64,000 bases of DNA from Glycera tridactyla (taxonomy: Eukaryota), in contig OZ286467.1 of assembly GCA_965644265.1 (NCBI GenBank), positions 100,564,001-100,628,000 of the forward strand, written 5' to 3'. This document shows, piece by piece, positions 1 through 64,000 of this stretch. The translations under genes and the position numbers were made by a program. Numbering within the stretch: position 1 is the stretch's first letter; each line of letters opens with the position of its first letter. Under the pieces are notes generated by a model. It did not search any database and was not told the DNA's origin. It worked only from the letters and a program-made list of their open reading frames with translations.

Positions 1-2913
1 GACCATCGAACATGTTTCTCTCCTCCGTGCCAATTGTGCATCAGCACCTGCAGTGAAACCTATCCTCCGGCCAAGTGGCAACTGTATGAAATATCCTGAT
101 AGAACCCTGTGAAATCTGAGATGATAGCCTCTCATTAACAACCACTTTTTGCGATGAAACATTTTCTGATCACAATTCCCCTTGTGTGTGACCTCCATGA
201 ATGACTAACATCACCGATCCCCCCTCTTAATAATTAAGAAGCCGGCTATCAATGAACATTTGGGGTGACGCATGTGATGATAACCTTAAACCTCTTATCT
301 TGATTACTCGATTACTGTGATTCTTTTCATTGACTGAGTCTTTCTGTACTCAGCTGCTTTGTAATGATCAAATATGGTATGGTTACATCAGGGGAGCTAC
401 AAGAATCTCACTTCAATTATCATCATAATTGAAAACAAAGCGGATTATTGTTACAAATAAATCATCCTGAGCATGTCTTATGTTCATCTTGATTTGGGCC
501 AAAATATAACTGACATGAGTGGTGATCTTGTTATGCAGATAGTAACGGATTTTACGTAGAGACGATATAGATCATATGCAGTTCACTGTCACTATGTATG
601 TGATTTATGTTCATGGATAAAAAAAATTGAAGATGAACCAAGAACCCAGATACTGAATATGAATTATTGTTAGCTGATGAATTGTTAAATGCTGTTGCTC
701 CATTTTGGCATTGAGAGAATCATATTCCTTTGTTCATTGTCACCAATGTGCTATGGTCGCAAGCTGTGGACAGGTAGGTGTTTGCAGCTTCAAACTTTGC
801 TGCATTTTCGATATTCTTTTATCTATTTATGGCCAGGTATAACATAACAATGTTGCCAACTATTTGAAATATATTTTGACTTGTCCAATATTTGTAATGT
901 CCAGATCTAAGTTCGCATGATTTAAAAATGTCAACAGAATGAGTAGGTCTAGGTTTTCAAAAAGCATTCAGTTTTGACCTTGTGTAAATCCCGTTTAATC
1001 AAGCTTACCTTAGATAGTGGGTGGGGTTCGATGGCTCTTCAAGTGGTGGGTGTGTGAGATGGAAAAGGGTGGCCCCCTTCAGACCTATTAGTTGCCAAGA
1101 AGCCACGATTTCATTGAAAATTGAAAATTTATCGGACGCCCAGTAGAAATCTCTTTACCACCTCTGCTCTATTATATATTGAAAGTGCTGTTCATTGATG
1201 TTCAGATTATTTTGAAACGCAAAAATTCCCAAATTGAGCCAGAAAGGGTGCTCTCTTGTATTTTTGTTGGTAACAAGATATGTTGTATCTGGCCATCCCA
1301 TTCCACACCTCAGCACAAGGGCTAGGACACGAGTGAGGACTGGGGGCTAGGTGGGCATCTGAATCTCCCCAATTGGTGGCTAGTACCTTATTTCGATGGC
1401 AGTCACAATCAAGCTAAGACCGACGAGTGACCATTTGTCGTGACTCTCTCATTTGAATAATGGGAGTGGTTACTGCGAATTGTCGTTGGTTGGTAAGCCA
1501 CTCCCGGCCGGCGCCCAGTCCTCACTGTCATTGCTATTTTGACAACTCTGACAGAGGTCTCAGCGTCACCTGTCAACACATGGAACGCGTTGTTCCATGG
1601 TCGTTGTATCAGGTGCTGCTATTTGATAACACAAGAAACCACTGGTATGATAAATCTGGCCTAATCGGCATCTTTTTCGTAGTAGAATGGGGGGACGCAC
1701 TGCTCAGTTGGAGCAACTATGGATTTATCAAAACCAAGCCTGGATTGTATTTTGTGAATCATCATTTTCTTAAACACATATACTGAATTAGAACCTCATG
1801 AGAGCTGTAATAGCTCCCATTCGTGGAACACTACTTGAATAAGCTTCCAATTTTTGCGCAACGCTCTAGTCGTGTCATGGAATCGGAACACAGAGCATCA
1901 GATTCTCATTTCAAGGGGCATTTCACGGACTGTATTTAGATGGCCACGTTGCCCTGCTAATTCAGAGAGTGCCGCATGTATTCCTCATCGAATGATCCCT
2001 ATTTGCAAGGCATTTTATGACAGGATGCCCCATCACAAATTGTGAGGCAATGGTGCCAATTTTCCGTAATTGTGAAATTCTGGTGATAGCATCTGTAATT
2101 GACAAATTGCTGCAGTTAAGGAACAAACGTTCCAGAATATATTTAGGTGTTTCATAGAAGATTTGATCATATTTTGGAGACTTGTTTCATATCAAACTAT
2201 CACTGTTCAGGGAAAATGCCTGAAATCCTGAGGATTTGGATGCACTTCGAGATAAGGAAGAGGAGTTGGCCTTCTATTAACACCCATATATTCACTGAAA
2301 TGACCACTTGTTATTGGGATGGGGAGAAATGAATATGGATGGCAGTCACATTTCTGCCCGGATGGTCCGTTAAGACAGCCCATGATCTGCATCACTGTAT
2401 AGTGGACTGTTTGAATGGCGGACTCCACAATCCACAAGATCAACCTCAAGTATCTGTGATGACATATCTTGTGAAAACAGAGTGCAGCGAGGCATCTTAT
2501 GGCAGTAGATGCTCGGATGAAATATACAGCTCGAAATGATTGATACTATCAGTATCCAAAATGATGATGATATAAAACTGATGACACAGCAGCATGAGCA
2601 TGCATGTTTGACAACAGACTCACTTGGTATTTAGAGAAATCATGATCACTGTATCATTCTTTTGGGAAGGGAACAACAATAATTTTGACTCTCCCTCTGT
2701 GCTACATGGTTATGCAATCTTGAACTGGCTACCCTTATCGCAACACACACATCACCCACCAAATGAAACTACAAATCAGCCCCCACACTACCACCCTATG
2801 CAAATCCCTGGCGACAGCAACTCCACGAAATTTTGAGTTGTAAAGACAATTTAATGAGAAGACAATTGTAATGAACGGCAGTAGCTGATCAAAATATTTG
2901 TTTTTTCTTCTAG

Positions 2914-3282
2914 GCCTCCCCATATAAATGTCAGAAGTGTGATCGAAGCTTTACACGACACTTTGGACTAACTCAACATGATCGAGAAGTACACCAGGGG
3001 CTGCGTAACCATATATGCCGCTATTGTGGGCGTTCATTTAGCCGTTTCTATGTGAAAAAGTGCCATGAGATTCGCCACCTAAAGCGTGTTATGCGTAATA
3101 GCGGGCCTGCTGCGGTGATGAACATGCCCAATGTAGGGGGTCCGCCTGCAGCCGACGGCAGCGCTCTGGCGTTTCAGCCCCCGCAGCAACCCGTCTCGTT
3201 GCATGCACAGGCCTTACCTGCACCGACGCCTCCTGTCACTGCACCTCTATCTATCGATAACGATTTATTCAACACAAACTAA
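2914..3282 (+). CDS. ZF terminal exon 1 (two canonical C2H2, P/Q-rich tail)
   Basis: ttcttctag|GCC; ASPYKCQKCDRSFTRHFGLTQHDREVHQGLRNHICRYCGRSFSRFYVKKCHEIRH. Confidence 0.85.
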   Translation, partial: ASPYKCQKCDRSFTRHFGLTQHDREVHQGLRNHICRYCGRSFSRFYVKKCHEIRHLKRVMRNSGPAAVMNMPNVGGPPAADGSALAFQPPQQPVSLHAQALPAPTPPVTAPLSIDNDLFNTN

Positions 3283-3818
3283 AGTGCTTCTTGATTGTAA
3301 ATAGAAATTGTGAATAGAAATGATGTGAAGAGTCACACCCGGTATAAAGGCAATGTCTACGTAATGAACACCCAACTGCAACGTGTCAGATACTGGAGTA
3401 ATGTCAGAAAAGTTGAAATATTGTACAGTAGAACGAACCTGTATCAATCAACCACTCTCACAGAATGAGCAGTTGCTTGGGACAGGTCGTTACTTGATTC
3501 AGTTATTTTAGTGGAAAATACTCAGACGGGATATCGAAGTGGTTACTGAATACAGTGGTTGCTTGATACAGTTTCTACTGCATCGCGATACCCAGGGTTG
3601 AGAAAATCAAGTAAGCTAATTCTGTCCAAAAAAAAGGATCATATGGTCATTTTTTGTTACGGATTTTAAGCATGCAGGATTTAGAGTAGAGCGTTTTCTG
3701 TAATTAATTTTCAAATTAAATCAGGAGATTGCTCCCACCTGCAATTACAGAATCTTTGTCTATTAACAGATCCATTTGTCCGAGAATAACTACAACTGGC
3801 CACTGATGTATGTTGTAG

Positions 3819-4163
3819 GGGGACATAAATTGTTGCCTCTGTGGTCGCTCTTTCCGCTCCCAGTCGGGACTGGGTCAACATATGCGTCAGGTGCACATGC
3901 CGGCACGGCCACATGCCTGCCAGCGTTGCGGTCGCCGGTTCGAACGTCACTTCAACATGCGGCGCCATGCCAAGAACTGCCACCCTCACTCACTCCCACC
4001 TCCTCTCGATAATATCTATGTGCACAGTCCATCGACACAGGCGCCGGATGTCGGGCAGCGGCCCTGTCCGGCAAGTCCTCTGCTAGTTGATACTATCCAT
4101 GTTCACAGTCAATCGACACGGTCGCCGGATGACGGCCAGAAACCCTGTCCAACAAGTCCTTAG
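3819..4163 (+). CDS. ZF terminal exon 2
   Basis: tgttgtag|GGG; GDINCCLCGRSFRSQSGLGQHMRQVHMPARPHACQRCGRRFERHFNMRRHAKNCH; tail has a 27-aa duplication. Confidence 0.87.
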   Translation, partial: GDINCCLCGRSFRSQSGLGQHMRQVHMPARPHACQRCGRRFERHFNMRRHAKNCHPHSLPPPLDNIYVHSPSTQAPDVGQRPCPASPLLVDTIHVHSQSTRSPDDGQKPCPTSP

Positions 4164-4672
4164 CTTCCAGTCATGATCAGGTCCCGAGACTCAAGTGGGA
4201 AACACCTCACAGATTTGCTTAACCCTTTCATAGAATGAACAGTCATTTATTGGCCCTGGTGCTACTCTATGAGGAATTTCATCCTTGTTGATTCAATGAC
4301 ATGATGAAAAGTTATTGTACGTACGTAAAATGAAGCCTTCAGTGATTGATTGGTACTTTTCAGCTCACAACAGGAGGAGTTTCATTAGGAGACATATCTT
4401 ATATCACCTCTCTGGAGTTGTGACCATGATGGTATTTTCTACAGCAAACAACCTCTGTATGAAGACCACTTATCAACAAAGACCACTTTCGATCAGACTC
4501 ATGGTGGTCTCTGTAGATGGGGTCATTTACCTACTTGGTCAGTATTGTTGGTACTGATTGGTTTTGCTCTCATGCGACGATAGAACTTTGGTTGGTATGC
4601 ACAATTGCCCGGTGAACTTTGTGGTGTGCAGCAGACAGTTTGAGTGACTTGGAACCGGTTTGTCTGTTCCAG

Positions 4673-4894
4673 GACAGTTTGATCTGTGTTGTTTGCGGAC
4701 AGCAGTTCCGACGCAAATCTGGGCTGCTTCAGCATGTACGTCAGGTGCACTATGGCACGAGAGGTCATACGTGCAATTCGTGTGGCAAAGGATTTGTGCG
4801 CTTCGCTGATTTGAAACGCCACATGACATTCACACAGTGCCATAAAAGAGCGGGAGAGAGTCTTGAGAAACCAGACATTTCACCATTCAAGTAG
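4673..4894 (+). CDS. ZF terminal exon 3
   Basis: tgttccag|GAC; DSLICVVCGQQFRRKSGLLQHVRQVHYGTRGHTCNSCGKGFVRFADLKRHMTFTQCH. Confidence 0.87.
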   Translation, partial: DSLICVVCGQQFRRKSGLLQHVRQVHYGTRGHTCNSCGKGFVRFADLKRHMTFTQCHKRAGESLEKPDISPFK

Positions 4895-4898
4895 TGAT

Positions 4899-4972
4899 TA
4901 CAGTCGAACCTGCTCTAAAGACCACCTCTCTATAAAGACCTGGAAGGCGGTCTTTATAGAGAGGATCGACTA
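4899..4972. mobile_element. MITE family A, short copy (Tc1/mariner-like)
   Basis: TA+CAGTCGAACC...GAGGATCGAC+TA; same termini as the longer copies. Confidence 0.65.
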
Positions 4973-5448
4973 CTCTCATTATTGGTTGAAATTCAGGCAT
5001 TTTTTGCATAGCTCAACTCCTAAAATTGTGATATTTTGAGTCTTGTGAAAAATTTCTGTTTCTTTTTTTCGAGCTGAAATATATCCATCAAGGCTCAATA
5101 TAGCCAGGTGCTGCATATTTTGGATATGCTACAGAAAAATTTGAGTTTGGTACCAGCTCACTCCTGGAGACAATGGATAAAGTGAATCATTAAATACCGA
5201 CTATCAAGAATTTGGAGTATTTATTAGTCTTTTTGAGCTGAAATGTCGGCATCTCGCTTGTCACCTCACTCCCAACAGATTCATGACCCCTTTATGTGAT
5301 CATTGCAAATAGTGGGGGCACCATCACTATTCCTGAAACGGGCATTATTACTAATTTTGGTCATGAAAGGTCGGCACCCCTGACCGTCAAACATGTGGGG
5401 GGAGTTATCTAGTGAAGTTCTGATATTAGCCTATCTTCTATGTTGTAG

Positions 5449-5655
5449 GGAATGAAGACAATATGTCCAGTTTGTCATAAAAAAATGTCCACGCGCTCAG
5501 GTCTCGGCCAGCACATGCGTCATGTCCATTTTGGTGTTAGGCCTCACCCATGTCGTTTCTGCTCTCGGCGGTACTTCCGTCAGTGTGACAGGGATGTCCA
5601 TGAGAAGACGAACCACCAATCTGCCGCCTTGAATGACCACAGTCAAAACTTTTAA
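5449..5655 (+). CDS. ZF terminal exon 4
   Basis: tgttgtag|GGA; GMKTICPVCHKKMSTRSGLGQHMRHVHFGVRPHPCRFCSRRYFRQCDRDVHEKTNH. Confidence 0.87.
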   Translation, partial: GMKTICPVCHKKMSTRSGLGQHMRHVHFGVRPHPCRFCSRRYFRQCDRDVHEKTNHQSAALNDHSQNF

Positions 5656-5841
5656 TTAGAATTGGTTTTAGGGTTGGTTATATCTCCATCGAGGTTTACC
5701 ATACCCGTGATGGCCGAGGTGGATTCCAACATCTTGTGTTCAGGGTTTATGTAAGTGATGCCTGCAGGGGACTGAAGATCTCATTTTCATTGACCAGAAA
5801 CACATGGTATACATGATCTGGGTTAATGCATACTATTGAAC

Positions 5842-5876
<35 letters not shown>

Positions 5877-5907
5877 TGAAGGTGTTTGAAATGTGTCACC
5901 ATGATAG

Positions 5908-6088
5908 TACAGTAAAACCTGTCTTAAGTGAAAAGTCACGGGACCAAATTTTTCTTTCACTTAAGACAGGATTTTGCTTAGCGCAGGACAATTATAGAGA
6001 GAAAAAAACATCCGGGCAGACAGTGGGGTATGTGCTTAAGACAGGATTTTGCCTAGCGCAGGTTTACTCTCGAGCAGGTTTCACTGTA
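5908..6088. mobile_element. MITE family A2 (TA target)
   Basis: TACAGTAAAACCTG...CAGGTTTCACTGTA; close match at 32632-32812, internally deleted copy at 33367-33425. Confidence 0.8.
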
Positions 6089-6127
6089 AATAGAATAAAT
6101 TAACAAGCAGATATCACTGTGTTTCAG

Positions 6128-6328
6128 ATAAGGCAGACTGTGGGAACCCCCGTGGTTTGTCATTATTGTCAACGCGCTTACCAGCATGAGAAAAATCTCC
6201 AGACCCATATCAGGGTTGTGCATCTCACGGCCGATAAGTCGCACAAGTGTCTCCGATGTGGTGCGGCATTTCGCTGGAGGCAGTCCTATAAAAGACATAT
6301 GAAAACTTGTATACCATACCCTCCATGA
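6128..6328 (+). CDS. ZF terminal exon 5 (finger 2 ends H-x3-C)
   Basis: tgtttcag|ATA; VCHYCQRAYQHEKNLQTHIRVVHLTADKSHKCLRCGAAFRWRQSYKRHMKTC. Confidence 0.85.
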   Translation: MRQTVGTPVVCHYCQRAYQHEKNLQTHIRVVHLTADKSHKCLRCGAAFRWRQSYKRHMKTCIPYPP

Positions 6329-6747
6329 AAGAATGCATATGATGGTCTGATGGTGTGATGCTATTTCGTAGTGAAGTTTACGGTTTTAATTTGAGATTTC
6401 GTTATTCTCGGCATGCGAGCGTCAGGTCACAGAATACATGCTAATCTTTTTCGACTCAATATATTGTTGCTTCCATCCCATAGTTTGGAACGGAGTATAT
6501 GTCCGCATGTGAATATCAGTCATTCTCAATCTTTATAGTTCGTAATAAATGGGCCTTTCAATGAACAATCCCTGCTTTCTGGGTTTGCAGCACCCTCAAA
6601 TAGTTAGTTCACTTTGGTCTCTAACTCTGAAACTACTAACCTGCATGCATGGCTTTGAAAAAATTTAAAACTGGAAACTTACTGACTGAATTGAAAATCA
6701 GATAAAACTTGACTCAAACATAATGCACACAACCTTGTGTGTTGCAG

Positions 6748-7209
6748 GAAGTGTGTCCAATTTGTCATCGTGCGTTTCAGCATCTCAAACGCCACATTCG
6801 CGACGTCCACCTTAAGGAGCGGCCTTTTGCGTGTCGCCAATGTGGCGCGACCTTCAGTCAGAAGGGTACCAGGGATCGACATGAAATCCGTATTCACACT
6901 GGGCGGAGAGAATTTGTGTGCGAGTTTTGTCAGAGGCGTTTCAAGGTTAAATGGGATTTGACTGTACACTTGAGGGGTGTCTGTTCCGGCCAGCCGAGGG
7001 CGTTCTCTCAAGATTCAGTTGATATGGGCACCCAAGATTATTCTGGCGGTGTATCGCACCCTTCTGATAATGGTGATGGGGAATTTGAAACGTCACACGA
7101 TCAGATTGACATGGGTGATGGAAACATCCCACAACTTTCGACGAGAGATGAAACAGGCGACTTCTCATATCCTTCGGTCAGTGAAGAGGGGGCTGAGGGA
7201 GAGACTTGA
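6748..7209 (+). CDS. ZF terminal exon 6 (three fingers, acidic tail)
   Basis: tgttgcag|GAA; EVCPICHRAFQHLKRHIRDVHLKERPFACRQCGATFSQKGTRDRHEIRIHTGRREFVCEFCQRRFKVKWDLTVHLRGVC. Confidence 0.9.
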   Translation, partial: EVCPICHRAFQHLKRHIRDVHLKERPFACRQCGATFSQKGTRDRHEIRIHTGRREFVCEFCQRRFKVKWDLTVHLRGVCSGQPRAFSQDSVDMGTQDYSGGVSHPSDNGDGEFETSHDQIDMGDGNIPQLSTRDETGDFSYPSVSEEGAEGET

Positions 7210-7386
7210 ATCGTCGACTCGAGAGGTGATGCAATAACCACCTTTACCATCGCCGAACACATTTAGACTTCATTTCTCATTTCAAATTGGGTGACATGTT
7301 TGAGATCTTCCTGGTATCGCTTGTTTTATTTGAGCTTTATCCGATTGGTAGCAGTATCGAGTGACCAGTTTCTTTTGTGTTTGCAG

Positions 7387-7608
7387 GAATTTCCATTAAC
7401 TCTACTACAAAAGGGGCAGCGTGGACTGGCGGGGGAATGTCCTGTATGTCACAAATACGTGTCTTATGTAAAGAGACACCATCGCGAAGTGCATCTCCAG
7501 GAAAGAAAATTCCTTTGCACTGTCTGTGGAAAACGCTTCGGACAGAAAATAACTCTGCAGCGTCACGCATTACAGCACCAGCCTATCTGTATAGAACCCT
7601 CGAAATGA
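7387..7608 (+). CDS. ZF terminal exon 7
   Basis: gtttgcag|GAA; ECPVCHKYVSYVKRHHREVHLQERKFLCTVCGKRFGQKITLQRHALQH. Confidence 0.87.
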   Translation, partial: EFPLTLLQKGQRGLAGECPVCHKYVSYVKRHHREVHLQERKFLCTVCGKRFGQKITLQRHALQHQPICIEPSK

Positions 7609-7724
7609 ATCTTTCCGTTTCGCTTTAGATTGATGTTTTTGGGGTGGTATCTGACTCAGTCGGGAGAATAGGGAGAATAAGCAGAAGTGACAGCTAAAGT
7701 GTGATTTTGCATCTTGTTTTGCAG

Positions 7725-7919
7725 CACTTTTTGAACTTGACTAGACCTGCTGGACCGAACTGTCATATCTGCAAAAAAAATGTGACAGATCCCTATCGCC
7801 ACTTTCGAGAGGTTCACCTGAAGGAGAGGAAGTTTGCGTGCTGCATTTGTGGGAAACGCTTCGGGCAGAAGATTACTATGCAAAGGCACCAGGCTAAAAT
7901 GCACCGAGAATGTCAGTGA
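7725..7919 (+). CDS. ZF terminal exon 8
   Basis: ttttgcag|CAC; NCHICKKNVTDPYRHFREVHLKERKFACCICGKRFGQKITMQRHQAKMH. Confidence 0.85.
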   Translation, partial: HFLNLTRPAGPNCHICKKNVTDPYRHFREVHLKERKFACCICGKRFGQKITMQRHQAKMHRECQ

Positions 7920-7940
7920 TGGTTTGGCTCGGTGGGTGAA

Positions 7941-8000
7941 TCCGGTTAGATATGGGTGGATCCGGTTAGATATGGGTGGATCCGGTTAGATATGGGTGTA
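7941..8000. repeat. 20-bp minisatellite x3
   Basis: TCCGGTTAGATATGGGTGGA x3, just after the exon 8 stop. Confidence 0.9.
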
Positions 8001-8590
8001 GATGGAGATTTTGAGATGTAGCATAACCACATTCCGGCTATGGCCTTGTTTAGTTAGTTTCAGAATGATGCTGGTATCAATGGAGATGCCAGTTTCCTGG
8101 TCGGACTTGCAGATTTTCTCGATTGAAGAATCCAAATTCGACTGAGAGTTCAATCAGCTTGGATTTGATATTATCAATGTCATTGGTTTTATCACCCTGT
8201 CAATTGATCATTAGGGGCATCAGCTTGCGCAGTTCAAGTGATTCCAATCATGACTGAGATAATTTGGGAGTTCTCAAAACTTGCATTGTTTTCAGAAATT
8301 TCGATCAATTACACAAATCCTGTTGAAGTACTGACCACGGCGGAAGCTGCTATGGGAGACCCCCTAATGAGATCGCTTGTCTGAAGAGACCATCTGTGCT
8401 CTCTTTGTCTATTTGACATGGTCAAATATGGAGTGGTCTCAGAGGAGGTTTCACTATACATCGGCACAAATCACGAGGTTGTAATTGCTGACCTTAACTC
8501 GATCCGAACGTGTTCCCGAGAAGATCTGTTGCCTCGGAGCCTCATCAAGCTTGAGAAAAATCCTGAATTCGGTTTTCTTTGTGCTTGCAG

Positions 8591-8806
8591 GCACCATGCA
8601 CTAACGAAAAGCGGTGGAGTCACTGTCCTATATGTCAAAAGTGTATAAAACGTGCATCAGACGTGAAACGGCATATCCGGGATGTACATTTGAAGGAAAA
8701 ACCCCATGTTTGCCAATATTGTAAGCGGGGATTTGGACAGAAATCGTCCCTCAAAACCCATGTATACAGTATACATGGAGTGTTTGATCCACATGACAAC
8801 CCATAG
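8591..8806 (+). CDS. ZF terminal exon 9
   Basis: gcttgcag|GCA; HCPICQKCIKRASDVKRHIRDVHLKEKPHVCQYCKRGFGQKSSLKTHVYSIH. Confidence 0.87.
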   Translation, partial: APCTNEKRWSHCPICQKCIKRASDVKRHIRDVHLKEKPHVCQYCKRGFGQKSSLKTHVYSIHGVFDPHDNP

Positions 8807-9179
8807 TGGATTCGTTCAGTGTGAGGCTCAGGCAACTGCAGATCAAATATATGACGTACTGTGTGTGAAATCCGGGGGAATTTCAACATCCAATCATCGG
8901 TTCGGCTCAGCTCACCCAGTAGATGATTGCGTGAAATCAATTTCAGTCAAGTGTTTAACATTCTGCCATCACTGCTGTTTGCCTATTTTGCACCACAGAA
9001 CTTAATTCAGTCATTGGAATTTACTGTAATTTTAACAAACATTGACCACTTCATGATACCATCATCTTGCAGATTTGGAACATATCATAGTCTGCTATAA
9101 ACCAGAAGTTTCGTATCTGCAGCAGTTTCCCAGAATGGAAATCAGTCCTAATTGTAAATTTGGCATCTGTTTGTTTCAG

Positions 9180-9359
9180 GGGTTGATTCCCCAACGTGCG
9201 TGTCCTGTCTGCCACAAATATGTGACCCATTTAAATCGGCATTTGCGTGAGGTTCATCTGAAGGAACGTAAATACCAGTGTACTGCTTGCACGAAAAGTT
9301 TTGGGCAAAGAATAACTCTTCAGCGACACCTTGCAAAACTACATGGACTGCAGAATTGA
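9180..9359 (+). CDS. ZF terminal exon 10
   Basis: tgtttcag|GGG; ACPVCHKYVTHLNRHLREVHLKERKYQCTACTKSFGQRITLQRHLAKLH. Confidence 0.88.
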   Translation, partial: GLIPQRACPVCHKYVTHLNRHLREVHLKERKYQCTACTKSFGQRITLQRHLAKLHGLQN

Positions 9360-9968
9360 TAAATATCCCCGATATGAGGATTGGAGGGGATCGATCTTTG
9401 GCTCCATTATGCATTTGGTGTGTTAGGGGGAAAATTCATGTATGATTTGGGTCTATTGCATGAAAATCACGACTGAAGAGGAGTTGGTATTCGCTGATTT
9501 TATCAGGATTTATCAGTTCCAGTTTGTTTCCACTGTAGTGATATCCCTAATTGAGTTTATTATAAGTAAGCGTGGGATGTTGAATTCTCGAGTTGTATCT
9601 GAGATGTACGCAGGGTATGGAGTTTTCATGCGACTCGAACTCGTGTGAGATAATAAAAATAGACATGTTTCTTTTACATAATCATATGCCTTTGTTGTTC
9701 ATCTTTTCATCATCCGAAAAATCGCTAGGATAATCATCCAGCGAGCTCCTGGGGCTCGATTTTGTTCAATCTGTTGTGATGTGCAATCGCTGTAGAAATG
9801 CTAGGGTGGTCAAGTTCAACCAGGAGTATATTCGAGTATGCCAAGATATCCAGTGTCATGTCAGGCATCAGAGTGATGGCCTGCAATATCCACCTGTGTG
9901 AATATATGTGGGAAATATCAGAGAAAGTTAGTACTGGTTCAAGCAATAGTGACGTTTCTGTGTTTTAG

Positions 9969-10169
9969 GGTGCCAGCACAGTCAAATGCCCCATGTGTCC
10001 AGCTGTTTGTGGTCGTGGGGTACTGAGACGTCACATACGCAATGTCCACCTCAAAGTGCGGAAGTTTCACTGTTCTGCTTGTGGCAAGAGCTTTGGACAA
10101 CGTTACAATCTGAACCGCCATATTATCAACCGGCATCCAGAGCAAGGGCCGAACCTGACTTTTCACTAG
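9969..10169 (+). CDS. ZF terminal exon 11 (not in ORF track)
   Basis: tgttttag|GGT; GASTVKCPMCPAVCGRGVLRRHIRNVHLKVRKFHCSACGKSFGQRYNLNRHIINRH. Confidence 0.87.
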   Translation, partial: GASTVKCPMCPAVCGRGVLRRHIRNVHLKVRKFHCSACGKSFGQRYNLNRHIINRHPEQGPNLTFH

Positions 10170-10644
10170 TGTCGTGGATAGGGAACCTTGTGATCGCACT
10201 TGGATACAATTGAATCTGGAGCTCGTGTATTTGCAATGCATGAGATGTTTCCTAAAGCGGGGATTTGATTATTCTGCATGTCTGCAGATTTCCTTGTTTT
10301 CTATCACAAATGCACCAATTCATGCAAGTGACAGAAAAGTGGAGATTGAGCAGAAGTTTCAATAAGTTATTGTAGTCGTTGGTCAACAGTTTTCGAGGTT
10401 CGTTGAGCCACAAAATCTCGCTGAAGAGTGAATCACATCCATGTAAAAATCATGTAGAAGTTGGTGGTGGATCATATGGCAAGCTTGGATTGGTGGTCTG
10501 AATGGCTGGTCTCGAGTATACCAGGAATCCAGTTTTCGTATGCCCTGTTTCCAGTCATGTGCGTTGTGTCTCGGTGTCGTAATCTTTTCGTTAGTGACTT
10601 GATGATGCCGTATCTGACGGAGCGTTTCTCTTCATATGTTGTAG

Positions 10645-10866
10645 AACCAGTCAGTGCCTTGCCCGATATGTGGTGGGGCGTCCCTTCGTCGTCATCTCAA
10701 ACGGCACATTCAATTAGTCCACCTCAAGGAGAAACGTTATCAGTGCCCCATATGTCAGAAACGCTTCGGGCAAAGAAGTGATATGAGAGCTCACCTGGTC
10801 TCCAAACATTCCTCTCACAAATTAGAAGTGTCTAAACCGGACACCCAAGACCCGAGGTTGAAGTGA
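10645..10866 (+). CDS. ZF terminal exon 12
   Basis: tgttgtag|AAC; PCPICGGASLRRHLKRHIQLVHLKEKRYQCPICQKRFGQRSDMRAHLVSKH. Confidence 0.88.
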   Translation, partial: NQSVPCPICGGASLRRHLKRHIQLVHLKEKRYQCPICQKRFGQRSDMRAHLVSKHSSHKLEVSKPDTQDPRLK

Positions 10867-11500
10867 GCCGAGCATTAAAAGTGTGGGAACTTGGGTGTGA
10901 GTCAGCTGGTCTGACTCCTTCCTCCACATTTCTCGCAGGTCTCATTCCTCTTGACAGTTGTCAATATTCCGCTCATGATCGCGAGCAGTGCTTAAAATAA
11001 TCCCACTAGTACGAGAGCCAGTCGGGACACCAGATTTTGGGTTTTGGTTGACGATATGAATGGAGTGGTAGAACAGAAATTTTGGAAAGTGAAGCAAACA
11101 CATATTGAACCCCTCACCATGATATTCTCCATGAGAGGTTAGGTATCATTGAAGGCATTGTGAAGCTCATTGAGTGATGATCAACTGCCAACCTTGTAGA
11201 CCAATATCAGGAGGAATATTCTAGGCGAGTAAATTGGCCAATCTCTGTTCATGCAGGACCCAATAAGACATCAGATTCCAGTGTATATTGGGCTTTTGAT
11301 CATCTCCCTGAAATGCATCGGAAGAGATAGTAATTCTATTATTGCTGGTTGCCGTACAACGTCAGCAATCATAGATCACTGGTGGGTTTCCAGGGACTGG
11401 GGCCACACTTTCCAAAGCCCTTGAAAGGGATGATTGTGGTTCTACAGACAATTTGGTGGTTCTATAGAGCTGTGACGCTATACTTTCTTGTATGTTGCAG

Positions 11501-11704
11501 ACGGGTAGTGCTGCAGCTGCCATTTGCCACCTCTGTCATGCTCCCACGTTGCGTAAACACATGCAGCGCCATCTACGAACTGTCCATCTGAAAGAGAAAC
11601 GCTTTCAGTGTAGTATATGTAAGAAACGATTCGGCCAGAAGGGTGATTGTAAACGCCACTTGGTCAACATCCATGGATTAGAGGGTACTGTAGAACAGCT
11701 TTGA
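11501..11704 (+). CDS. ZF terminal exon 13
   Basis: tgttgcag|ACG; ICHLCHAPTLRKHMQRHLRTVHLKEKRFQCSICKKRFGQKGDCKRHLVNIH. Confidence 0.88.
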   Translation, partial: TGSAAAAICHLCHAPTLRKHMQRHLRTVHLKEKRFQCSICKKRFGQKGDCKRHLVNIHGLEGTVEQL

Positions 11705-11864
11705 TCAAGAAATCGATGATAGTCATAAATTGGTATTCGCAGATATGAAACCCATTTGGTGAAGACTTTGGCATGATTTTTTATGGGACATGTCGGAATC
11801 TCGGTACATGTGCTCGCTTTTTGTTTGGACTGGTTTGACAATCCCAGATTTGTTTTTGTTGTAG

Positions 11865-12038
11865 GGAAATACGACCCTGTGTCCAATCTGTCACACCGCT
11901 ACCAGCCACTTGAAGCGTCACATTCGTACAGTGCATTATAGGGAGAAAAGATTCCAGTGCACCATCTGTTACAAAAGATTTGGGCAGAATAGTGACCTCA
12001 AACGCCATGTTGGTTTTGTTCACCGAGACAGGAGTTGA
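11865..12038 (+). CDS. ZF terminal exon 14 (not in ORF track)
   Basis: tgttgtag|GGA; GNTTLCPICHTATSHLKRHIRTVHYREKRFQCTICYKRFGQNSDLKRHVGFVHRDRS*. Confidence 0.88.
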   Translation, partial: GNTTLCPICHTATSHLKRHIRTVHYREKRFQCTICYKRFGQNSDLKRHVGFVHRDRS

Positions 12039-12408
12039 ATCTCACGATGATGTGCAGTTGGACTGTGATCAGATGTGATTGTTTTGGCGATCCACAGAAT
12101 TCCATGTTTTTGATCACAAATGCAGCAACCAGTGCGTAAGACAGAAACAAACATTTTATGCTGATTATTTTGCATTTTACATCATGAGAATTGGATCCGT
12201 ATTAGTGATTCTCTGGTTTACTTGAGTGGTTGAACTTCAATTGAAACATCAATCAGAAATCTGGCATCTGTGGTCAAATTGGAACATGCACTGTATTCCT
12301 GAATAATCAGGATCTATGTGGTCTGATAAAGCAATATGTTGACTGGCTGAATGATAGCCGAATAGGGTTGTGGCTGACTGACCGGTTCTGTGCATCCGTG
12401 TGTTGTAG

Positions 12409-12612
12409 GGGCGTCCAACTGTTCCATGCAGGATCTGCAAAGCTCCCATAAATCCATCAAACCTCAGTCGACACATTCGCACAGTTCACCTGCGTGAAAG
12501 ACGCTTTGGATGTCCCTTCTGCCATTTTCGTTTTGGTCAAAAGAGCACCATGCAAGCTCATATCATAACGATACACCAGAACAGCTTGAAAGGCAATATA
12601 GCGGGAAATTAA
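12409..12612 (+). CDS. ZF terminal exon 15 (not in ORF track)
   Basis: tgttgtag|GGG; PCRICKAPINPSNLSRHIRTVHLRERRFGCPFCHFRFGQKSTMQAHIITIH. Confidence 0.88.
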   Translation, partial: GRPTVPCRICKAPINPSNLSRHIRTVHLRERRFGCPFCHFRFGQKSTMQAHIITIHQNSLKGNIAGN

Positions 12613-13225
12613 ATTATGCTGGCATGTCATTGTTCCATGAATCAGCGGATTTCTGTGATTTCAACCACAAATGCAGCAAGCCATGCTGTCAACAGAAGAG
12701 AGCATTTTATGCTCAACATTTTGGATTTTAGATCATGAAAATTGGACCAGAATTAGTGAAGATAGGGCACATGATTTGTATGGGGTGGGGAAAAGTGCCT
12801 CGGTTTTAAGTATTAAGCCAATTTTACCCCTACTGCCCAAGATATAGAGAGCGTTTGCGCGGGAAAGTCCCCGAACATCGTTTTGTTTTTGTTCCTCATT
12901 ATTCAAGAATGATCCACACGACAAGCTGACAATGATCATAGCAACAATAAACAAGGATGGTTTGCTCGATAAAGCAAGTCGATTTAAGTACCAATTAAGG
13001 TGATTTTTGCCCTAGCATATCACTGGGAGTAGCTTGTAGTACAGCAATGATTTGGCTAGAAGACTTGATCTTTCAGAATCCCGGCGCATGACTGCCAAAA
13101 AGTAAATATGTACTAACTAGTGCAGTTTAGTGCCGACTAGCATGTAAGCATGATGATTTCTGTAATTGAAATCCAGAAAACTTGACCAATTATTGAGGAA
13201 CTCTTCTCCTTTCTGTGTGTTGCAG

Positions 13226-13636
13226 GGAGCTGCGCCACTTTGCCCCATATGTCTCGTACCAAAAGATCGAACTAACATGCGGCGCCACATCCGTACTGTC
13301 CATTTCGGAGAGCGACGGTTTACGTGTCCTGTGTGTTTGAAAAAATTCAGTTTTAATGCAAATATGCAGCGTCATGTTGCTGCAAAACACCCCGAACATA
13401 ATGCTCAAGAGAAACGGTCCGAGCAGGAGCAGTTTCCTTCACACATGGCTGAACATGGGCCACAAGCTCCGTTCGGTGCACCGGAACCGGTTCTGGAGCA
13501 CACTGGGCCACCATATGGTGGTGCCGAACAGGCACATGCGGGCGGTGCAGAATCGCCCCTGTCCGGACAACGTGCGGAGCAGCAGCAACCGCCATATCCA
13601 GTTCAGTTATTCAGTCCGACACATCCATCTGACTGA
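13226..13636 (+). CDS. ZF terminal exon 16 (long P/Q/E tail)
   Basis: tgttgcag|GGA; LCPICLVPKDRTNMRRHIRTVHFGERRFTCPVCLKKFSFNANMQRHVAAKH. Confidence 0.88.
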   Translation, partial: GAAPLCPICLVPKDRTNMRRHIRTVHFGERRFTCPVCLKKFSFNANMQRHVAAKHPEHNAQEKRSEQEQFPSHMAEHGPQAPFGAPEPVLEHTGPPYGGAEQAHAGGAESPLSGQRAEQQQPPYPVQLFSPTHPSD

Positions 13637-14178
13637 GCCGCAAATAGGTCTAGTGTGTAGTGAACATTTATACGCATTAGTCGATTTATATTCGGTGCCG
13701 ATACTGCCCGTTTCTGAACCAACTGATACAGGACTGCATTCGCATATACCTCTCATGAGTGGTTGGATATCAATGCTTGATCCAAAAATTCAGTATTTCA
13801 TGACTCTGAGAAATTAGATTAGTGTTTTGTCTCAGCGAGATTGTGAGATTGAGGTCAATATGTTGTCAATTGGTCTCAAATTATCAGCCATACCTCGAGT
13901 TGGTTTGGCTCTGAATGGGAATTTGAAAGGAAATCTCCAGAAAGGATCAGGGCCTTATACCCTTGATGATTAAACTTGCATATGTTGACTTGATTGTTTT
14001 CTGTTGTTTCTTGCTGTTCAAACTGGTATATGTTGTAATAAACATTTTGACAGTAATAACGATAGATGTTGGTGTTTTGTGAATTGGTCATTCATAAATT
14101 CGCGAGTGAGTTGATGGTTCATTTGCGGAGTGACTTCAGTCATCCTCTCTCACTTCCTTGCTTTCTCATCTGTTGCAG

Positions 14179-14364
14179 ATCTCTTCAAATTCGGTTAAAT
14201 GCCCTTTATGCTCTAGATACATTAACAGTGGGAAGTTGAAACGGCACATACAGACAATACACTTCAAGGAGCAACCTTTTGCTTGTCCCGTGTGTGGGAA
14301 GAAATTCAGTCAGAGAAATAACATGCAGCGCCATGTGGCGACAGTTCATGGCATGATTACTTGA
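14179..14364 (+). CDS. ZF terminal exon 17
   Basis: tgttgcag|ATC; KCPLCSRYINSGKLKRHIQTIHFKEQPFACPVCGKKFSQRNNMQRHVATVH. Confidence 0.88.
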   Translation: MSSNSVKCPLCSRYINSGKLKRHIQTIHFKEQPFACPVCGKKFSQRNNMQRHVATVHGMIT

Positions 14365-14412
14365 GGCAACAAGATAAACAGAATTGCGGGGTTAGATTTA
14401 TAGACTTGGAAG

Positions 14413-14574
14413 TATAGTCGAACCTGTCTATTAAGACCGCCTTCGGTCGCATCAAAAAGCAGTCTTTATGGGCAGGTGGTCTTTATAGAGGTCATTTACT
14501 GTTGAAAATACTACCACAGTTGCAGCTCAGGTGGTCTTTATAGAGAGGTGGTCTTTAGAGCAGGTTCGACTGTA
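14413..14574. mobile_element. MITE family A (Tc1/mariner-like, TA target)
   Basis: Inverted termini (C/T)AGTCGAACCTG / CAGGTTCGACTG flanked by TA; internal GGTGGTCTT repeats. Confidence 0.75.
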
Positions 14575-14749
14575 TTACGGAAAATCTGTGCCTCACTCTC
14601 ACTTCCTGCATGCTACTTCTACTGTCTGATGAGATTATTTCGATGATGCTGCATGCGAGTGCATGCGAGTACTAAGAACCGTGACATCGTCACGGTTCAA
14701 CAGCGCCATATCCCAAGTCCCTGAATGAATTCCGTTTCTTGTGTTCCAG

Positions 14750-14938
14750 GGACAGACCGCGCCATGTCCAATCTGTCAATTGCCGATCACTCGAAACCAT
14801 TTGCAGCGACACGTCCGTATGGTACATCTCGGCAAGAGAAATCATGCATGCCCAGTTTGTGACAAAAAGTTTGGCCAGAAATACAATATGGAGAGACACA
14901 TAGCTCAAGTACATCAGAGATACCGGCCCATATCATGA
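14750..14938 (+). CDS. ZF terminal exon 18
   Basis: tgttccag|GGA; PCPICQLPITRNHLQRHVRMVHLGKRNHACPVCDKKFGQKYNMERHIAQVH. Confidence 0.88.
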   Translation, partial: GQTAPCPICQLPITRNHLQRHVRMVHLGKRNHACPVCDKKFGQKYNMERHIAQVHQRYRPIS

Positions 14939-16163
14939 CCCAGTGGATGAGGCAGTGGCTCATAGGCGGATATAGTAGTAGTAGCAGAAGTACGTAAATT
15001 AGTTCAGTGATGTATTTTCAACAAAATAGTGATGCATCCCAGGGACCCCAACTGAATGTTTGGAGTGGGTCCCGTGATGCATCGTGTGGGTATTGAGATG
15101 GATAAGACAGTGCCAGAAATGATACTCATGTCAGATGGCCATTTCATTCACAAACACTTGTTCATAAATTAATGTTTGTCATTATGTATTTCGGTTTCAT
15201 CATCTCAACTCACAGGAATTAATGGAAATGTCATTTTCCTCTTGCATCCCAGGGACTCATCAGTGACTTTGCTAATGAGTCCTTTTTCATTTAAAGTGCA
15301 TGAAATAAGCAGGATGCGCCCGAAAATGCATCACTGTAGTTGTTGGCATTTTTCCTCACTGATAATCTTCAGTGCCTCCAATTGAATGCATATAAATCGT
15401 GATGTTTTTTTTTTTTTTTTTTATAAATCGTGATGTTCACTTGTGACAGTCTTTTCACTATGCCGGCAGTACATCACGCAGAATACTTGAGAAGGCAAGG
15501 CTCTTCACTAGGGATTTCTCGACTTGATACAGGCAGGCAAAAAAATATTTAGGACAGGTTGAAATTGTCCAGGGGACAATTGAAGGGAAATGTTGATGCC
15601 GAGCCCTGGAAGGTGATGGAACCAATGATCCAATGTTCAGTGTGAATTACTCTCGACAAAATATGGACTTCGGTGTTTTGATTCAGTGATCAATTGCATC
15701 TCTGGATGGAATTTACTTACTTTGACACATATTCAGGCGCGACATTTTTGCCTTGGTACTTGCTGATGGGCATCTTCCATATGATGATGGCAATTTTCTC
15801 CAAAAATTGGAATTTCTGAAAATGGGTGAAGAATCATGATTTAGAAATTGCCGCCCTAGTTGGAAGTTTCAGAAATAATACTTTTGAGAATATGTGGGGG
15901 TAGTATAACAGTGATGTCGAGTCTTCCAGGAAAAATTCGGAATTCCAAAAATTAGGTGAAAAGTTTCAATTCAGAAATTGCAAGTTTTAGACTTGATGCC
16001 TTTGGGAATGTGTGAGGGGAGTATAAGGAAATCTTACTAACTCTAAAGTTGGCTTCAACTCAATGGCATCACTGTTATGAGAAAATCCAACTTGGGAAAA
16101 AAAACCACTAACTATCTGAAAACGTAGCCTTATCTCATCGGCATCATTGTCTGTATGTTCCAG

Positions 16164-16388
16164 GGTGCCACGGCCACGTGTCCCTATTGCTCCATGCCCA
16201 TCAGCCGGTCAAAGTTGATGCGTCACATACGCACTATACATTTCAGAGAGAAGAAATATCCTTGCCCTACATGTGGACAGAAATTCAGTCTGAAGCACAA
16301 TATGCAGCGCCACTGTATCACATTACACGGCCAGGTCCCAACCCCAGCTGCGCCATCTGGTGTTGACGATACATCTCAGTTCCTGTAG
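16164..16388 (+). CDS. ZF terminal exon 19
   Basis: tgttccag|GGT; TCPYCSMPISRSKLMRHIRTIHFREKKYPCPTCGQKFSLKHNMQRHCITLH. Confidence 0.88.
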   Translation, partial: GATATCPYCSMPISRSKLMRHIRTIHFREKKYPCPTCGQKFSLKHNMQRHCITLHGQVPTPAAPSGVDDTSQFL

Positions 16389-16695
16389 CAACATGAAAAT
16401 GTGAACCGTAAGGTGTGAGTGCACTTACAGGCACAGATATAAGATAGCTCGCAGGCTGTTGCTGAAGTACGAATTTATGTCAGTACTTCCCATTGGTGGA
16501 TTTTGGTCGTGAAGATGAATTCATGGCATGAGTTCATTGCGAAAATACGAGGTCCATTTGTGAAGTGTGTTGTGACCAGAATAAATCTCAGTTTGAATGT
16601 GGGATGGCTTGGGGTGGGGTAGCTGTTGTGAAACCAATGATACTGGCATATCAGTACAGCAAAAACAGTCACCTTTATCTGTTGGTATGTTTCAG

Positions 16696-16947
16696 ACTGT
16701 ACTCTTCTGTCCGATATGCCAATCACAGATCCTAGGTCCACGTTCAAAGTTAAACCGGCATATTCGTACGAAGCACTATGGTGAGCGCAATCACGAGTGC
16801 CCGGCATGCCACAAGAGATTCGCTCACAAACACCATATGCAGCGCCATTTTGTGGCGTTCCACCAGGGCATCGTGGACGATGGATCTGTGGCCCAATCTA
16901 ACTCTGACCCTGCGTTGGATGATAGCGTTAGATATACCGCCTTGTAA
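16696..16947 (+). CDS. ZF terminal exon 20
   Basis: tgtttcag|ACT; FCPICQSQILGPRSKLNRHIRTKHYGERNHECPACHKRFAHKHHMQRHFVAFH. Confidence 0.88.
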   Translation, partial: TVLFCPICQSQILGPRSKLNRHIRTKHYGERNHECPACHKRFAHKHHMQRHFVAFHQGIVDDGSVAQSNSDPALDDSVRYTAL

Positions 16948-17294
16948 AAAGTGACATCTATAGGGGGCTAGGGGCGATGACACATTGATGTCCATTGGGG
17001 TGCCATTTTGCCGTTTGCAAGTGCAAAAATCCACCCCACGTAGGGAGTTGATTAAGAGAGGTTCCTGAGAGACTGTGATGCTTCATTCAATGTACCAGGG
17101 TCATAATTTCTAGATAGTTTGCAACTTTTCATTTGCATGCCATTCTTCATAGTTGCCTTTTCCGTTTGTTTTCGCTGTCCTACATGTTCGCCCTCGTTCT
17201 ACGTTTTGTGAGGTATAGAGCCCTCTGAATGAACAGCATTAATGACAATCCACAATGGTGATAGTGACAGGCATATATTTTTGTAATGTTTCAG

Positions 17295-17582
17295 GGTCCC
17301 GTTGCACCCTGTCCGATCTGCCACTCTTTTGTCTCTCGATCAACGCTGAAGCGTCATATTCGGACTAAACACCTCGGCGAGCGAAATCACCAGTGCACTG
17401 TTTGTGGCAAGCGATTTGGCCACAAGCACCACTTGCAGCGTCATCTGATTTTTGTGCATCCGGCGGAGGATATAATCCCCGTTTCCACGCAGGATCCCGG
17501 TCCTGATGATGTCGCAGGTGTCGGAAATGAGATCGCTAGTCGGTCGCAAATTTCCCCGTCGGACATGAATTATCCTGAATAG
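17295..17582 (+). CDS. ZF terminal exon 21
   Basis: tgtttcag|GGT; PCPICHSFVSRSTLKRHIRTKHLGERNHQCTVCGKRFGHKHHLQRHLIFVH. Confidence 0.88.
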   Translation, partial: GPVAPCPICHSFVSRSTLKRHIRTKHLGERNHQCTVCGKRFGHKHHLQRHLIFVHPAEDIIPVSTQDPGPDDVAGVGNEIASRSQISPSDMNYPE

Positions 17583-18143
17583 AACGTCCTGGGAACGTCA
17601 GTGTGGGTCCCAAGTCGGATTCCGGTTCCAGCGCCGGAGAATGAGCACTGGCCTGTAATTTATTTGGTTGCTTCTGTCCCTGCTTCTTTGAGATTCGCAA
17701 AATTTTTATCTGATCAGTTCTGTTCAATGCACAAGCATTTAGTAACTAGCAGGGTGACTGGAGAGATTTCACTGTGCACTTCATTTCATCGCACATTCCA
17801 GGTGGTGGCTTAATAGTAATGTACCCTGATGGTGAGCTTTGATGTTGGTAGTCTGATTGCATGCCCCTCCTCCTTGTGATTTGATATGAAAGAGCCCAGT
17901 GTTCTGTGGCATGCCCCTCCTTGTAGAGTACTGTTTGGGTCTACTTGGAGCTTCGGTATACTTGGAGCTTCGGTATACTTGGAACGTAGACTTTCTGGAC
18001 AGTTATGTTGTATTAGGTTGATTGAAAATATGAAACTAACTCTGCCTCTAAATACAACACAAGATACGTAGCCAAGTTTCGTCTGATAAAACCATAGTTT
18101 GGAACAACCCTGAAGCTGACGTGCCACCCTCTGTATGTTGTAG

Positions 18144-18359
18144 GACAGTCAAAAGGATATCTGCGCTTTCTGCAATGTGCCTATACATCGTCATAATTTA
18201 ATGCGCCACATTCGTACAGTCCACCTGCATGAGAAAAATTTCATATGCAAAGATTGCAATAGAGGATTCAGTATGAAGCATCATCTTCAACGGCACATAC
18301 TCCGTGTTCATGTATTGAAGGACAGCGGCGGTGTTAACGAAAAAGTGCCGTACGTCTGA
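18144..18359 (+). CDS. ZF terminal exon 22
   Basis: tgttgtag|GAC; ICAFCNVPIHRHNLMRHIRTVHLHEKNFICKDCNRGFSMKHHLQRHILRVH. Confidence 0.88.
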   Translation, partial: DSQKDICAFCNVPIHRHNLMRHIRTVHLHEKNFICKDCNRGFSMKHHLQRHILRVHVLKDSGGVNEKVPYV

Positions 18360-18679
18360 CATGTCAGAGGAGACCTCTCAATTGTCAGACATCATGAAAT
18401 CATGTTCACAAAATGGATGGTCCAAATGTCTGACTTCAATAGGTCATTGTCTGACCAATGTCTGACAGATTGCTGAAAGAGGCTCGGGACTTTTCATAAA
18501 TGCTCTGGTAAAAAATCGATTATCTTAAGGCAGTGCCTATATCACAGGTCTTGGAAACAGAATTTCTGGAATTAATCCGCTCATTGTGGAACCTGTTTCT
18601 TTTCAAAAGAAAAGATTCCCAATTCGAAACCTTGGTTTTACCATTTAGGTTTATGCCGTATACTCTTTCTGTGTTTCAG

Positions 18680-18880
18680 AAGAGTGATTCACAGGTGGCG
18701 TGTCGAATGTGCAATGTATGGGTACATCGAACCAACCTTAGTAGACACATACTGCTCAAACATCGCAAGGAGAAGCGATTCCCCTGCTCTGTATGTGGCA
18801 AACGTTTTGGACAGGGTTGTGATCTCAGGCGGCATATGATGATCCATATCAAGAATGACCGGTCAATATCCAAATATTAG
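18680..18880 (+). CDS. ZF terminal exon 23
   Basis: tgtttcag|AAG; ACRMCNVWVHRTNLSRHILLKHRKEKRFPCSVCGKRFGQGCDLRRHMMIH. Confidence 0.88.
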   Translation, partial: KSDSQVACRMCNVWVHRTNLSRHILLKHRKEKRFPCSVCGKRFGQGCDLRRHMMIHIKNDRSISKY

Positions 18881-20452
18881 CTGTATTATCCTTCCATTCC
18901 AGAATTCTTTTCTTCCAAATCATCAGACTTGCTTACTGATCACTGGTGCTGATTTTCCGAAAAGAAATTGGATGAGAAGTAATCTGAGAAATTGCTAGAA
19001 TCAGGTTGGGAGTTTCAGAACAAATACCTTTGATATGTGGAGGTAGTTTCAGTAAATGTTTCCATATTTCTGAAAATTCAGCTTCATCCCATTGACATCA
19101 CTGACTGATGAAGTTTCAGATGACCCAACAAACCTACAGATGATACGTCTAGATTTGTGAAATGTTAGGCCTCTACCAATGATACGTGAAGAGATTGAGG
19201 TGGCAGAGAGATCAGGGATGATAGAGCTTCAGACTTGATGACTGCATCCTGAGGTTGGATCAAAATGGACAATTGATTGATGCTTCAGTTCGCGTTTCTA
19301 TCGGCCTTTTGTGATCATAATGGTATAGACATGATTGCAAGATGTGTTGGGAGAATTTGAAGGGCTGAGACTGATGAGTGCCCCATTGCCTCACTAGATG
19401 ACAAAGTGATGGTCTTGTTAGATGATAATTTGGATGAGAAAAATGTAATCGCGCTGAATTTTATTGGCCAGCCCATATAGAGTGTCTCTAGTTGAAAGAC
19501 GATGCACGAATAGTGATGTTGGATTTGGATGAGTATTTGCAGACTGGATGGACAATAACTCTCATATCGAGAACAACAGTAAAGTTTCGATGATTCAATA
19601 GGGCAATTGTTGGAAAATCAATGTGAGAATCACGGAGATTGATATTCTCACTGCACTTGAGTCGACCAGGCTCCTTTTATCGTGGAACGGTGTGCATGAC
19701 TGTTTTCAATGTGTGTGATTGTAATGATGATAAATAAAGATAGAAATGTTTACATCTTGTCTTATTTTGGCAACCTATTGAGTTCAGGTTCTCTGAGGCC
19801 ACTTGATATAGATAATATCACTAGGGTTATTCGGTCAGTTGTAGGTGAATGATAGTAATTTGAACGCGAAGCCCCCACATTTCAGGGACTTTCTTGCCCG
19901 GGAATATGTATGGGTCTTTCAGGCGCATTGATGCAGATTTCATGTGTCATTTCGAGTTCGTGTGTGCCTCAAACCATGTGATCATATCAAAAAGTATGGA
20001 AAATTCCATGTGCCTTCTGGGCACAAGGTATATGGTTTGATGTGCCCTCTCACAACTTTATGTGCCATTTGCCACAGGGCACAGCGTAAAATTATCCCTG
20101 ACATTTGAAATGGATAGGTTGCATATTTTATCACATAGATTTGACATTTTCAGTGAAGTATCAGGTGTCGAGTATTGCGTGTGATACTTCACAGCTGGAT
20201 GAGAACTACTTTTTCGAGAATTTCTCCCCCAATCCATGTGATAAAAGCAAGAATACATAGCCGTGAGTTAAAATAACAAATACAAACTCGGTTGGAATTT
20301 CGCTTGATTTCACTTTGCCTTCAGCTTCATGACATCCTGCAGAATTCACACCTTGTTTTTAGCTCACAGCCTTATATTCTTGCCAAGTTTTGGCGCTATT
20401 AGGAGACGAAGTGAAGGCTAATCTGAAGCCAACATTATCTTCTCTGTTGTAG

Positions 20453-20881
20453 ACCTTGCCGTGTCAGTTCTGTAAGGCGATCATTGTTCGGGCCAATATG
20501 AGCAGACATATCCGCACGGTCCATCTGAAAGAAAAACGCTTCCAGTGTGAGATATGCGGTAAATGGTTCGGCCAGAAAGCCAACATGAGGCGCCATATTG
20601 TCATGATCCATTGTAATGAAGCGGTCCGCGGCGGCGGCTCAACGCCGCGGCGTGTTCGCGGAAGTCCAGCAGAAGGTTCAGCCCCTGTGTCTGAAGACGA
20701 TCACCCGCAGTCAGCTGAACATTCTGAACTTTTGCAGGGTGGGGTGTTTCAGCAGTCGATGGCATTGCTGGAATCAGTGCAGGCGGTGCGACGGCCGGTT
20801 GTTGAGCTTCTGGATTCCATGTCACCTGCAGAGGATGCAGAGCCGCAGTATGATGCAGTAGATGAACATTCAAGTGATTAA
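20453..20881 (+). CDS. ZF terminal exon 24 (long tail)
   Basis: tgttgtag|ACC; PCQFCKAIIVRANMSRHIRTVHLKEKRFQCEICGKWFGQKANMRRHIVMIH. Confidence 0.88.
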   Translation, partial: TLPCQFCKAIIVRANMSRHIRTVHLKEKRFQCEICGKWFGQKANMRRHIVMIHCNEAVRGGGSTPRRVRGSPAEGSAPVSEDDHPQSAEHSELLQGGVFQQSMALLESVQAVRRPVVELLDSMSPAEDAEPQYDAVDEHSSD

Positions 20882-21264
20882 CCTTAAACCCTCTAGTATA
20901 AACAGCCATCCGACATTGGGTGACAGGGTTGGACGTCCATTTTCGGTCCAATGTATTTATGAAAGTCAATGCTCGCTGTTGAGTGAGCTATTACGTTCAG
21001 CCGACATAGAAGTCCATGGGAGTCTCCCTCCCACTGCTTGCTAACTGCGATGTCTGCAAAGTCCCGAGTGCATGAACTAAGTAATGTTGGTTTAGAAAAA
21101 TAAAATCGTGGGAATTTGAATATTGGATGAAAAATTGGATATGAGATGTTGCTGCAATCCAAGTGGAAGTTGTGTATAAACCTTCGAGTAAGGGTGATGT
21201 TTATGCAAAATAAAATTATTTCTGAAATTTTGCATCATCTCATCGGTATGCTTTGCTGTTTCAG

Positions 21265-21462
21265 GTGTTACCTGGACAGACTGCACAGTGCCCTATCTGT
21301 CATACACATATGTATCCATCCAATCTGAAAAGACACATACGAACTGTGCATTTCAAAGAGAAACGTTACATTTGCCCTGTTTGTGGCCAGCGTTTCGGTG
21401 AAAATGTCACCCTTAAGAGACATTACGTAGCTAGACATCCGCCTCAGGCTGGAAGTCAGTGA
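21265..21462 (+). CDS. ZF terminal exon 25
   Basis: tgtttcag|GTG; QCPICHTHMYPSNLKRHIRTVHFKEKRYICPVCGQRFGENVTLKRHYVARH. Confidence 0.88.
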   Translation: MLPGQTAQCPICHTHMYPSNLKRHIRTVHFKEKRYICPVCGQRFGENVTLKRHYVARHPPQAGSQ

Positions 21463-22004
21463 TTTGGAAGTGATCTGTTGGTACATTGAAACGAGAGACC
21501 ACCCTGAATGTCCGTAAAAAGTGGTCTCGAAGTAGGTTGTCTCGTCAGAGGTATGGGAATGCTGCCCCGAGAAAATGGTCTCCCGTCTAGTTACCGGCTT
21601 CACTGTATCATCTATCACGGTCGCAGCTCAGGGTGGTCTTTTTAGGCAGGTGGTCTCTAGAACAGGTTAGACTGTACACATCAGTGCCGGACAAATCCGA
21701 CGCATGTACCTCTGCATTTACCCCCATTTTCAGGTACACCGAATGAAAAGTATCGGTTGATTTGCATGAGCACGTGTAGATTCTAGTCTAATGGTGACTG
21801 AGCAGTGATTGTGAATGCTAGAGAATATTGATATCTGCCAGCCCATATCGAAAACAACTGATGGATTCTACCAGACATTTAGGCTGGCATCTTCCACTGG
21901 CCCTCCAGAAATATTGCCTGCATTTGACTGGTGGGCTGATAATAGTCTCTTTCCTCAACGAGCAGAACATGGAGCTCACAGATTGTTCTGTTTTGCTGTT
22001 TCAG

Positions 22005-22199
22005 ACCCTCCCTGGGCAGTCTACGAAGTGTTCAATCTGTCTCGCGCCCATGTACCCAACAAATCTCAAACGCCATATACGTACTGTGCATTTCAAAGAA
22101 AGGCGCTTCAGCTGCCCAATTTGTGGGAAAAAATTTGGTGAAAAGGGAAATTTGAAAAAACACATGTTGTCTATTCATTCTGCTAATTTCGAAAGCTGA
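22005..22199 (+). CDS. ZF terminal exon 26
   Basis: tgtttcag|ACC; KCSICLAPMYPTNLKRHIRTVHFKERRFSCPICGKKFGEKGNLKKHMLSIH. Confidence 0.88.
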   Translation, partial: TLPGQSTKCSICLAPMYPTNLKRHIRTVHFKERRFSCPICGKKFGEKGNLKKHMLSIHSANFES

Positions 22200-22791
22200 C
22201 TTATTCCATGAATTGGTGGGTTGTGTGTACATGCTCAGGATTACATTACTCGCATCAATTTGAGTCACATTCGATCAGAGAATCTGGCTCAATAACGGGA
22301 GTTATCTGCTGTAAAATGCTAATTTCGAAAGTGGACTTAATCCATGAATTAGGGGATCTTTAACCCTTTACTGCATAGAACGCCACTCTTGGCCCCAATT
22401 TCAAACGCAGTCGGCACAGACTGAAACAGCTTAGATATCACTGCATACGCGGATCTTCACGAATATTGGGCGCATAACACGATGCCTACACATGTTTTAC
22501 TGAAACGTGCCTAGAATACGCATATGCTGGCCCGATTTCTCATGCACATGGCGTCAAATCCCGCTCATGCTGGTGGCGCCTTTCACTCGAGAGATGCGCA
22601 CAGAAATATGCGCCTATGCAGTAAAGGGTCAGGATTATGTTTGTTGAATCAATTGAGTCACATTCGATCAGTATATGCCACGAGAATCTGGCAGAATGAC
22701 GGAGTAAAAGAGTAAGAGTTTCCTGCTGTAAAATGCAATCAGGAGCCATCCGCTTCCGTTTCTCTACATATAGTTCTCTTTGGTGTTTCAG

Positions 22792-22992
22792 GTCATGGGT
22801 AAAACGGCGACATGCCACATTTGTGGCGCCCGTATGTACCCAACCAATCTCAAGAGACATGTGGTCACTGTCCATTACAAGCAAAAGAAGTTTGTGTGTC
22901 CGGTGTGTGGTAAAAGCTTCGGGCAGAAGGCGAACATGAAGACACACATCCGTTTTGTACACACAGATGCAGTCATGAACCTCCCCGATTGA
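22792..22992 (+). CDS. ZF terminal exon 27
   Basis: tgtttcag|GTC; TCHICGARMYPTNLKRHVVTVHYKQKKFVCPVCGKSFGQKANMKTHIRFVH. Confidence 0.88.
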   Translation, partial: VMGKTATCHICGARMYPTNLKRHVVTVHYKQKKFVCPVCGKSFGQKANMKTHIRFVHTDAVMNLPD

Positions 22993-23285
22993 AATAACTT
23001 TTCCTGCGTCATATCATGGAAGTTGAACGGGGATTTTTTCCGGGAGTGGGGATACTGTAGGCAATCGATCTGTACGTGATTTCGTTGGCGCTTCAGATAT
23101 CTGTGAAGCAAATGCTGATGCTGTTATAACAAGGAGTCCAAATTGCATTTACTGGCGACTGATAATTGCACTTTCATCAAACCTAGTATTTATGCCTTCC
23201 CTGACTCTAGCTTTCGAGATAGTTGACTATCAAATCACATGGCTTAACGAAGATCTTCAAAGTTGATCTTTTTCTGCTGTTTCAG

Positions 23286-23489
23286 ACCACTAGTGGAAAA
23301 AGGGTTGTGTGTCCCAAATGTCAGGTAGTGCTGCCTGCATCAGAGGCCGCTCATCATTTTCGGTCCGTGCATCAAATGAAGATTTTCACATGTCCAATTT
23401 GCGGCAAAACGTGCAACAGAAGGTACAACCTGAAGGTTCACATGTACGGTCGTCATCCCCAGCATGAACTTACCAAACTTATTCAATGA
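23286..23489 (+). CDS. ZF terminal exon 28 (divergent, short linker)
   Basis: tgtttcag|ACC; VCPKCQVVLPASEAAHHFRSVHQMKIFTCPICGKTCNRRYNLKVHMYGRH. Confidence 0.82.
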   Translation, partial: TTSGKRVVCPKCQVVLPASEAAHHFRSVHQMKIFTCPICGKTCNRRYNLKVHMYGRHPQHELTKLIQ

Positions 23490-24515
23490 GCTACCTGCTA
23501 GTGCAGATGGATAGCTGCTGTAATCCGTACGAGAATCCGGTGTCACATTCAGATTCCACCTGTTTGAAATATAAGATGCCAGCGGAGAACTCTGTTACAG
23601 GGATATCCCCACGCTGTGCCTTGTGTCGAATGGCACAATGAAGGTGTAAAATGGCACATTAAGCCGTTTATCTTGTGCCCAGAAGTCAAAGGAATTTTCC
23701 ATACTGTGATCGCATAACATGGTTTGAGGAAAAACCCAAATCTGAAATGGCACATGGGATCTGCATCAATGTGCCTGAAAGACCCATGCATTTTCCCAAG
23801 TAAGAAAAACTGCTGTTGGTGATACAAGTGAATTACTGAATCATGGCATGGTTGTTGCCAAATTCATTTTGACACAATACAGGGTTCGCACTGACTCTGG
23901 AAATGTTCTGGAAATCATTACCTATACTGGAAATGTTCTGGAAAACATGTTTTTCACTTTATTGTTCTGGAAAAATACTGGAATTTTGAAATTTGCACTC
24001 TGGAACTCATACCTATGTTCTGGAGATCAGCAAATACCTATTAATTTCACTTATTTTTGCTGATTGACAGTGCACACTGTTGACATCAATAGTTCTGATA
24101 AATCTCAAAATGACCACCAGGATGTGACGTGAAAAATCGTGATCACCATCATAATGGAGAATTTCAGAAAACTCAGTGGTTCAGACATACTACCTCTAGT
24201 CACTGATGCTGCGCATATAAAATCACCATCAATTATGAGGCATTCCTTTTGAAAACCATGAATTTATCGGTTGTGTGTGTTCTGGAAATTCCTCATGGTG
24301 TACTGGAAATGTTCTGGAAAAACTCTGGAATTTTTTCGTAAGAACCTTGTATGAACCATGCAATATGATAGTGCAAATGATTGGTATGTTAAGCTTGGAA
24401 AGGATCTATATTGATCATAAAAATTCAGTGGATAATTATTTCTTTGTATCATTTCTGTATGTTATCAAATCTTGCTCAAGCTATAGTTGAAAAAGGTTCT
24501 TGTTCTGTTTTGCAG

Positions 24516-24707
24516 GCGCCAGGTCAAATGTCAACCTGTCCTATATGTGAAGCTATCATGTACCCAACCAACCTCAAACGTCATATAACCACTGTTCATT
24601 ACAAGGAGAAACGTTTCGTATGTCCAGTGTGCGGCAAGCGCTTCAGTCAGAAAGGTCACATGCGTGTTCATCAATTGAGTGTTCACAAAGAAGCGTCTAC
24701 CAGATAG
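24516..24707 (+). CDS. ZF terminal exon 29
   Basis: ttttgcag|GCG; TCPICEAIMYPTNLKRHITTVHYKEKRFVCPVCGKRFSQKGHMRVHQLSVH. Confidence 0.88.
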   Translation, partial: APGQMSTCPICEAIMYPTNLKRHITTVHYKEKRFVCPVCGKRFSQKGHMRVHQLSVHKEASTR

Positions 24708-25171
24708 GATGGCCACTCGCGCTTCTCTGGTTCCAGTCACAGGCTGGTGTTGAGTCCACAACTCAACCCTCTTGCTTTAACCTCGAAAGGATTTTGAATT
24801 TTCTCATCAGCAAACCCACACAAATTCCTCAAATTCTTGGAGTACACCTATCGTTCATCCTGTGATGTATGTTTTCGGTTGATGTGATCATGAAAAGTGG
24901 TTACAATACTCGCAGAATTCTGGGTCATTGCCAGATGGGGATGCTTCTATTTTAGGAAACCGGTTCAAATGCCATCCTGTGCCATGCGGCTTCAACCTAC
25001 GGTCTTTTTCTCTTGTCAGCAGAGGTGTCGGTTAGATAATACGTGGATAAGATTACTTTCAGGTATCTTTAAGTTTAGTTCACTCGCCCTCTTGGTAGAT
25101 CAAGTAAACGTATGGTATAAGTAGTGCATGATCAAACCCCCCGCCAACTACTTGTATTCTTGCTGTTGCAG

Positions 25172-25450
25172 GGGGACGGAAAAACCGCGATGTGTCCTAT
25201 GTGCCAGGTTTATATGTATCCGACCAATCTAAAACGCCATGTCCTTACAGTTCACTTCAAAGAGAAAAAGTTTGTTTGTCCGTTGTGCGAGAAAAGATTC
25301 GGCCAGAAGAGCACTCTCAAAACCCATTTAATGATGATCCATGGCAGGCAAGAAGTCGAACCCCCGAGCATTTTGCCCGAGCCCTCGGACACTTTGCGGG
25401 AGCCCCCAAACACTCCGCCTGAACCCTCAAACACTTCGTCCTACGAGTAA
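25172..25450 (+). CDS. ZF terminal exon 30 (PEPS-rich tail)
   Basis: tgttgcag|GGG; MCPMCQVYMYPTNLKRHVLTVHFKEKKFVCPLCEKRFGQKSTLKTHLMMIH. Confidence 0.88.
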   Translation, partial: GDGKTAMCPMCQVYMYPTNLKRHVLTVHFKEKKFVCPLCEKRFGQKSTLKTHLMMIHGRQEVEPPSILPEPSDTLREPPNTPPEPSNTSSYE

Positions 25451-25499
25451 TATCCATGCTCCTGAGATGGAAGTAGGGCATATAATATACAATGTCATA

Positions 25500-25685
25500 T
25501 ACCATATTCTCCCCAATTAGCGCCCTGGGCGGTAGCTTCCTCCATGGGTGGCGCCATGTTGGATCCGGCCTCCTTTCTGGCTCAGAAAGAGCGGGAAATT
25601 CAAACATCTTGGAATGTCAAAGCCAGGCAGCAACTTCTCTCCCTCGGGAGGCGGAGCGGGGGCGCTGATCAGGGAGAATGAGGTA
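25500..25685. mobile_element. Short MITE related to 56455-56950
   Basis: TACCATATTCTCCCCAATTAGCGCCC...GGGCGCTGATCAGGGAGAATGAGGTA. Confidence 0.65.
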
Positions 25686-27180
25686 ATATACAATGTACAG
25701 TCATGGACACAATCAAAAGGATTTGCATGCATGGTGAGTGAGCAGATTTCAAGTCTCCCAGCCCAGCTGCAAATCTGTTCATATAGTTTTAGTAGTTTTA
25801 TCATATATCAGTAAATTTGGTTTACATGGTGGATGGTACATGTTTGATTTGCAGTTCATTTAGAGGTGGGTGTGGACACTTGGGTGGCGGGGATTTCCAA
25901 AAACTTCAATATGATCATAGACTAAATCGTGGTTATGGGCCCTTCATGCATAAGTCACTGATCGATCCAGATCTAGTCGTGTTTGTGCTAATAGGGTGTG
26001 CATTAGTGTATGGCCCTGCAAGAGTCGAGTGGTGAGATGATCAGAGATTCTAGAATAATTGTGACACATAATTATCTGCGCACAGGCATCAGTGACCTAT
26101 TCTGTGATTTAGGAAGTATTGTGACTTTATCTGCGTATTCGATGGATTTTAATTGGTCAGTTCAATGAGTGACATCTGCTGGAAGATGCTGGTCTGTATG
26201 GGCAGTCTTTTGGACGTGTCTTGGATATAATAATGGCGCCATGCTTCTCAAAACGGGGCGAATCATCATCATGGGTTGATTGGTTTCAGTCAGATGATTG
26301 ATCGAGGAGACTGCCATAATTTTAAATTAATAATTGTCGATTTTGTAATTGAGATGATGTAATTCTTGTCTGTCAATGTTGTGTAATTAAAGTTGAAAGG
26401 AAAAGAGGAAATTATGTGAATAAAGTTGATAAAATGTATCTAGGTATTAGTTATGTTTTCCTGGGTCCAGTGAAAGAGTTGAATATACAGCAATACCAGT
26501 TTTCTGAAGAAAAAAAAAAGAGTTGAATTTCCAAGTACTCGAGCGTGTTGCAGCTCTGAAAGACTTCATACACCAATCCAGAACATCTAGCTTTCATCAA
26601 CCAGGAACACACGGCATACATAACCCTAGGGTTGGTACATGCTGCTAAACCTCAAACCAACAAACGTGATAGTTATGTCTTCGAAACTATTACACATTTA
26701 TCAAATATGACAGTTACCCCAGTATGCGATCTCTAAATTGAATGAGATCGCCCTAGTGGGATTGACTGGCTTGAACAGGAATGTGCTTGTTCAGCAGATT
26801 TCCGTTTCTTCGATTACTGATGTAGCACTGTCTTCATACAACAGAGAAGAGCATATCTGCTGATTATTTAGGAAATTGGATCATGAAAATCGGACCAGAA
26901 TTGTAGATAGTGCATAGTTTGTATGAGGTTATGGTAGCCTTCAGCAGATATGTCAGCGGAAAATCTTAGCGAAAAGTGCCTCTTGCTATTTTTTCAGGGT
27001 TTTTGGTGGTTGTTAGCCAATCACATCCCTGCTTGAACGGGTCTCGAGAAATGTCTCAAGGGATGGTGTTGAAGAACTCGCATCTTATACGACAATCCCA
27101 TATGACATGGTTCTCCCTCGTACATCAGTTATGTGCTGAAGAAAATCGTGGAATTGACAGGTCGCCTGTTTCTGTTGCAG

Positions 27181-27378
27181 ATGTCTGCCACGCAGTGCAC
27201 CATCTGTAAGGTTATGCTTTATCGCAACAATCTCCCACGGCACATTCGCACAGTCCACCTCAAACAGAGAACATTTCGTTGCGAAATCTGTGGGAAATGG
27301 TTTGGCGAGAAGAGCAATATGAAACAGCATATGGTGGTTCACTACAAGAAACCATCGAGTGAATCCATGTGTGACTGA
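27181..27378 (+). CDS. ZF terminal exon 31
   Basis: tgttgcag|ATG; QCTICKVMLYRNNLPRHIRTVHLKQRTFRCEICGKWFGEKSNMKQHMVVH. Confidence 0.88.
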   Translation: MSATQCTICKVMLYRNNLPRHIRTVHLKQRTFRCEICGKWFGEKSNMKQHMVVHYKKPSSESMCD

Positions 27379-27484
27379 TTTGTTTTCACGCCTGGAGGGA
27401 CTGAACAGCACTCTGTAGACATAGCATCCACATGATGCATCTCCCCCCCCCTCCACACACACACACATCCAGAGCACTCGCTAG

Positions 27485-27663
27485 TACAGTCGAACCTGCT
27501 CTAAAGACCACCTCTCCATAAAGACCACCTCTCTATAAAGACCACCTGAGCTGTGGCCGTGGTAGTATTTTCAACAGTAAATGACCTCTATAAAGACCAC
27601 CTGCCTATAAAGACCACTTTCACATGGGACCGAGGGCGGTCTTCATAGAGAGGTTCGACTGTA
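27485..27663. mobile_element. MITE family A
   Basis: TACAGTCGAACC...GGTTCGACTGTA; internal AAGACCACC direct repeats; opposite orientation to the 14413 copy. Confidence 0.8.
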
Positions 27664-27757
27664 TATAATTTCTTCCTGCAACCTCAGACTTGTATCTTAA
27701 AAAACAACTAGGAAATGATTGAGTGGGACACAGTTGTAGATGAATCACTGTCTTTAA

Positions 27758-28170
27758 CAGGGTTCGAACAGACTTGAAAAACTCCTTGAATTGGATGGAT
27801 GGACTCCTTGAAAACTCCTTGAATTCACAAGATTGTTACCAAGTCCTTGAAATGTCCTTGATTCAGGTGAAACACTCCTTGAAAAATGAGCTCAACTACT
27901 TGAATTGTTGCTCAATGGTTATGTTACAGGGATGAAATTGATGGTGTTAATGGGGTCTGACATTTGAGTAGCGAGAAAAAAAGCACATTCATTGCAAATT
28001 TTTCACAAGGGAGTATGAGTTAGGAATATGAGTCTTGTCCAGTGAAGATGTTATCCTTTGATTGTGTAAAGAAGTTGGCATCAAAACTTGGTCTTGAGCA
28101 AGCTGTAGACTCCTTGATTTGTCCTTGAAAAGTACTTGAATTTGATCAAGTTAAAGGAGTACGAACCCTG
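27758..28170. mobile_element. MITE-like element with CAGGGTTCG termini and internal (T)CCTTGAA repeats
   Basis: CAGGGTTCGAAC...GTACGAACCCTG; repeated ACTCCTTGAA/GTCCTTGAA motifs. Confidence 0.55.
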
Positions 28171-28224
28171 TTTAAGTGGAGATCGGAGATGTTAATGATA
28201 ATGGTGGACTGTTGTGTGTTGCAG

Positions 28225-28419
28225 GCGGCATACAAATGCTGTAGTATCTGCCAAGCTCAAGTTACTAACATGAACAGGCACATCAGAACTGTCCACCGCA
28301 AGGAGAAACCCTACCAGTGTGATTTCTGTCACAAAACGTTTGGCGAAAAGGGCAACCGCAATCAGCATATCAAACTGGTGCATATGAGAAGCAGCCTTCC
28401 ACCGCCTTGCAACCTGTGA
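28225..28419 (+). CDS. ZF terminal exon 32
   Basis: tgttgcag|GCG; CCSICQAQVTNMNRHIRTVHRKEKPYQCDFCHKTFGEKGNRNQHIKLVH. Confidence 0.88.
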   Translation, partial: AAYKCCSICQAQVTNMNRHIRTVHRKEKPYQCDFCHKTFGEKGNRNQHIKLVHMRSSLPPPCNL

Positions 28420-29279
28420 CCAATGTCAGTAAATGAGTTTAGTTGGTTTTCCTTTGCAGTTACAAACAAGGATTTCCCAACATGGGCTTTCAGAGCACAG
28501 ATACATGCATTTTCCATGTATCAATTTACATTTTCATGCACCCAAAACCACGTGATCTTATCAAAGTATACGTAATTGCATCTGCGAATGTACTTGCATT
28601 CACTGTGATTAACATTCCTGTTTGAGTGTCTGTGGAATTCAGGAATTTTCGCCTTCTTTTAGGGACCTAGAAGGAGGGGACTTCTGCATTGGATGGGCAT
28701 CGTGCTATAGCCCAAATAGAGCTGATGTGACATTAAACCAGAACCAACCAACCAACCAACCAACCAACTGAATGGTTCAAGTGCGTGATCTGAGGATCTG
28801 TGATTCCGATGTGTGCAAATTCCGCAAACAAACCATACACAGGGTTGCATCCAGAGGGGGGCATGGGGGCATTTCACACATTTTTCCAGTGCAGGCCCCT
28901 TTTTGCAGCAATCAGGGGCCATGATGCCCCCTAAATCAACAAAAGTGTTGCACTATGCCATGTTGAGTGAACCCATTTTGAGGCATCCTGTGGAGAAATG
29001 CCCCCCTTTCCCAAATTTAAGGGGCCCAATGCCCCCACTTCAGAAAATCCTGGATGCAACCCTGCATACATCTGTATAGAGGAGGAAGGGACCCGAGGGG
29101 TTTATCCATGATGTCGGCCAGTTTTTCACGGGAGTTTCACAAAGTGATAACTTTGATTGTAATTCCAGCTTCACTTCTTATTTGTTTTTGTTGAATGATG
29201 AACTTGGAATAAATCATCCGCTAGAAAAAAGTATAATGAACCAAAAAAAATGACCAGTGGTTCTGTTTTTATGTTTCAG

Positions 29280-29486
29280 GGTACACGAACACCCTGCAAA
29301 ATTTGCAACACTCCTGTAGTAAACATGACACGACATATCCGTACCGTTCACATGAAGGAAAAACGCTTTGAGTGCCCTCTTTGCCTGAAACTCTTCGGAG
29401 AAAAAGGAAACATGAATAAGCATATGATTAATGTACACGGTGCACGGAGGCGTAGAAGGACTAAATCGCAAACCGAAGAGTCATGA
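29280..29486 (+). CDS. ZF terminal exon 33
   Basis: tgtttcag|GGT; PCKICNTPVVNMTRHIRTVHMKEKRFECPLCLKLFGEKGNMNKHMINVH. Confidence 0.88.
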   Translation, partial: GTRTPCKICNTPVVNMTRHIRTVHMKEKRFECPLCLKLFGEKGNMNKHMINVHGARRRRRTKSQTEES

Positions 29487-30542
29487 GAGTTCTCCTGTGT
29501 GCTTTCTCTGCCTCATGTGCCATTTCTGCGGTCGTACTTTTTATTGGAGCCGTTAGTTGTGAAGCGTTTTTAGAGGGTTCAATCTGTTTGTATGTGGAAA
29601 ATGTGATCTTGTTACAGCTGATGTGACTATGATTCTGCTGACTATGACTATGACGGACTGCTTGGAAAGAACTGAAGCATGCTAGGGATATGTTAACAAA
29701 AAGCACGATGCATGATATAGATATTGAGTGAAAGGATAGATTACGTATATCAGGTAGCTTAAGGAAAAATGTAGGCCCTACTGCATGGGGAGTGTCTTCA
29801 ATTTGAAGCTTTCGGCAAGTCATCATGGATGGCATGAAGGAAAAATTTAGTTGTTTTTCCGTCGGAGACGGTACTGTTTTCACTTTGGGATTCCCACTCA
29901 ATCTAGACATTACTATCGTCCATTTTGTGGAGCAATTTGACTACGTTCAACTCACACACTTAGGAGGCAACCATTTGTGAACATCTGGTATATCATCATC
30001 AGATTTAAACCAAAACTGCATGAAAAATTAGCGAATTGTGTGTAAAACACTAGCGATTGCATGAAATACTTCTAAACTTGGATATTGTAGATTTATAGCT
30101 GTGTGAGAACGTTGTGAAGAAAAAATGTTTTATTGTAAAGCGACACGGTGGTCGCCGACAGTACGATTATTGGGAAGCCCCTCCATGACATCATAATACA
30201 GGAGAGAACCAGTGAATCACGGGTCAAGATTGACTAGCAAACATGGCGGCGCACTGGAGAAGTCACCAGTCGTCGATAGGTCCACTGTTCTGGCGAATAT
30301 TCAACTTAGTTACGTGATTCATACTTAGGTTATACACGACTGGATGTGATCAACTCCATTCCATCACAACACCGAGTAATATTGTGCATATTCGCCAGTA
30401 AATCACTCATTTCTCGGCGCTTGCTATCCACGTGTGTGCGCATGCTCCTGACCCCCCCTCCTGTCAACGTTGATGAAATCCAAACAACGTGGTATGCGTA
30501 TCCCCAGTGTGAGTTGTTATTGTTACGCAGGCCATTATACAG

Positions 30543-30633
30543 CTCTCTCTCTCTCTTTCTCTCTCTCTCTCTATCTACCTATCCATTTCTATATCTATCC
30601 ATATCTCTCTCCCTCCCTCCCTCGCTCCCTCCC
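30543..30633. repeat. (CT)n / CT-rich microsatellite
   Basis: ctctctctct...ccctccctccc. Confidence 0.9.
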
Positions 30634-31071
30634 TACACCCTTGTATATTGCTTTCTTTCTCCCCTTATTGTGTTAAATTCAAAAGAACTTGTGACAAGAG
30701 ATCCCTGCTGAAAGACCACCTCTAATGGGAGACCACTTACGCAGAGCAGCATATTTATCTAACAAATTTAGTCAAATATATGACAAGATACCAACTCTTT
30801 TGAAAGATCGCTTTTTGATGACAACCAGGGTAGTCTCTCATTTCAGGTTTCACTGTATAAATAAATGTTGCATCAAGCTTTGTTCAGTGGTAAATTTGAA
30901 AAAGCATTTTCAGTTGATGGAACCTATGGCAGCTACTGGGATATTTGGATCAGCCAATTTTCATTGTTATTCACATAGCATCATTCAGTTGTAACAAGTG
31001 GTGTACTGTAGGGAAACCTAAATGTCACCAAGAAGTGGTCTCTACAAAGTGCTGGTCCCTCATCAGATGTA

Positions 31072-31235
31072 TACAGTCGAACCTCTTATATAAAGACCAC
31101 CTTCGGTCGCATCAAAAAGTGACCTTTATAGGGAGGTGGTCTTCATAGAGGTAATTTACTGTTGAAAATACTATCACGGTCGCAGATCAAGGTGGTCTTT
31201 ATGGGGAGGTGGTCTTTAGAGGAGGTTCGACTGTA
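31072..31235. mobile_element. MITE family A
   Basis: TACAGTCGAACCTC...GAGGTTCGACTGTA. Confidence 0.8.
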
Positions 31236-31954
31236 TTGGCATTTTCCCCTGTTAAATTACCACCTCTCCACTGTAAATCGACGACCAGTCTTCTTCTTGA
31301 AGACATTTCTTGTTTATAATTCCTCCATAAGTTTGGCTTTAGAATCTCACAAAATCCTAAGCACTTTTGAGTAGATATGATTCTTGGTGAGAGAAAAGAA
31401 AATGAATGTACTACCATGGACTTATAGAGGGGGGGATGTTATTGCCATTCTCGGGTCAAATTTCCTGATTGCGATTTAGGAAACTGATGGATTTCATGCA
31501 AAATCATCATCTGGTACTTTTCCAGAAAATTCAATATCGTCTACAGGCTGACAGGGCTCCACAATAATTTTTTTCTGTCGAATTTTCACCTGCCCTCCGT
31601 TATATTCACCTGCCCTCCTGCACATATACATGGCCCAAATAATGGTTGGGTACCTGCCCACCGGGCAGGCATACTGATAAAATAACCGGCCCTAACAACA
31701 AATCTGCATGTCTGTGCCAGTAGGGCAACCATTAACGTAGAGCCCTGGCTGAGGTGTTGCATTTCTTGATGTGGAAAATTTCATAGATGGCTGTGGTGTG
31801 CGATAATATAATTGTTAAGAAATATGTCTAATTTGTCCACACCCATGTCAATAATACTGTAGTTAAATATATTGGGGCCTTTGCATCGTCCTTGTGGTGT
31901 ATGAGTGATAAGTGCATAGAAAACTGACCATTATTCCGTTCATGTGTGTTTCAG

Positions 31955-32137
31955 GGGAATTCTGTCCCGTGTAAATATTGCAAGTCACTGATTACTCGTA
32001 CCAACATGACACGCCACGTACGCACAGTTCATTTAAAGGAAAAAAGATTTCACTGCCCGTACTGTGGGAAGCTCTTTGGTGAAAAGGGCAATATGAAGAA
32101 GCACATGATAACCGCTCATAGAGACATTCAGGAGTAA
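31955..32137 (+). CDS. ZF terminal exon 34
   Basis: tgtttcag|GGG; PCKYCKSLITRTNMTRHVRTVHLKEKRFHCPYCGKLFGEKGNMKKHMITAH. Confidence 0.88.
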   Translation, partial: GNSVPCKYCKSLITRTNMTRHVRTVHLKEKRFHCPYCGKLFGEKGNMKKHMITAHRDIQE

Positions 32138-32631
32138 ACCTGATGGTGATATGATCGATCTCATAACCTTGGTGATCATAGATCACTTTCAGGAGGGAAA
32201 TTTCATAGAATCAGGCAAGCGATTTGTGTTAGCGAGTTCATCATTCGATCTGAGATGAATCATGAAACTAGCCGTTCATTTATGCCAACAGAAATCCATT
32301 GATTGACACAAGTCCTGAGAATGTCGTTGAAGAATTGGATACAATCGAAATGTGATGAATATTTTGTCTATTGTGTTTGAAAATAAGTGCTTAAGATGTT
32401 ATGATTGTTATTTGACAATTTCTGATGCCAACGATTATATCTTAAAGTAATGATTACTCTTTCAACTGAATTTTCGGCATTTACTCTCGAATTTTAACTG
32501 AGAAATACTGTCGGAATTACTCTTGAAAATGGGGTTTGTTGGCATCCCTGGACACTTCATGCTCCAAGTTTTGTATCCAGCGGCACAGCAGCATTTATAT
32601 GATGTATTAGGGGTGGGGTTGCAGTTGAGGA

Positions 32632-32812
32632 TACAGTAAAACCTGTCTTAAGTGATAAGTCACGGGACCAAATTTTTCTTCCACTTAAGACAGGATTTTG
32701 CTCAGTGCAGGACAATTACAGTGAGAAAAAAACATCCGGGCAGACCGTGGGGTATGCGCTTAAGACAGGATTTTGCCCAGCACAGGTTTACACCCAAGCA
32801 GGTTTCACTGTA
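32632..32812. mobile_element. MITE family A2
   Basis: Close match to 5908-6088 with the same termini and TA flanks. Confidence 0.8.
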
Positions 32813-33559
32813 TCTGATGGATTTCATATCAAATCAGTGAGCTCTCATTCCATGCTGGGAAAATTTGGGAAGAATTTCTTAGAATAAGAAGGACATAGGT
32901 CCTGAATATAACCTGGTTTGGGTTTCTATAGAGATGGAGTGGTCTTCATAGAGAGGTGGTCTCTATAGAGAGGTGGTCCTTAGAGCCGGTTCGACTGCAT
33001 ATGTGGGATCACCACAAGGGCGAGAAGACATCATGAAAATCCACCTGCCCCCCTGGAAAACCCACCTGCCCTGCTTATATATGCAAGTCATTTATGCTCA
33101 TTTTCCACCTGCCCACTGTGAAATCTACCTGCCCGGGGCAGGTGGGCGGCTATCTCTTCTCGCCCTGACCACTCTACCAATCTGTTTGTTTATTGCATTG
33201 AAACCACTGTGACTAGAACCTGTCTCAGGAGACTGTTTGCTCCAAGCAATTACTTCTGTGTTCCGAGACAGGTTTGTCTCTCTTGTTCTGCTACTTTGTC
33301 TACTGGAACTTGAGATGAGGATAATTCATTTATCCAGCCACATTTTTCTCATGACCTGAAGAGAACTACAGTAAAAGACAGGATTTTGCCTAGCGCAGGT
33401 TTACACTCAAGCAGGTTTCACTGTATATGATTTCCGGGTTGACTGACCAATGTGTGAAAATGACCGATGTAGACGAGAATAAAGATTATCCACAGTCAAC
33501 CGACATCCAGTTGTTTTAATTCCTGAACTATAGGCATTGGGTGTTTTCTTATGTTGTAG

Positions 33560-33826
33560 AGAAAAAGGTCTACGACCCCATGCGAGATATGCCATGTGCC
33601 AGTATATTCGAAAAATTTGGTCCGCCATATTCGGGCTGTACATTTCAAGGAAAAAAAATTCCAGTGTCCTGTATGTGAGAAGTGGTTTTCACAGAAGGTG
33701 AATATGGAAGCACATGCTCAACGTATGCATTCACACGGCGTGCCCTTGCCAATATCGGAAAATCTACAAACAGGCGAAGATATGAACGGGAACATTGACC
33801 AAGAATTGCCTGCATACAGCTGTTGA
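33560..33826 (+). CDS. ZF terminal exon 35
   Basis: tgttgtag|AGA; PCEICHVPVYSKNLVRHIRAVHFKEKKFQCPVCEKWFSQKVNMEAHAQRMH. Confidence 0.88.
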   Translation, partial: RKRSTTPCEICHVPVYSKNLVRHIRAVHFKEKKFQCPVCEKWFSQKVNMEAHAQRMHSHGVPLPISENLQTGEDMNGNIDQELPAYSC

Positions 33827-33866
33827 TGAGACTTCAAACCAATCTGGGTCTTCTTGTGTGTTTCAG

Positions 33867-34133
33867 ACGCTCCCGTGTAAATACTGCTGTACGCCTATAG
33901 CTCGTGCTAACATGAGTCGTCATATTCGAACCGTTCATTTGAAGGAAAGGCGATTTGAATGCCCTGTCTGTTGTAAATTATTCAGTGAAAAGGGAAATAT
34001 GAAACGCCATATAGTAAACCTGCACCCAGATCACCTTGAATCGGCGCTCAATACGACACAAGAGGACCAAGACCGGCGGAATGAGACCCCTCCACCCGAA
34101 AATTCCAGCAGCTGGGCAGATTCTGCAGAATAA
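33867..34133 (+). CDS. ZF terminal exon 36 (40 nt after stop of exon 35)
   Basis: tgtttcag|ACG; PCKYCCTPIARANMSRHIRTVHLKERRFECPVCCKLFSEKGNMKRHIVNLH. Confidence 0.88.
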   Translation, partial: TLPCKYCCTPIARANMSRHIRTVHLKERRFECPVCCKLFSEKGNMKRHIVNLHPDHLESALNTTQEDQDRRNETPPPENSSSWADSAE

Positions 34134-34286
34134 CTTATCGTTATGATATCCGCAGTGAACGACTGTCAAGACCGAGAACTGACCGATACCAATCACTCAG
34201 TGAAATTCTCAAACTGGCAGCCACAGGTTTGCCCAGTATTCCAGGCTTTAAGTCTGTCGCCGCTGAGAACAAAATGATTCTCTAAC

Positions 34287-34467
34287 CAGTGATGCCAATT
34301 TTCAGAATATTTTTCCCAATTCCGAATATTGGGTGAAGAATTGAAATTTAAAAATGGCAACAATCTGTCTGAAAGTTTCAAATGAAATACTTGAGAGAAT
34401 ATTTAGGGTGAGTGAGAAAATCCAACTATATTTCTGAAAATTTAGCTCCATCTCATGGGCATCACTG
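34287..34467. mobile_element. MITE family C
   Basis: CAGTGATGCCAAT...ATGGGCATCACTG flanked by TCTAAC on both sides. Confidence 0.65.
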
Positions 34468-36208
34468 TCTAACTAGTTAGTATATTGTTGGGTGACAACT
34501 TGGTTCATTAAGCCGATTTCGATTACTGCAGACTTGCCTGGGTAAGCTTCGGATTCAGTTGACGAAATTTTGGAGTCTCAAGCATGGACGATAACAGAGA
34601 TGTGAAGTCAGCCTTCATCATTCCCGACATGAAATGCTAGTTTATGATTTGACTATCAACATTATGAGAAATCTTGAAGCGTCGGCTGGAAACCATCAAC
34701 ATACCGAGAAATCTGAGTATTCTCTTCAGCCAAATATATTTATTTTCATTGAAGAATTCAATTTCCATACATCACATCTTTGGTCAAGTTTTGATTTCCA
34801 TGCATTACATCTTTATTAGAGTTTTCCCATTCAAAGTTTGGTGTAGACGATCAATTGAGATTCAACTCGTCATATTCAGCCAGAGATGGAAAGGAAAATG
34901 GCGAGCATAAATGAAAAGATCATTCAAATTGTTTGCCAAACGATCAATCGATTTCAACTAATCATAATTGGTCAGATTACCTCATATGGAGAGATTACCT
35001 CAACAAGAAAGCATTGTTGCATTCGCAGGAATAGCCCGCCTGAAATAATTACTAGTACATTGCTTTTCAATTGGCTCTATAATGAAATAACATGAATTCA
35101 TTGATCGTAATGTTGGAGTCACAGATAATGCATTGATTATTCCCATGGATGCAGGGCACCATTGAATTTAGTTGAGATTTTGCCTGGGAAAATTAGTTCA
35201 GTAGATCTGTACAGGGTGAAAAGAGTTGGTCTGCCACCTGCTTCGGGCAGATGGATGTCCAGGATGATTCAATGAGCATATAGTTAGCCTAGGAATGGCT
35301 TAATTCTGAACCTTGGGCAGGTGGATTTTGATGTCTATTTGACCTATTTTTCGGAAGGGTGATCCTGAGTGTGTGAGCGTGATTCTTCAGAATTTGTGTA
35401 ATTCATCTCAACTCTGCATGCTGCCGATTTTAGGAATGATAGTTAGTTTAGGGTATCTGTATTATTGATGAATTTTCATGATTGATTTGATTTGGCATAC
35501 CTCAAGTTTTAGAGAATATATGATGAATTTAGTGATTAATTTGATGGGCATACCTCAAGTATTAAGAATATGAGTCCCGTGGCAACATACCACGGTATCT
35601 GTATTTCTGCCCCTTTTGCCCCATCTTGAAGATTGATGACAATTTCCAAAAATTATGGGAATTCCAAAATTTTGGTGAATTTTTTTTTTGAAAATTTGTG
35701 GAAAACTTGCTGGAGCTCTCAGAACACATACTTTTGAGATTATGTGAGGGTATAATCATATTATAGATTCAGAAAATACAATCATATTTTTTGGAAATCT
35801 AGCACCACATGATTGTCATCACTGTAAAGAATAGCAATGGATCAAAAACGGACTTTAGTTGAGCATACACACTCAATTTAGTCTTGTGTATAGACTTATG
35901 TCCTTGGATCTGAAAGTTTTCAAGAATTTTTTTCCAGGGACTGATTCTTTTTTGAAGTCAGTTACACATTGAGAGCGCATTGATATGGGGGGGGGGGGGG
36001 GGGTGTTCTAGTTGAAACTTGAATCAATTTTTTTATATTTTGAATCCAATTTCTGTTTTACATTTGAAATAAATTTTTGTGGTGGTGGTGGTGGTATTGG
36101 AAATCCATCCAGAGTAGATTCTATGCTTTTAAAAAATAAAAGGCAAAGTTTATTCACATGACTTTTGTTTTTGATGTTGATGGAGTGACTTCATCTTCTT
36201 TGTTTCAG

Positions 36209-36412
36209 ACGCATGCCACCGCACCCTGTAGAATATGTCACGCGCCAATCATTCGTAATAATATGAGCCGTCACATACGAACCGTGCATCTGAAAGAAAA
36301 ACGATTTCAGTGTCATATTTGTAAGAAACGGTTTGGACAGAATGGTGATATGAAACGCCACATGGAGAACATACACAATTCATTTGGAGTGATGCATCTT
36401 GGTCAATCTTAG
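36209..36412 (+). CDS. ZF terminal exon 37
   Basis: tgtttcag|ACG; PCRICHAPIIRNNMSRHIRTVHLKEKRFQCHICKKRFGQNGDMKRHMENIH. Confidence 0.88.
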   Translation, partial: THATAPCRICHAPIIRNNMSRHIRTVHLKEKRFQCHICKKRFGQNGDMKRHMENIHNSFGVMHLGQS

Positions 36413-37222
36413 TATGGAATCGCGACTGACCCAAGAATAATCTGCCATGTATAACCTACCCGATAACCATACTCGGAGTGGCAACTGAGAATGCCAGCGA
36501 TGAGAACTCGGGCAAACTCATGTCTAGATTTGTCACTGTATGGTCTTTTGACTAGGTCTCATGTAATATAGACTATAACACTCAGGTAATCGCGCTGGCT
36601 CGTGTAGACATAGTTTGTACTGTTCAAGAACACAGTACCATAGTGTACCGGGCAGTAGTACAGTCAAACCTGCTCCGACCAGCCGACCTTTGGAAAGGCG
36701 AAAAGTGGCTGCTTAGGGCAGGTGAGAACTTAAGGCAGCTGGATACTTAGGATAGGTGAGACTCAGCAGCCAAACCTGTCATGAGCGGCTACCTTTGGGG
36801 AGGACAAGTGCCTGTTTAGGGCTGGCGGATTAAAGTGGGAATACCTCAGGTGGGTAATTGAAGTAGTTGCTTAGGACAGGTTAGACTGCTGCAACATACA
36901 GTCGAACCTGTCTATAAAGACCGCCTTCGGTTGCATCAAAAAGCGGTCTTTATGGGCAGGTGCGTTGAACATAGGAATTATGATTTTAGAATCGGGAGGT
37001 AATCTTTTGATAGCCTATCCACAATTAGTATGATACATTCCATCAGTACAATTTTGAAAATGTTTCACTGCATCAGTCTCCACAGAGTCTGGACTGTATC
37101 ATATATGCTGATCTGTGATATTTCGGTGAAGGTGAAGATAGTTGAATTGCATAGAGTGAATATTCTGAAATTTCCTCATATATTGCTACTAGTTTTTATA
37201 AGCCACTCAATTTCTGTTTCAG

Positions 37223-37414
37223 GGCTTAGTTCCCACCCCCTGCAAAGTCTGCAATAGCCTGATAATGCGCAAAAATATGAGTCGCCATGTACGAACAGTG
37301 CACTTCAAGGAGAAAAGATTCACATGTCTTGTCTGTGGTGTATCATTCGGGCAGAAAAGTGTCCTCAAAACTCATAGTCTGCGTTGCCATCAAATGGCTG
37401 GTCAGCTGAAATAG
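37223..37414 (+). CDS. ZF terminal exon 38 (not in ORF track)
   Basis: tgtttcag|GGC; PCKVCNSLIMRKNMSRHVRTVHFKEKRFTCLVCGVSFGQKSVLKTHSLRCH. Confidence 0.88.
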   Translation, partial: GLVPTPCKVCNSLIMRKNMSRHVRTVHFKEKRFTCLVCGVSFGQKSVLKTHSLRCHQMAGQLK

Positions 37415-37977
37415 CTTGTTGTGATATTCTCTGTTTTTACGAACTTTGTTAGCCACCACAACAAGATCAATGATGACTGAAAGTGAGTAGGGGGTGTCTC
37501 ACTTATTTCCCCAGAAAGGAGCGTCACACTATGAGAATTTCCTTCAGGAATTTTCGAAGAGACCTGTGTACGTTGAAAAAAATGTATAACAATTTTCTTA
37601 CATCAAATTTTAGCGGGAAAGATGATTTCGAAGTATATGAGGGAAATATAAGAATGACCTTTCCAACCATAACCTAAAACAAAGAGACCTTCTGATAGGT
37701 GACTGGGTCTCAGTGGCTCATAAACCAGCGACATAATCCGCCAATTCTCAGATTGATGTATCAGCTCTTGATTCATGGGGAGCGCTGTGTGATTCGATTG
37801 CGAACAAAACATCGAATGAAAAACGGTTTCCGGTCAAAGGTGGTTTTGTCTCGGGTTTCCCTGCACAATGGTTTGAATAGCTCGGCCTAACCATGTGGCC
37901 ATCTTGAGAATTTCACCAGGTCAACGAGACTGGATCTAGCCACGGTGCTCATTGCATGTTATCCTTGTCTGTTGTAG

Positions 37978-38163
37978 GGAATGGGGACGGCTCCTTGCCG
38001 CTTTTGCAAAAAGCCCATAACTCGATGCAACATGAAACGCCATATCGAAACAGTGCACCTCAAACTGAAAAAATTTGCATGTAAAATATGTGGGAGAAGG
38101 TTTGGTCAGAGTGGAGACTTGAAATATCACTTCTCAACCCAGCATGGAAGTTTGCAGAAATGA
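37978..38163 (+). CDS. ZF terminal exon 39
   Basis: tgttgtag|GGA; PCRFCKKPITRCNMKRHIETVHLKLKKFACKICGRRFGQSGDLKYHFSTQH. Confidence 0.88.
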   Translation, partial: GMGTAPCRFCKKPITRCNMKRHIETVHLKLKKFACKICGRRFGQSGDLKYHFSTQHGSLQK

Positions 38164-38800
38164 TTGGGGCTCGCCAAAAAAAAAAAAAAAAAATTCACTC
38201 ACTCTCATGCTCATTGACATTCAAGACTCGAACCCAGGCTTATGTTGAGACAACTGACCATATGGCAGTATGTGACACTGAGAAAAAAACGCTATACTGA
38301 GACCACCCGAGTCGACTCGCTTGTAACTTCTACGTGGCTTCTGTGGACAGCAGTTGGGTTGCATTTGGTTTTTACTTGGGATGTTGCATAGAAATGCCTT
38401 CTTTTCTTAGGTTTCCGAATTTGGATGTTTCAAAATTTTGAAATCGGAGACACAATCCTCATGCTGGTTCAGGGTGAGAAGAGATGGCTACCCACATGCC
38501 TGGGACAGGTAGATTTTCCTTCTGGGCGGTTATAAAGGACTTGTAGGACAGGTTGATTTCCCAGGTGTGCAGGTCAATTTTCCCATGCTTTCTCATCCTG
38601 ATGTTAGATTTTGAGTTTTGTCACAGAATTGAACCATGACGCATGACCTAATTATTGCCGAATTCGTGATCATGTGTGCCAAGCAACGGTTTTCGACTGA
38701 GATAGATCGCGATCACATGGCATACAAAATGCTCTGACCCCATACATGCTGTTGAACTCAGCAATCAATCTGACATTTTCTCCATTTCTGTCTGTTGCAG

Positions 38801-38980
38801 AAGGGAGAGGCCACGGCTTGCACTTACTGTAACAAGAGAGTGGTTAATTTGAAACAGCACATTCGAATTGTACACTTGAAGGAAAAGAAATTCCAGTGTA
38901 GCGTCTGTGAGAAGAACTTCAGTCAGAAGCAGGCCTTACAGTATCACATGTTTGCAAAACATGTGAACAAGAAACTGTAG
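38801..38980 (+). CDS. ZF terminal exon 40
   Basis: tgttgcag|AAG; ACTYCNKRVVNLKQHIRIVHLKEKKFQCSVCEKNFSQKQALQYHMFAKH. Confidence 0.88.
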   Translation, partial: KGEATACTYCNKRVVNLKQHIRIVHLKEKKFQCSVCEKNFSQKQALQYHMFAKHVNKKL

Positions 38981-39328
38981 TCAGAGACATTTTCTTGGAA
39001 AATGAATTAATCGGAGATCAATTTTGCAAAGGAAACAATGCAGAGAAGGGAAAAGCTGAAGTAGAAGGTGTATTGAAAGCCGAGGGTTAATGACATACAT
39101 ACTTTACTGGGTGGTCAGAGCTCACCTACTGAGACTAGCCTGTCTGGGCGTCAGATTGTGACACTTGGGTGCACCAGTGTATACGAAAGGGGTCATGCAC
39201 CCTAATATTGCGTCAAATGACGCCCCTGCCGAGAGCGAACACTGCCTCATACATGCCGTTAAACTCTTTAACGTTAAACTATTATCGAGCAATCAATCTG
39301 ACATTTTCTCCGTTTCTGTTTGTTGCAG

Positions 39329-39508
39329 AAGAGTGAGGCCATGGCTTGCACTTACTGTAACAAGAGAGTGGTTAACTTGAATCAACACATTCGAGTTGTA
39401 CACTTGAAGGAAAAGAGATTCCAGTGTAGCGTCTGTGGGAAGAACTTTGGTCAGAAGCAGGGCTTGCAATATCACATGTATACGAAACACGTGAAGAAGA
39501 AACTGTAG
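39329..39508 (+). CDS. ZF terminal exon 41 (recent duplicate of 40)
   Basis: tgttgcag|AAG; ACTYCNKRVVNLNQHIRVVHLKEKRFQCSVCGKNFGQKQGLQYHMYTKH. Confidence 0.88.
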   Translation, partial: KSEAMACTYCNKRVVNLNQHIRVVHLKEKRFQCSVCGKNFGQKQGLQYHMYTKHVKKKL

Positions 39509-39522
39509 TCAGAGATTTTATA

Positions 39523-39686
39523 TACAGTAGAACCTGTCTATTAAGACCGCCTTCGTTTGCATCAAAAAGCGGTCTATAGAGGGAGGTGGTCTTTATAGAG
39601 AGGTCATTTACTGTTGAAAATACTACCACGGTCGCAGCTCCGTTGGTCTTTATAGAGAGGTGGTCTTAAGAGCAGGTTCGACTGTA
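39523..39686. mobile_element. MITE family A
   Basis: TACAGTAGAACCTG...CAGGTTCGACTGTA; close match to the 14413 copy. Confidence 0.8.
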
Positions 39687-40021
39687 ATAGTTCCAGGATG
39701 GGATTTTTTCGATCACAAATGCAGCAATTCATGCATATGACAGGAAGAGCATTTTATGCTGAGTATTTTTGATTTTAGATCATGAAAACTGGACCAGTAT
39801 TAGTGGAGATAGAGCACAGAGTATACATGCATTTATAGCAGCCATTAGTTAGTTATCAGTCGTGGTTCCCTGGTCCACAAAATTTTGGTGAAAATCGCCT
39901 GTGGTCAGGTTTTCAGGGTTTTTATTTGTGAGCCAATCAAATCCCTGATCATCACATCATCCAATTAGGCGTGGAAATTTACTCCTGGATTCTGACATTT
40001 CCTAATTTCTATCTGTTGCAG

Positions 40022-40207
40022 AAACCAGACGCTCAGACTTGCAACATATGCGGCAAGAGCGTGGTCCGCTTGAAACGACACATTCAGTTGGTTCACTTGA
40101 AAGAAAGAAATTTCCACTGTGCTGTCTGCAAGCGTAGTTTCTCTCAGAAACAAGACCTGCGATTGCATGTGGTTACCAAACACCCAGAATTAACTCAGAA
40201 GAGATGA
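40022..40207 (+). CDS. ZF terminal exon 42
   Basis: tgttgcag|AAA; TCNICGKSVVRLKRHIQLVHLKERNFHCAVCKRSFSQKQDLRLHVVTKH. Confidence 0.88.
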   Translation, partial: KPDAQTCNICGKSVVRLKRHIQLVHLKERNFHCAVCKRSFSQKQDLRLHVVTKHPELTQKR

Positions 40208-41098
40208 TCACCAGGCCAAAGTGTGAGCCTTCAGTGATTAAAATATGTTAGCCAAAGCTAATCCGGCTGATAGTGTTCAATTCTCAATCTCAGAGAAAAA
40301 GATGAGGATTTGAACATGAAGCCAAATTTCTATGATCTTACCAAGTAATTCATGCAGCTACACTAATTATCGCGATTTTCTGGTTGCATTTGATGAGTGA
40401 AGCTGTCATACACAATCAAGATTTTTCTCGCTCCTTCCCACGTAATGGTATTTTCAGTCTTCGAACTTTGCCCCAGGACAATTTATGCTGAAGTGTTGGC
40501 ATCCATTTGGGCATTATAACCTGCTCCGAGATCTCTTGTCCAAGTTCCACCAGCCTACGAAGACCACCTTGAAAGATGATTGCAGTTGAAATTTCATACT
40601 GAAAGTTACCTATGGAAACTACTCACAGGCCACTTCAGTCATGCCTCTGTGAATTGTCTGGGTATTCCATACAAAGTGCCATCGACGCTGAGGAAATTAT
40701 TGAAGTGAAGCTATTTTTTGAGAGGTACCTCCTGTCTGCTGATTGAACGAAGTGCATGTAGAATGGTAGGAAAATATGTGGATGCCGTAAAAATATTATA
40801 GCAAGAATATATGGCTGTGAAGTAAAAACGCAATACCAAACGAGGTGTGAATTTTGCCAGATGCCGAAGTGACATCCGGCGAAATTCAAAACAAGTTTGG
40901 TATTGTGTTTTTACCTCACGGCCATATATTCTTTCTTTTATCACATGAATTAGGGGAGAAATCAACAGAAAGCAGTTCTTGCTCAGCTGTGAAGTATCAC
41001 ACGCAATACTCAATATCTGATATTTCACTGAAAATGCCACATCCATGTGATAATGCAATATGCGAAAGTCTCATGTACCCCTTCTCTATCTGTTGCAG

Positions 41099-41278
41099 AG
41101 AAATGTGACTGCTATTTGCGAAATTTGCAATAAGCAAGTTGCTAAGCGCAGTTTGAGGCGACATATTCAAGTTGTCCATCTTGGCCGAAGGAATTTTCAG
41201 TGTCCTCACTGCGATCATCAGTTCAGCCAAAAACAAGCCTTGCATTTCCACTTGTTCACAAAACACGCCAAAAAGTAG
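41099..41278 (+). CDS. ZF terminal exon 43
   Basis: tgttgcag|AGA; ICEICNKQVAKRSLRRHIQVVHLGRRNFQCPHCDHQFSQKQALHFHLFTKH. Confidence 0.88.
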   Translation, partial: RNVTAICEICNKQVAKRSLRRHIQVVHLGRRNFQCPHCDHQFSQKQALHFHLFTKHAKK

Positions 41279-41615
41279 ACAGGCATCCTTGAATGAGATG
41301 TCACTTTCAATTGACATCAACAAACCAGACAGAAATTGATGCAGATTTTGCTGCCTATTGGAAGCTGAGAGACTTATTTGAGAGCCAGGATTGACCCAAG
41401 GAAGTTGGAATATTTCAGGGAAGCAGGATATGTTGTATTAGTTCTATACTTGTGAAGCACCGGCTGTCAGAATTCACCGCACCCCATGACCGGTAGTTTG
41501 CTACTGTTGGACAAGAAGACTGCCTTGGTCCGAGAATTTTTGGGGGAATGTCCGAAATCTTTAACCCCCAAAAAAAAACGACTTTATTTTCAATGGTGCA
41601 TTGTTTCTGTTTCAG

Positions 41616-41801
41616 AGCAGTGCTGTTGAACGGTGCCCCATCTGCCAAAAAGTGGTCACCCAAAAGCACCTCAAGGAGCACATTCGATTCGTCCATCTCA
41701 AAGAGAGGCCATTCGAGTGCTCCGTGTGTAAACGGAAATTCTCTCAGAAACGTGACTTGAAATATCACCAGTTATCCCAGCATGAAATGTTACCCAAATA
41801 A
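41616..41801 (+). CDS. ZF terminal exon 44
   Basis: tgtttcag|AGC; RCPICQKVVTQKHLKEHIRFVHLKERPFECSVCKRKFSQKRDLKYHQLSQH. Confidence 0.88.
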   Translation, partial: SSAVERCPICQKVVTQKHLKEHIRFVHLKERPFECSVCKRKFSQKRDLKYHQLSQHEMLPK

Positions 41802-42077
41802 CTCTCGTTGATTGCATTGGTTGCCAATTGGTATATATGACAGTGATACAAACTTTCCGAAAATTGGGTGAGAAATTGAATTTCTGAAATTGCTGCGATA
41901 TGACGGGAAATTACAGAATAAGCACTTTGGTGAATATGTGGGAGTAGTATAAGGAAATCTGACTAGTTCCGAAAATTCAGCTTCATTCCATTGCCATTAC
42001 TGATGATATGACATTGAGCTGAGCCTGGCCACTACTACGCATGTATTATAAGGGCAGATTTTCTCTTTGTGTTGCAG

Positions 42078-42266
42078 AGTGCGCGGGGCGGAAACTGCCC
42101 ATATTGTCACAAATCCATCTTGCGCCAAAACCTCAAGCAACATGTGAAAGTTGTTCACCTCAAAGTGAAGCCATTTGAGTGTGCGACATGTGGGATGAAG
42201 TTTGCTCATAGATGTGAGCTGAGATATCACACACCCTGCAAAAAAGTTAATAGTATTGGGACTTGA
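42078..42266 (+). CDS. ZF terminal exon 45 (finger 2 lacks last His)
   Basis: tgttgcag|AGT; NCPYCHKSILRQNLKQHVKVVHLKVKPFECATCGMKFAHRCELRYHTPCKK. Confidence 0.75.
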   Translation, partial: SARGGNCPYCHKSILRQNLKQHVKVVHLKVKPFECATCGMKFAHRCELRYHTPCKKVNSIGT

Positions 42267-42466
42267 AAGATGGGCAGTTTCTGGCATCCTTGTTTTGTCT
42301 TGATACAGCTTAAGTGGAGGAATGGAGAAAATCTGTACAAAATCTGACGCTGGTGAGAATTCCCGAACTCATCGCTCATCTGGCTTGTGTATCTCAAACT
42401 AAAAACTGTGAGACTGACGTCTAACATGCATGTGTTGTAAGGGCAGATTTACTCTTTGTGTTGCAG

Positions 42467-42658
42467 AGTGAGCGGGGCGGAAATTGCCCGTATTGCCACA
42501 AATCCATTCTGCGCAAAAACCTCAAGCAACATGTGAAAGTTGTTCACCTCAAAGTGAAGCCATTTGAGTGTGCGACATGCGGGATGAAGTTCGCTCGAAA
42601 ATGTGAGCAGCGATATCACGAATTATATCAACATGAACTACCTGCCAAAAATGGATAG
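42467..42658 (+). CDS. ZF terminal exon 46
   Basis: tgttgcag|AGT; NCPYCHKSILRKNLKQHVKVVHLKVKPFECATCGMKFARKCEQRYHELYQH. Confidence 0.87.
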   Translation, partial: SERGGNCPYCHKSILRKNLKQHVKVVHLKVKPFECATCGMKFARKCEQRYHELYQHELPAKNG

Positions 42659-42783
42659 CATTGGAAAGAAAAAGCAGTTGCTAGCATTTCATTTTCTTCT
42701 TGATCCGACCAGAGTGAAGTGCAGGAGAAATCTATCACCAGAAATGACCTATCTTGAAACAGCAAGTTTTCTTTCTGTTCCAG

Positions 42784-42969
42784 AGCGGCAGTGTTGAACA
42801 GTGTCCAATCTGTCGTAAGGCTATCTCGCGTAAAAATCTCAAGGAGCACGTACGGTTTATCCATCTGAAAGAGAGGCCATTTCAGTGTCACATTTGCGGA
42901 CAGAAATTTACCCGAACACGTGACCACAAATATCACATGGTGTCACGACATAAAGAACCTCCCACGTAA
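42784..42969 (+). CDS. ZF terminal exon 47
   Basis: tgttccag|AGC; QCPICRKAISRKNLKEHVRFIHLKERPFQCHICGQKFTRTRDHKYHMVSRH. Confidence 0.88.
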   Translation, partial: SGSVEQCPICRKAISRKNLKEHVRFIHLKERPFQCHICGQKFTRTRDHKYHMVSRHKEPPT

Positions 42970-43472
42970 AGTGCCCCTGTATTGGATGCATGAGGTATCG
43001 GTCAGAGCCCTCATTTGGACATTCACTGTCAGGCTTTTGTTTGTTTCACTAGTAGCAATAGTCAGTGATGCAAGTTTTCTGGAGATTTGCTGAATTCAGG
43101 AAATTTGACTCAAAATTCTAATCCAAAAGTTTCCGGAATCGGACTGAAAGTTTCAAATTCTGTGCTATTGGAAGTACAAAAGTATACAGGGGTAGTTTCA
43201 GGAAATTTGGCCAGGTTTCAGGAAATTCTTCATCACTGCATAGTGTACATCAGGCACATTTCAACTATTCTAGCTAGTGTTTGGAGTTTGTTACGTCATC
43301 AATCAGTGATCAGGTTGACTATTCTTTATGGTGAAGTCCCTCTATAATGACCACCTGTCTGCAATGACCACCTCGATGTTACTCTTGTGTTCTTCATGGG
43401 CAGGTTTACTATCTCAGGGCTCTACATTCACCTACCCTACCAACAAATCTGCCTGCCTGTGCCAGTAAGGTA

Positions 43473-43649
43473 GAAATTGCCCTCATTGCCAAATCCATTT
43501 TGCGCAGAAACCTCAATCAACATGCGAGAGCTGTTCACTGTGAAGTGGAGCTGTTTGAGTGTGCCACGTGCGGGATGAAGTTCGCTTGGAAATGCGAGCT
43601 GCGATATCACAAATCATATCGGCATGAAATACCTGTAAAATGTAAATAG
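43473..43649 (+). pseudogene. Broken ZF cassette (decayed copy of exon 46)
   Basis: aattgccctcattgccaaatccattttgcgc aligns to exon 46 aattgcccgtattgccacaaatccattctgcgc with a 2-nt deletion; usual acceptor and lead-in replaced by repeat DNA; downstream frame still reads ..HCEVELFECATCGMKFAWKCELRYHKSYRH..*. Confidence 0.8.
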
Positions 43650-43773
43650 CATTGTGGAAAAACCAATCGCTGGCATTCCAGTTTTGTCTTGATCCGGTCA
43701 GAGGGAAGTGATGCAGAAACCTATTACCAGAAATGACCTATCTTGAAACGGCAAGTGTTTTTTTCTGTTCCAG

Positions 43774-43959
43774 AGCGGCAGTGTTGAACAGTGTCCAATC
43801 TGTCATAAGGCTATCTCGCGTAGACATCTTAAAGAGCACGTACGGTTTATCCATCTGAAAGAGAGGCCATTTCAGTGTCACATTTGCGGACAGAAATTTA
43901 CCCGAAAGCGTGACCACAAATATCACATGGTGTCACGACATAAAGAGCTTCCCTCGTAA
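43774..43959 (+). CDS. ZF terminal exon 48 (recent duplicate of 47; not in ORF track)
   Basis: tgttccag|AGC; QCPICHKAISRRHLKEHVRFIHLKERPFQCHICGQKFTRKRDHKYHMVSRH. Confidence 0.88.
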   Translation, partial: SGSVEQCPICHKAISRRHLKEHVRFIHLKERPFQCHICGQKFTRKRDHKYHMVSRHKELPS

Positions 43960-44387
43960 AGTGCCGCAGTATTGAATGCATGAGGTATCGGTCAGAGCCC
44001 ACAGTTGAACATTCTCTGTCAAGTCTTTGTATCACCGGTAGCCATAGCATCTATCTGGCAGGTTCCAGCTCAATATAAAAAAAATGAAAAAAAGTAAATA
44101 AAAAAAATTGCTAGCTTGGGTTTGAAGTCAGTTGTGTTGTCACTCCATGATCAGTTTGACTTATTTGTGGTGAAGTACCTCTTATTAAGGCCACCTCTGT
44201 GCAAAGACCACCTTGATGTTACTCTGTTCTAAATGGACAGGCTTACTATCTCAATCAATGATAGGAATGAGTGCTTGTTGGCTTGAATGTTGATAAGGTT
44301 TTGATGATAATTTGTATGATTGAAACACATATTTCTGGCCATATGTTGATGCCACATTCTAAGGGATGGATCATTTCTTTGTTTCAG

Positions 44388-44579
44388 AGCAACAGTAATG
44401 ACCAGTGTCCACACTGCCATAAGCTAATGAAACGCGGAAGTCTAAAGACGCACATACGATTTGTCCATCTCAAAGAGAGGCCATTTCAGTGCTCAGTCTG
44501 TGGCCGGAAATTCTCTCAGAAACGAGATTTGAAATACCACCTGTTGTCGCAACATAACTTCCCCTCAACGAAGAAGTGA
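44388..44579 (+). CDS. ZF terminal exon 49
   Basis: tgtttcag|AGC; QCPHCHKLMKRGSLKTHIRFVHLKERPFQCSVCGRKFSQKRDLKYHLLSQH. Confidence 0.88.
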   Translation, partial: SNSNDQCPHCHKLMKRGSLKTHIRFVHLKERPFQCSVCGRKFSQKRDLKYHLLSQHNFPSTKK

Positions 44580-45184
44580 AATTGTGGATAGTAACATCAT
44601 CGCAGTCCTGTACCATTGATGTGTCAGGACATGATCATAGTGCTCATAATGAGCATCTTGTATCCTAGTATTCTTAGTGTAGTTTTGATGTAGGAACGAT
44701 CTGAATGCCTGTGCATTCTTTCATCAACTGCTTGCTACTGTAAATTCGCTGTTGAAGGAAATCAACACCCCGAAGCAGAAATCGCAACGCCAGATTTTTC
44801 GACACATATTTGAGTGGTCAAATAGTTTGCTCATTTGCATTTCAAAATTTTGTTTAGCCTCAGGATAACATTTTGTGAGACAGGGCATTTGAGGCGGTTT
44901 CCCAAGACAGGTTTTACTGTACTGGAATTCACCTGCATAAAATGTGTACGTAAGGATGCTCAGATGATCATCTGAAAGGTCAGCCATTTAGTCTCTTGAG
45001 TTCCAGCTATCCAATTCATTTTCTTGCTGTATTCTTCAGTGTTATCCATCACTATTCAATCATCTCCCTGTATTCTATCTCATTGTGTTGAATATCAACT
45101 GCTGATAGTTGGACCATAATGTTAGCTTCAGATGTTCCTTCAAAAACTTGGAGAAACCTGATCATTGCTCTTTCTGTGTTGCAG

Positions 45185-45382
45185 GGCCCCTGTATCCCCA
45201 TACCATGCAAAATTTGCCAAAAGTTGATTACCCGTGTCCATATGAAGCGCCACATTGAGACCGTGCACTTGAAAGTGAAACGCTTCGAGTGTAATGTGTG
45301 TGGAAGGCGATTTGGCCAAAATGGTGATCTCAAGCATCACAGAGTGACGCAACACTCTGCGGTGCTCAAAACGCTGCTTTAA
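45185..45382 (+). CDS. ZF terminal exon 50
   Basis: tgttgcag|GGC; PCKICQKLITRVHMKRHIETVHLKVKRFECNVCGRRFGQNGDLKHHRVTQH. Confidence 0.88.
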   Translation, partial: GPCIPIPCKICQKLITRVHMKRHIETVHLKVKRFECNVCGRRFGQNGDLKHHRVTQHSAVLKTLL

Positions 45383-45846
45383 CTTGTACTTTATTTATTC
45401 GAAATAAGGTATATTGTGCATCCTGTTATCAGTTTCATTGATTTCTATGTTTTGTTGTATCAAAAGAAACCTGTCGTTTCTTATCATTGCTTTCAACAAG
45501 TCATCAAATTCTGGGACTCGAGCTGGCATGAACTCATTGGTGAAAACTGTGTTGATATGTGAATACTTGAGTATGGAATGAAAGGATATTCCAGGTTGGA
45601 ATTCTGGGATGCGTCATTGGTTTCAGTAACTGCTCATATATCCTGGATATTTGATATTGTGAAAGTTAACGTCGTCGTCGTCGTCGTCGTCGTCGATTGG
45701 AATATAGAACTTTGCAATTGCCAAATTGAAACACACACCATGACTGTACTTTCTGAAATTGTTGTCTGCCCGTGTTTTACGGTCATCCTCTTCGAAGTTC
45801 CTGACCTTATGAATTATTCAGAGTGATGGTGATCTCTATGTTTCAG

Positions 45847-46074
45847 AAATCCTCCTCCTATAAGCCGTGTCCATACTGTCGCAAACTCATCTATGGCTAC
45901 AACCTGAACCGCCATATTCGTAGTGTTCACTTGGGACACCGGCCATATTCTTGCAAGATTTGTGGCAGGGACTATACGGAGAAAAGTGGCCTTCAGTATC
46001 ACATGATGAGGGTTCATCCAGACAGCGTTCCCAATAAGCGGAACAAAGGCAGTGCAGATGGAGAGGGCACCTAG
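45847..46074 (+). CDS. ZF terminal exon 51
   Basis: tgtttcag|AAA; PCPYCRKLIYGYNLNRHIRSVHLGHRPYSCKICGRDYTEKSGLQYHMMRVH. Confidence 0.88.
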   Translation, partial: KSSSYKPCPYCRKLIYGYNLNRHIRSVHLGHRPYSCKICGRDYTEKSGLQYHMMRVHPDSVPNKRNKGSADGEGT

Positions 46075-46460
46075 ACAGGCACCCCATGTAGAATCCATGA
46101 CCAACCTTTTGTTATCAGGGATGTAAATGTACCGACTTTACGCAGATTTCCGTGTTTTCCATCACAAATTTGGTGGGAAATTAATACGACAAAAATGTGC
46201 ATTTTTCTGCTGATTATTTCAGATCTTAGATCATAGAGATCAGACGAGAATTAGTGGAGATGATGCACATAGTTTGTATGGAGTTACCATGAGTGGACAG
46301 TTATGAATCACCATGAGTGGGCAGTTATGAAATCTCACATGATTGGTTTGTGGGTCAAACCCTAAGGAGATTGTGGGTCAAACCTTTAAGACGGTCCTGG
46401 CCACATTAAGTAGTTTTTGTAGACAGGTGGCCTTGGTATAAGGCTGTTCCCTCTACAAAA

Positions 46461-46538
46461 TACAGTCGAACCTCCTCTAAAGACTGTCTCCCTATAAAGA
46501 CCAACCTAAGCTGGTCTTTATAGAGAGGTTCAACTGTA
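46461..46538. mobile_element. MITE family A, short copy
   Basis: TACAGTCGAACCTC...GAGGTTCAACTGTA. Confidence 0.7.
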
Positions 46539-46691
46539 TTGTCAAAATCATGCCTTCAGGTGATCTTCATAGGCAGATTGTATTTGCACAGAGGTGGATT
46601 AGAGCAGGGTTGACTATTTGATTTTGGGGATTCCTGCATTGCAAGATCAAGATTTGGTATTTTACTCGACAACTGCTCTGATCTGTTTCAG

Positions 46692-47021
46692 AAACTGCCA
46701 GCTAGAGAGTGCAGGTTTTGTGGAAGATTTGTTGTTCATGTGTCGCGCCATATTCGCACGGTGCATCTGAACATGAAAGAACACGCCTGCAGGATCTGTG
46801 GTAAAAGTTATACTGACAGGCGTAATCAGCTCAAGCATGAGAAAGCAAAGCATCCCGAATTTGACCTTTCGGCTGCTGATGAAAAAGCACAGCATCCCGA
46901 ATTTGACCTTTCGGCTGCTGCACAGCTTCCCGAATTTGACCTTTCGACTGCTGCACAGCATCCCAAATTTGACCTTTCGGCTGCTGAGTGCACAGAACAA
47001 GAAGTGCAATTCGAAAAGTAG
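46692..47021 (+). CDS. ZF terminal exon 52 (tandem-repeat tail)
   Basis: tgtttcag|AAA; ECRFCGRFVVHVSRHIRTVHLNMKEHACRICGKSYTDRRNQLKHEKAKH then (QHPEFDLSAAA)-type repeats. Confidence 0.88.
   Translation, partial: KLPARECRFCGRFVVHVSRHIRTVHLNMKEHACRICGKSYTDRRNQLKHEKAKHPEFDLSAADEKAQHPEFDLSAAAQLPEFDLSTAAQHPKFDLSAAECTEQEVQFEK
46845..46985 (+). repeat. In-frame 33-bp tandem repeat x4 in exon 52
   Basis: GCACAGCATCCCGAATTTGACCTTTCGGCTGCT x4 (first unit followed by 9 extra nt). Confidence 0.9.
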
Positions 47022-47509
47022 AGACAATGGGGCAGAGTTAGATACAAGTTCATAGTGAAAAATTCAGTGCTCAAAATGCATCTGTAATTAGTACATTGTG
47101 ACGATTAGAGATATGGTACATAAGACATTCTGTGAGCTGTCCAAATCTCGAATTCAATGTTAATTTAATTTGTTTTGTTGTATCGAGAGAAACCAGTGGT
47201 TTCAAATCAATCCCACCTAAGTTGTCAAGTTCGGGGACTCTTGTTTGCATAGACTCATTGAGGTAAATCATTTGTTCTGTATGTGGAACAGGTCATTGAT
47301 CACAGTATTTGTTCATGAATCTGTTGTGAGTTAGCCATGGTTGACGATCAAAATGTGAAATATTGTACTCGCCGAGATGGAACACACCCGATTACCGTAC
47401 TTCTTGCTTTAAGTCTTTTGTCTACCCTTGTTTCACAGTCGTCCTCTTCAAAGTTGTTAAAGTTTGGACCTTGCAAGTTACTTAGCGTGGTGGTCATTCT
47501 ATGTTTCAG

Positions 47510-47737
47510 AAGGCTCCATCCCTTAAGCTGTGTCCATATTGTCGCAAACTCATCTCTGCGCACAACCTAACACGCCATGTTCGTACTGTTCACTTGGGCT
47601 ATCGACCGTTCTCTTGCAAGATATGTGGCAGAGACTTTACAGAAAAACGCGGCCTTCAGTATCATATGATGAGTGCACATTCAAAGAGCCTGTCAGATAT
47701 GCCAGACAAGGGCAGTGCGCATGGACAGGGCACATAG
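47510..47737 (+). CDS. ZF terminal exon 53 (paralog of 51)
   Basis: tgtttcag|AAG; LCPYCRKLISAHNLTRHVRTVHLGYRPFSCKICGRDFTEKRGLQYHMMSAH. Confidence 0.88.
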   Translation, partial: KAPSLKLCPYCRKLISAHNLTRHVRTVHLGYRPFSCKICGRDFTEKRGLQYHMMSAHSKSLSDMPDKGSAHGQGT

Positions 47738-47929
47738 GTGCTCAATCCCAAATCCACGACCAACCAATCTGTTAGGCCTTCATTCCACTGTAGAGCAAAC
47801 TGTTGAAATCGTGGTCCTGGAGGCCAGGCGGTCATGGTATAGGCTAGATAATGTTTGACTATTTGCTTTCTGGACTTCTGTGTTGCAAAATCAAGATTCA
47901 ATATCTTACTTCACAACCATCTGTTTCAG

Positions 47930-48193
47930 AAACTGGCAACTGAAGAGTGCAGGTTCTGTGGGAAATTTGTTACTCGCGTGAAGCGTCATATCCGTACGGT
48001 GCATTTGAACATAAAAGCGTTTGCCTGCAGGATCTGTGGTAAACGATTCATTGAAGGGCGTAATCAGGTCCAACATGAGAGATCGCAGCACCCAGAATTT
48101 GACCTTTCGGCTGCTGTGTTCACCAAACAAGACCAAAATCCTGAAAGTAATGAAAACGAAGGGGAGTTAGATATTCAAAATAGTTCATACTGA
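47930..48193 (+). CDS. ZF terminal exon 54 (paralog of 52)
   Basis: tgtttcag|AAA; ECRFCGKFVTRVKRHIRTVHLNIKAFACRICGKRFIEGRNQVQHERSQH. Confidence 0.88.
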   Translation, partial: KLATEECRFCGKFVTRVKRHIRTVHLNIKAFACRICGKRFIEGRNQVQHERSQHPEFDLSAAVFTKQDQNPESNENEGELDIQNSSY

Positions 48194-49401
48194 AATATTC
48201 CATAAGATCAGGGAGAACATTTGATTTTTCCAACATTAGAGGTCACTGAGTTAGAATTATGAACGATAACAATTCTGAATAGTTCTAACCAGAAGGAAGG
48301 CCAGCAGTCAGTGAGGCTTTTGTAGCATTGTCCTGCGGATCCACGGGTTTCTGTGTTCTTGCTCAGAAACAGCAGGTGATGCACATGACAGTGGAGAACA
48401 TTCTCTGCTGATTATTTTGGCTTTTACATCATGAAAATCGGACCATTATCAGTGGAGATAGAGCACAATATTTGTATGGAGTTCCAGTAGCCTTCAGTCA
48501 CCAGTTGTTCTGGTTTGTTGATTCATAAAATTTTGGTATAAGTGCTCCCGGATCAGGTTTTCGGTGTTTTTGTTTGTGAGTCAATCACATCCCTGCATCA
48601 ATATATTCATTCAGTTATCAAAATATCAGTGGTTGGATAAGGTTGATCGATAGGTGTGTAATCATGAAGATTTCACTGGCAGGTATCCATTATTCAAAAG
48701 TGCACAGGCTGTATCATTTTGAGTGTAATTTTGCAATTAGCTAAGATAACGCACACTTAACACAGATGGTTATGACACCGCTGCCATTTTGATGGCATTG
48801 TGGCATTCCATGCGGTTTAGGGATTCGCTTGGTTCAAAAACTAGTTAAGATGAGTTTTTTTTGTAGAATTTGATTGCCATTTGCGTTGGGACATCACATT
48901 CTCAAAAGCATCCGTGATTGTGATACGATTTTTGTCCGAGGGAAATCTAATGTTAGTATTTGAGTATGTTGTCATAGTGTAGGATCAAAAGCCACGTTGT
49001 TTAGTGTCTGTATATTTGTTGCACAGTCGGAATAACTAGTTACGCACTGTTAATAATAAATATTATCCAGATGATACGTGCTGTGTTTTTGCTTTTTTCC
49101 AATCCACTATCTGCCCGTCGATCTTACCGCATGCACTAATGCACCCTTAATCAGAGGCGTGATTTAATTAACTCTGATGCAGAATTCATGACATATGCAA
49201 CGTCATGCAGTTCTGATATCAATTCAACAGCTATTTAGATTGCTATCTTTTTCCTGGTTTGTGGTGATTTTCCCAAAAAAGTTTTTGATATGGGAAACCT
49301 ATTGAACTCGTTGTGTTCATGCATCCGTCTTCCGAACTAGTGAGTCAACCTAACTAGTGAGTCAACCTAATGTGACAGTCCGTCTTCTTGCTGTGTTGTA
49401 G

Positions 49402-49590
49402 GGCCGGACTGAAGCTTGTCCTCTCTGTTTCACACAGATTTTGCGCAAACACATGAGCCGACACGTACAGACAGTACATCTGAAAGAGAGACGATTTCAG
49501 TGTCCCAAGTGCGCCAAATGTTTTGGCCAGAAGACTCATATGCAGCGTCATCTTGTTTTCATTCATAACCAGAAAATGACGCGAAAGTGA
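49402..49590 (+). CDS. ZF terminal exon 55 (not in ORF track)
   Basis: tgttgtag|GGC; ACPLCFTQILRKHMSRHVQTVHLKERRFQCPKCAKCFGQKTHMQRHLVFIH. Confidence 0.88.
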   Translation, partial: GRTEACPLCFTQILRKHMSRHVQTVHLKERRFQCPKCAKCFGQKTHMQRHLVFIHNQKMTRK

Positions 49591-50616
49591 CAACCAAAGC
49601 TAGCTTGTAAATAATATGCATAATATTTTTTTACTAGCCTGCCAGTAGCAAAATAGTCATAGGCTAAGAATATCATCAAAGATGTTCACTCACAAATATG
49701 AGATGAAATTTGCATTACTGATTGCCGATATGCCGACCATTATGATCTCGAAAAAAATCATTAATCTTCAAGAGCCAAGATTTTGGCAGTTGGCTCAATT
49801 TCGCACCTGCTTCACTGCCATAATGGATGATATACATGTAGGTTGGATAAAATCGAGCCATTATATATACTGGTAGTCGAGTCAAGGTGTGGGAATTACC
49901 TGTGAAATTAGATTTGTAAGTGAAAGTTCGGTTACTTGAGGTGGTGCCATACCAGTATCCTTACGATCAACCTCCATAGGATGTCTCACTCAGAAAAGGA
50001 TCTCTCAGTCTGAGAAATTAATTGGAGCCAGTGGAATCACCCTGCAAACATGACAGTATCAGCGAGATATTGAGCCAATACGAGAAAAAACTTGGATGGT
50101 ATCGGCTTGATACTTGACTGACGGCAGTACCGGCCCGATGCTGTCCTGATACAAGATTGCTGTCATGAGGGTTTTATGAAACCAGTACTGGGCCATTTCT
50201 GTCTCAATCCAAGCAAACCAATACCAATCAGGTACCAGTGATTTGATATCACATGGCATCGGTGAGTTCACAGATCGACCCAAGGAATACATGTCAGCGG
50301 ATGGTTATAAACTGGCTGGAATTGATGCAGTTCACATTGAGAAATCTCGTGCAGGTGTTGCCTAAAAAGCTCGTCATATTCGATGAAATGTGAATTTACT
50401 GATTGCTGATTATCCTTTGTTTCAGAAAGGTAGCATTACTCTGTTCTATATATATTTTGGGCCACTTTGATTCCCAAAATATCAGCGGACCGTTAAAAAT
50501 TGATATGGCTTTCCATTAGTAGTTGAATGCATTCTGAGCAGGATTTTTTCTGGTATTGAGGTGGAATATATTTGTTAAAAGTCAGTAAAAGCAGTGGTGA
50601 CTCTTCTCTGTTGTAG

Positions 50617-50862
50617 GGCGGAACAACCCTGTGCCCAATATGTCATGCTCCAACTATTCGCAAGAATCTCCAACGCCATATTCGCACAGTCCACCTCAAA
50701 GAGAAAAAGTTCTCTTGCCCAGTTTGTCACAAGTTGTTTGGGCAGAAGGTTCATATGAAAGGACATGTGTCCAATAAGCATCGCGACTTTATAGAAGGCA
50801 GGCCTGAGATTCTCGCTTCCATTGCGTCACGGAAAGCGTACTATAGTGATGTCCGCCCCTGA
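50617..50862 (+). CDS. ZF terminal exon 56 (not in ORF track)
   Basis: tgttgtag|GGC; LCPICHAPTIRKNLQRHIRTVHLKEKKFSCPVCHKLFGQKVHMKGHVSNKH. Confidence 0.88.
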   Translation, partial: GGTTLCPICHAPTIRKNLQRHIRTVHLKEKKFSCPVCHKLFGQKVHMKGHVSNKHRDFIEGRPEILASIASRKAYYSDVRP

Positions 50863-51758
50863 AGATACAGAATTTTTCGGGTTAGACATTCGCTCCTTGA
50901 GCAAATCTGACATCGTTAGAGACTGAAATGTTCCCCGTGAACAACTTCAAGATGTAGAAAGCTAATAATACTTACAATTGAAGCGTTCCGAGACACATCC
51001 AGATTCTTCCACCGGCTCATGACGGAGGTGCGATCACCTGATCTTGTTGTGAAGAACTGCTCATGTCAGCTTTTTAGTTTGATAGGAATAAGAATTAGTT
51101 TTTAGTTTGTGACGTTTATGGGTTATAAGGAAAGGAATAATTTTGATTAATAATCATCTGAGATTTTTTTCAAGATCCATTTTGATTGAAGTTCATTCCA
51201 CAAGTTAATTTAGAAGTTGGGCGTATTGATAATGCTCAAATCATCACCACAACTTGCATAGGAACTTCGGATGCCACTAAGATTTCAGAGTTGATAATCC
51301 GCCATGGTTGAGGGTCATCTCTTCAGCGTAGATTGAATGAAAGATTTTGGACTTCCCAAAATATGCATAAAAGTTGAGCCTCAGAGTATTGTCAGGAAAA
51401 TGTATTATTCTCGATGATCATCGAATATAATATGCTTGATATGCTCAGAATCCTCGCAGTCGTTGCTGTGTCCCTACACCCGGGTTGTAATATGAAGGCT
51501 AGTCAAGTAGACTTGATTTATTCACTGGTGATTTTCCTTAGCGAGTTGCTTACCAAACCATCGAACTTATGCTGTCGATTTTGATTTCTTTGAGTTTCAT
51601 TCTGGTGTTACTTCACAAAAGATTTGGATCTGAAAACCTGTAGAGATACCGAGGGCAGATATTTTCTATGTTCATTCCGTTATGGTTTCACTTCACAAAG
51701 AATTTAATCCAAGAAACGTTTTAAGATACTGAGTGGAGATGTTGATTTTATGTTGTAG

Positions 51759-53048
51759 GCTCTCAGTGAGTGTCCCATTTGTCATGAGATCAAACTTCGC
51801 ACCAGTCTGAGACGACACATAGAGAATGTTCATCTCAAAGAGAGGACTCATGCATGTACATTGTGTGGCCGTGCTTTCGGCCAAAAGGCGTCTCTCAACC
51901 GCCATATCAAGATGGTACATTCCGAGCCAAAACACCGTCTACAGAAATCATCGAAATCAAAAATTCTCTCAGCATCGAAGCGTAAACGCTTTGTTAGCAA
52001 AGTAGTCAATGCTACAGTGATTGATGAAAAGTTGACGAAAGTACCTCAGGTGATGTTAACAGATATAGCAGTAAAACCCGGAACAGTGAAGAAGCATTCC
52101 GAATCTGAAGTATCGGCTGAGGCCGATACAAGTGTGGAAGCCATCGCTTACCCTGAAATTGTTGCCAGTGAAGAGACGCAGTTCATGGTAGTAGTCGATA
52201 TAGATGATGCCAGCGATACCCCTGATTCCGCAGCCAAAACGCAATCTGTGTCCTCAAAGGTTAGGAGTCCTAGGAAGATGCAATCGGGTGAAGCAACAGG
52301 GGACAACAAAACTGGCGAAAATGTTGTGAAGAACATTTCTAAGGCGCATCCCTCAGAAATTCAGAGAAAAAGTATGCGAGCGAAGAGAGCAAGCCGAATG
52401 CTAGGCTCGGATTTCATTACAGATGACGCCGCCTATAAGCAGGGCAGCCAAAATCCTGACAGGGATTTGATTTTGAAAAAGTCTGGACTGAACTCTCCCA
52501 GTTCATCGAGTGACCATGAATATGCTTCGGAAAATCCAGTCAAAGCTCCTGTAAGAGTGAAATATGCCAGGAAAATGACTCCACAACCCTCAGAATCTGA
52601 AAAGGCAGAAATCCACAAAATATTGAAGCAAATGGCTCTCAAACCCCCTATAACAAGAACGCCTTCAAAATCCAATGAGCATTTTCCTTGTCCCATTTGT
52701 AAAAATCGCTATTATATGAAGGGTATGAAGAGGCATATAGTTACGGTTCATCTAGGACAGAGGGATCATGCATGTCCAGTGTGTGAGAAATCCTTTGGTC
52801 AAAGGGGCTCGATGCTGAGACATCGTAGGATGGTGCATAAAGACGTAGAGGATGTCTCGGATGATGGGACGTCATCAAGTCTGAGTGAAACCGAGGACGA
52901 AACAGAGGATGTGTCAGAAGATGACGCCACCATGGCACAAGATGACGCCACTGTAGACGGCGTTCTGAGCACTTCTGACCTAGCAGAACAGCCAGTAGTT
53001 ATCAGCGAGGCAACAAATGCAGAAGATGGAGAAAGCATGCCCATCTAA
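51759..53048 (+). CDS. ZF terminal exon 57: 429-aa cassette with two finger pairs separated by a long low-complexity spacer
   Basis: tgttgtag|GCT; ALSECPICHEIKLRTSLRRHIENVHLKERTHACTLCGRAFGQKASLNRHIKMVH ... PCPICKNRYYMKGMKRHIVTVHLGQRDHACPVCEKSFGQRGSMLRHRRMVH + acidic tail; in frame with ORF 51861..53048. Confidence 0.9.
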   Translation, partial: ALSECPICHEIKLRTSLRRHIENVHLKERTHACTLCGRAFGQKASLNRHIKMVHSEPKHRLQKSSKSKILSASKRKRFVSKVVNATVIDEKLTKVPQVMLTDIAVKPGTVKKHSESEVSAEADTSVEAIAYPEIVASEETQFMVVVDIDDASDTPDSAAKTQSVSSKVRSPRKMQSGEATGDNKTGENVVKNISKAHPSEIQRKSMRAKRASRMLGSDFITDDAAYKQGSQNPDRDLILKKSGLNSPSSSSDHEYASENPVKAPVRVKYARKMTPQPSESEKAEIHKILKQMALKPPITRTPSKSNEHFPCPICKNRYYMKGMKRHIVTVHLGQRDHACPVCEKSFGQRGSMLRHRRMVHKDVEDVSDDGTSSSLSETEDETEDVSEDDATMAQDDATVDGVLSTSDLAEQPVVISEATNAEDGESMPI

Positions 53049-55480
53049 TAGGTAGAATATGACCTCTTGGCCAAGCTAGATTTGGTTTTCATTCCATTCA
53101 TGAGGTGGCAGCTGTTTGAATTTGATCATGGAGATTTCACTTATGTTTGTTTTGTTTATTATCTGTTTTGTGGACACACTCTTTAAACCATAATGTGTTC
53201 AATAATACAACAAGCATCTGATATTTGGCACGGTTGATCTTGTTCGATGGAAGCAGACTCATATACGCCACCATTTCAATGTCGGAATTGTTGTGGGTGT
53301 TGGCCGAGGTCAGCATCTCTCCTGTAGGATTTAGTTCATGTTATATGTTTTAATGAGTAAGGATTTAATTGAGCCAAGGGAGCAATTTTCACAAGCACCA
53401 TAACGATTGGCGGATACCACATACTACAGTGATGCCAATTTCCGAATATTTTGTGAATTTCAAAAATTGTGTGAAAAATTGGAAGTTGAGGAATTTCCTG
53501 AAATTTCGTGGAGTTTTTAGATTAGATAATTGTGAAATTATGTGGTCATTTCTGTTCATCCATCCTCATTTCCGAGAATTCTCTGTCCTCTCATTGACAT
53601 TACTGGTACTTCAATGCTTATGTGTTAATATATATTGCCCCCCCCCCCCCCCCCCCCCCCCCCCTTAGCGCTAGCCGTTAGTTAATTAGCCAGGACCGAA
53701 GCTTTTCTCATCTAGCTAAAGCAAGTGACTATTCTTGATTCTTAGCCAAATCAGCTAAAAAGAATTCAGCTGAAGCAAATAGTCAGGAGAAATCTCTTTT
53801 AAGGCTGGAAATATAGATATCTCACTTGTGAATCTAGATACACCAATGTATGCAGAAATGCCAAACATTAGGATTCTGGAGTGATGGTTGCTCTTTGTGA
53901 GCCAATATCCAGGCATTTCATGCATAACGTCATTCCATGAAATCCATGATTCTCTTATTTGCTAATAATTTCCGAAGCGCCACTCGTCCTCCTAGCGGAA
54001 TTTGAACGATAGCGGAATTCGAACGAACTTATGAGCAGAGCAAAGCACACATCGTGTGATTCACGGAGAAACGATTGCAATCGAGTTGCTCAACAATGGC
54101 CCCTTATGCCGGTTTCTTACACCAAATCCGTTGTTCTTCATTGGCATTATCTGGACCCTAAAAATTGTGTTTGGTGCCCTGAAATCGCCCTAAATTTGGT
54201 GGTGGTCTGGTGGTATGAACCCTGTGATTATTGCAAATACTGACATTGTTAATTTGTCGCTCTTAAAATTTAGCGTAACTACTAATAATAGTTTTCAGAG
54301 GTGAAGGTTGGCATCCGTGTGAAAGTGATGGAGGTGACAGAAATTGCCTCACTTTGATTTTGGCTGAAGCTTGGCTGAAAGTGGATCAGCTGCCTTAGCC
54401 AAATTTACTGTAAGATATTTTGTTTTAGCGCTGACACAGATTTTGTTGTACTACTCATGTTTTGTGAATGTTTGATCGACCAGCTGTTTGAGAATAAAAA
54501 GTCACGTTAATCATCTGTCTGCATTGTTGCATTCATTTTGAAGGTTTGATCCTGTCAGCTCTCTCCCGTCATGCGGACCAAGTGGAACTGGGTCATTTAA
54601 GATGGTGGTGATAGTAATTGTTGAGTTGGCATCCAACTGTTGTCATAGATACAATTAGACTTGTTCCAAGCATGGAGCTGCAGGACATGTGAAATGTATG
54701 TGCTTAGAGCAAGTTCATGCTCAGTACAGGTCAAACATAGTGGAGAATATTCTGGTGGTATGAACAGAACCCTATTGCTTAGGACAAGCTCAGCTGAACC
54801 ATCTAAAGCATTTCCTTGTACTGCTTTTTGGTCAAAAAAAAAGCATTGTTATCAGGCTCAAGTGTCAGTTATCAGCCGCTCACTCACACAGTTGGGTAAG
54901 ACATCTGCAGGTTCACTGTGTTGATGTCCAACAGGTAGAGGTGTGTCTGAACTGTCAGCTACTTCCACTTGACAACCCTTCAGGTCCCCTATCATTTCCT
55001 GTTCAGGGTTTGTGAGAGTGATGCCTGAAAGGGAGAGAACATCTGGCTCTCATTGACCAGGAATGTATGGCTTACTCCCTCTGGTTTGATACAGGCCGTT
55101 AGTCCACAAACAAACAGACAACTTCTCAGGTTCACCATCTTGTGTCTGAGGTTTGTGAGAGTGATACTCCAAAAGAGCAAAAATCTATATTTCATCGACC
55201 ATCAATGTACAGCATGCATTCTAGTATATGTAGGGATAGCATGAGAAAACCAATTACTGTTGAACCTCTTGGGAGACGAAGACCACATGCCTGTAAAGGG
55301 TCGCTGCAATCGTTATGGTATGTTCAACAGTAAATTACTTCTATAAAGACCACCTGCTGTGAAGGCCACTTGATGTGACTGAAGGTGGCCTTATAGACAG
55401 GTTTGACTATGTTCACGGAAAATTCAGCTTCATCATCTTGGCATCACTGTGACCCTTGGACTGCCGCTTGTGTGTTGCAG

Positions 55481-55666
55481 GTCCTTCCGACCAACCAATG
55501 TCCTATCTGTAAGGAATGGCGTAGTGATATGAAGCGGCATATTCGAACCGTTCATCTCAAGGAAAAACGTTTTCAGTGTCCGGTCTGTCATAAGCGGTTT
55601 GGGGAGAGTGGAAACATGAAGAAACACATGGCAATACATATGGACGAACAAACAGAACCGTTATAA
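55481..55666 (+). CDS. ZF terminal exon 58
   Basis: tgttgcag|GTC; QCPICKEWRSDMKRHIRTVHLKEKRFQCPVCHKRFGESGNMKKHMAIH. Confidence 0.88.
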   Translation, partial: VLPTNQCPICKEWRSDMKRHIRTVHLKEKRFQCPVCHKRFGESGNMKKHMAIHMDEQTEPL

Positions 55667-56016
55667 TCCTGTCACCATGACAATACTTGAATCCTTTAAT
55701 AGGGCGCTAGATTAACTTTTAACTTACAATCATAGCCTCAAAATTGGTTTGGCAGCCCTTAGCGTAGGGCCCTCATTAGTCACTCAATACTACTTCCACT
55801 TGACAACCTTTCATTATCTTGTGTTCAGGGTATGTGAGAGTGATGCCTGCAGGGGACAGAATATTTTGCTTTCAGTGACCACGAACACACGGCATACATG
55901 ATCCTCTTGGTTGATACATGCCGTCAAACCACAAAACAAACTTGCTATCAAACCTCAATCGCCTCAATCAAATATGAACAAACAAATCAATCAATCAATT
56001 TTACTGACTGTTGTAG

Positions 56017-56214
56017 GGCGTGGCTTCCTTCATCTGCTCTCTCTGCCCGACCGTGTTCAGGAGAAAGCACCATCTGACACGGCACATTGCGACCGTGCAC
56101 ATGAAAAGGAAGCCTCACTCCTGCCCCGTGTGTTTTAAGCAGTTTGGCGAAAGTGGCAACATGAAAAAACACATAGTCATGGTGCATCCAGAAAATGTCG
56201 TTGAACACCGATAG
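56017..56214 (+). CDS. ZF terminal exon 59
   Basis: tgttgtag|GGC; ICSLCPTVFRRKHHLTRHIATVHMKRKPHSCPVCFKQFGESGNMKKHIVMVH. Confidence 0.88.
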   Translation, partial: GVASFICSLCPTVFRRKHHLTRHIATVHMKRKPHSCPVCFKQFGESGNMKKHIVMVHPENVVEHR

Positions 56215-56454
56215 CTCTTGTAGGCCTCCTGTAGTACTTGGTGAAATTAGTTTCGTTTTATATATTGGGAAACAACGTTTTGTGACTTTTCCTAGTGGAG
56301 TCATTCATATTTTGCTGAATCTCATCATGCGGATATTCATTTTTTCTTACCGTGAAGCAACATCCATGATTGTACAGTTGAACCTGCTAGAGAAACCACC
56401 TTCATACAAAGGCCACTTACCTTCAAAGGTCACCGTGAGCCACGACTTGAAGAG

Positions 56455-56950
56455 TACCGTATTCTCCCTAATTAGCGCCCCCACCCTCATAAGCGCCCCC
56501 CCCCCCCCCCCCTCCATGGATTTGAGAGATTTATGCATGGATACAACACTATTTGATGCCAGGAAATTAATTTGTATGATCGTTTTCACTGTGAGTTCGA
56601 TATTTCTTGGGCAATTCATCGCGGCTAACGATGTCTAAAAACACATGATTGACTTGTCAAAGTGAGAGTGGTTAGCAGGTTGTGCAGACGCCGCCACTCT
56701 TTATCACTGTTCATTCGGCGAATATTTGTCGTATCCTCATAGTTCTATCGTTTTTTCTCTTATATGACACAAATAGAGATCGAGTGATACATTAATCGAA
56801 TGTTTCTTGATATTTCACCAGCCTCTGGCGTTATGTTCGCGAAAATACCCTATTATTGCCCATCGACGATTTTTCATATCTTGAACAAATAAGCGCCCCC
56901 CTTTTTCAATTAGCAAGCGCCCCGGGGCGCTGATTAGGGAGAATACGGTA
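56455..56950. mobile_element. MITE with TACCGTATTCTCCCTAATTAGCGCCC termini
   Basis: About 26-bp inverted termini (..GGGCGCTGATTAGGGAGAATACGGTA), TA flanks. Confidence 0.75.
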
Positions 56951-57458
56951 TATTTAACATTAAACAACCTCAAGTGTCAGCTTCCAGTCATGTCATCATT
57001 AGATTCAGTTTGTTCATGTTGAGTAGGTAGAGGTGTGTCTGAACTGTCAGCCACTTCCACTTGACAACCTTTCATTTTATGTTCAGGGATTGTGAGAGAA
57101 ATGCATGCAGGGGACAGAACATCTAGCTTTCATCAAGCAGGAACACAAGGCATACATGACCTGAGGGATGATGTGAAATCTCAAATAAAACAAAACAAAC
57201 ATTAAACTAATGCCACCTGTATGGGCTTGATGTGACGTTGATCCATTAGCAACCAACCATCCATGTGTCCACAAAAATCGCTCATCGATGCAACTGTGAA
57301 CGGTCTTCGTAGGCCGATTCAACTATACATTCTATCAGTAGGGTAGAGCCCTAGTTCTGATTTTTTCATGAGCCCAGCACCGGATCCAGTAGCCCATGGC
57401 TACGGGGCTACTGCTAATCTTGAATGGTGGTGAATGATGGCTGGTTTGTCTGTTGCAG

Positions 57459-57656
57459 GGCCCGAGACTGCCCTGCCCATCATGCACTGCTTCATTTAAG
57501 CGAGGCTGCGACCTAAATCGGCACGTACGCACCGTCCATCTGAAAAGGAAACCCCACGCTTGTCCTATTTGTTCCAAACGTTTTGGTGAAAGGGGGAACA
57601 TGAAGAAACATATAGCTCTTGTTCACCCTGACCAGTTTGTATTTAACTCGCCATGA
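57459..57656 (+). CDS. ZF terminal exon 60
   Basis: tgttgcag|GGC; PCPSCTASFKRGCDLNRHVRTVHLKRKPHACPICSKRFGERGNMKKHIALVH. Confidence 0.88.
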   Translation, partial: GPRLPCPSCTASFKRGCDLNRHVRTVHLKRKPHACPICSKRFGERGNMKKHIALVHPDQFVFNSP

Positions 57657-57898
57657 GATTAAATGGAGAATTGAGATCAAACTTCACAAATTGATAATCT
57701 CTCCTATTCTGATTCATTATTCAGATCAGATCCGTTCCATTAAATTGAAGGATATGAATCTCACGAACGATTTCCCTAGATGGCTGTATTGAGTGATTAT
57801 GTTGTTCACCACTAGGTGGCAGTTAGCCATGAAATTCTTTGAAGTTGTGAGTACTTATCGAATGCTGTCATCAGTGAGAGAAGATAACTAACCACAGC

Positions 57899-58064
57899 TA
57901 CAGTGAAACCTGTGATGAGAGACCACTCTAAATGTCACCAAAAAGTGGTCTCTCAAAAGAGGTGGTCTCTCGTCGGAGGTATATTTGACTATGACAAGTA
58001 GAAAAGCTGCCCTGGAAAAGCGGTCTCCCGTCGGAGGTGGTCTCTCGTCGCAGGTTTCACTGTA
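57899..58064. mobile_element. MITE family A3 (TA target)
   Basis: TACAGTGAAACCTG...CAGGTTTCACTGTA with GGTGGTCTC repeats; related fragments near 21490-21607, 30690-30856, 61495-61570. Confidence 0.75.
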
Positions 58065-58555
58065 TAGATTTTTTTCTTGCAGGCAGGCTGATGTTGGGCA
58101 TTGACCAAACCAAATATCATGCCAGCCTGTCTTGAATTATGAAATACACATAACTATAGTGCTTGTATATAGTGATTACATGTACTTCCATAATATAAAC
58201 TTTTACCCAGTGTCATCAGCAGGTGAAAACTGGACAATTTTCCAGTCTTCACTCATTGCTGACACGTGTGACTGCTGCGGCCTTCCGCATGAGTTCCTCG
58301 CTAAGATATGACTGGTAGTTGAAACAATTATTTGAAGATGATGATTCTAGAAGATTTGATCATTCGAAGATGATGATTCATACAACCCGTGGGTTGGGTA
58401 CCATGATCAACCCTTTTCCATTATCTGTATCATGTGTCAAGCCATGTACTGTATTGTGTTCGTATTCACGTGATGTAGTGTTGATGAAATACTGTGCAGT
58501 TGCCTATTAAATAGTACACTGACCAACCAAGTGTTGTGTGTTTCATGTGTTGTAG

Positions 58556-58771
58556 GGGTTCATGGCTATTTGCCCATACTGTCGTGAGATGAAATACAAA
58601 CGTAACATGAGTCTGCACATTCGCACAGTCCATTTCAAGGAAAAACAGTTTGCGTGCCCACTCTGTGCGCAACGATTTGCCCAAAAAATCCACATGAAGC
58701 GTCACATGAGTTCCATACATCAGACAGCATTCACGGGTGACACGCCCGTAAACAAAGATATTCACAAGTGA
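58556..58771 (+). CDS. ZF terminal exon 61
   Basis: tgttgtag|GGG; ICPYCREMKYKRNMSLHIRTVHFKEKQFACPLCAQRFAQKIHMKRHMSSIH. Confidence 0.88.
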   Translation, partial: GFMAICPYCREMKYKRNMSLHIRTVHFKEKQFACPLCAQRFAQKIHMKRHMSSIHQTAFTGDTPVNKDIHK

Positions 58772-59459
58772 CAATGCCCGTAACAAAGATAAGACCAAAC
58801 ATCCTGGTCCTCATCAAGCCTGCCGTGCATCCGCTAATATTTTGACTAGCATTTGGGATGATAAATACGCCATGACACAGGATCATTGAAATGGGACAGA
58901 GTTTGAACATGTCAAATACAACTTTTACGGAACACCTCATCTTTTGAGAAATCACTTCCAAGATTTAGGATGATCTTGTGAGGTTAAACGCAGGGAGCAT
59001 TTCATCGAGCATTTTCAGATTCTGGTCTGTGCATTGCTGAACACAAACATTGATGATAAAAGCTTGGATAGTATGGACATCAATGGCGGATTCTAGGAAT
59101 ACTGTAATTGGAATTCAACTACAGACAGTCGCTGTGGTTTTTGGAACTCCTAATTTTCCATAACAGAAATGACACCTTGAGTGTCTGTGAATTTCATGAA
59201 TTTTCACCATCTGTTGGGGACTCAGAAGGAGTATTGAATGATCCCACCTATGCCCATTGCATGGGCGTCACAATATAGCACCAATCCTCCTATTTTGCCC
59301 TCACTCACCTCAAAAGAATCGGAGTGCATGTGGTCCTATGTGGATGTGTACGTGTGATTTCATAGGTTGTATACAAACAGGAAACCCTCTATTCCACGTA
59401 TATTGCCCTGTTGAAAATCTCATTTAGTTCTCACATTAGCCTCTCTTCTTTGTTTCTAG

Positions 59460-59651
59460 GGGTCAACGGCTATTTGTCCCATATGTCGACAAGAAAAGAG
59501 CCGTAGAGATTTGCCGCGACATATTCGTGTTGTTCACATGAAGGAAAAGAACTTTGTTTGCCATATTTGTAACAAGAAGTTTGGCCATCGTTGGTTAGTC
59601 AAACGGCACATGTTAACAGTTCACCGAGTCAATTTTGTGACTCCAGAATAA
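59460..59651 (+). CDS. ZF terminal exon 62 (not in ORF track)
   Basis: gtttctag|GGG; ICPICRQEKSRRDLPRHIRVVHMKEKNFVCHICNKKFGHRWLVKRHMLTVH. Confidence 0.88.
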   Translation, partial: GSTAICPICRQEKSRRDLPRHIRVVHMKEKNFVCHICNKKFGHRWLVKRHMLTVHRVNFVTPE

Positions 59652-60173
59652 TAGAGAGAAACTTTCTCTCTTAAGAAAGAAGTACTGGTACGAGAATGAA
59701 ACTATTATACCCGATCTTTCAGCATGACATCAACCACCTACTAGCCTGTGAAGGGGCACATAGTAATAGCCAAGCCATTCAGACTGACACTGAAATAGCA
59801 GCTGAGTAACCCAGCCAGGAGCACACCCACTTCCAGCACAATATGAGCAAAGATATCGAGGGATCACATCTCATTTGTATCATCCACGCTCAGAACTGAG
59901 ATTCCTGAAAACCGCTTGTCCTGAGTGCGTGGGTTCTCTAAAGCAAAAATGAAACCCAGTTTGATTGCAGAAGTTGCTATGCTCAGATTGAAAATTCCAG
60001 ACCAGATACTTGCAAGGTTACATAGCAGAAACCACCTTTTTGTGGGTGTACTGTGTTCATAGGTGATTGCTTAGCTACTAGTGGATCATATTCTGCGTGT
60101 AATGACGAGTTTGACCGCCGCAGTTTCACGACGTCGTGAACGCCTGTTGACCATCCCATTCTTTATGTTGTAG

Positions 60174-60356
60174 GGCGAAACAACTACTGGTTGCCCTGTC
60201 TGCTATGCACCCATTGTGCGAAAAAACTTGCGACGACACATAGCGAATGTCCATCTCAAAGTGAAGAATTTTCAGTGTCCCGTCTGTCAAAGATGGTTCA
60301 GTCAAAAGATCAACATGAAGCAGCATATCAAAAATGTTCACAAAAAAGACGTATGA
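60174..60356 (+). CDS. ZF terminal exon 63 (not in ORF track)
   Basis: tgttgtag|GGC; GCPVCYAPIVRKNLRRHIANVHLKVKNFQCPVCQRWFSQKINMKQHIKNVH. Confidence 0.88.
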   Translation, partial: GETTTGCPVCYAPIVRKNLRRHIANVHLKVKNFQCPVCQRWFSQKINMKQHIKNVHKKDV

Positions 60357-60870
60357 ATATGTTTTTGTTGAATGATTGTGGCAGCTAATCGCTAGATTAC
60401 CAAGCTGGTCACAATTCCAATGAAGATCGAAGGTTCAGACCTGCATTCAGAAATTGAACAGTGGGCCAAATGCTGGTCTCATATTGCCAGATGGTGAGAC
60501 CAAAAAACCCATCTGTTTCGACTAAACCTACATCGTTTTGCACTTTATTGGCCCCCTATTTGTGATTGGTTGGCCAAGATTATGTTGAATATTAAGAATT
60601 CAATGATCTGTATAATTTCTAGCAGATATCTTGTCCAAAAGGTTGTGGTCAGGTATATGCGCCTATAATTTAGAAGTCATCAACACGACGGAAATCACAA
60701 TATCTGAATTGCACCGCTGTTCATATACGCGAATGAGAGCATCAGCATAGCCGTATTCTTAGGCGAGAGGTGTGTGTGTGATTCATTTCTCGAGATGATG
60801 CCATCACCGCATCCATTGGCAGTCCAGAATTGGCAGGCGACAATACTCAGTAAATTCTTTCTGTTTTCAG

Positions 60871-61077
60871 GGACCCGTGGCTCCCTGTCCAATTTGTCAC
60901 CAATTAAGAGGGCGCAAGGATATGAGTCGTCATATACGCATGGTCCACCTGAAAGAGAAACGTTTTCCGTGTGAAATTTGCGGAAAACGATTCAGTCAGA
61001 GGAGTAATCTCAATCAGCATTCGGTCTCGGTTCACGGAGTCCTTCCTCCGAGAAATGGCTCGGTGTCGACAACTTAA
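60871..61077 (+). CDS. ZF terminal exon 64
   Basis: gttttcag|GGA; PCPICHQLRGRKDMSRHIRMVHLKEKRFPCEICGKRFSQRSNLNQHSVSVH. Confidence 0.88.
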   Translation, partial: GPVAPCPICHQLRGRKDMSRHIRMVHLKEKRFPCEICGKRFSQRSNLNQHSVSVHGVLPPRNGSVSTT

Positions 61078-61189
61078 TTCAATTTCGCACGTTTAATTTT
61101 TGCTGAGCAGCTTGAGCTATGGTGATATGGCAGATGTAGTCATGAAGATGGAAAACTTGGGTGAAACCATTTTCGAGAGTCCATAATTA

Positions 61190-61413
61190 GATTCAGTATA
61201 TTCAGGAAGAGTAGGTAGAGGTGTGTCTGAACTTATAGCTACTTCCACTTGACAACCTTTCAGGTTCCCCATCATCTTGTGTTCAGGGTTTGTGAGAGTG
61301 ATGGCTGCAGGAGAAAGAACATCTAGCTTTCATTAACTAGGAATACATGGCATACCTAATCCTGTGGGTTGATACATGCCGTTAAACCTCAAACAAACAA
61401 ACAAACAAACAAA
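61190..61413 (+). mobile_element. SINE-like repeat family D, 3' part with (CAAA)n tail
   Basis: GTAGAGGTGTGTCTGAAC..TTCCACTTGACAACC..GTTCAGGGTTTGTGAGAGTGATG..TAAACCTC(AAAC)n; copies at about 5725-5876 [(CAAT)n tail], 26580-26665, 54930-55190, 55790-56000, 57000-57200; no pol III boxes identified. Confidence 0.55.
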
Positions 61414-61575
61414 TCCCCTCTTTTGAGACTGCCCTCTTTGTACTGACTGCTCTTCATTGATTCTTTTCTATTTGGCATAGTCGAATATACCTCCAGTGTG
61501 AGACCACAACTCTTGGGAGACCGCTTGTGGTTGGCATTTGGGCCAGTCTCCCTAGAGAGGTTTCACTGTATCAGT

Positions 61576-61757
61576 CAGTGGTGCCAATTTTCCGAAAATT
61601 TTCGGAAAATGAGAATTGGGTGAAAACTGATAATTCCCGGAATTGCTATAATCTACTTGGGAGTTTCAAAATAAATACTTTTGCTGATATGATGCGGTAG
61701 TTTCAGAAAACATTCCTATATTTCCGAAAATTCAGCTTCATCCCATTGGCATCACTG
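61576..61757. mobile_element. MITE family C (CAGTGRTGCCAA termini)
   Basis: CAGTGGTGCCAAT...ATTGGCATCACTG; similar copies at about 18940-19105, 34287-34467, 41840-42000, 43063-43240; target duplication length inconsistent, superfamily not assigned. Confidence 0.65.
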
Positions 61758-62080
61758 AATCAGTAATGAACATGTATTCACAGGGATGTGATTGTTCCGT
61801 CGATGCATGTTTTTGATCACAAATGTGGCAATCCATGTATTTTATGCGGATCGATATGAGGACCAGATCATGTTTTCTGGCCTCAGTTAGGTTTTTAGGG
61901 ATTTTGGTTGATAGCCAATGACATTCTAGAAACATCAGTAATGCATATCAGACATCTTTGAAGTAGAAATTTCCAGGTACTCACAGTGTGAAGATTCGTG
62001 GTGTAGAAGCTTTCTGTGAGCGACTGAGCGTCCACCCTCTTTCATCAGCTACAGGCTACTGTGACTTGGCTGTTGCTTGA

Positions 62081-62097
62081 TCACGTGACCCGGAAGT
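62081..62097. promoter_or_regulatory. Adjacent E-box (TCACGTGA) and ETS (CCGGAAGT) motifs; candidate promoter element
   Basis: tcacgtgacccggaagt, 165 bp upstream of the exon 65 acceptor; motif match only. Confidence 0.35.
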
Positions 62098-62262
62098 TGA
62101 GCGAGGATCACATGATATTAGGATCTCCGCATATAGGAGAATATCAGACATCCTTGCGAACCCCGACCAGCCAATCAACCAACCAACCATCCATCCGACC
62201 AACCAACCCAATCCGTGATTTCCCTGCAACTACAAGTTCCCTTCTCTTCTTGTATGTTGTAG

Positions 62263-62502
62263 GTGTTATGTCCCCATTGTCACCAACCTAAGGTGCGCAA
62301 AAATCTGCAGCGGCACATTCGTATAGTCCACCTGCAGGAGAAGACGTCCCAGTGCAAATACTGTGGCAAATGGTTTAGTCAACGCTCCAATATGAAGCAG
62401 CATATAGCTCTCAGACATTCGAACGAGATCGAGCGCATTCTCACGTCTCCCTGCTCGATCATGCCCAAAAAATTGTGGTATACCAAAGACGGGGATAAAT
62501 AA
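62263..62502 (+). CDS. ZF terminal exon 65
   Basis: tgttgtag|GTG; LCPHCHQPKVRKNLQRHIRIVHLQEKTSQCKYCGKWFSQRSNMKQHIALRH. Confidence 0.88.
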   Translation: MLCPHCHQPKVRKNLQRHIRIVHLQEKTSQCKYCGKWFSQRSNMKQHIALRHSNEIERILTSPCSIMPKKLWYTKDGDK

Positions 62503-62683
62503 GAATCCGATTTGACATGACCCCCCCCCCCCCCACCTCTCCTTATCCCCATCCCTCAATCCCCCTTTTATCCTATATCCACCCCTTTTGTTCAATTAAC
62601 AGTGATACCAACTTCCTTAGTTCAGGAAATTCGTCATAAAATTTGAAATCTGAATATTTCTTGAATTGGGCTGAAAGTTCATA

Positions 62684-62952
62684 CCAGGGATGTGATTCTT
62701 CCGCGGATTTCCTTGTATTTGGTGACAATCAGCAGGTCATGTACATGGCAGCAAAGAGCCTTCTCTGCTGAGTATTTTGGCTTTTAGATCATGAAAATTG
62801 GACCAGTATCAGTGGAGATAGAGCACAATGTTTGTATGGAGTTCTGGTGGCCTTCAGTCACCAGTTGTTTGAGATTGTTGATCCACAAAATCTTAGTGTA
62901 AGTGCTCACAGTCCGGTTTTCAGTGTTTTTGTTTGTGAGCTAATCACATCCT
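62684..62952. mobile_element. Non-autonomous element family B (CAGGGATGTGATT / AATCACATCC termini)
   Basis: Core ..TTTTAGATCATGAAAATTGGACCAG..AGTGGAGATAGAGCACA..; copies or fragments at about 12070-12200, 12640-12790, 26790-27030, 39693-39948, 46120-46280, 48335-48597. Confidence 0.65.
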
Positions 62953-64000
62953 TGGTTGATACTTTTTGAACTATATGATGGGGGGGGTGTAGTCTCGGGA
63001 AATTTTATAAATAGTCTGTTTCAGTGCATTGGCATCACTGAATTAGGTGATGTTGGATCCACCATTATAGTGGCCATCCTGCCTGTAGTATGATGGAAAT
63101 TCATGTAATATTCCTAGCATATTAGGTGGCATGTGTAGCGAAAATTATATACTGATAGACATGAGAAATTGTGGGCATTTGTGGAGATATTAAGGGATTT
63201 GCATTTTCAGAATAGTTTCGATAGGGATTGTGCTGTTGAAATTCAAGTGTCATGAAATGCCTCATGCACACCAATCTGCATTGTACTGCAGTCACCCCGA
63301 ACACCACAAGATTACTACCTCAGGTTTGGGTGATACACCATGCATAGGTCATTTCTTTCTTGTTATCTAGGTTGAGGTGCGTCTGAACTGACAACTTCTG
63401 AAACGCTGAAAAACACCAAAAAACATTTCGGTAGCCAGAAAGACGGTCCAATGGATGTACAGTCTAACACCTCTTTTTAGACCAGAAAATTGCAACTCTT
63501 ATTCTGCATGGACAGTTAACATGAATGGAATGTGATTGTTCTATGAAGACAAGGGCAAATACATCAATCCAAATACATCAATCCATACTGAGCCGATGAT
63601 GTCATGTCAATTAGTTCACAGAATATACAGGTGGTTGGTTCGGTCTATGCGCTCTATGCGCTCGTCTGTCAAATCTGTTTGATACTGGCTGGTGGACTTT
63701 AATGGGCCAGTTAAGTCATATAACCAGTTGTTGATGATAATTCCATGAATGAATCTTGATATAACTCGAAACACCAATGTTGATATTGTTGGCATGTTAC
63801 CTGTTTAGCTTCTCTTGTTAGCAATCATAAAGATGAATAAACTATTTCATATTTGATGCAAGTTTCTGTTCATTTTTTGTCTTACCCTTCCTGGCAACGC
63901 TCCAAGTGCTACGTACACTTGTAATGAATTTTGCCATGGACTAAGCCACGGTTTTGCTTCAACCAAGAATTCCACTTTATCAAGATTTGTGCTATGAAGC

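What the first reader, a model, noticed from the sequence alone, without database searches (positions are those of the whole stretch)
2914..62502. A 65-way alternative terminal-exon array of zinc-finger DNA-binding modules
Seen: 65 intact cassettes on one strand, each directly after a YAG acceptor, all entering in phase 0, each encoding a related finger pair and then a stop. Many have an in-frame TAG as the acceptor itself, so they cannot be read as standalone ORFs from upstream. Established: Drosophila lola (about 20 isoforms) and mod(mdg4) (about 30) join a constant BTB region to one of many variable 3' exons; tramtrack, broad and fruitless do so with a few. Inference: this is one gene producing at least 65 transcription-factor isoforms with a shared N-terminus and interchangeable DNA-binding ends, larger than those known loci and possibly in another lineage. 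Gene predictors would probably shatter or miss it.
Basis: partly seen in the sequence, partly recalled or inferred. Interest (0 to 1): 0.95.

Follow-up and report, generated by a model that had tools for sequence, protein, structure and literature searches.

The report
65 alternative zinc-finger end exons
A 60-kb stretch holds 65 same-strand exons, each a splice acceptor followed by a different two-finger DNA-binding module and a stop, which most likely lets one gene (5' part outside the window) make about 65 transcription-factor versions, as fly lola does with about 20.

Summary
There are 65 intact cassettes at 2914-62502, plus one decayed copy, all on the + strand. Each starts at a phase-0 YAG acceptor (46 CAG, 19 TAG) and ends in a stop.

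The acceptors share an unusually fixed motif, T-N-TGTT-K-YAG: 49 copies on +, 2 on -. Forty of 64 cassettes have no in-frame ATG before finger 1. None has a consistent donor. Gaps can be as short as 40 nt. All 64 aligned cassettes differ at the base-contacting residues.

Three consecutive cassettes are kept in order in another species, with similarity limited to each exon plus 20-40 nt before its acceptor, and pN is about 0.2 against saturated pS. RNA-type runs cover cassettes, and three contigs end exactly one base before predicted acceptors.

Best reading: mutually exclusive 3' coding exons spliced to an upstream constant part. That part is not in the window and I could not find it, so "BTB" and "one shared donor" remain inferred. 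No junction read was seen.

Canonical poly(A) signals are not enriched between cassettes, so downstream cassettes may serve as 3' UTR.

The scan notes a second such array on the same chromosome. No paper describing such a locus outside arthropods was found.

The parts
2914..62502 (+). Whole array: 65 intact cassettes plus 1 decayed copy. Coding sequence is 26% of the span; median start-to-start spacing is 812 nt.
2914..3282 (+). Cassette 1, TAG acceptor, 122 aa; more canonical C2H2 pair
3819..4163 (+). Cassette 2, TAG acceptor, 114 aa; an RNA contig ends at 3818
4673..4894 (+). Cassette 3, CAG, 73 aa
5449..5655 (+). Cassette 4, TAG, 68 aa
6128..6328 (+). Cassette 5, CAG, 66 aa
6748..7209 (+). 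Cassette 6, CAG, 153 aa, three fingers; ortholog in L001/L002; an RNA contig ends at 6747
7387..7608 (+). Cassette 7, CAG, 73 aa; ortholog in L001; an RNA contig ends at 7386
7725..7919 (+). Cassette 8, CAG, 64 aa; ortholog in L001
8591..8806 (+). Cassette 9, CAG, 71 aa
9180..9359 (+). Cassette 10, CAG, 59 aa
9969..10169 (+). Cassette 11, TAG, 66 aa
10645..10866 (+). Cassette 12, TAG, 73 aa
11501..11704 (+). Cassette 13, CAG, 67 aa
11865..12038 (+). Cassette 14, TAG, 57 aa
12409..12612 (+). Cassette 15, TAG, 67 aa
13226..13636 (+). Cassette 16, CAG, 136 aa
14179..14364 (+). Cassette 17, CAG, 61 aa; modelled, pLDDT 89, two beta-beta-alpha fingers
14750..14938 (+). Cassette 18, CAG, 62 aa
16164..16388 (+). 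Cassette 19, CAG, 74 aa
16696..16947 (+). Cassette 20, CAG, 83 aa
17295..17582 (+). Cassette 21, CAG, 95 aa
18144..18359 (+). Cassette 22, TAG, 71 aa
18680..18880 (+). Cassette 23, CAG, 66 aa
20453..20881 (+). Cassette 24, TAG, 142 aa
21265..21462 (+). Cassette 25, CAG, 65 aa
22005..22199 (+). Cassette 26, CAG, 64 aa
22792..22992 (+). Cassette 27, CAG, 66 aa; acceptor moved here by the unbiased scan
23286..23489 (+). Cassette 28, CAG, 67 aa
24516..24707 (+). Cassette 29, CAG, 63 aa
25172..25450 (+). Cassette 30, CAG, 92 aa
27181..27378 (+). Cassette 31, CAG, 65 aa
28225..28419 (+). Cassette 32, CAG, 64 aa
29280..29486 (+). Cassette 33, CAG, 68 aa
31955..32137 (+). Cassette 34, CAG, 60 aa
33560..33826 (+). 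Cassette 35, TAG, 88 aa; its stop lies only 40 nt before the next acceptor
33867..34133 (+). Cassette 36, CAG, 88 aa
36209..36412 (+). Cassette 37, CAG, 67 aa
37223..37414 (+). Cassette 38, CAG, 63 aa
37978..38163 (+). Cassette 39, TAG, 61 aa
38801..38980 (+). Cassette 40, CAG, 59 aa; young duplicate of cassette 41
39329..39508 (+). Cassette 41, CAG, 59 aa
40022..40207 (+). Cassette 42, CAG, 61 aa
41099..41278 (+). Cassette 43, CAG, 59 aa
41616..41801 (+). Cassette 44, CAG, 61 aa
42078..42266 (+). Cassette 45, CAG, 62 aa; second finger ends H-x2-C
42467..42658 (+). Cassette 46, CAG, 63 aa
42784..42969 (+). Cassette 47, CAG, 61 aa; 92% identical to cassette 48
43368..43649 (+). Decayed copy: the first Cys pair of finger 1 is lost
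43774..43959 (+). Cassette 48, CAG, 61 aa
44388..44579 (+). Cassette 49, CAG, 63 aa
45185..45382 (+). Cassette 50, CAG, 65 aa
45847..46074 (+). Cassette 51, CAG, 75 aa
46692..47021 (+). Cassette 52, CAG, 109 aa; tail holds a 33/42-nt coding tandem repeat
47510..47737 (+). Cassette 53, CAG, 75 aa; paralog of cassette 51
47930..48193 (+). Cassette 54, CAG, 87 aa
49402..49590 (+). Cassette 55, TAG, 62 aa
50617..50862 (+). Cassette 56, TAG, 81 aa
51759..53048 (+). Cassette 57, TAG, 429 aa; two finger pairs in one exon
55481..55666 (+). Cassette 58, CAG, 61 aa
56017..56214 (+). Cassette 59, TAG, 65 aa
57459..57656 (+). Cassette 60, CAG, 65 aa
58556..58771 (+). Cassette 61, TAG, 71 aa
59460..59651 (+). 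Cassette 62, TAG, 63 aa
60174..60356 (+). Cassette 63, TAG, 60 aa
60871..61077 (+). Cassette 64, CAG, 68 aa
62263..62502 (+). Cassette 65, TAG, 79 aa; last of the array

Best explanation
The array is the variable 3' part of one transcription-factor gene. Its constant 5' exons lie upstream of the window on the + strand.

Proposed mechanism:
1. One upstream donor at a codon boundary (phase 0), probably after a G, pairs with one of 65 acceptors.
2. Everything between the donor and the chosen acceptor is removed as intron.
3. Translation runs through a 57-429 aa exon that supplies a pair of classical C2H2 fingers and stops.
4. No cassette has a donor, so downstream acceptors have no partner and stay inert. 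Downstream sequence, at times including later cassettes, would remain as 3' UTR until a usable cleavage site is reached.

Each isoform would then carry the same N-terminus with a different DNA-reading end. All 64 aligned cassettes differ at the base-contacting positions. The array grew by local tandem duplication and is old and under purifying selection.

Shown: the anatomy, the fixed acceptor motif, phase uniformity, absence of donors, dependence on an upstream start, the fold, conservation, and transcription.

Inferred: a single shared donor, cis rather than trans joining, the nature of the constant part, and the 3' end behaviour.
For: - 65 intact cassettes, all on +.
- The best AG in any phase is phase 0 in 64 of 64 cassettes.
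- Acceptor motif: 49 on + against 2 on -, with 46 at cassettes. T, G, T, T at -8 to -5 occur in 59, 56, 63 and 64 of 64.
- 40 of 64 cassettes have no in-frame ATG before Cys1, and 19 acceptors are TAG.
- No consistent donor after or inside the cassettes: 14 weak sites in 14.6 kb, against a background of 1.8 per kb.
- Stop-to-next-acceptor distance goes down to 40, 116 and 125 nt.
- Orthologous scaffold L001/L002: three consecutive cassettes in the same order. Similarity starts 21-42 nt before each acceptor and is absent between cassettes. pN is 0.21 against pS 0.65-0.75.
- Young paralog pairs have pN/pS of 0.23-0.35. The nearest paralog is a median of 3 ranks away, against 19 if random.
- 64 of 64 distinct contact signatures.
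- Pfam zf-C2H2 matches. A model with pLDDT 89 matches DNA-bound ZBTB7A, CTCF and Zif268, and the two-finger Tramtrack peptide 2drp.
- Runs X1-X4: 70% of laid non-repeat contig bases lie in cassette coding sequence, against 45% expected.
- Three contigs end exactly at acceptor-1 (3818, 6747, 7386), about 0.07 expected by chance. A graph fork between spliced and unspliced RNA after a shared G would give this.
Against: - No read or contig showing a junction to an upstream exon was displayed, and contigs drop rare forms.
- The constant exons are not in positions 1-2913. Four protein-database searches did not find them.
- AATAAA is not enriched between cassettes (20 on + against 19 reverse complement). 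39 of 64 cassettes have no AATAAA or ATTAAA before the next acceptor. In this respect they are unlike ordinary terminal exons.
- Several contigs run 68-124 nt upstream of acceptors unspliced. One contig spans cassettes 7 and 8 colinearly.
- The runs are only guessed to be RNA.
Confidence: 0.7

Rival explanations
1. The protein products are the same, but they are made by trans-splicing as at Drosophila mod(mdg4) and lola. Cassettes or groups of cassettes are transcribed from their own promoters as short 3' precursors. Their acceptors are then joined in trans to a separately transcribed constant 5' RNA.
For: Contigs begin 68-124 nt upstream of five acceptors (4549, 5377, 6680, 7306, 8518), and two runs start at the same base, 8518. 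This would fit short outrons. Trans-splicing is reported for both fly loci (PMC11426971, PMC6237743).
Against: No position-specific promoter-like motif lies upstream of the acceptors. All cassettes are on one strand and in one order, as cis splicing needs. Ortholog conservation stops 21-42 nt before the acceptor, short of the contig starts. Contig starts can also reflect low depth.
Confidence: 0.15
2. The cassettes are independent mini-genes for 60-150 aa two-finger proteins. A spliced leader ending in AUG is trans-spliced onto each acceptor. This would supply the start codon and force phase 0.
For: Phase 0 everywhere, no ATG of their own, a G just before each exon in three contig ends, and short spacing are all compatible with this.
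Against: No leader sequence was seen. From my own knowledge, leaders ending in AUG are known in flatworms, whereas the only lineage hint here is annelid (an unchecked note). A polycistron would need 3' end signals between genes, and none is enriched. Two-finger proteins with no other domain would be unusual.
Confidence: 0.05
3. These are 65 conventional genes, each with a private promoter and first exon.
For: None is specific to this reading. Duplication of whole units could also keep a single phase.
Against: Intervals of 40-600 nt cannot hold a 3' UTR, promoter, first exon and intron. No conserved block lies between orthologous cassettes. No recurrent element lies between cassettes apart from dispersed repeats.
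Confidence: 0.03
4. The cassettes are consecutive exons of one giant multi-finger protein, or the array is decaying and non-functional.
For: Gene predictors do build huge poly-finger models elsewhere.
Against: Every cassette ends in a stop with no donor before it. No serial joints were seen. 65 of 66 copies are intact, with pN well below pS and cross-species conservation.
Confidence: 0.02

Closest known systems
Drosophila longitudinals lacking (lola)
   Same: Lola has a tandem, same-strand set of alternative 3' exons. Each encodes a pair of zinc fingers and a stop, attached to a common N-terminus. The isoforms have different DNA specificities. Reported numbers: 20 isoforms with 17 carrying fingers (PMC11426971), and all characterised isoforms use a finger pair (PMC3668361).
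   Different: - This array has about three times more cassettes (65).
- Both fingers here are C2H2 with H-x4-H spacing and a VH-LKEK-x-F linker. From memory, lola's first finger is C2HC.
- The constant part here is unknown, and the TTK-type BTB is reported as arthropod-specific (PMC11426971).
- The acceptor motif is fixed.
- Most cassettes have no poly(A) signal of their own.
- The genome is probably not arthropod, but this rests on an unchecked hint.
Drosophila mod(mdg4)
   Same: It has a constant 5' part plus 30 or more alternative 3' exons that carry the variable binding domain (PMC11426971, PMC6237743).
   Different: Its variable domain is FLYWCH, not C2H2. It is joined only by trans-splicing from independent promoters. 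From my own knowledge, some of its variable exons lie on the opposite strand, whereas here all 65 are on one strand.
tramtrack, broad and fruitless alternative zinc-finger ends
   Same: They use alternative C-terminal two-finger modules. The Tramtrack two-finger structure 2drp matches the model (TM 0.71).
   Different: They offer only 2-4 alternatives.
Clustered protocadherin / UGT1A variable-exon loci and Dscam exon clusters
   Same: They also give one-of-many exon choice from a tandem array.
   Different: Protocadherin and UGT1A vary the 5' exon, each with its own promoter. Dscam cassettes are internal exons with both splice sites. Here the exons have an acceptor only and carry the stop.

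Membership tests
Classical C2H2 (beta-beta-alpha) DNA-binding zinc fingers | C-x2-4-C ... H-x3-5-H ligand pattern with a conserved hydrophobic core, matched by the family models | tested here: met
   The ligands are invariant in 64 of 64 cassettes. Pfam zf-C2H2, zf-C2H2_4 and zf-H2C2_2 score above their cut-offs. The PDB profile search hits ZNF568, CTCF and ZBTB proteins.
Classical C2H2 (beta-beta-alpha) DNA-binding zinc fingers | The fold: two tandem beta-beta-alpha units as in DNA-bound fingers | tested here: met
   The model has pLDDT 89. Foldseek gives TM 0.71-0.82 to DNA-bound ZBTB7A, CTCF, Zif268 and Tramtrack.
lola-type alternative 3'-exon transcription-factor locus (architecture) | Many tandem exons, each with an acceptor in one common phase, a finger module, its own stop and no donor | tested here: met
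lola-type alternative 3'-exon transcription-factor locus (architecture) | A single set of constant 5' exons joined to each variable exon | not testable with these tools
   The upstream sequence is outside the window. The one read-laying run showed no junction. Three contig ends at acceptor-1 are only indirect support.
lola-type alternative 3'-exon transcription-factor locus (architecture) | Each variable exon is a true terminal exon with its own polyadenylation signal | tested here: not met
   AATAAA or ATTAAA is present before the next acceptor for only 25 of 64 cassettes, with no strand enrichment. No 3' end data were available.
lola gene family proper (orthology) | TTK-type BTB domain in the constant region | not testable with these tools
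   The constant region was not found. The TTK type is reported absent outside arthropods (PMC11426971).
lola gene family proper (orthology) | First finger of C2HC type followed by a C2H2 finger (feature recalled from memory) | tested here: not met
   The fourth ligand of finger 1 is His in 64 of 64 cassettes. No lola sequence was fetched for a direct comparison.
mod(mdg4)-type trans-spliced locus | Variable exons encode FLYWCH domains and are transcribed from their own promoters, some on the opposite strand | tested here: not met
   Domains are C2H2 only, and all are on +. Promoters could not be tested.

The most novel reading that the evidence does not exclude
A non-arthropod animal (possibly an annelid) has independently evolved a lola-like gene. 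A single constant region is joined to any of 65 two-finger modules, which would make it the largest such transcription-factor locus described.

It would have its own rules. A dedicated acceptor element (UGUU at -8 to -5, often inside a UG-rich run) would let a specific factor govern the choice. There would be few poly(A) sites, so that groups of cassettes share 3' ends. At least one sister array lies on the same chromosome.
Probability: 0.45. Interest if true: 0.85.

Novelty: new variant of a known kind. Interest (0 to 1): 0.72.

Why it matters
If one gene really yields about 65 DNA-binding variants, this locus packs the diversity of a mid-sized transcription-factor family into one transcription unit. 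The regulatory decision then shifts from promoters to acceptor choice.

It would show that the lola/mod(mdg4) solution is not an arthropod oddity. It would also give a natural panel of 65 related two-finger modules for studying how specificity evolves.

The near-invariant acceptor motif and the lack of poly(A) signals offer concrete handles on how one acceptor out of many is picked.

On the practical side, automatic annotation will mis-model such loci, so transcription-factor counts in these genomes would be wrong.

Tried and rejected
- **Constant exons in the window.** I looked in 1-2913 and 62503-64000 and found no credible ORF or domain.
- **429-aa exon as protein query.** It returned only generic poly-finger proteins and no self hit, so this genome's proteins are not in that database.
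- **153-aa cassette as protein query.** It gave one hit, P0015, which led to the orthologous metagenome scaffolds L001/L002.
- **Exhaustive profile search.** It was swamped by giant multi-finger proteins: 243,566 hits, and the top 150 had 13-78 stretches each.
- **Alignment headed by the long exon, to reach 236-750 aa relatives.** It returned generic finger proteins. The two BTB hits were turtle ZBTB45 with ordinary TGEKP fingers.
- **Metagenome scan with the RTVH[LF]KEK pattern.** It returned five loci, all ordinary multi-finger genes of other GC content and not arrays.
- **ESM Atlas.** It gave only generic C2H2 clusters.
- **Read laying.** There was low depth, no junctions among the rows shown, and 158 loose ends not shown.
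- **Donors for a Dscam-like or serial-exon reading.** None was found.
- **Non-finger exons behind the same acceptor motif.** None was found.
- **Promoter-like or start-site motifs upstream of acceptors.** None was found.
- **Poly(A) signal variants.** None is enriched.
- **Rfam and tRNA scans.** Both were empty.
- **Literature searches for such an array outside arthropods, and for the metagenome sample.** Nothing was found.

Full report
**1. The observation**

A strict two-finger pattern scanned over all six frames finds 65 finger pairs, every one on the + strand. They lie in 64 ORFs, because the 429-aa exon at 51759-53048 carries two pairs. A further cassette at 42078-42266 has a second finger ending H-x2-C, and it came to light through its acceptor.

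A profile HMM of the cassettes hits 68 domains on + frames and none on - frames. The only decayed copy is at 43368-43649. Coding sequence is 26% of 2914-62502, and median start-to-start spacing is 812 nt.

**2. Acceptors**

Aligning on the chosen AG shows a very fixed element. T, G, T, T at -8 to -5 occur in 59, 56, 63 and 64 of 64 cassettes. T at -10 occurs in 54. These are followed by G/T, C/T, A, G and a purine.

The 10-nt motif T.TGTT[GT][CT]AG occurs 49 times on + and twice on -. Forty-six of the 49 lie at cassettes.

My first choice of acceptors considered only in-frame sites. I therefore rescanned every AG in any phase within 120 nt before Cys1, using a leave-one-out matrix. The best site is in phase 0 in 64 of 64 cassettes and equals the chosen site in 63 of 64. 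This moved one acceptor from 22774 to 22792. Final counts are 46 CAG and 19 TAG.

A G at -7 inside what should be a pyrimidine tract, kept in exons whose proteins are only about 42% identical, points to selection on a specific element. This is inference.

**3. The cassettes cannot stand alone**

- Forty of 64 cassettes have no in-frame ATG between the upstream stop and the first cysteine. Only 8 have one inside the exon. Nineteen have the TAG acceptor as an in-frame stop.
- The stop-to-next-acceptor distance falls to 40, 116 and 125 nt. That leaves no room for a 3' UTR, a promoter, a first exon and an intron.

**4. The cassettes are not internal or serial exons**

Tails after finger 2 vary from 3 to 375 aa and end in TGA, TAG or TAA, with no shared donor. 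Donor-like sites after the stops are sporadic. Inside the coding parts there are 14 weak sites in 14.6 kb, against a window-wide rate of 1.8 per kb, with no fixed position or phase. No other ORF follows the acceptor motif, so this array has no non-finger alternative exons.

**5. The protein modules**

- Pfam gives zf-C2H2, zf-C2H2_4 and zf-H2C2_2.
- The seven metal ligands are invariant. The consensus is CP-x-C ... L-x-RHIRTVHLKEK-x-F-x-C-x2-CGK-x-FGQK ... H-x4-H.
- A model of cassette 17 built on the family alignment has pLDDT 89 and two beta-beta-alpha units. It superposes on DNA-bound ZBTB7A, CTCF and Zif268, and on the Tramtrack two-finger peptide (TM 0.71-0.82).
- The residues at helix positions -1, +2, +3 and +6 of both fingers form 64 different signatures in 64 cassettes.

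**6. Evolution**

Median pairwise identity of the finger core is 42%. The nearest paralog lies a median of 3 ranks away, against 19 if placement were random. This indicates growth by local tandem duplication. The few young pairs have pN/pS of 0.23-0.35.

One database protein, P0015, led to two metagenome scaffolds, L001 and L002. They carry the orthologs of cassettes 6, 7 and 8 in the same order. Similarity (76-78% nucleotide identity) begins 21-42 nt before each acceptor, which is itself conserved. It ends within or near the coding part, and the intervals between cassettes do not align. For these orthologs pN is about 0.21, while synonymous sites are saturated at pS 0.65-0.75.

The cassettes and their acceptors are therefore old and selected. 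No conserved private exon lies between them.

**7. RNA**

Four runs of one study, guessed to be RNA and kept as contigs, hold 11-17% of the words of 2800-8800. They and a fifth run hold 8-11% of 36101-46100.

When laid on 2800-8799, 70% of non-repeat contig bases fall in cassette coding sequence, against 45% expected.

Three contigs end exactly one base before predicted exon starts, at 3818, 6747 and 7386. I estimate about 0.07 such coincidences by chance among 40 ends. A k-mer graph forks at that point if spliced and unspliced molecules coexist and the upstream exon ends in G. This is indirect support for use of these acceptors.

No cassette-to-cassette joint was listed.

Against a simple picture:
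- No junction to an upstream exon was displayed.
- Five contigs extend 68-124 nt upstream of acceptors.
- One contig covers cassettes 7 and 8 colinearly, together with the 116-nt spacer.

**8. 3' ends**

Canonical poly(A) hexamers are at background level between cassettes: AATAAA 20 against 19 for the reverse complement, and ATTAAA 13 against 11. Thirty-nine of 64 cassettes have neither hexamer before the next acceptor.

I therefore propose that mRNAs run on to the next usable site, so that later cassettes can sit in the 3' UTR. They would be harmless there because they have no donor to pair with. The colinear contig over cassettes 7-8 fits this, but the idea is untested.

**9. What remains unknown**

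The constant 5' part is not in the window. It was not recovered from any database. "BTB" is therefore unsupported, and cis against trans joining is open.

Scan notes, all unchecked, mention innexins and a candidate annelid cuticle collagen in this genome. They also mention a second array of at least 17 alternative 3' exons about 99.39 Mb upstream on the same chromosome. If the animal is an annelid, the TTK-type BTB of lola is not expected (PMC11426971).

**10. Comparison and verdict**

In architecture this is the lola solution: 20 isoforms, 17 with finger pairs, a common BTB, and diverse specificities (PMC11426971, PMC3668361).

It differs in several ways:
- about three times as many cassettes;
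- another finger subtype;
- a fixed acceptor element;
- scarce poly(A) signals;
- probably another phylum.

It is not mod(mdg4)-like in its domain or in its strand layout.

My literature searches found no description of such a locus outside arthropods. That is absence in the held library only.

I rate it a new variant of a known kind. Confidence is 0.7 for the shared-N-terminus, alternative-3'-exon reading, with a further 0.15 for the same products made by trans-splicing.

Noticed in passing
window 4899-4940, 14533-14574, 27485-27543, 31194-31235, 32958-32997, 39645-39688: A roughly 42-nt dispersed repeat (core ...ACAGTCGAACCTGCTCTAAAGACCACCTCTC...) occurs in both orientations between cassettes. 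In the RNA-type runs it draws summed contig depths of about 20,000-30,000, so it is probably part of an abundant SINE or MITE.
   Followed up: partly
window 5656-6127 (related pieces at 32632-32812, 55816-55903, 61269-61412): A second interspersed repeat sits directly after the stop of cassette 4. It also has very high depth in the runs. Contigs break at its edges.
   Followed up: partly
window 46837-46986 and 4008-4160: Coding tandem repeats lie in the C-terminal tails of two cassettes. One has a 33/42-nt unit giving repeated ...HPEFDLSAA.... The other is an 81-nt duplication in cassette 2. The tails evolve by repeat expansion.
   Followed up: no
window 4549, 5377, 6680, 7306, 8518: RNA-type contigs start 68-124 nt upstream of five acceptors, and at 8518 two runs start at the same base. 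No shared motif lies at these points. Possible readings are outron-like 5' ends, an effect of low depth, or unspliced precursor.
   Followed up: partly
intervals between cassettes, + strand: The hexamers TGTGAA, GTGAAG, TTGTGA and ATTTTG are 2-3 times commoner on + than their reverse complements. GTGTGAG-like strings recur 20-40 nt after several stops. Their meaning is unknown.
   Followed up: no
window 41616-44579 and 45847-48193: Multi-cassette units were duplicated as blocks. Cassettes 51 and 52 resemble cassettes 53 and 54. Two cassette types alternate across 42078-43959, and this stretch includes the one decayed copy.
   Followed up: partly
L003, L004, L007 (metagenome contigs): These are ordinary multi-finger genes of other organisms (GC 0.48-0.54). 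They use the same H-x4-H spacing and VH-[LF]KEKP-[FY]-x-C linker in place of TGEKP. The cassette finger subtype therefore belongs to a wider class.
   Followed up: no
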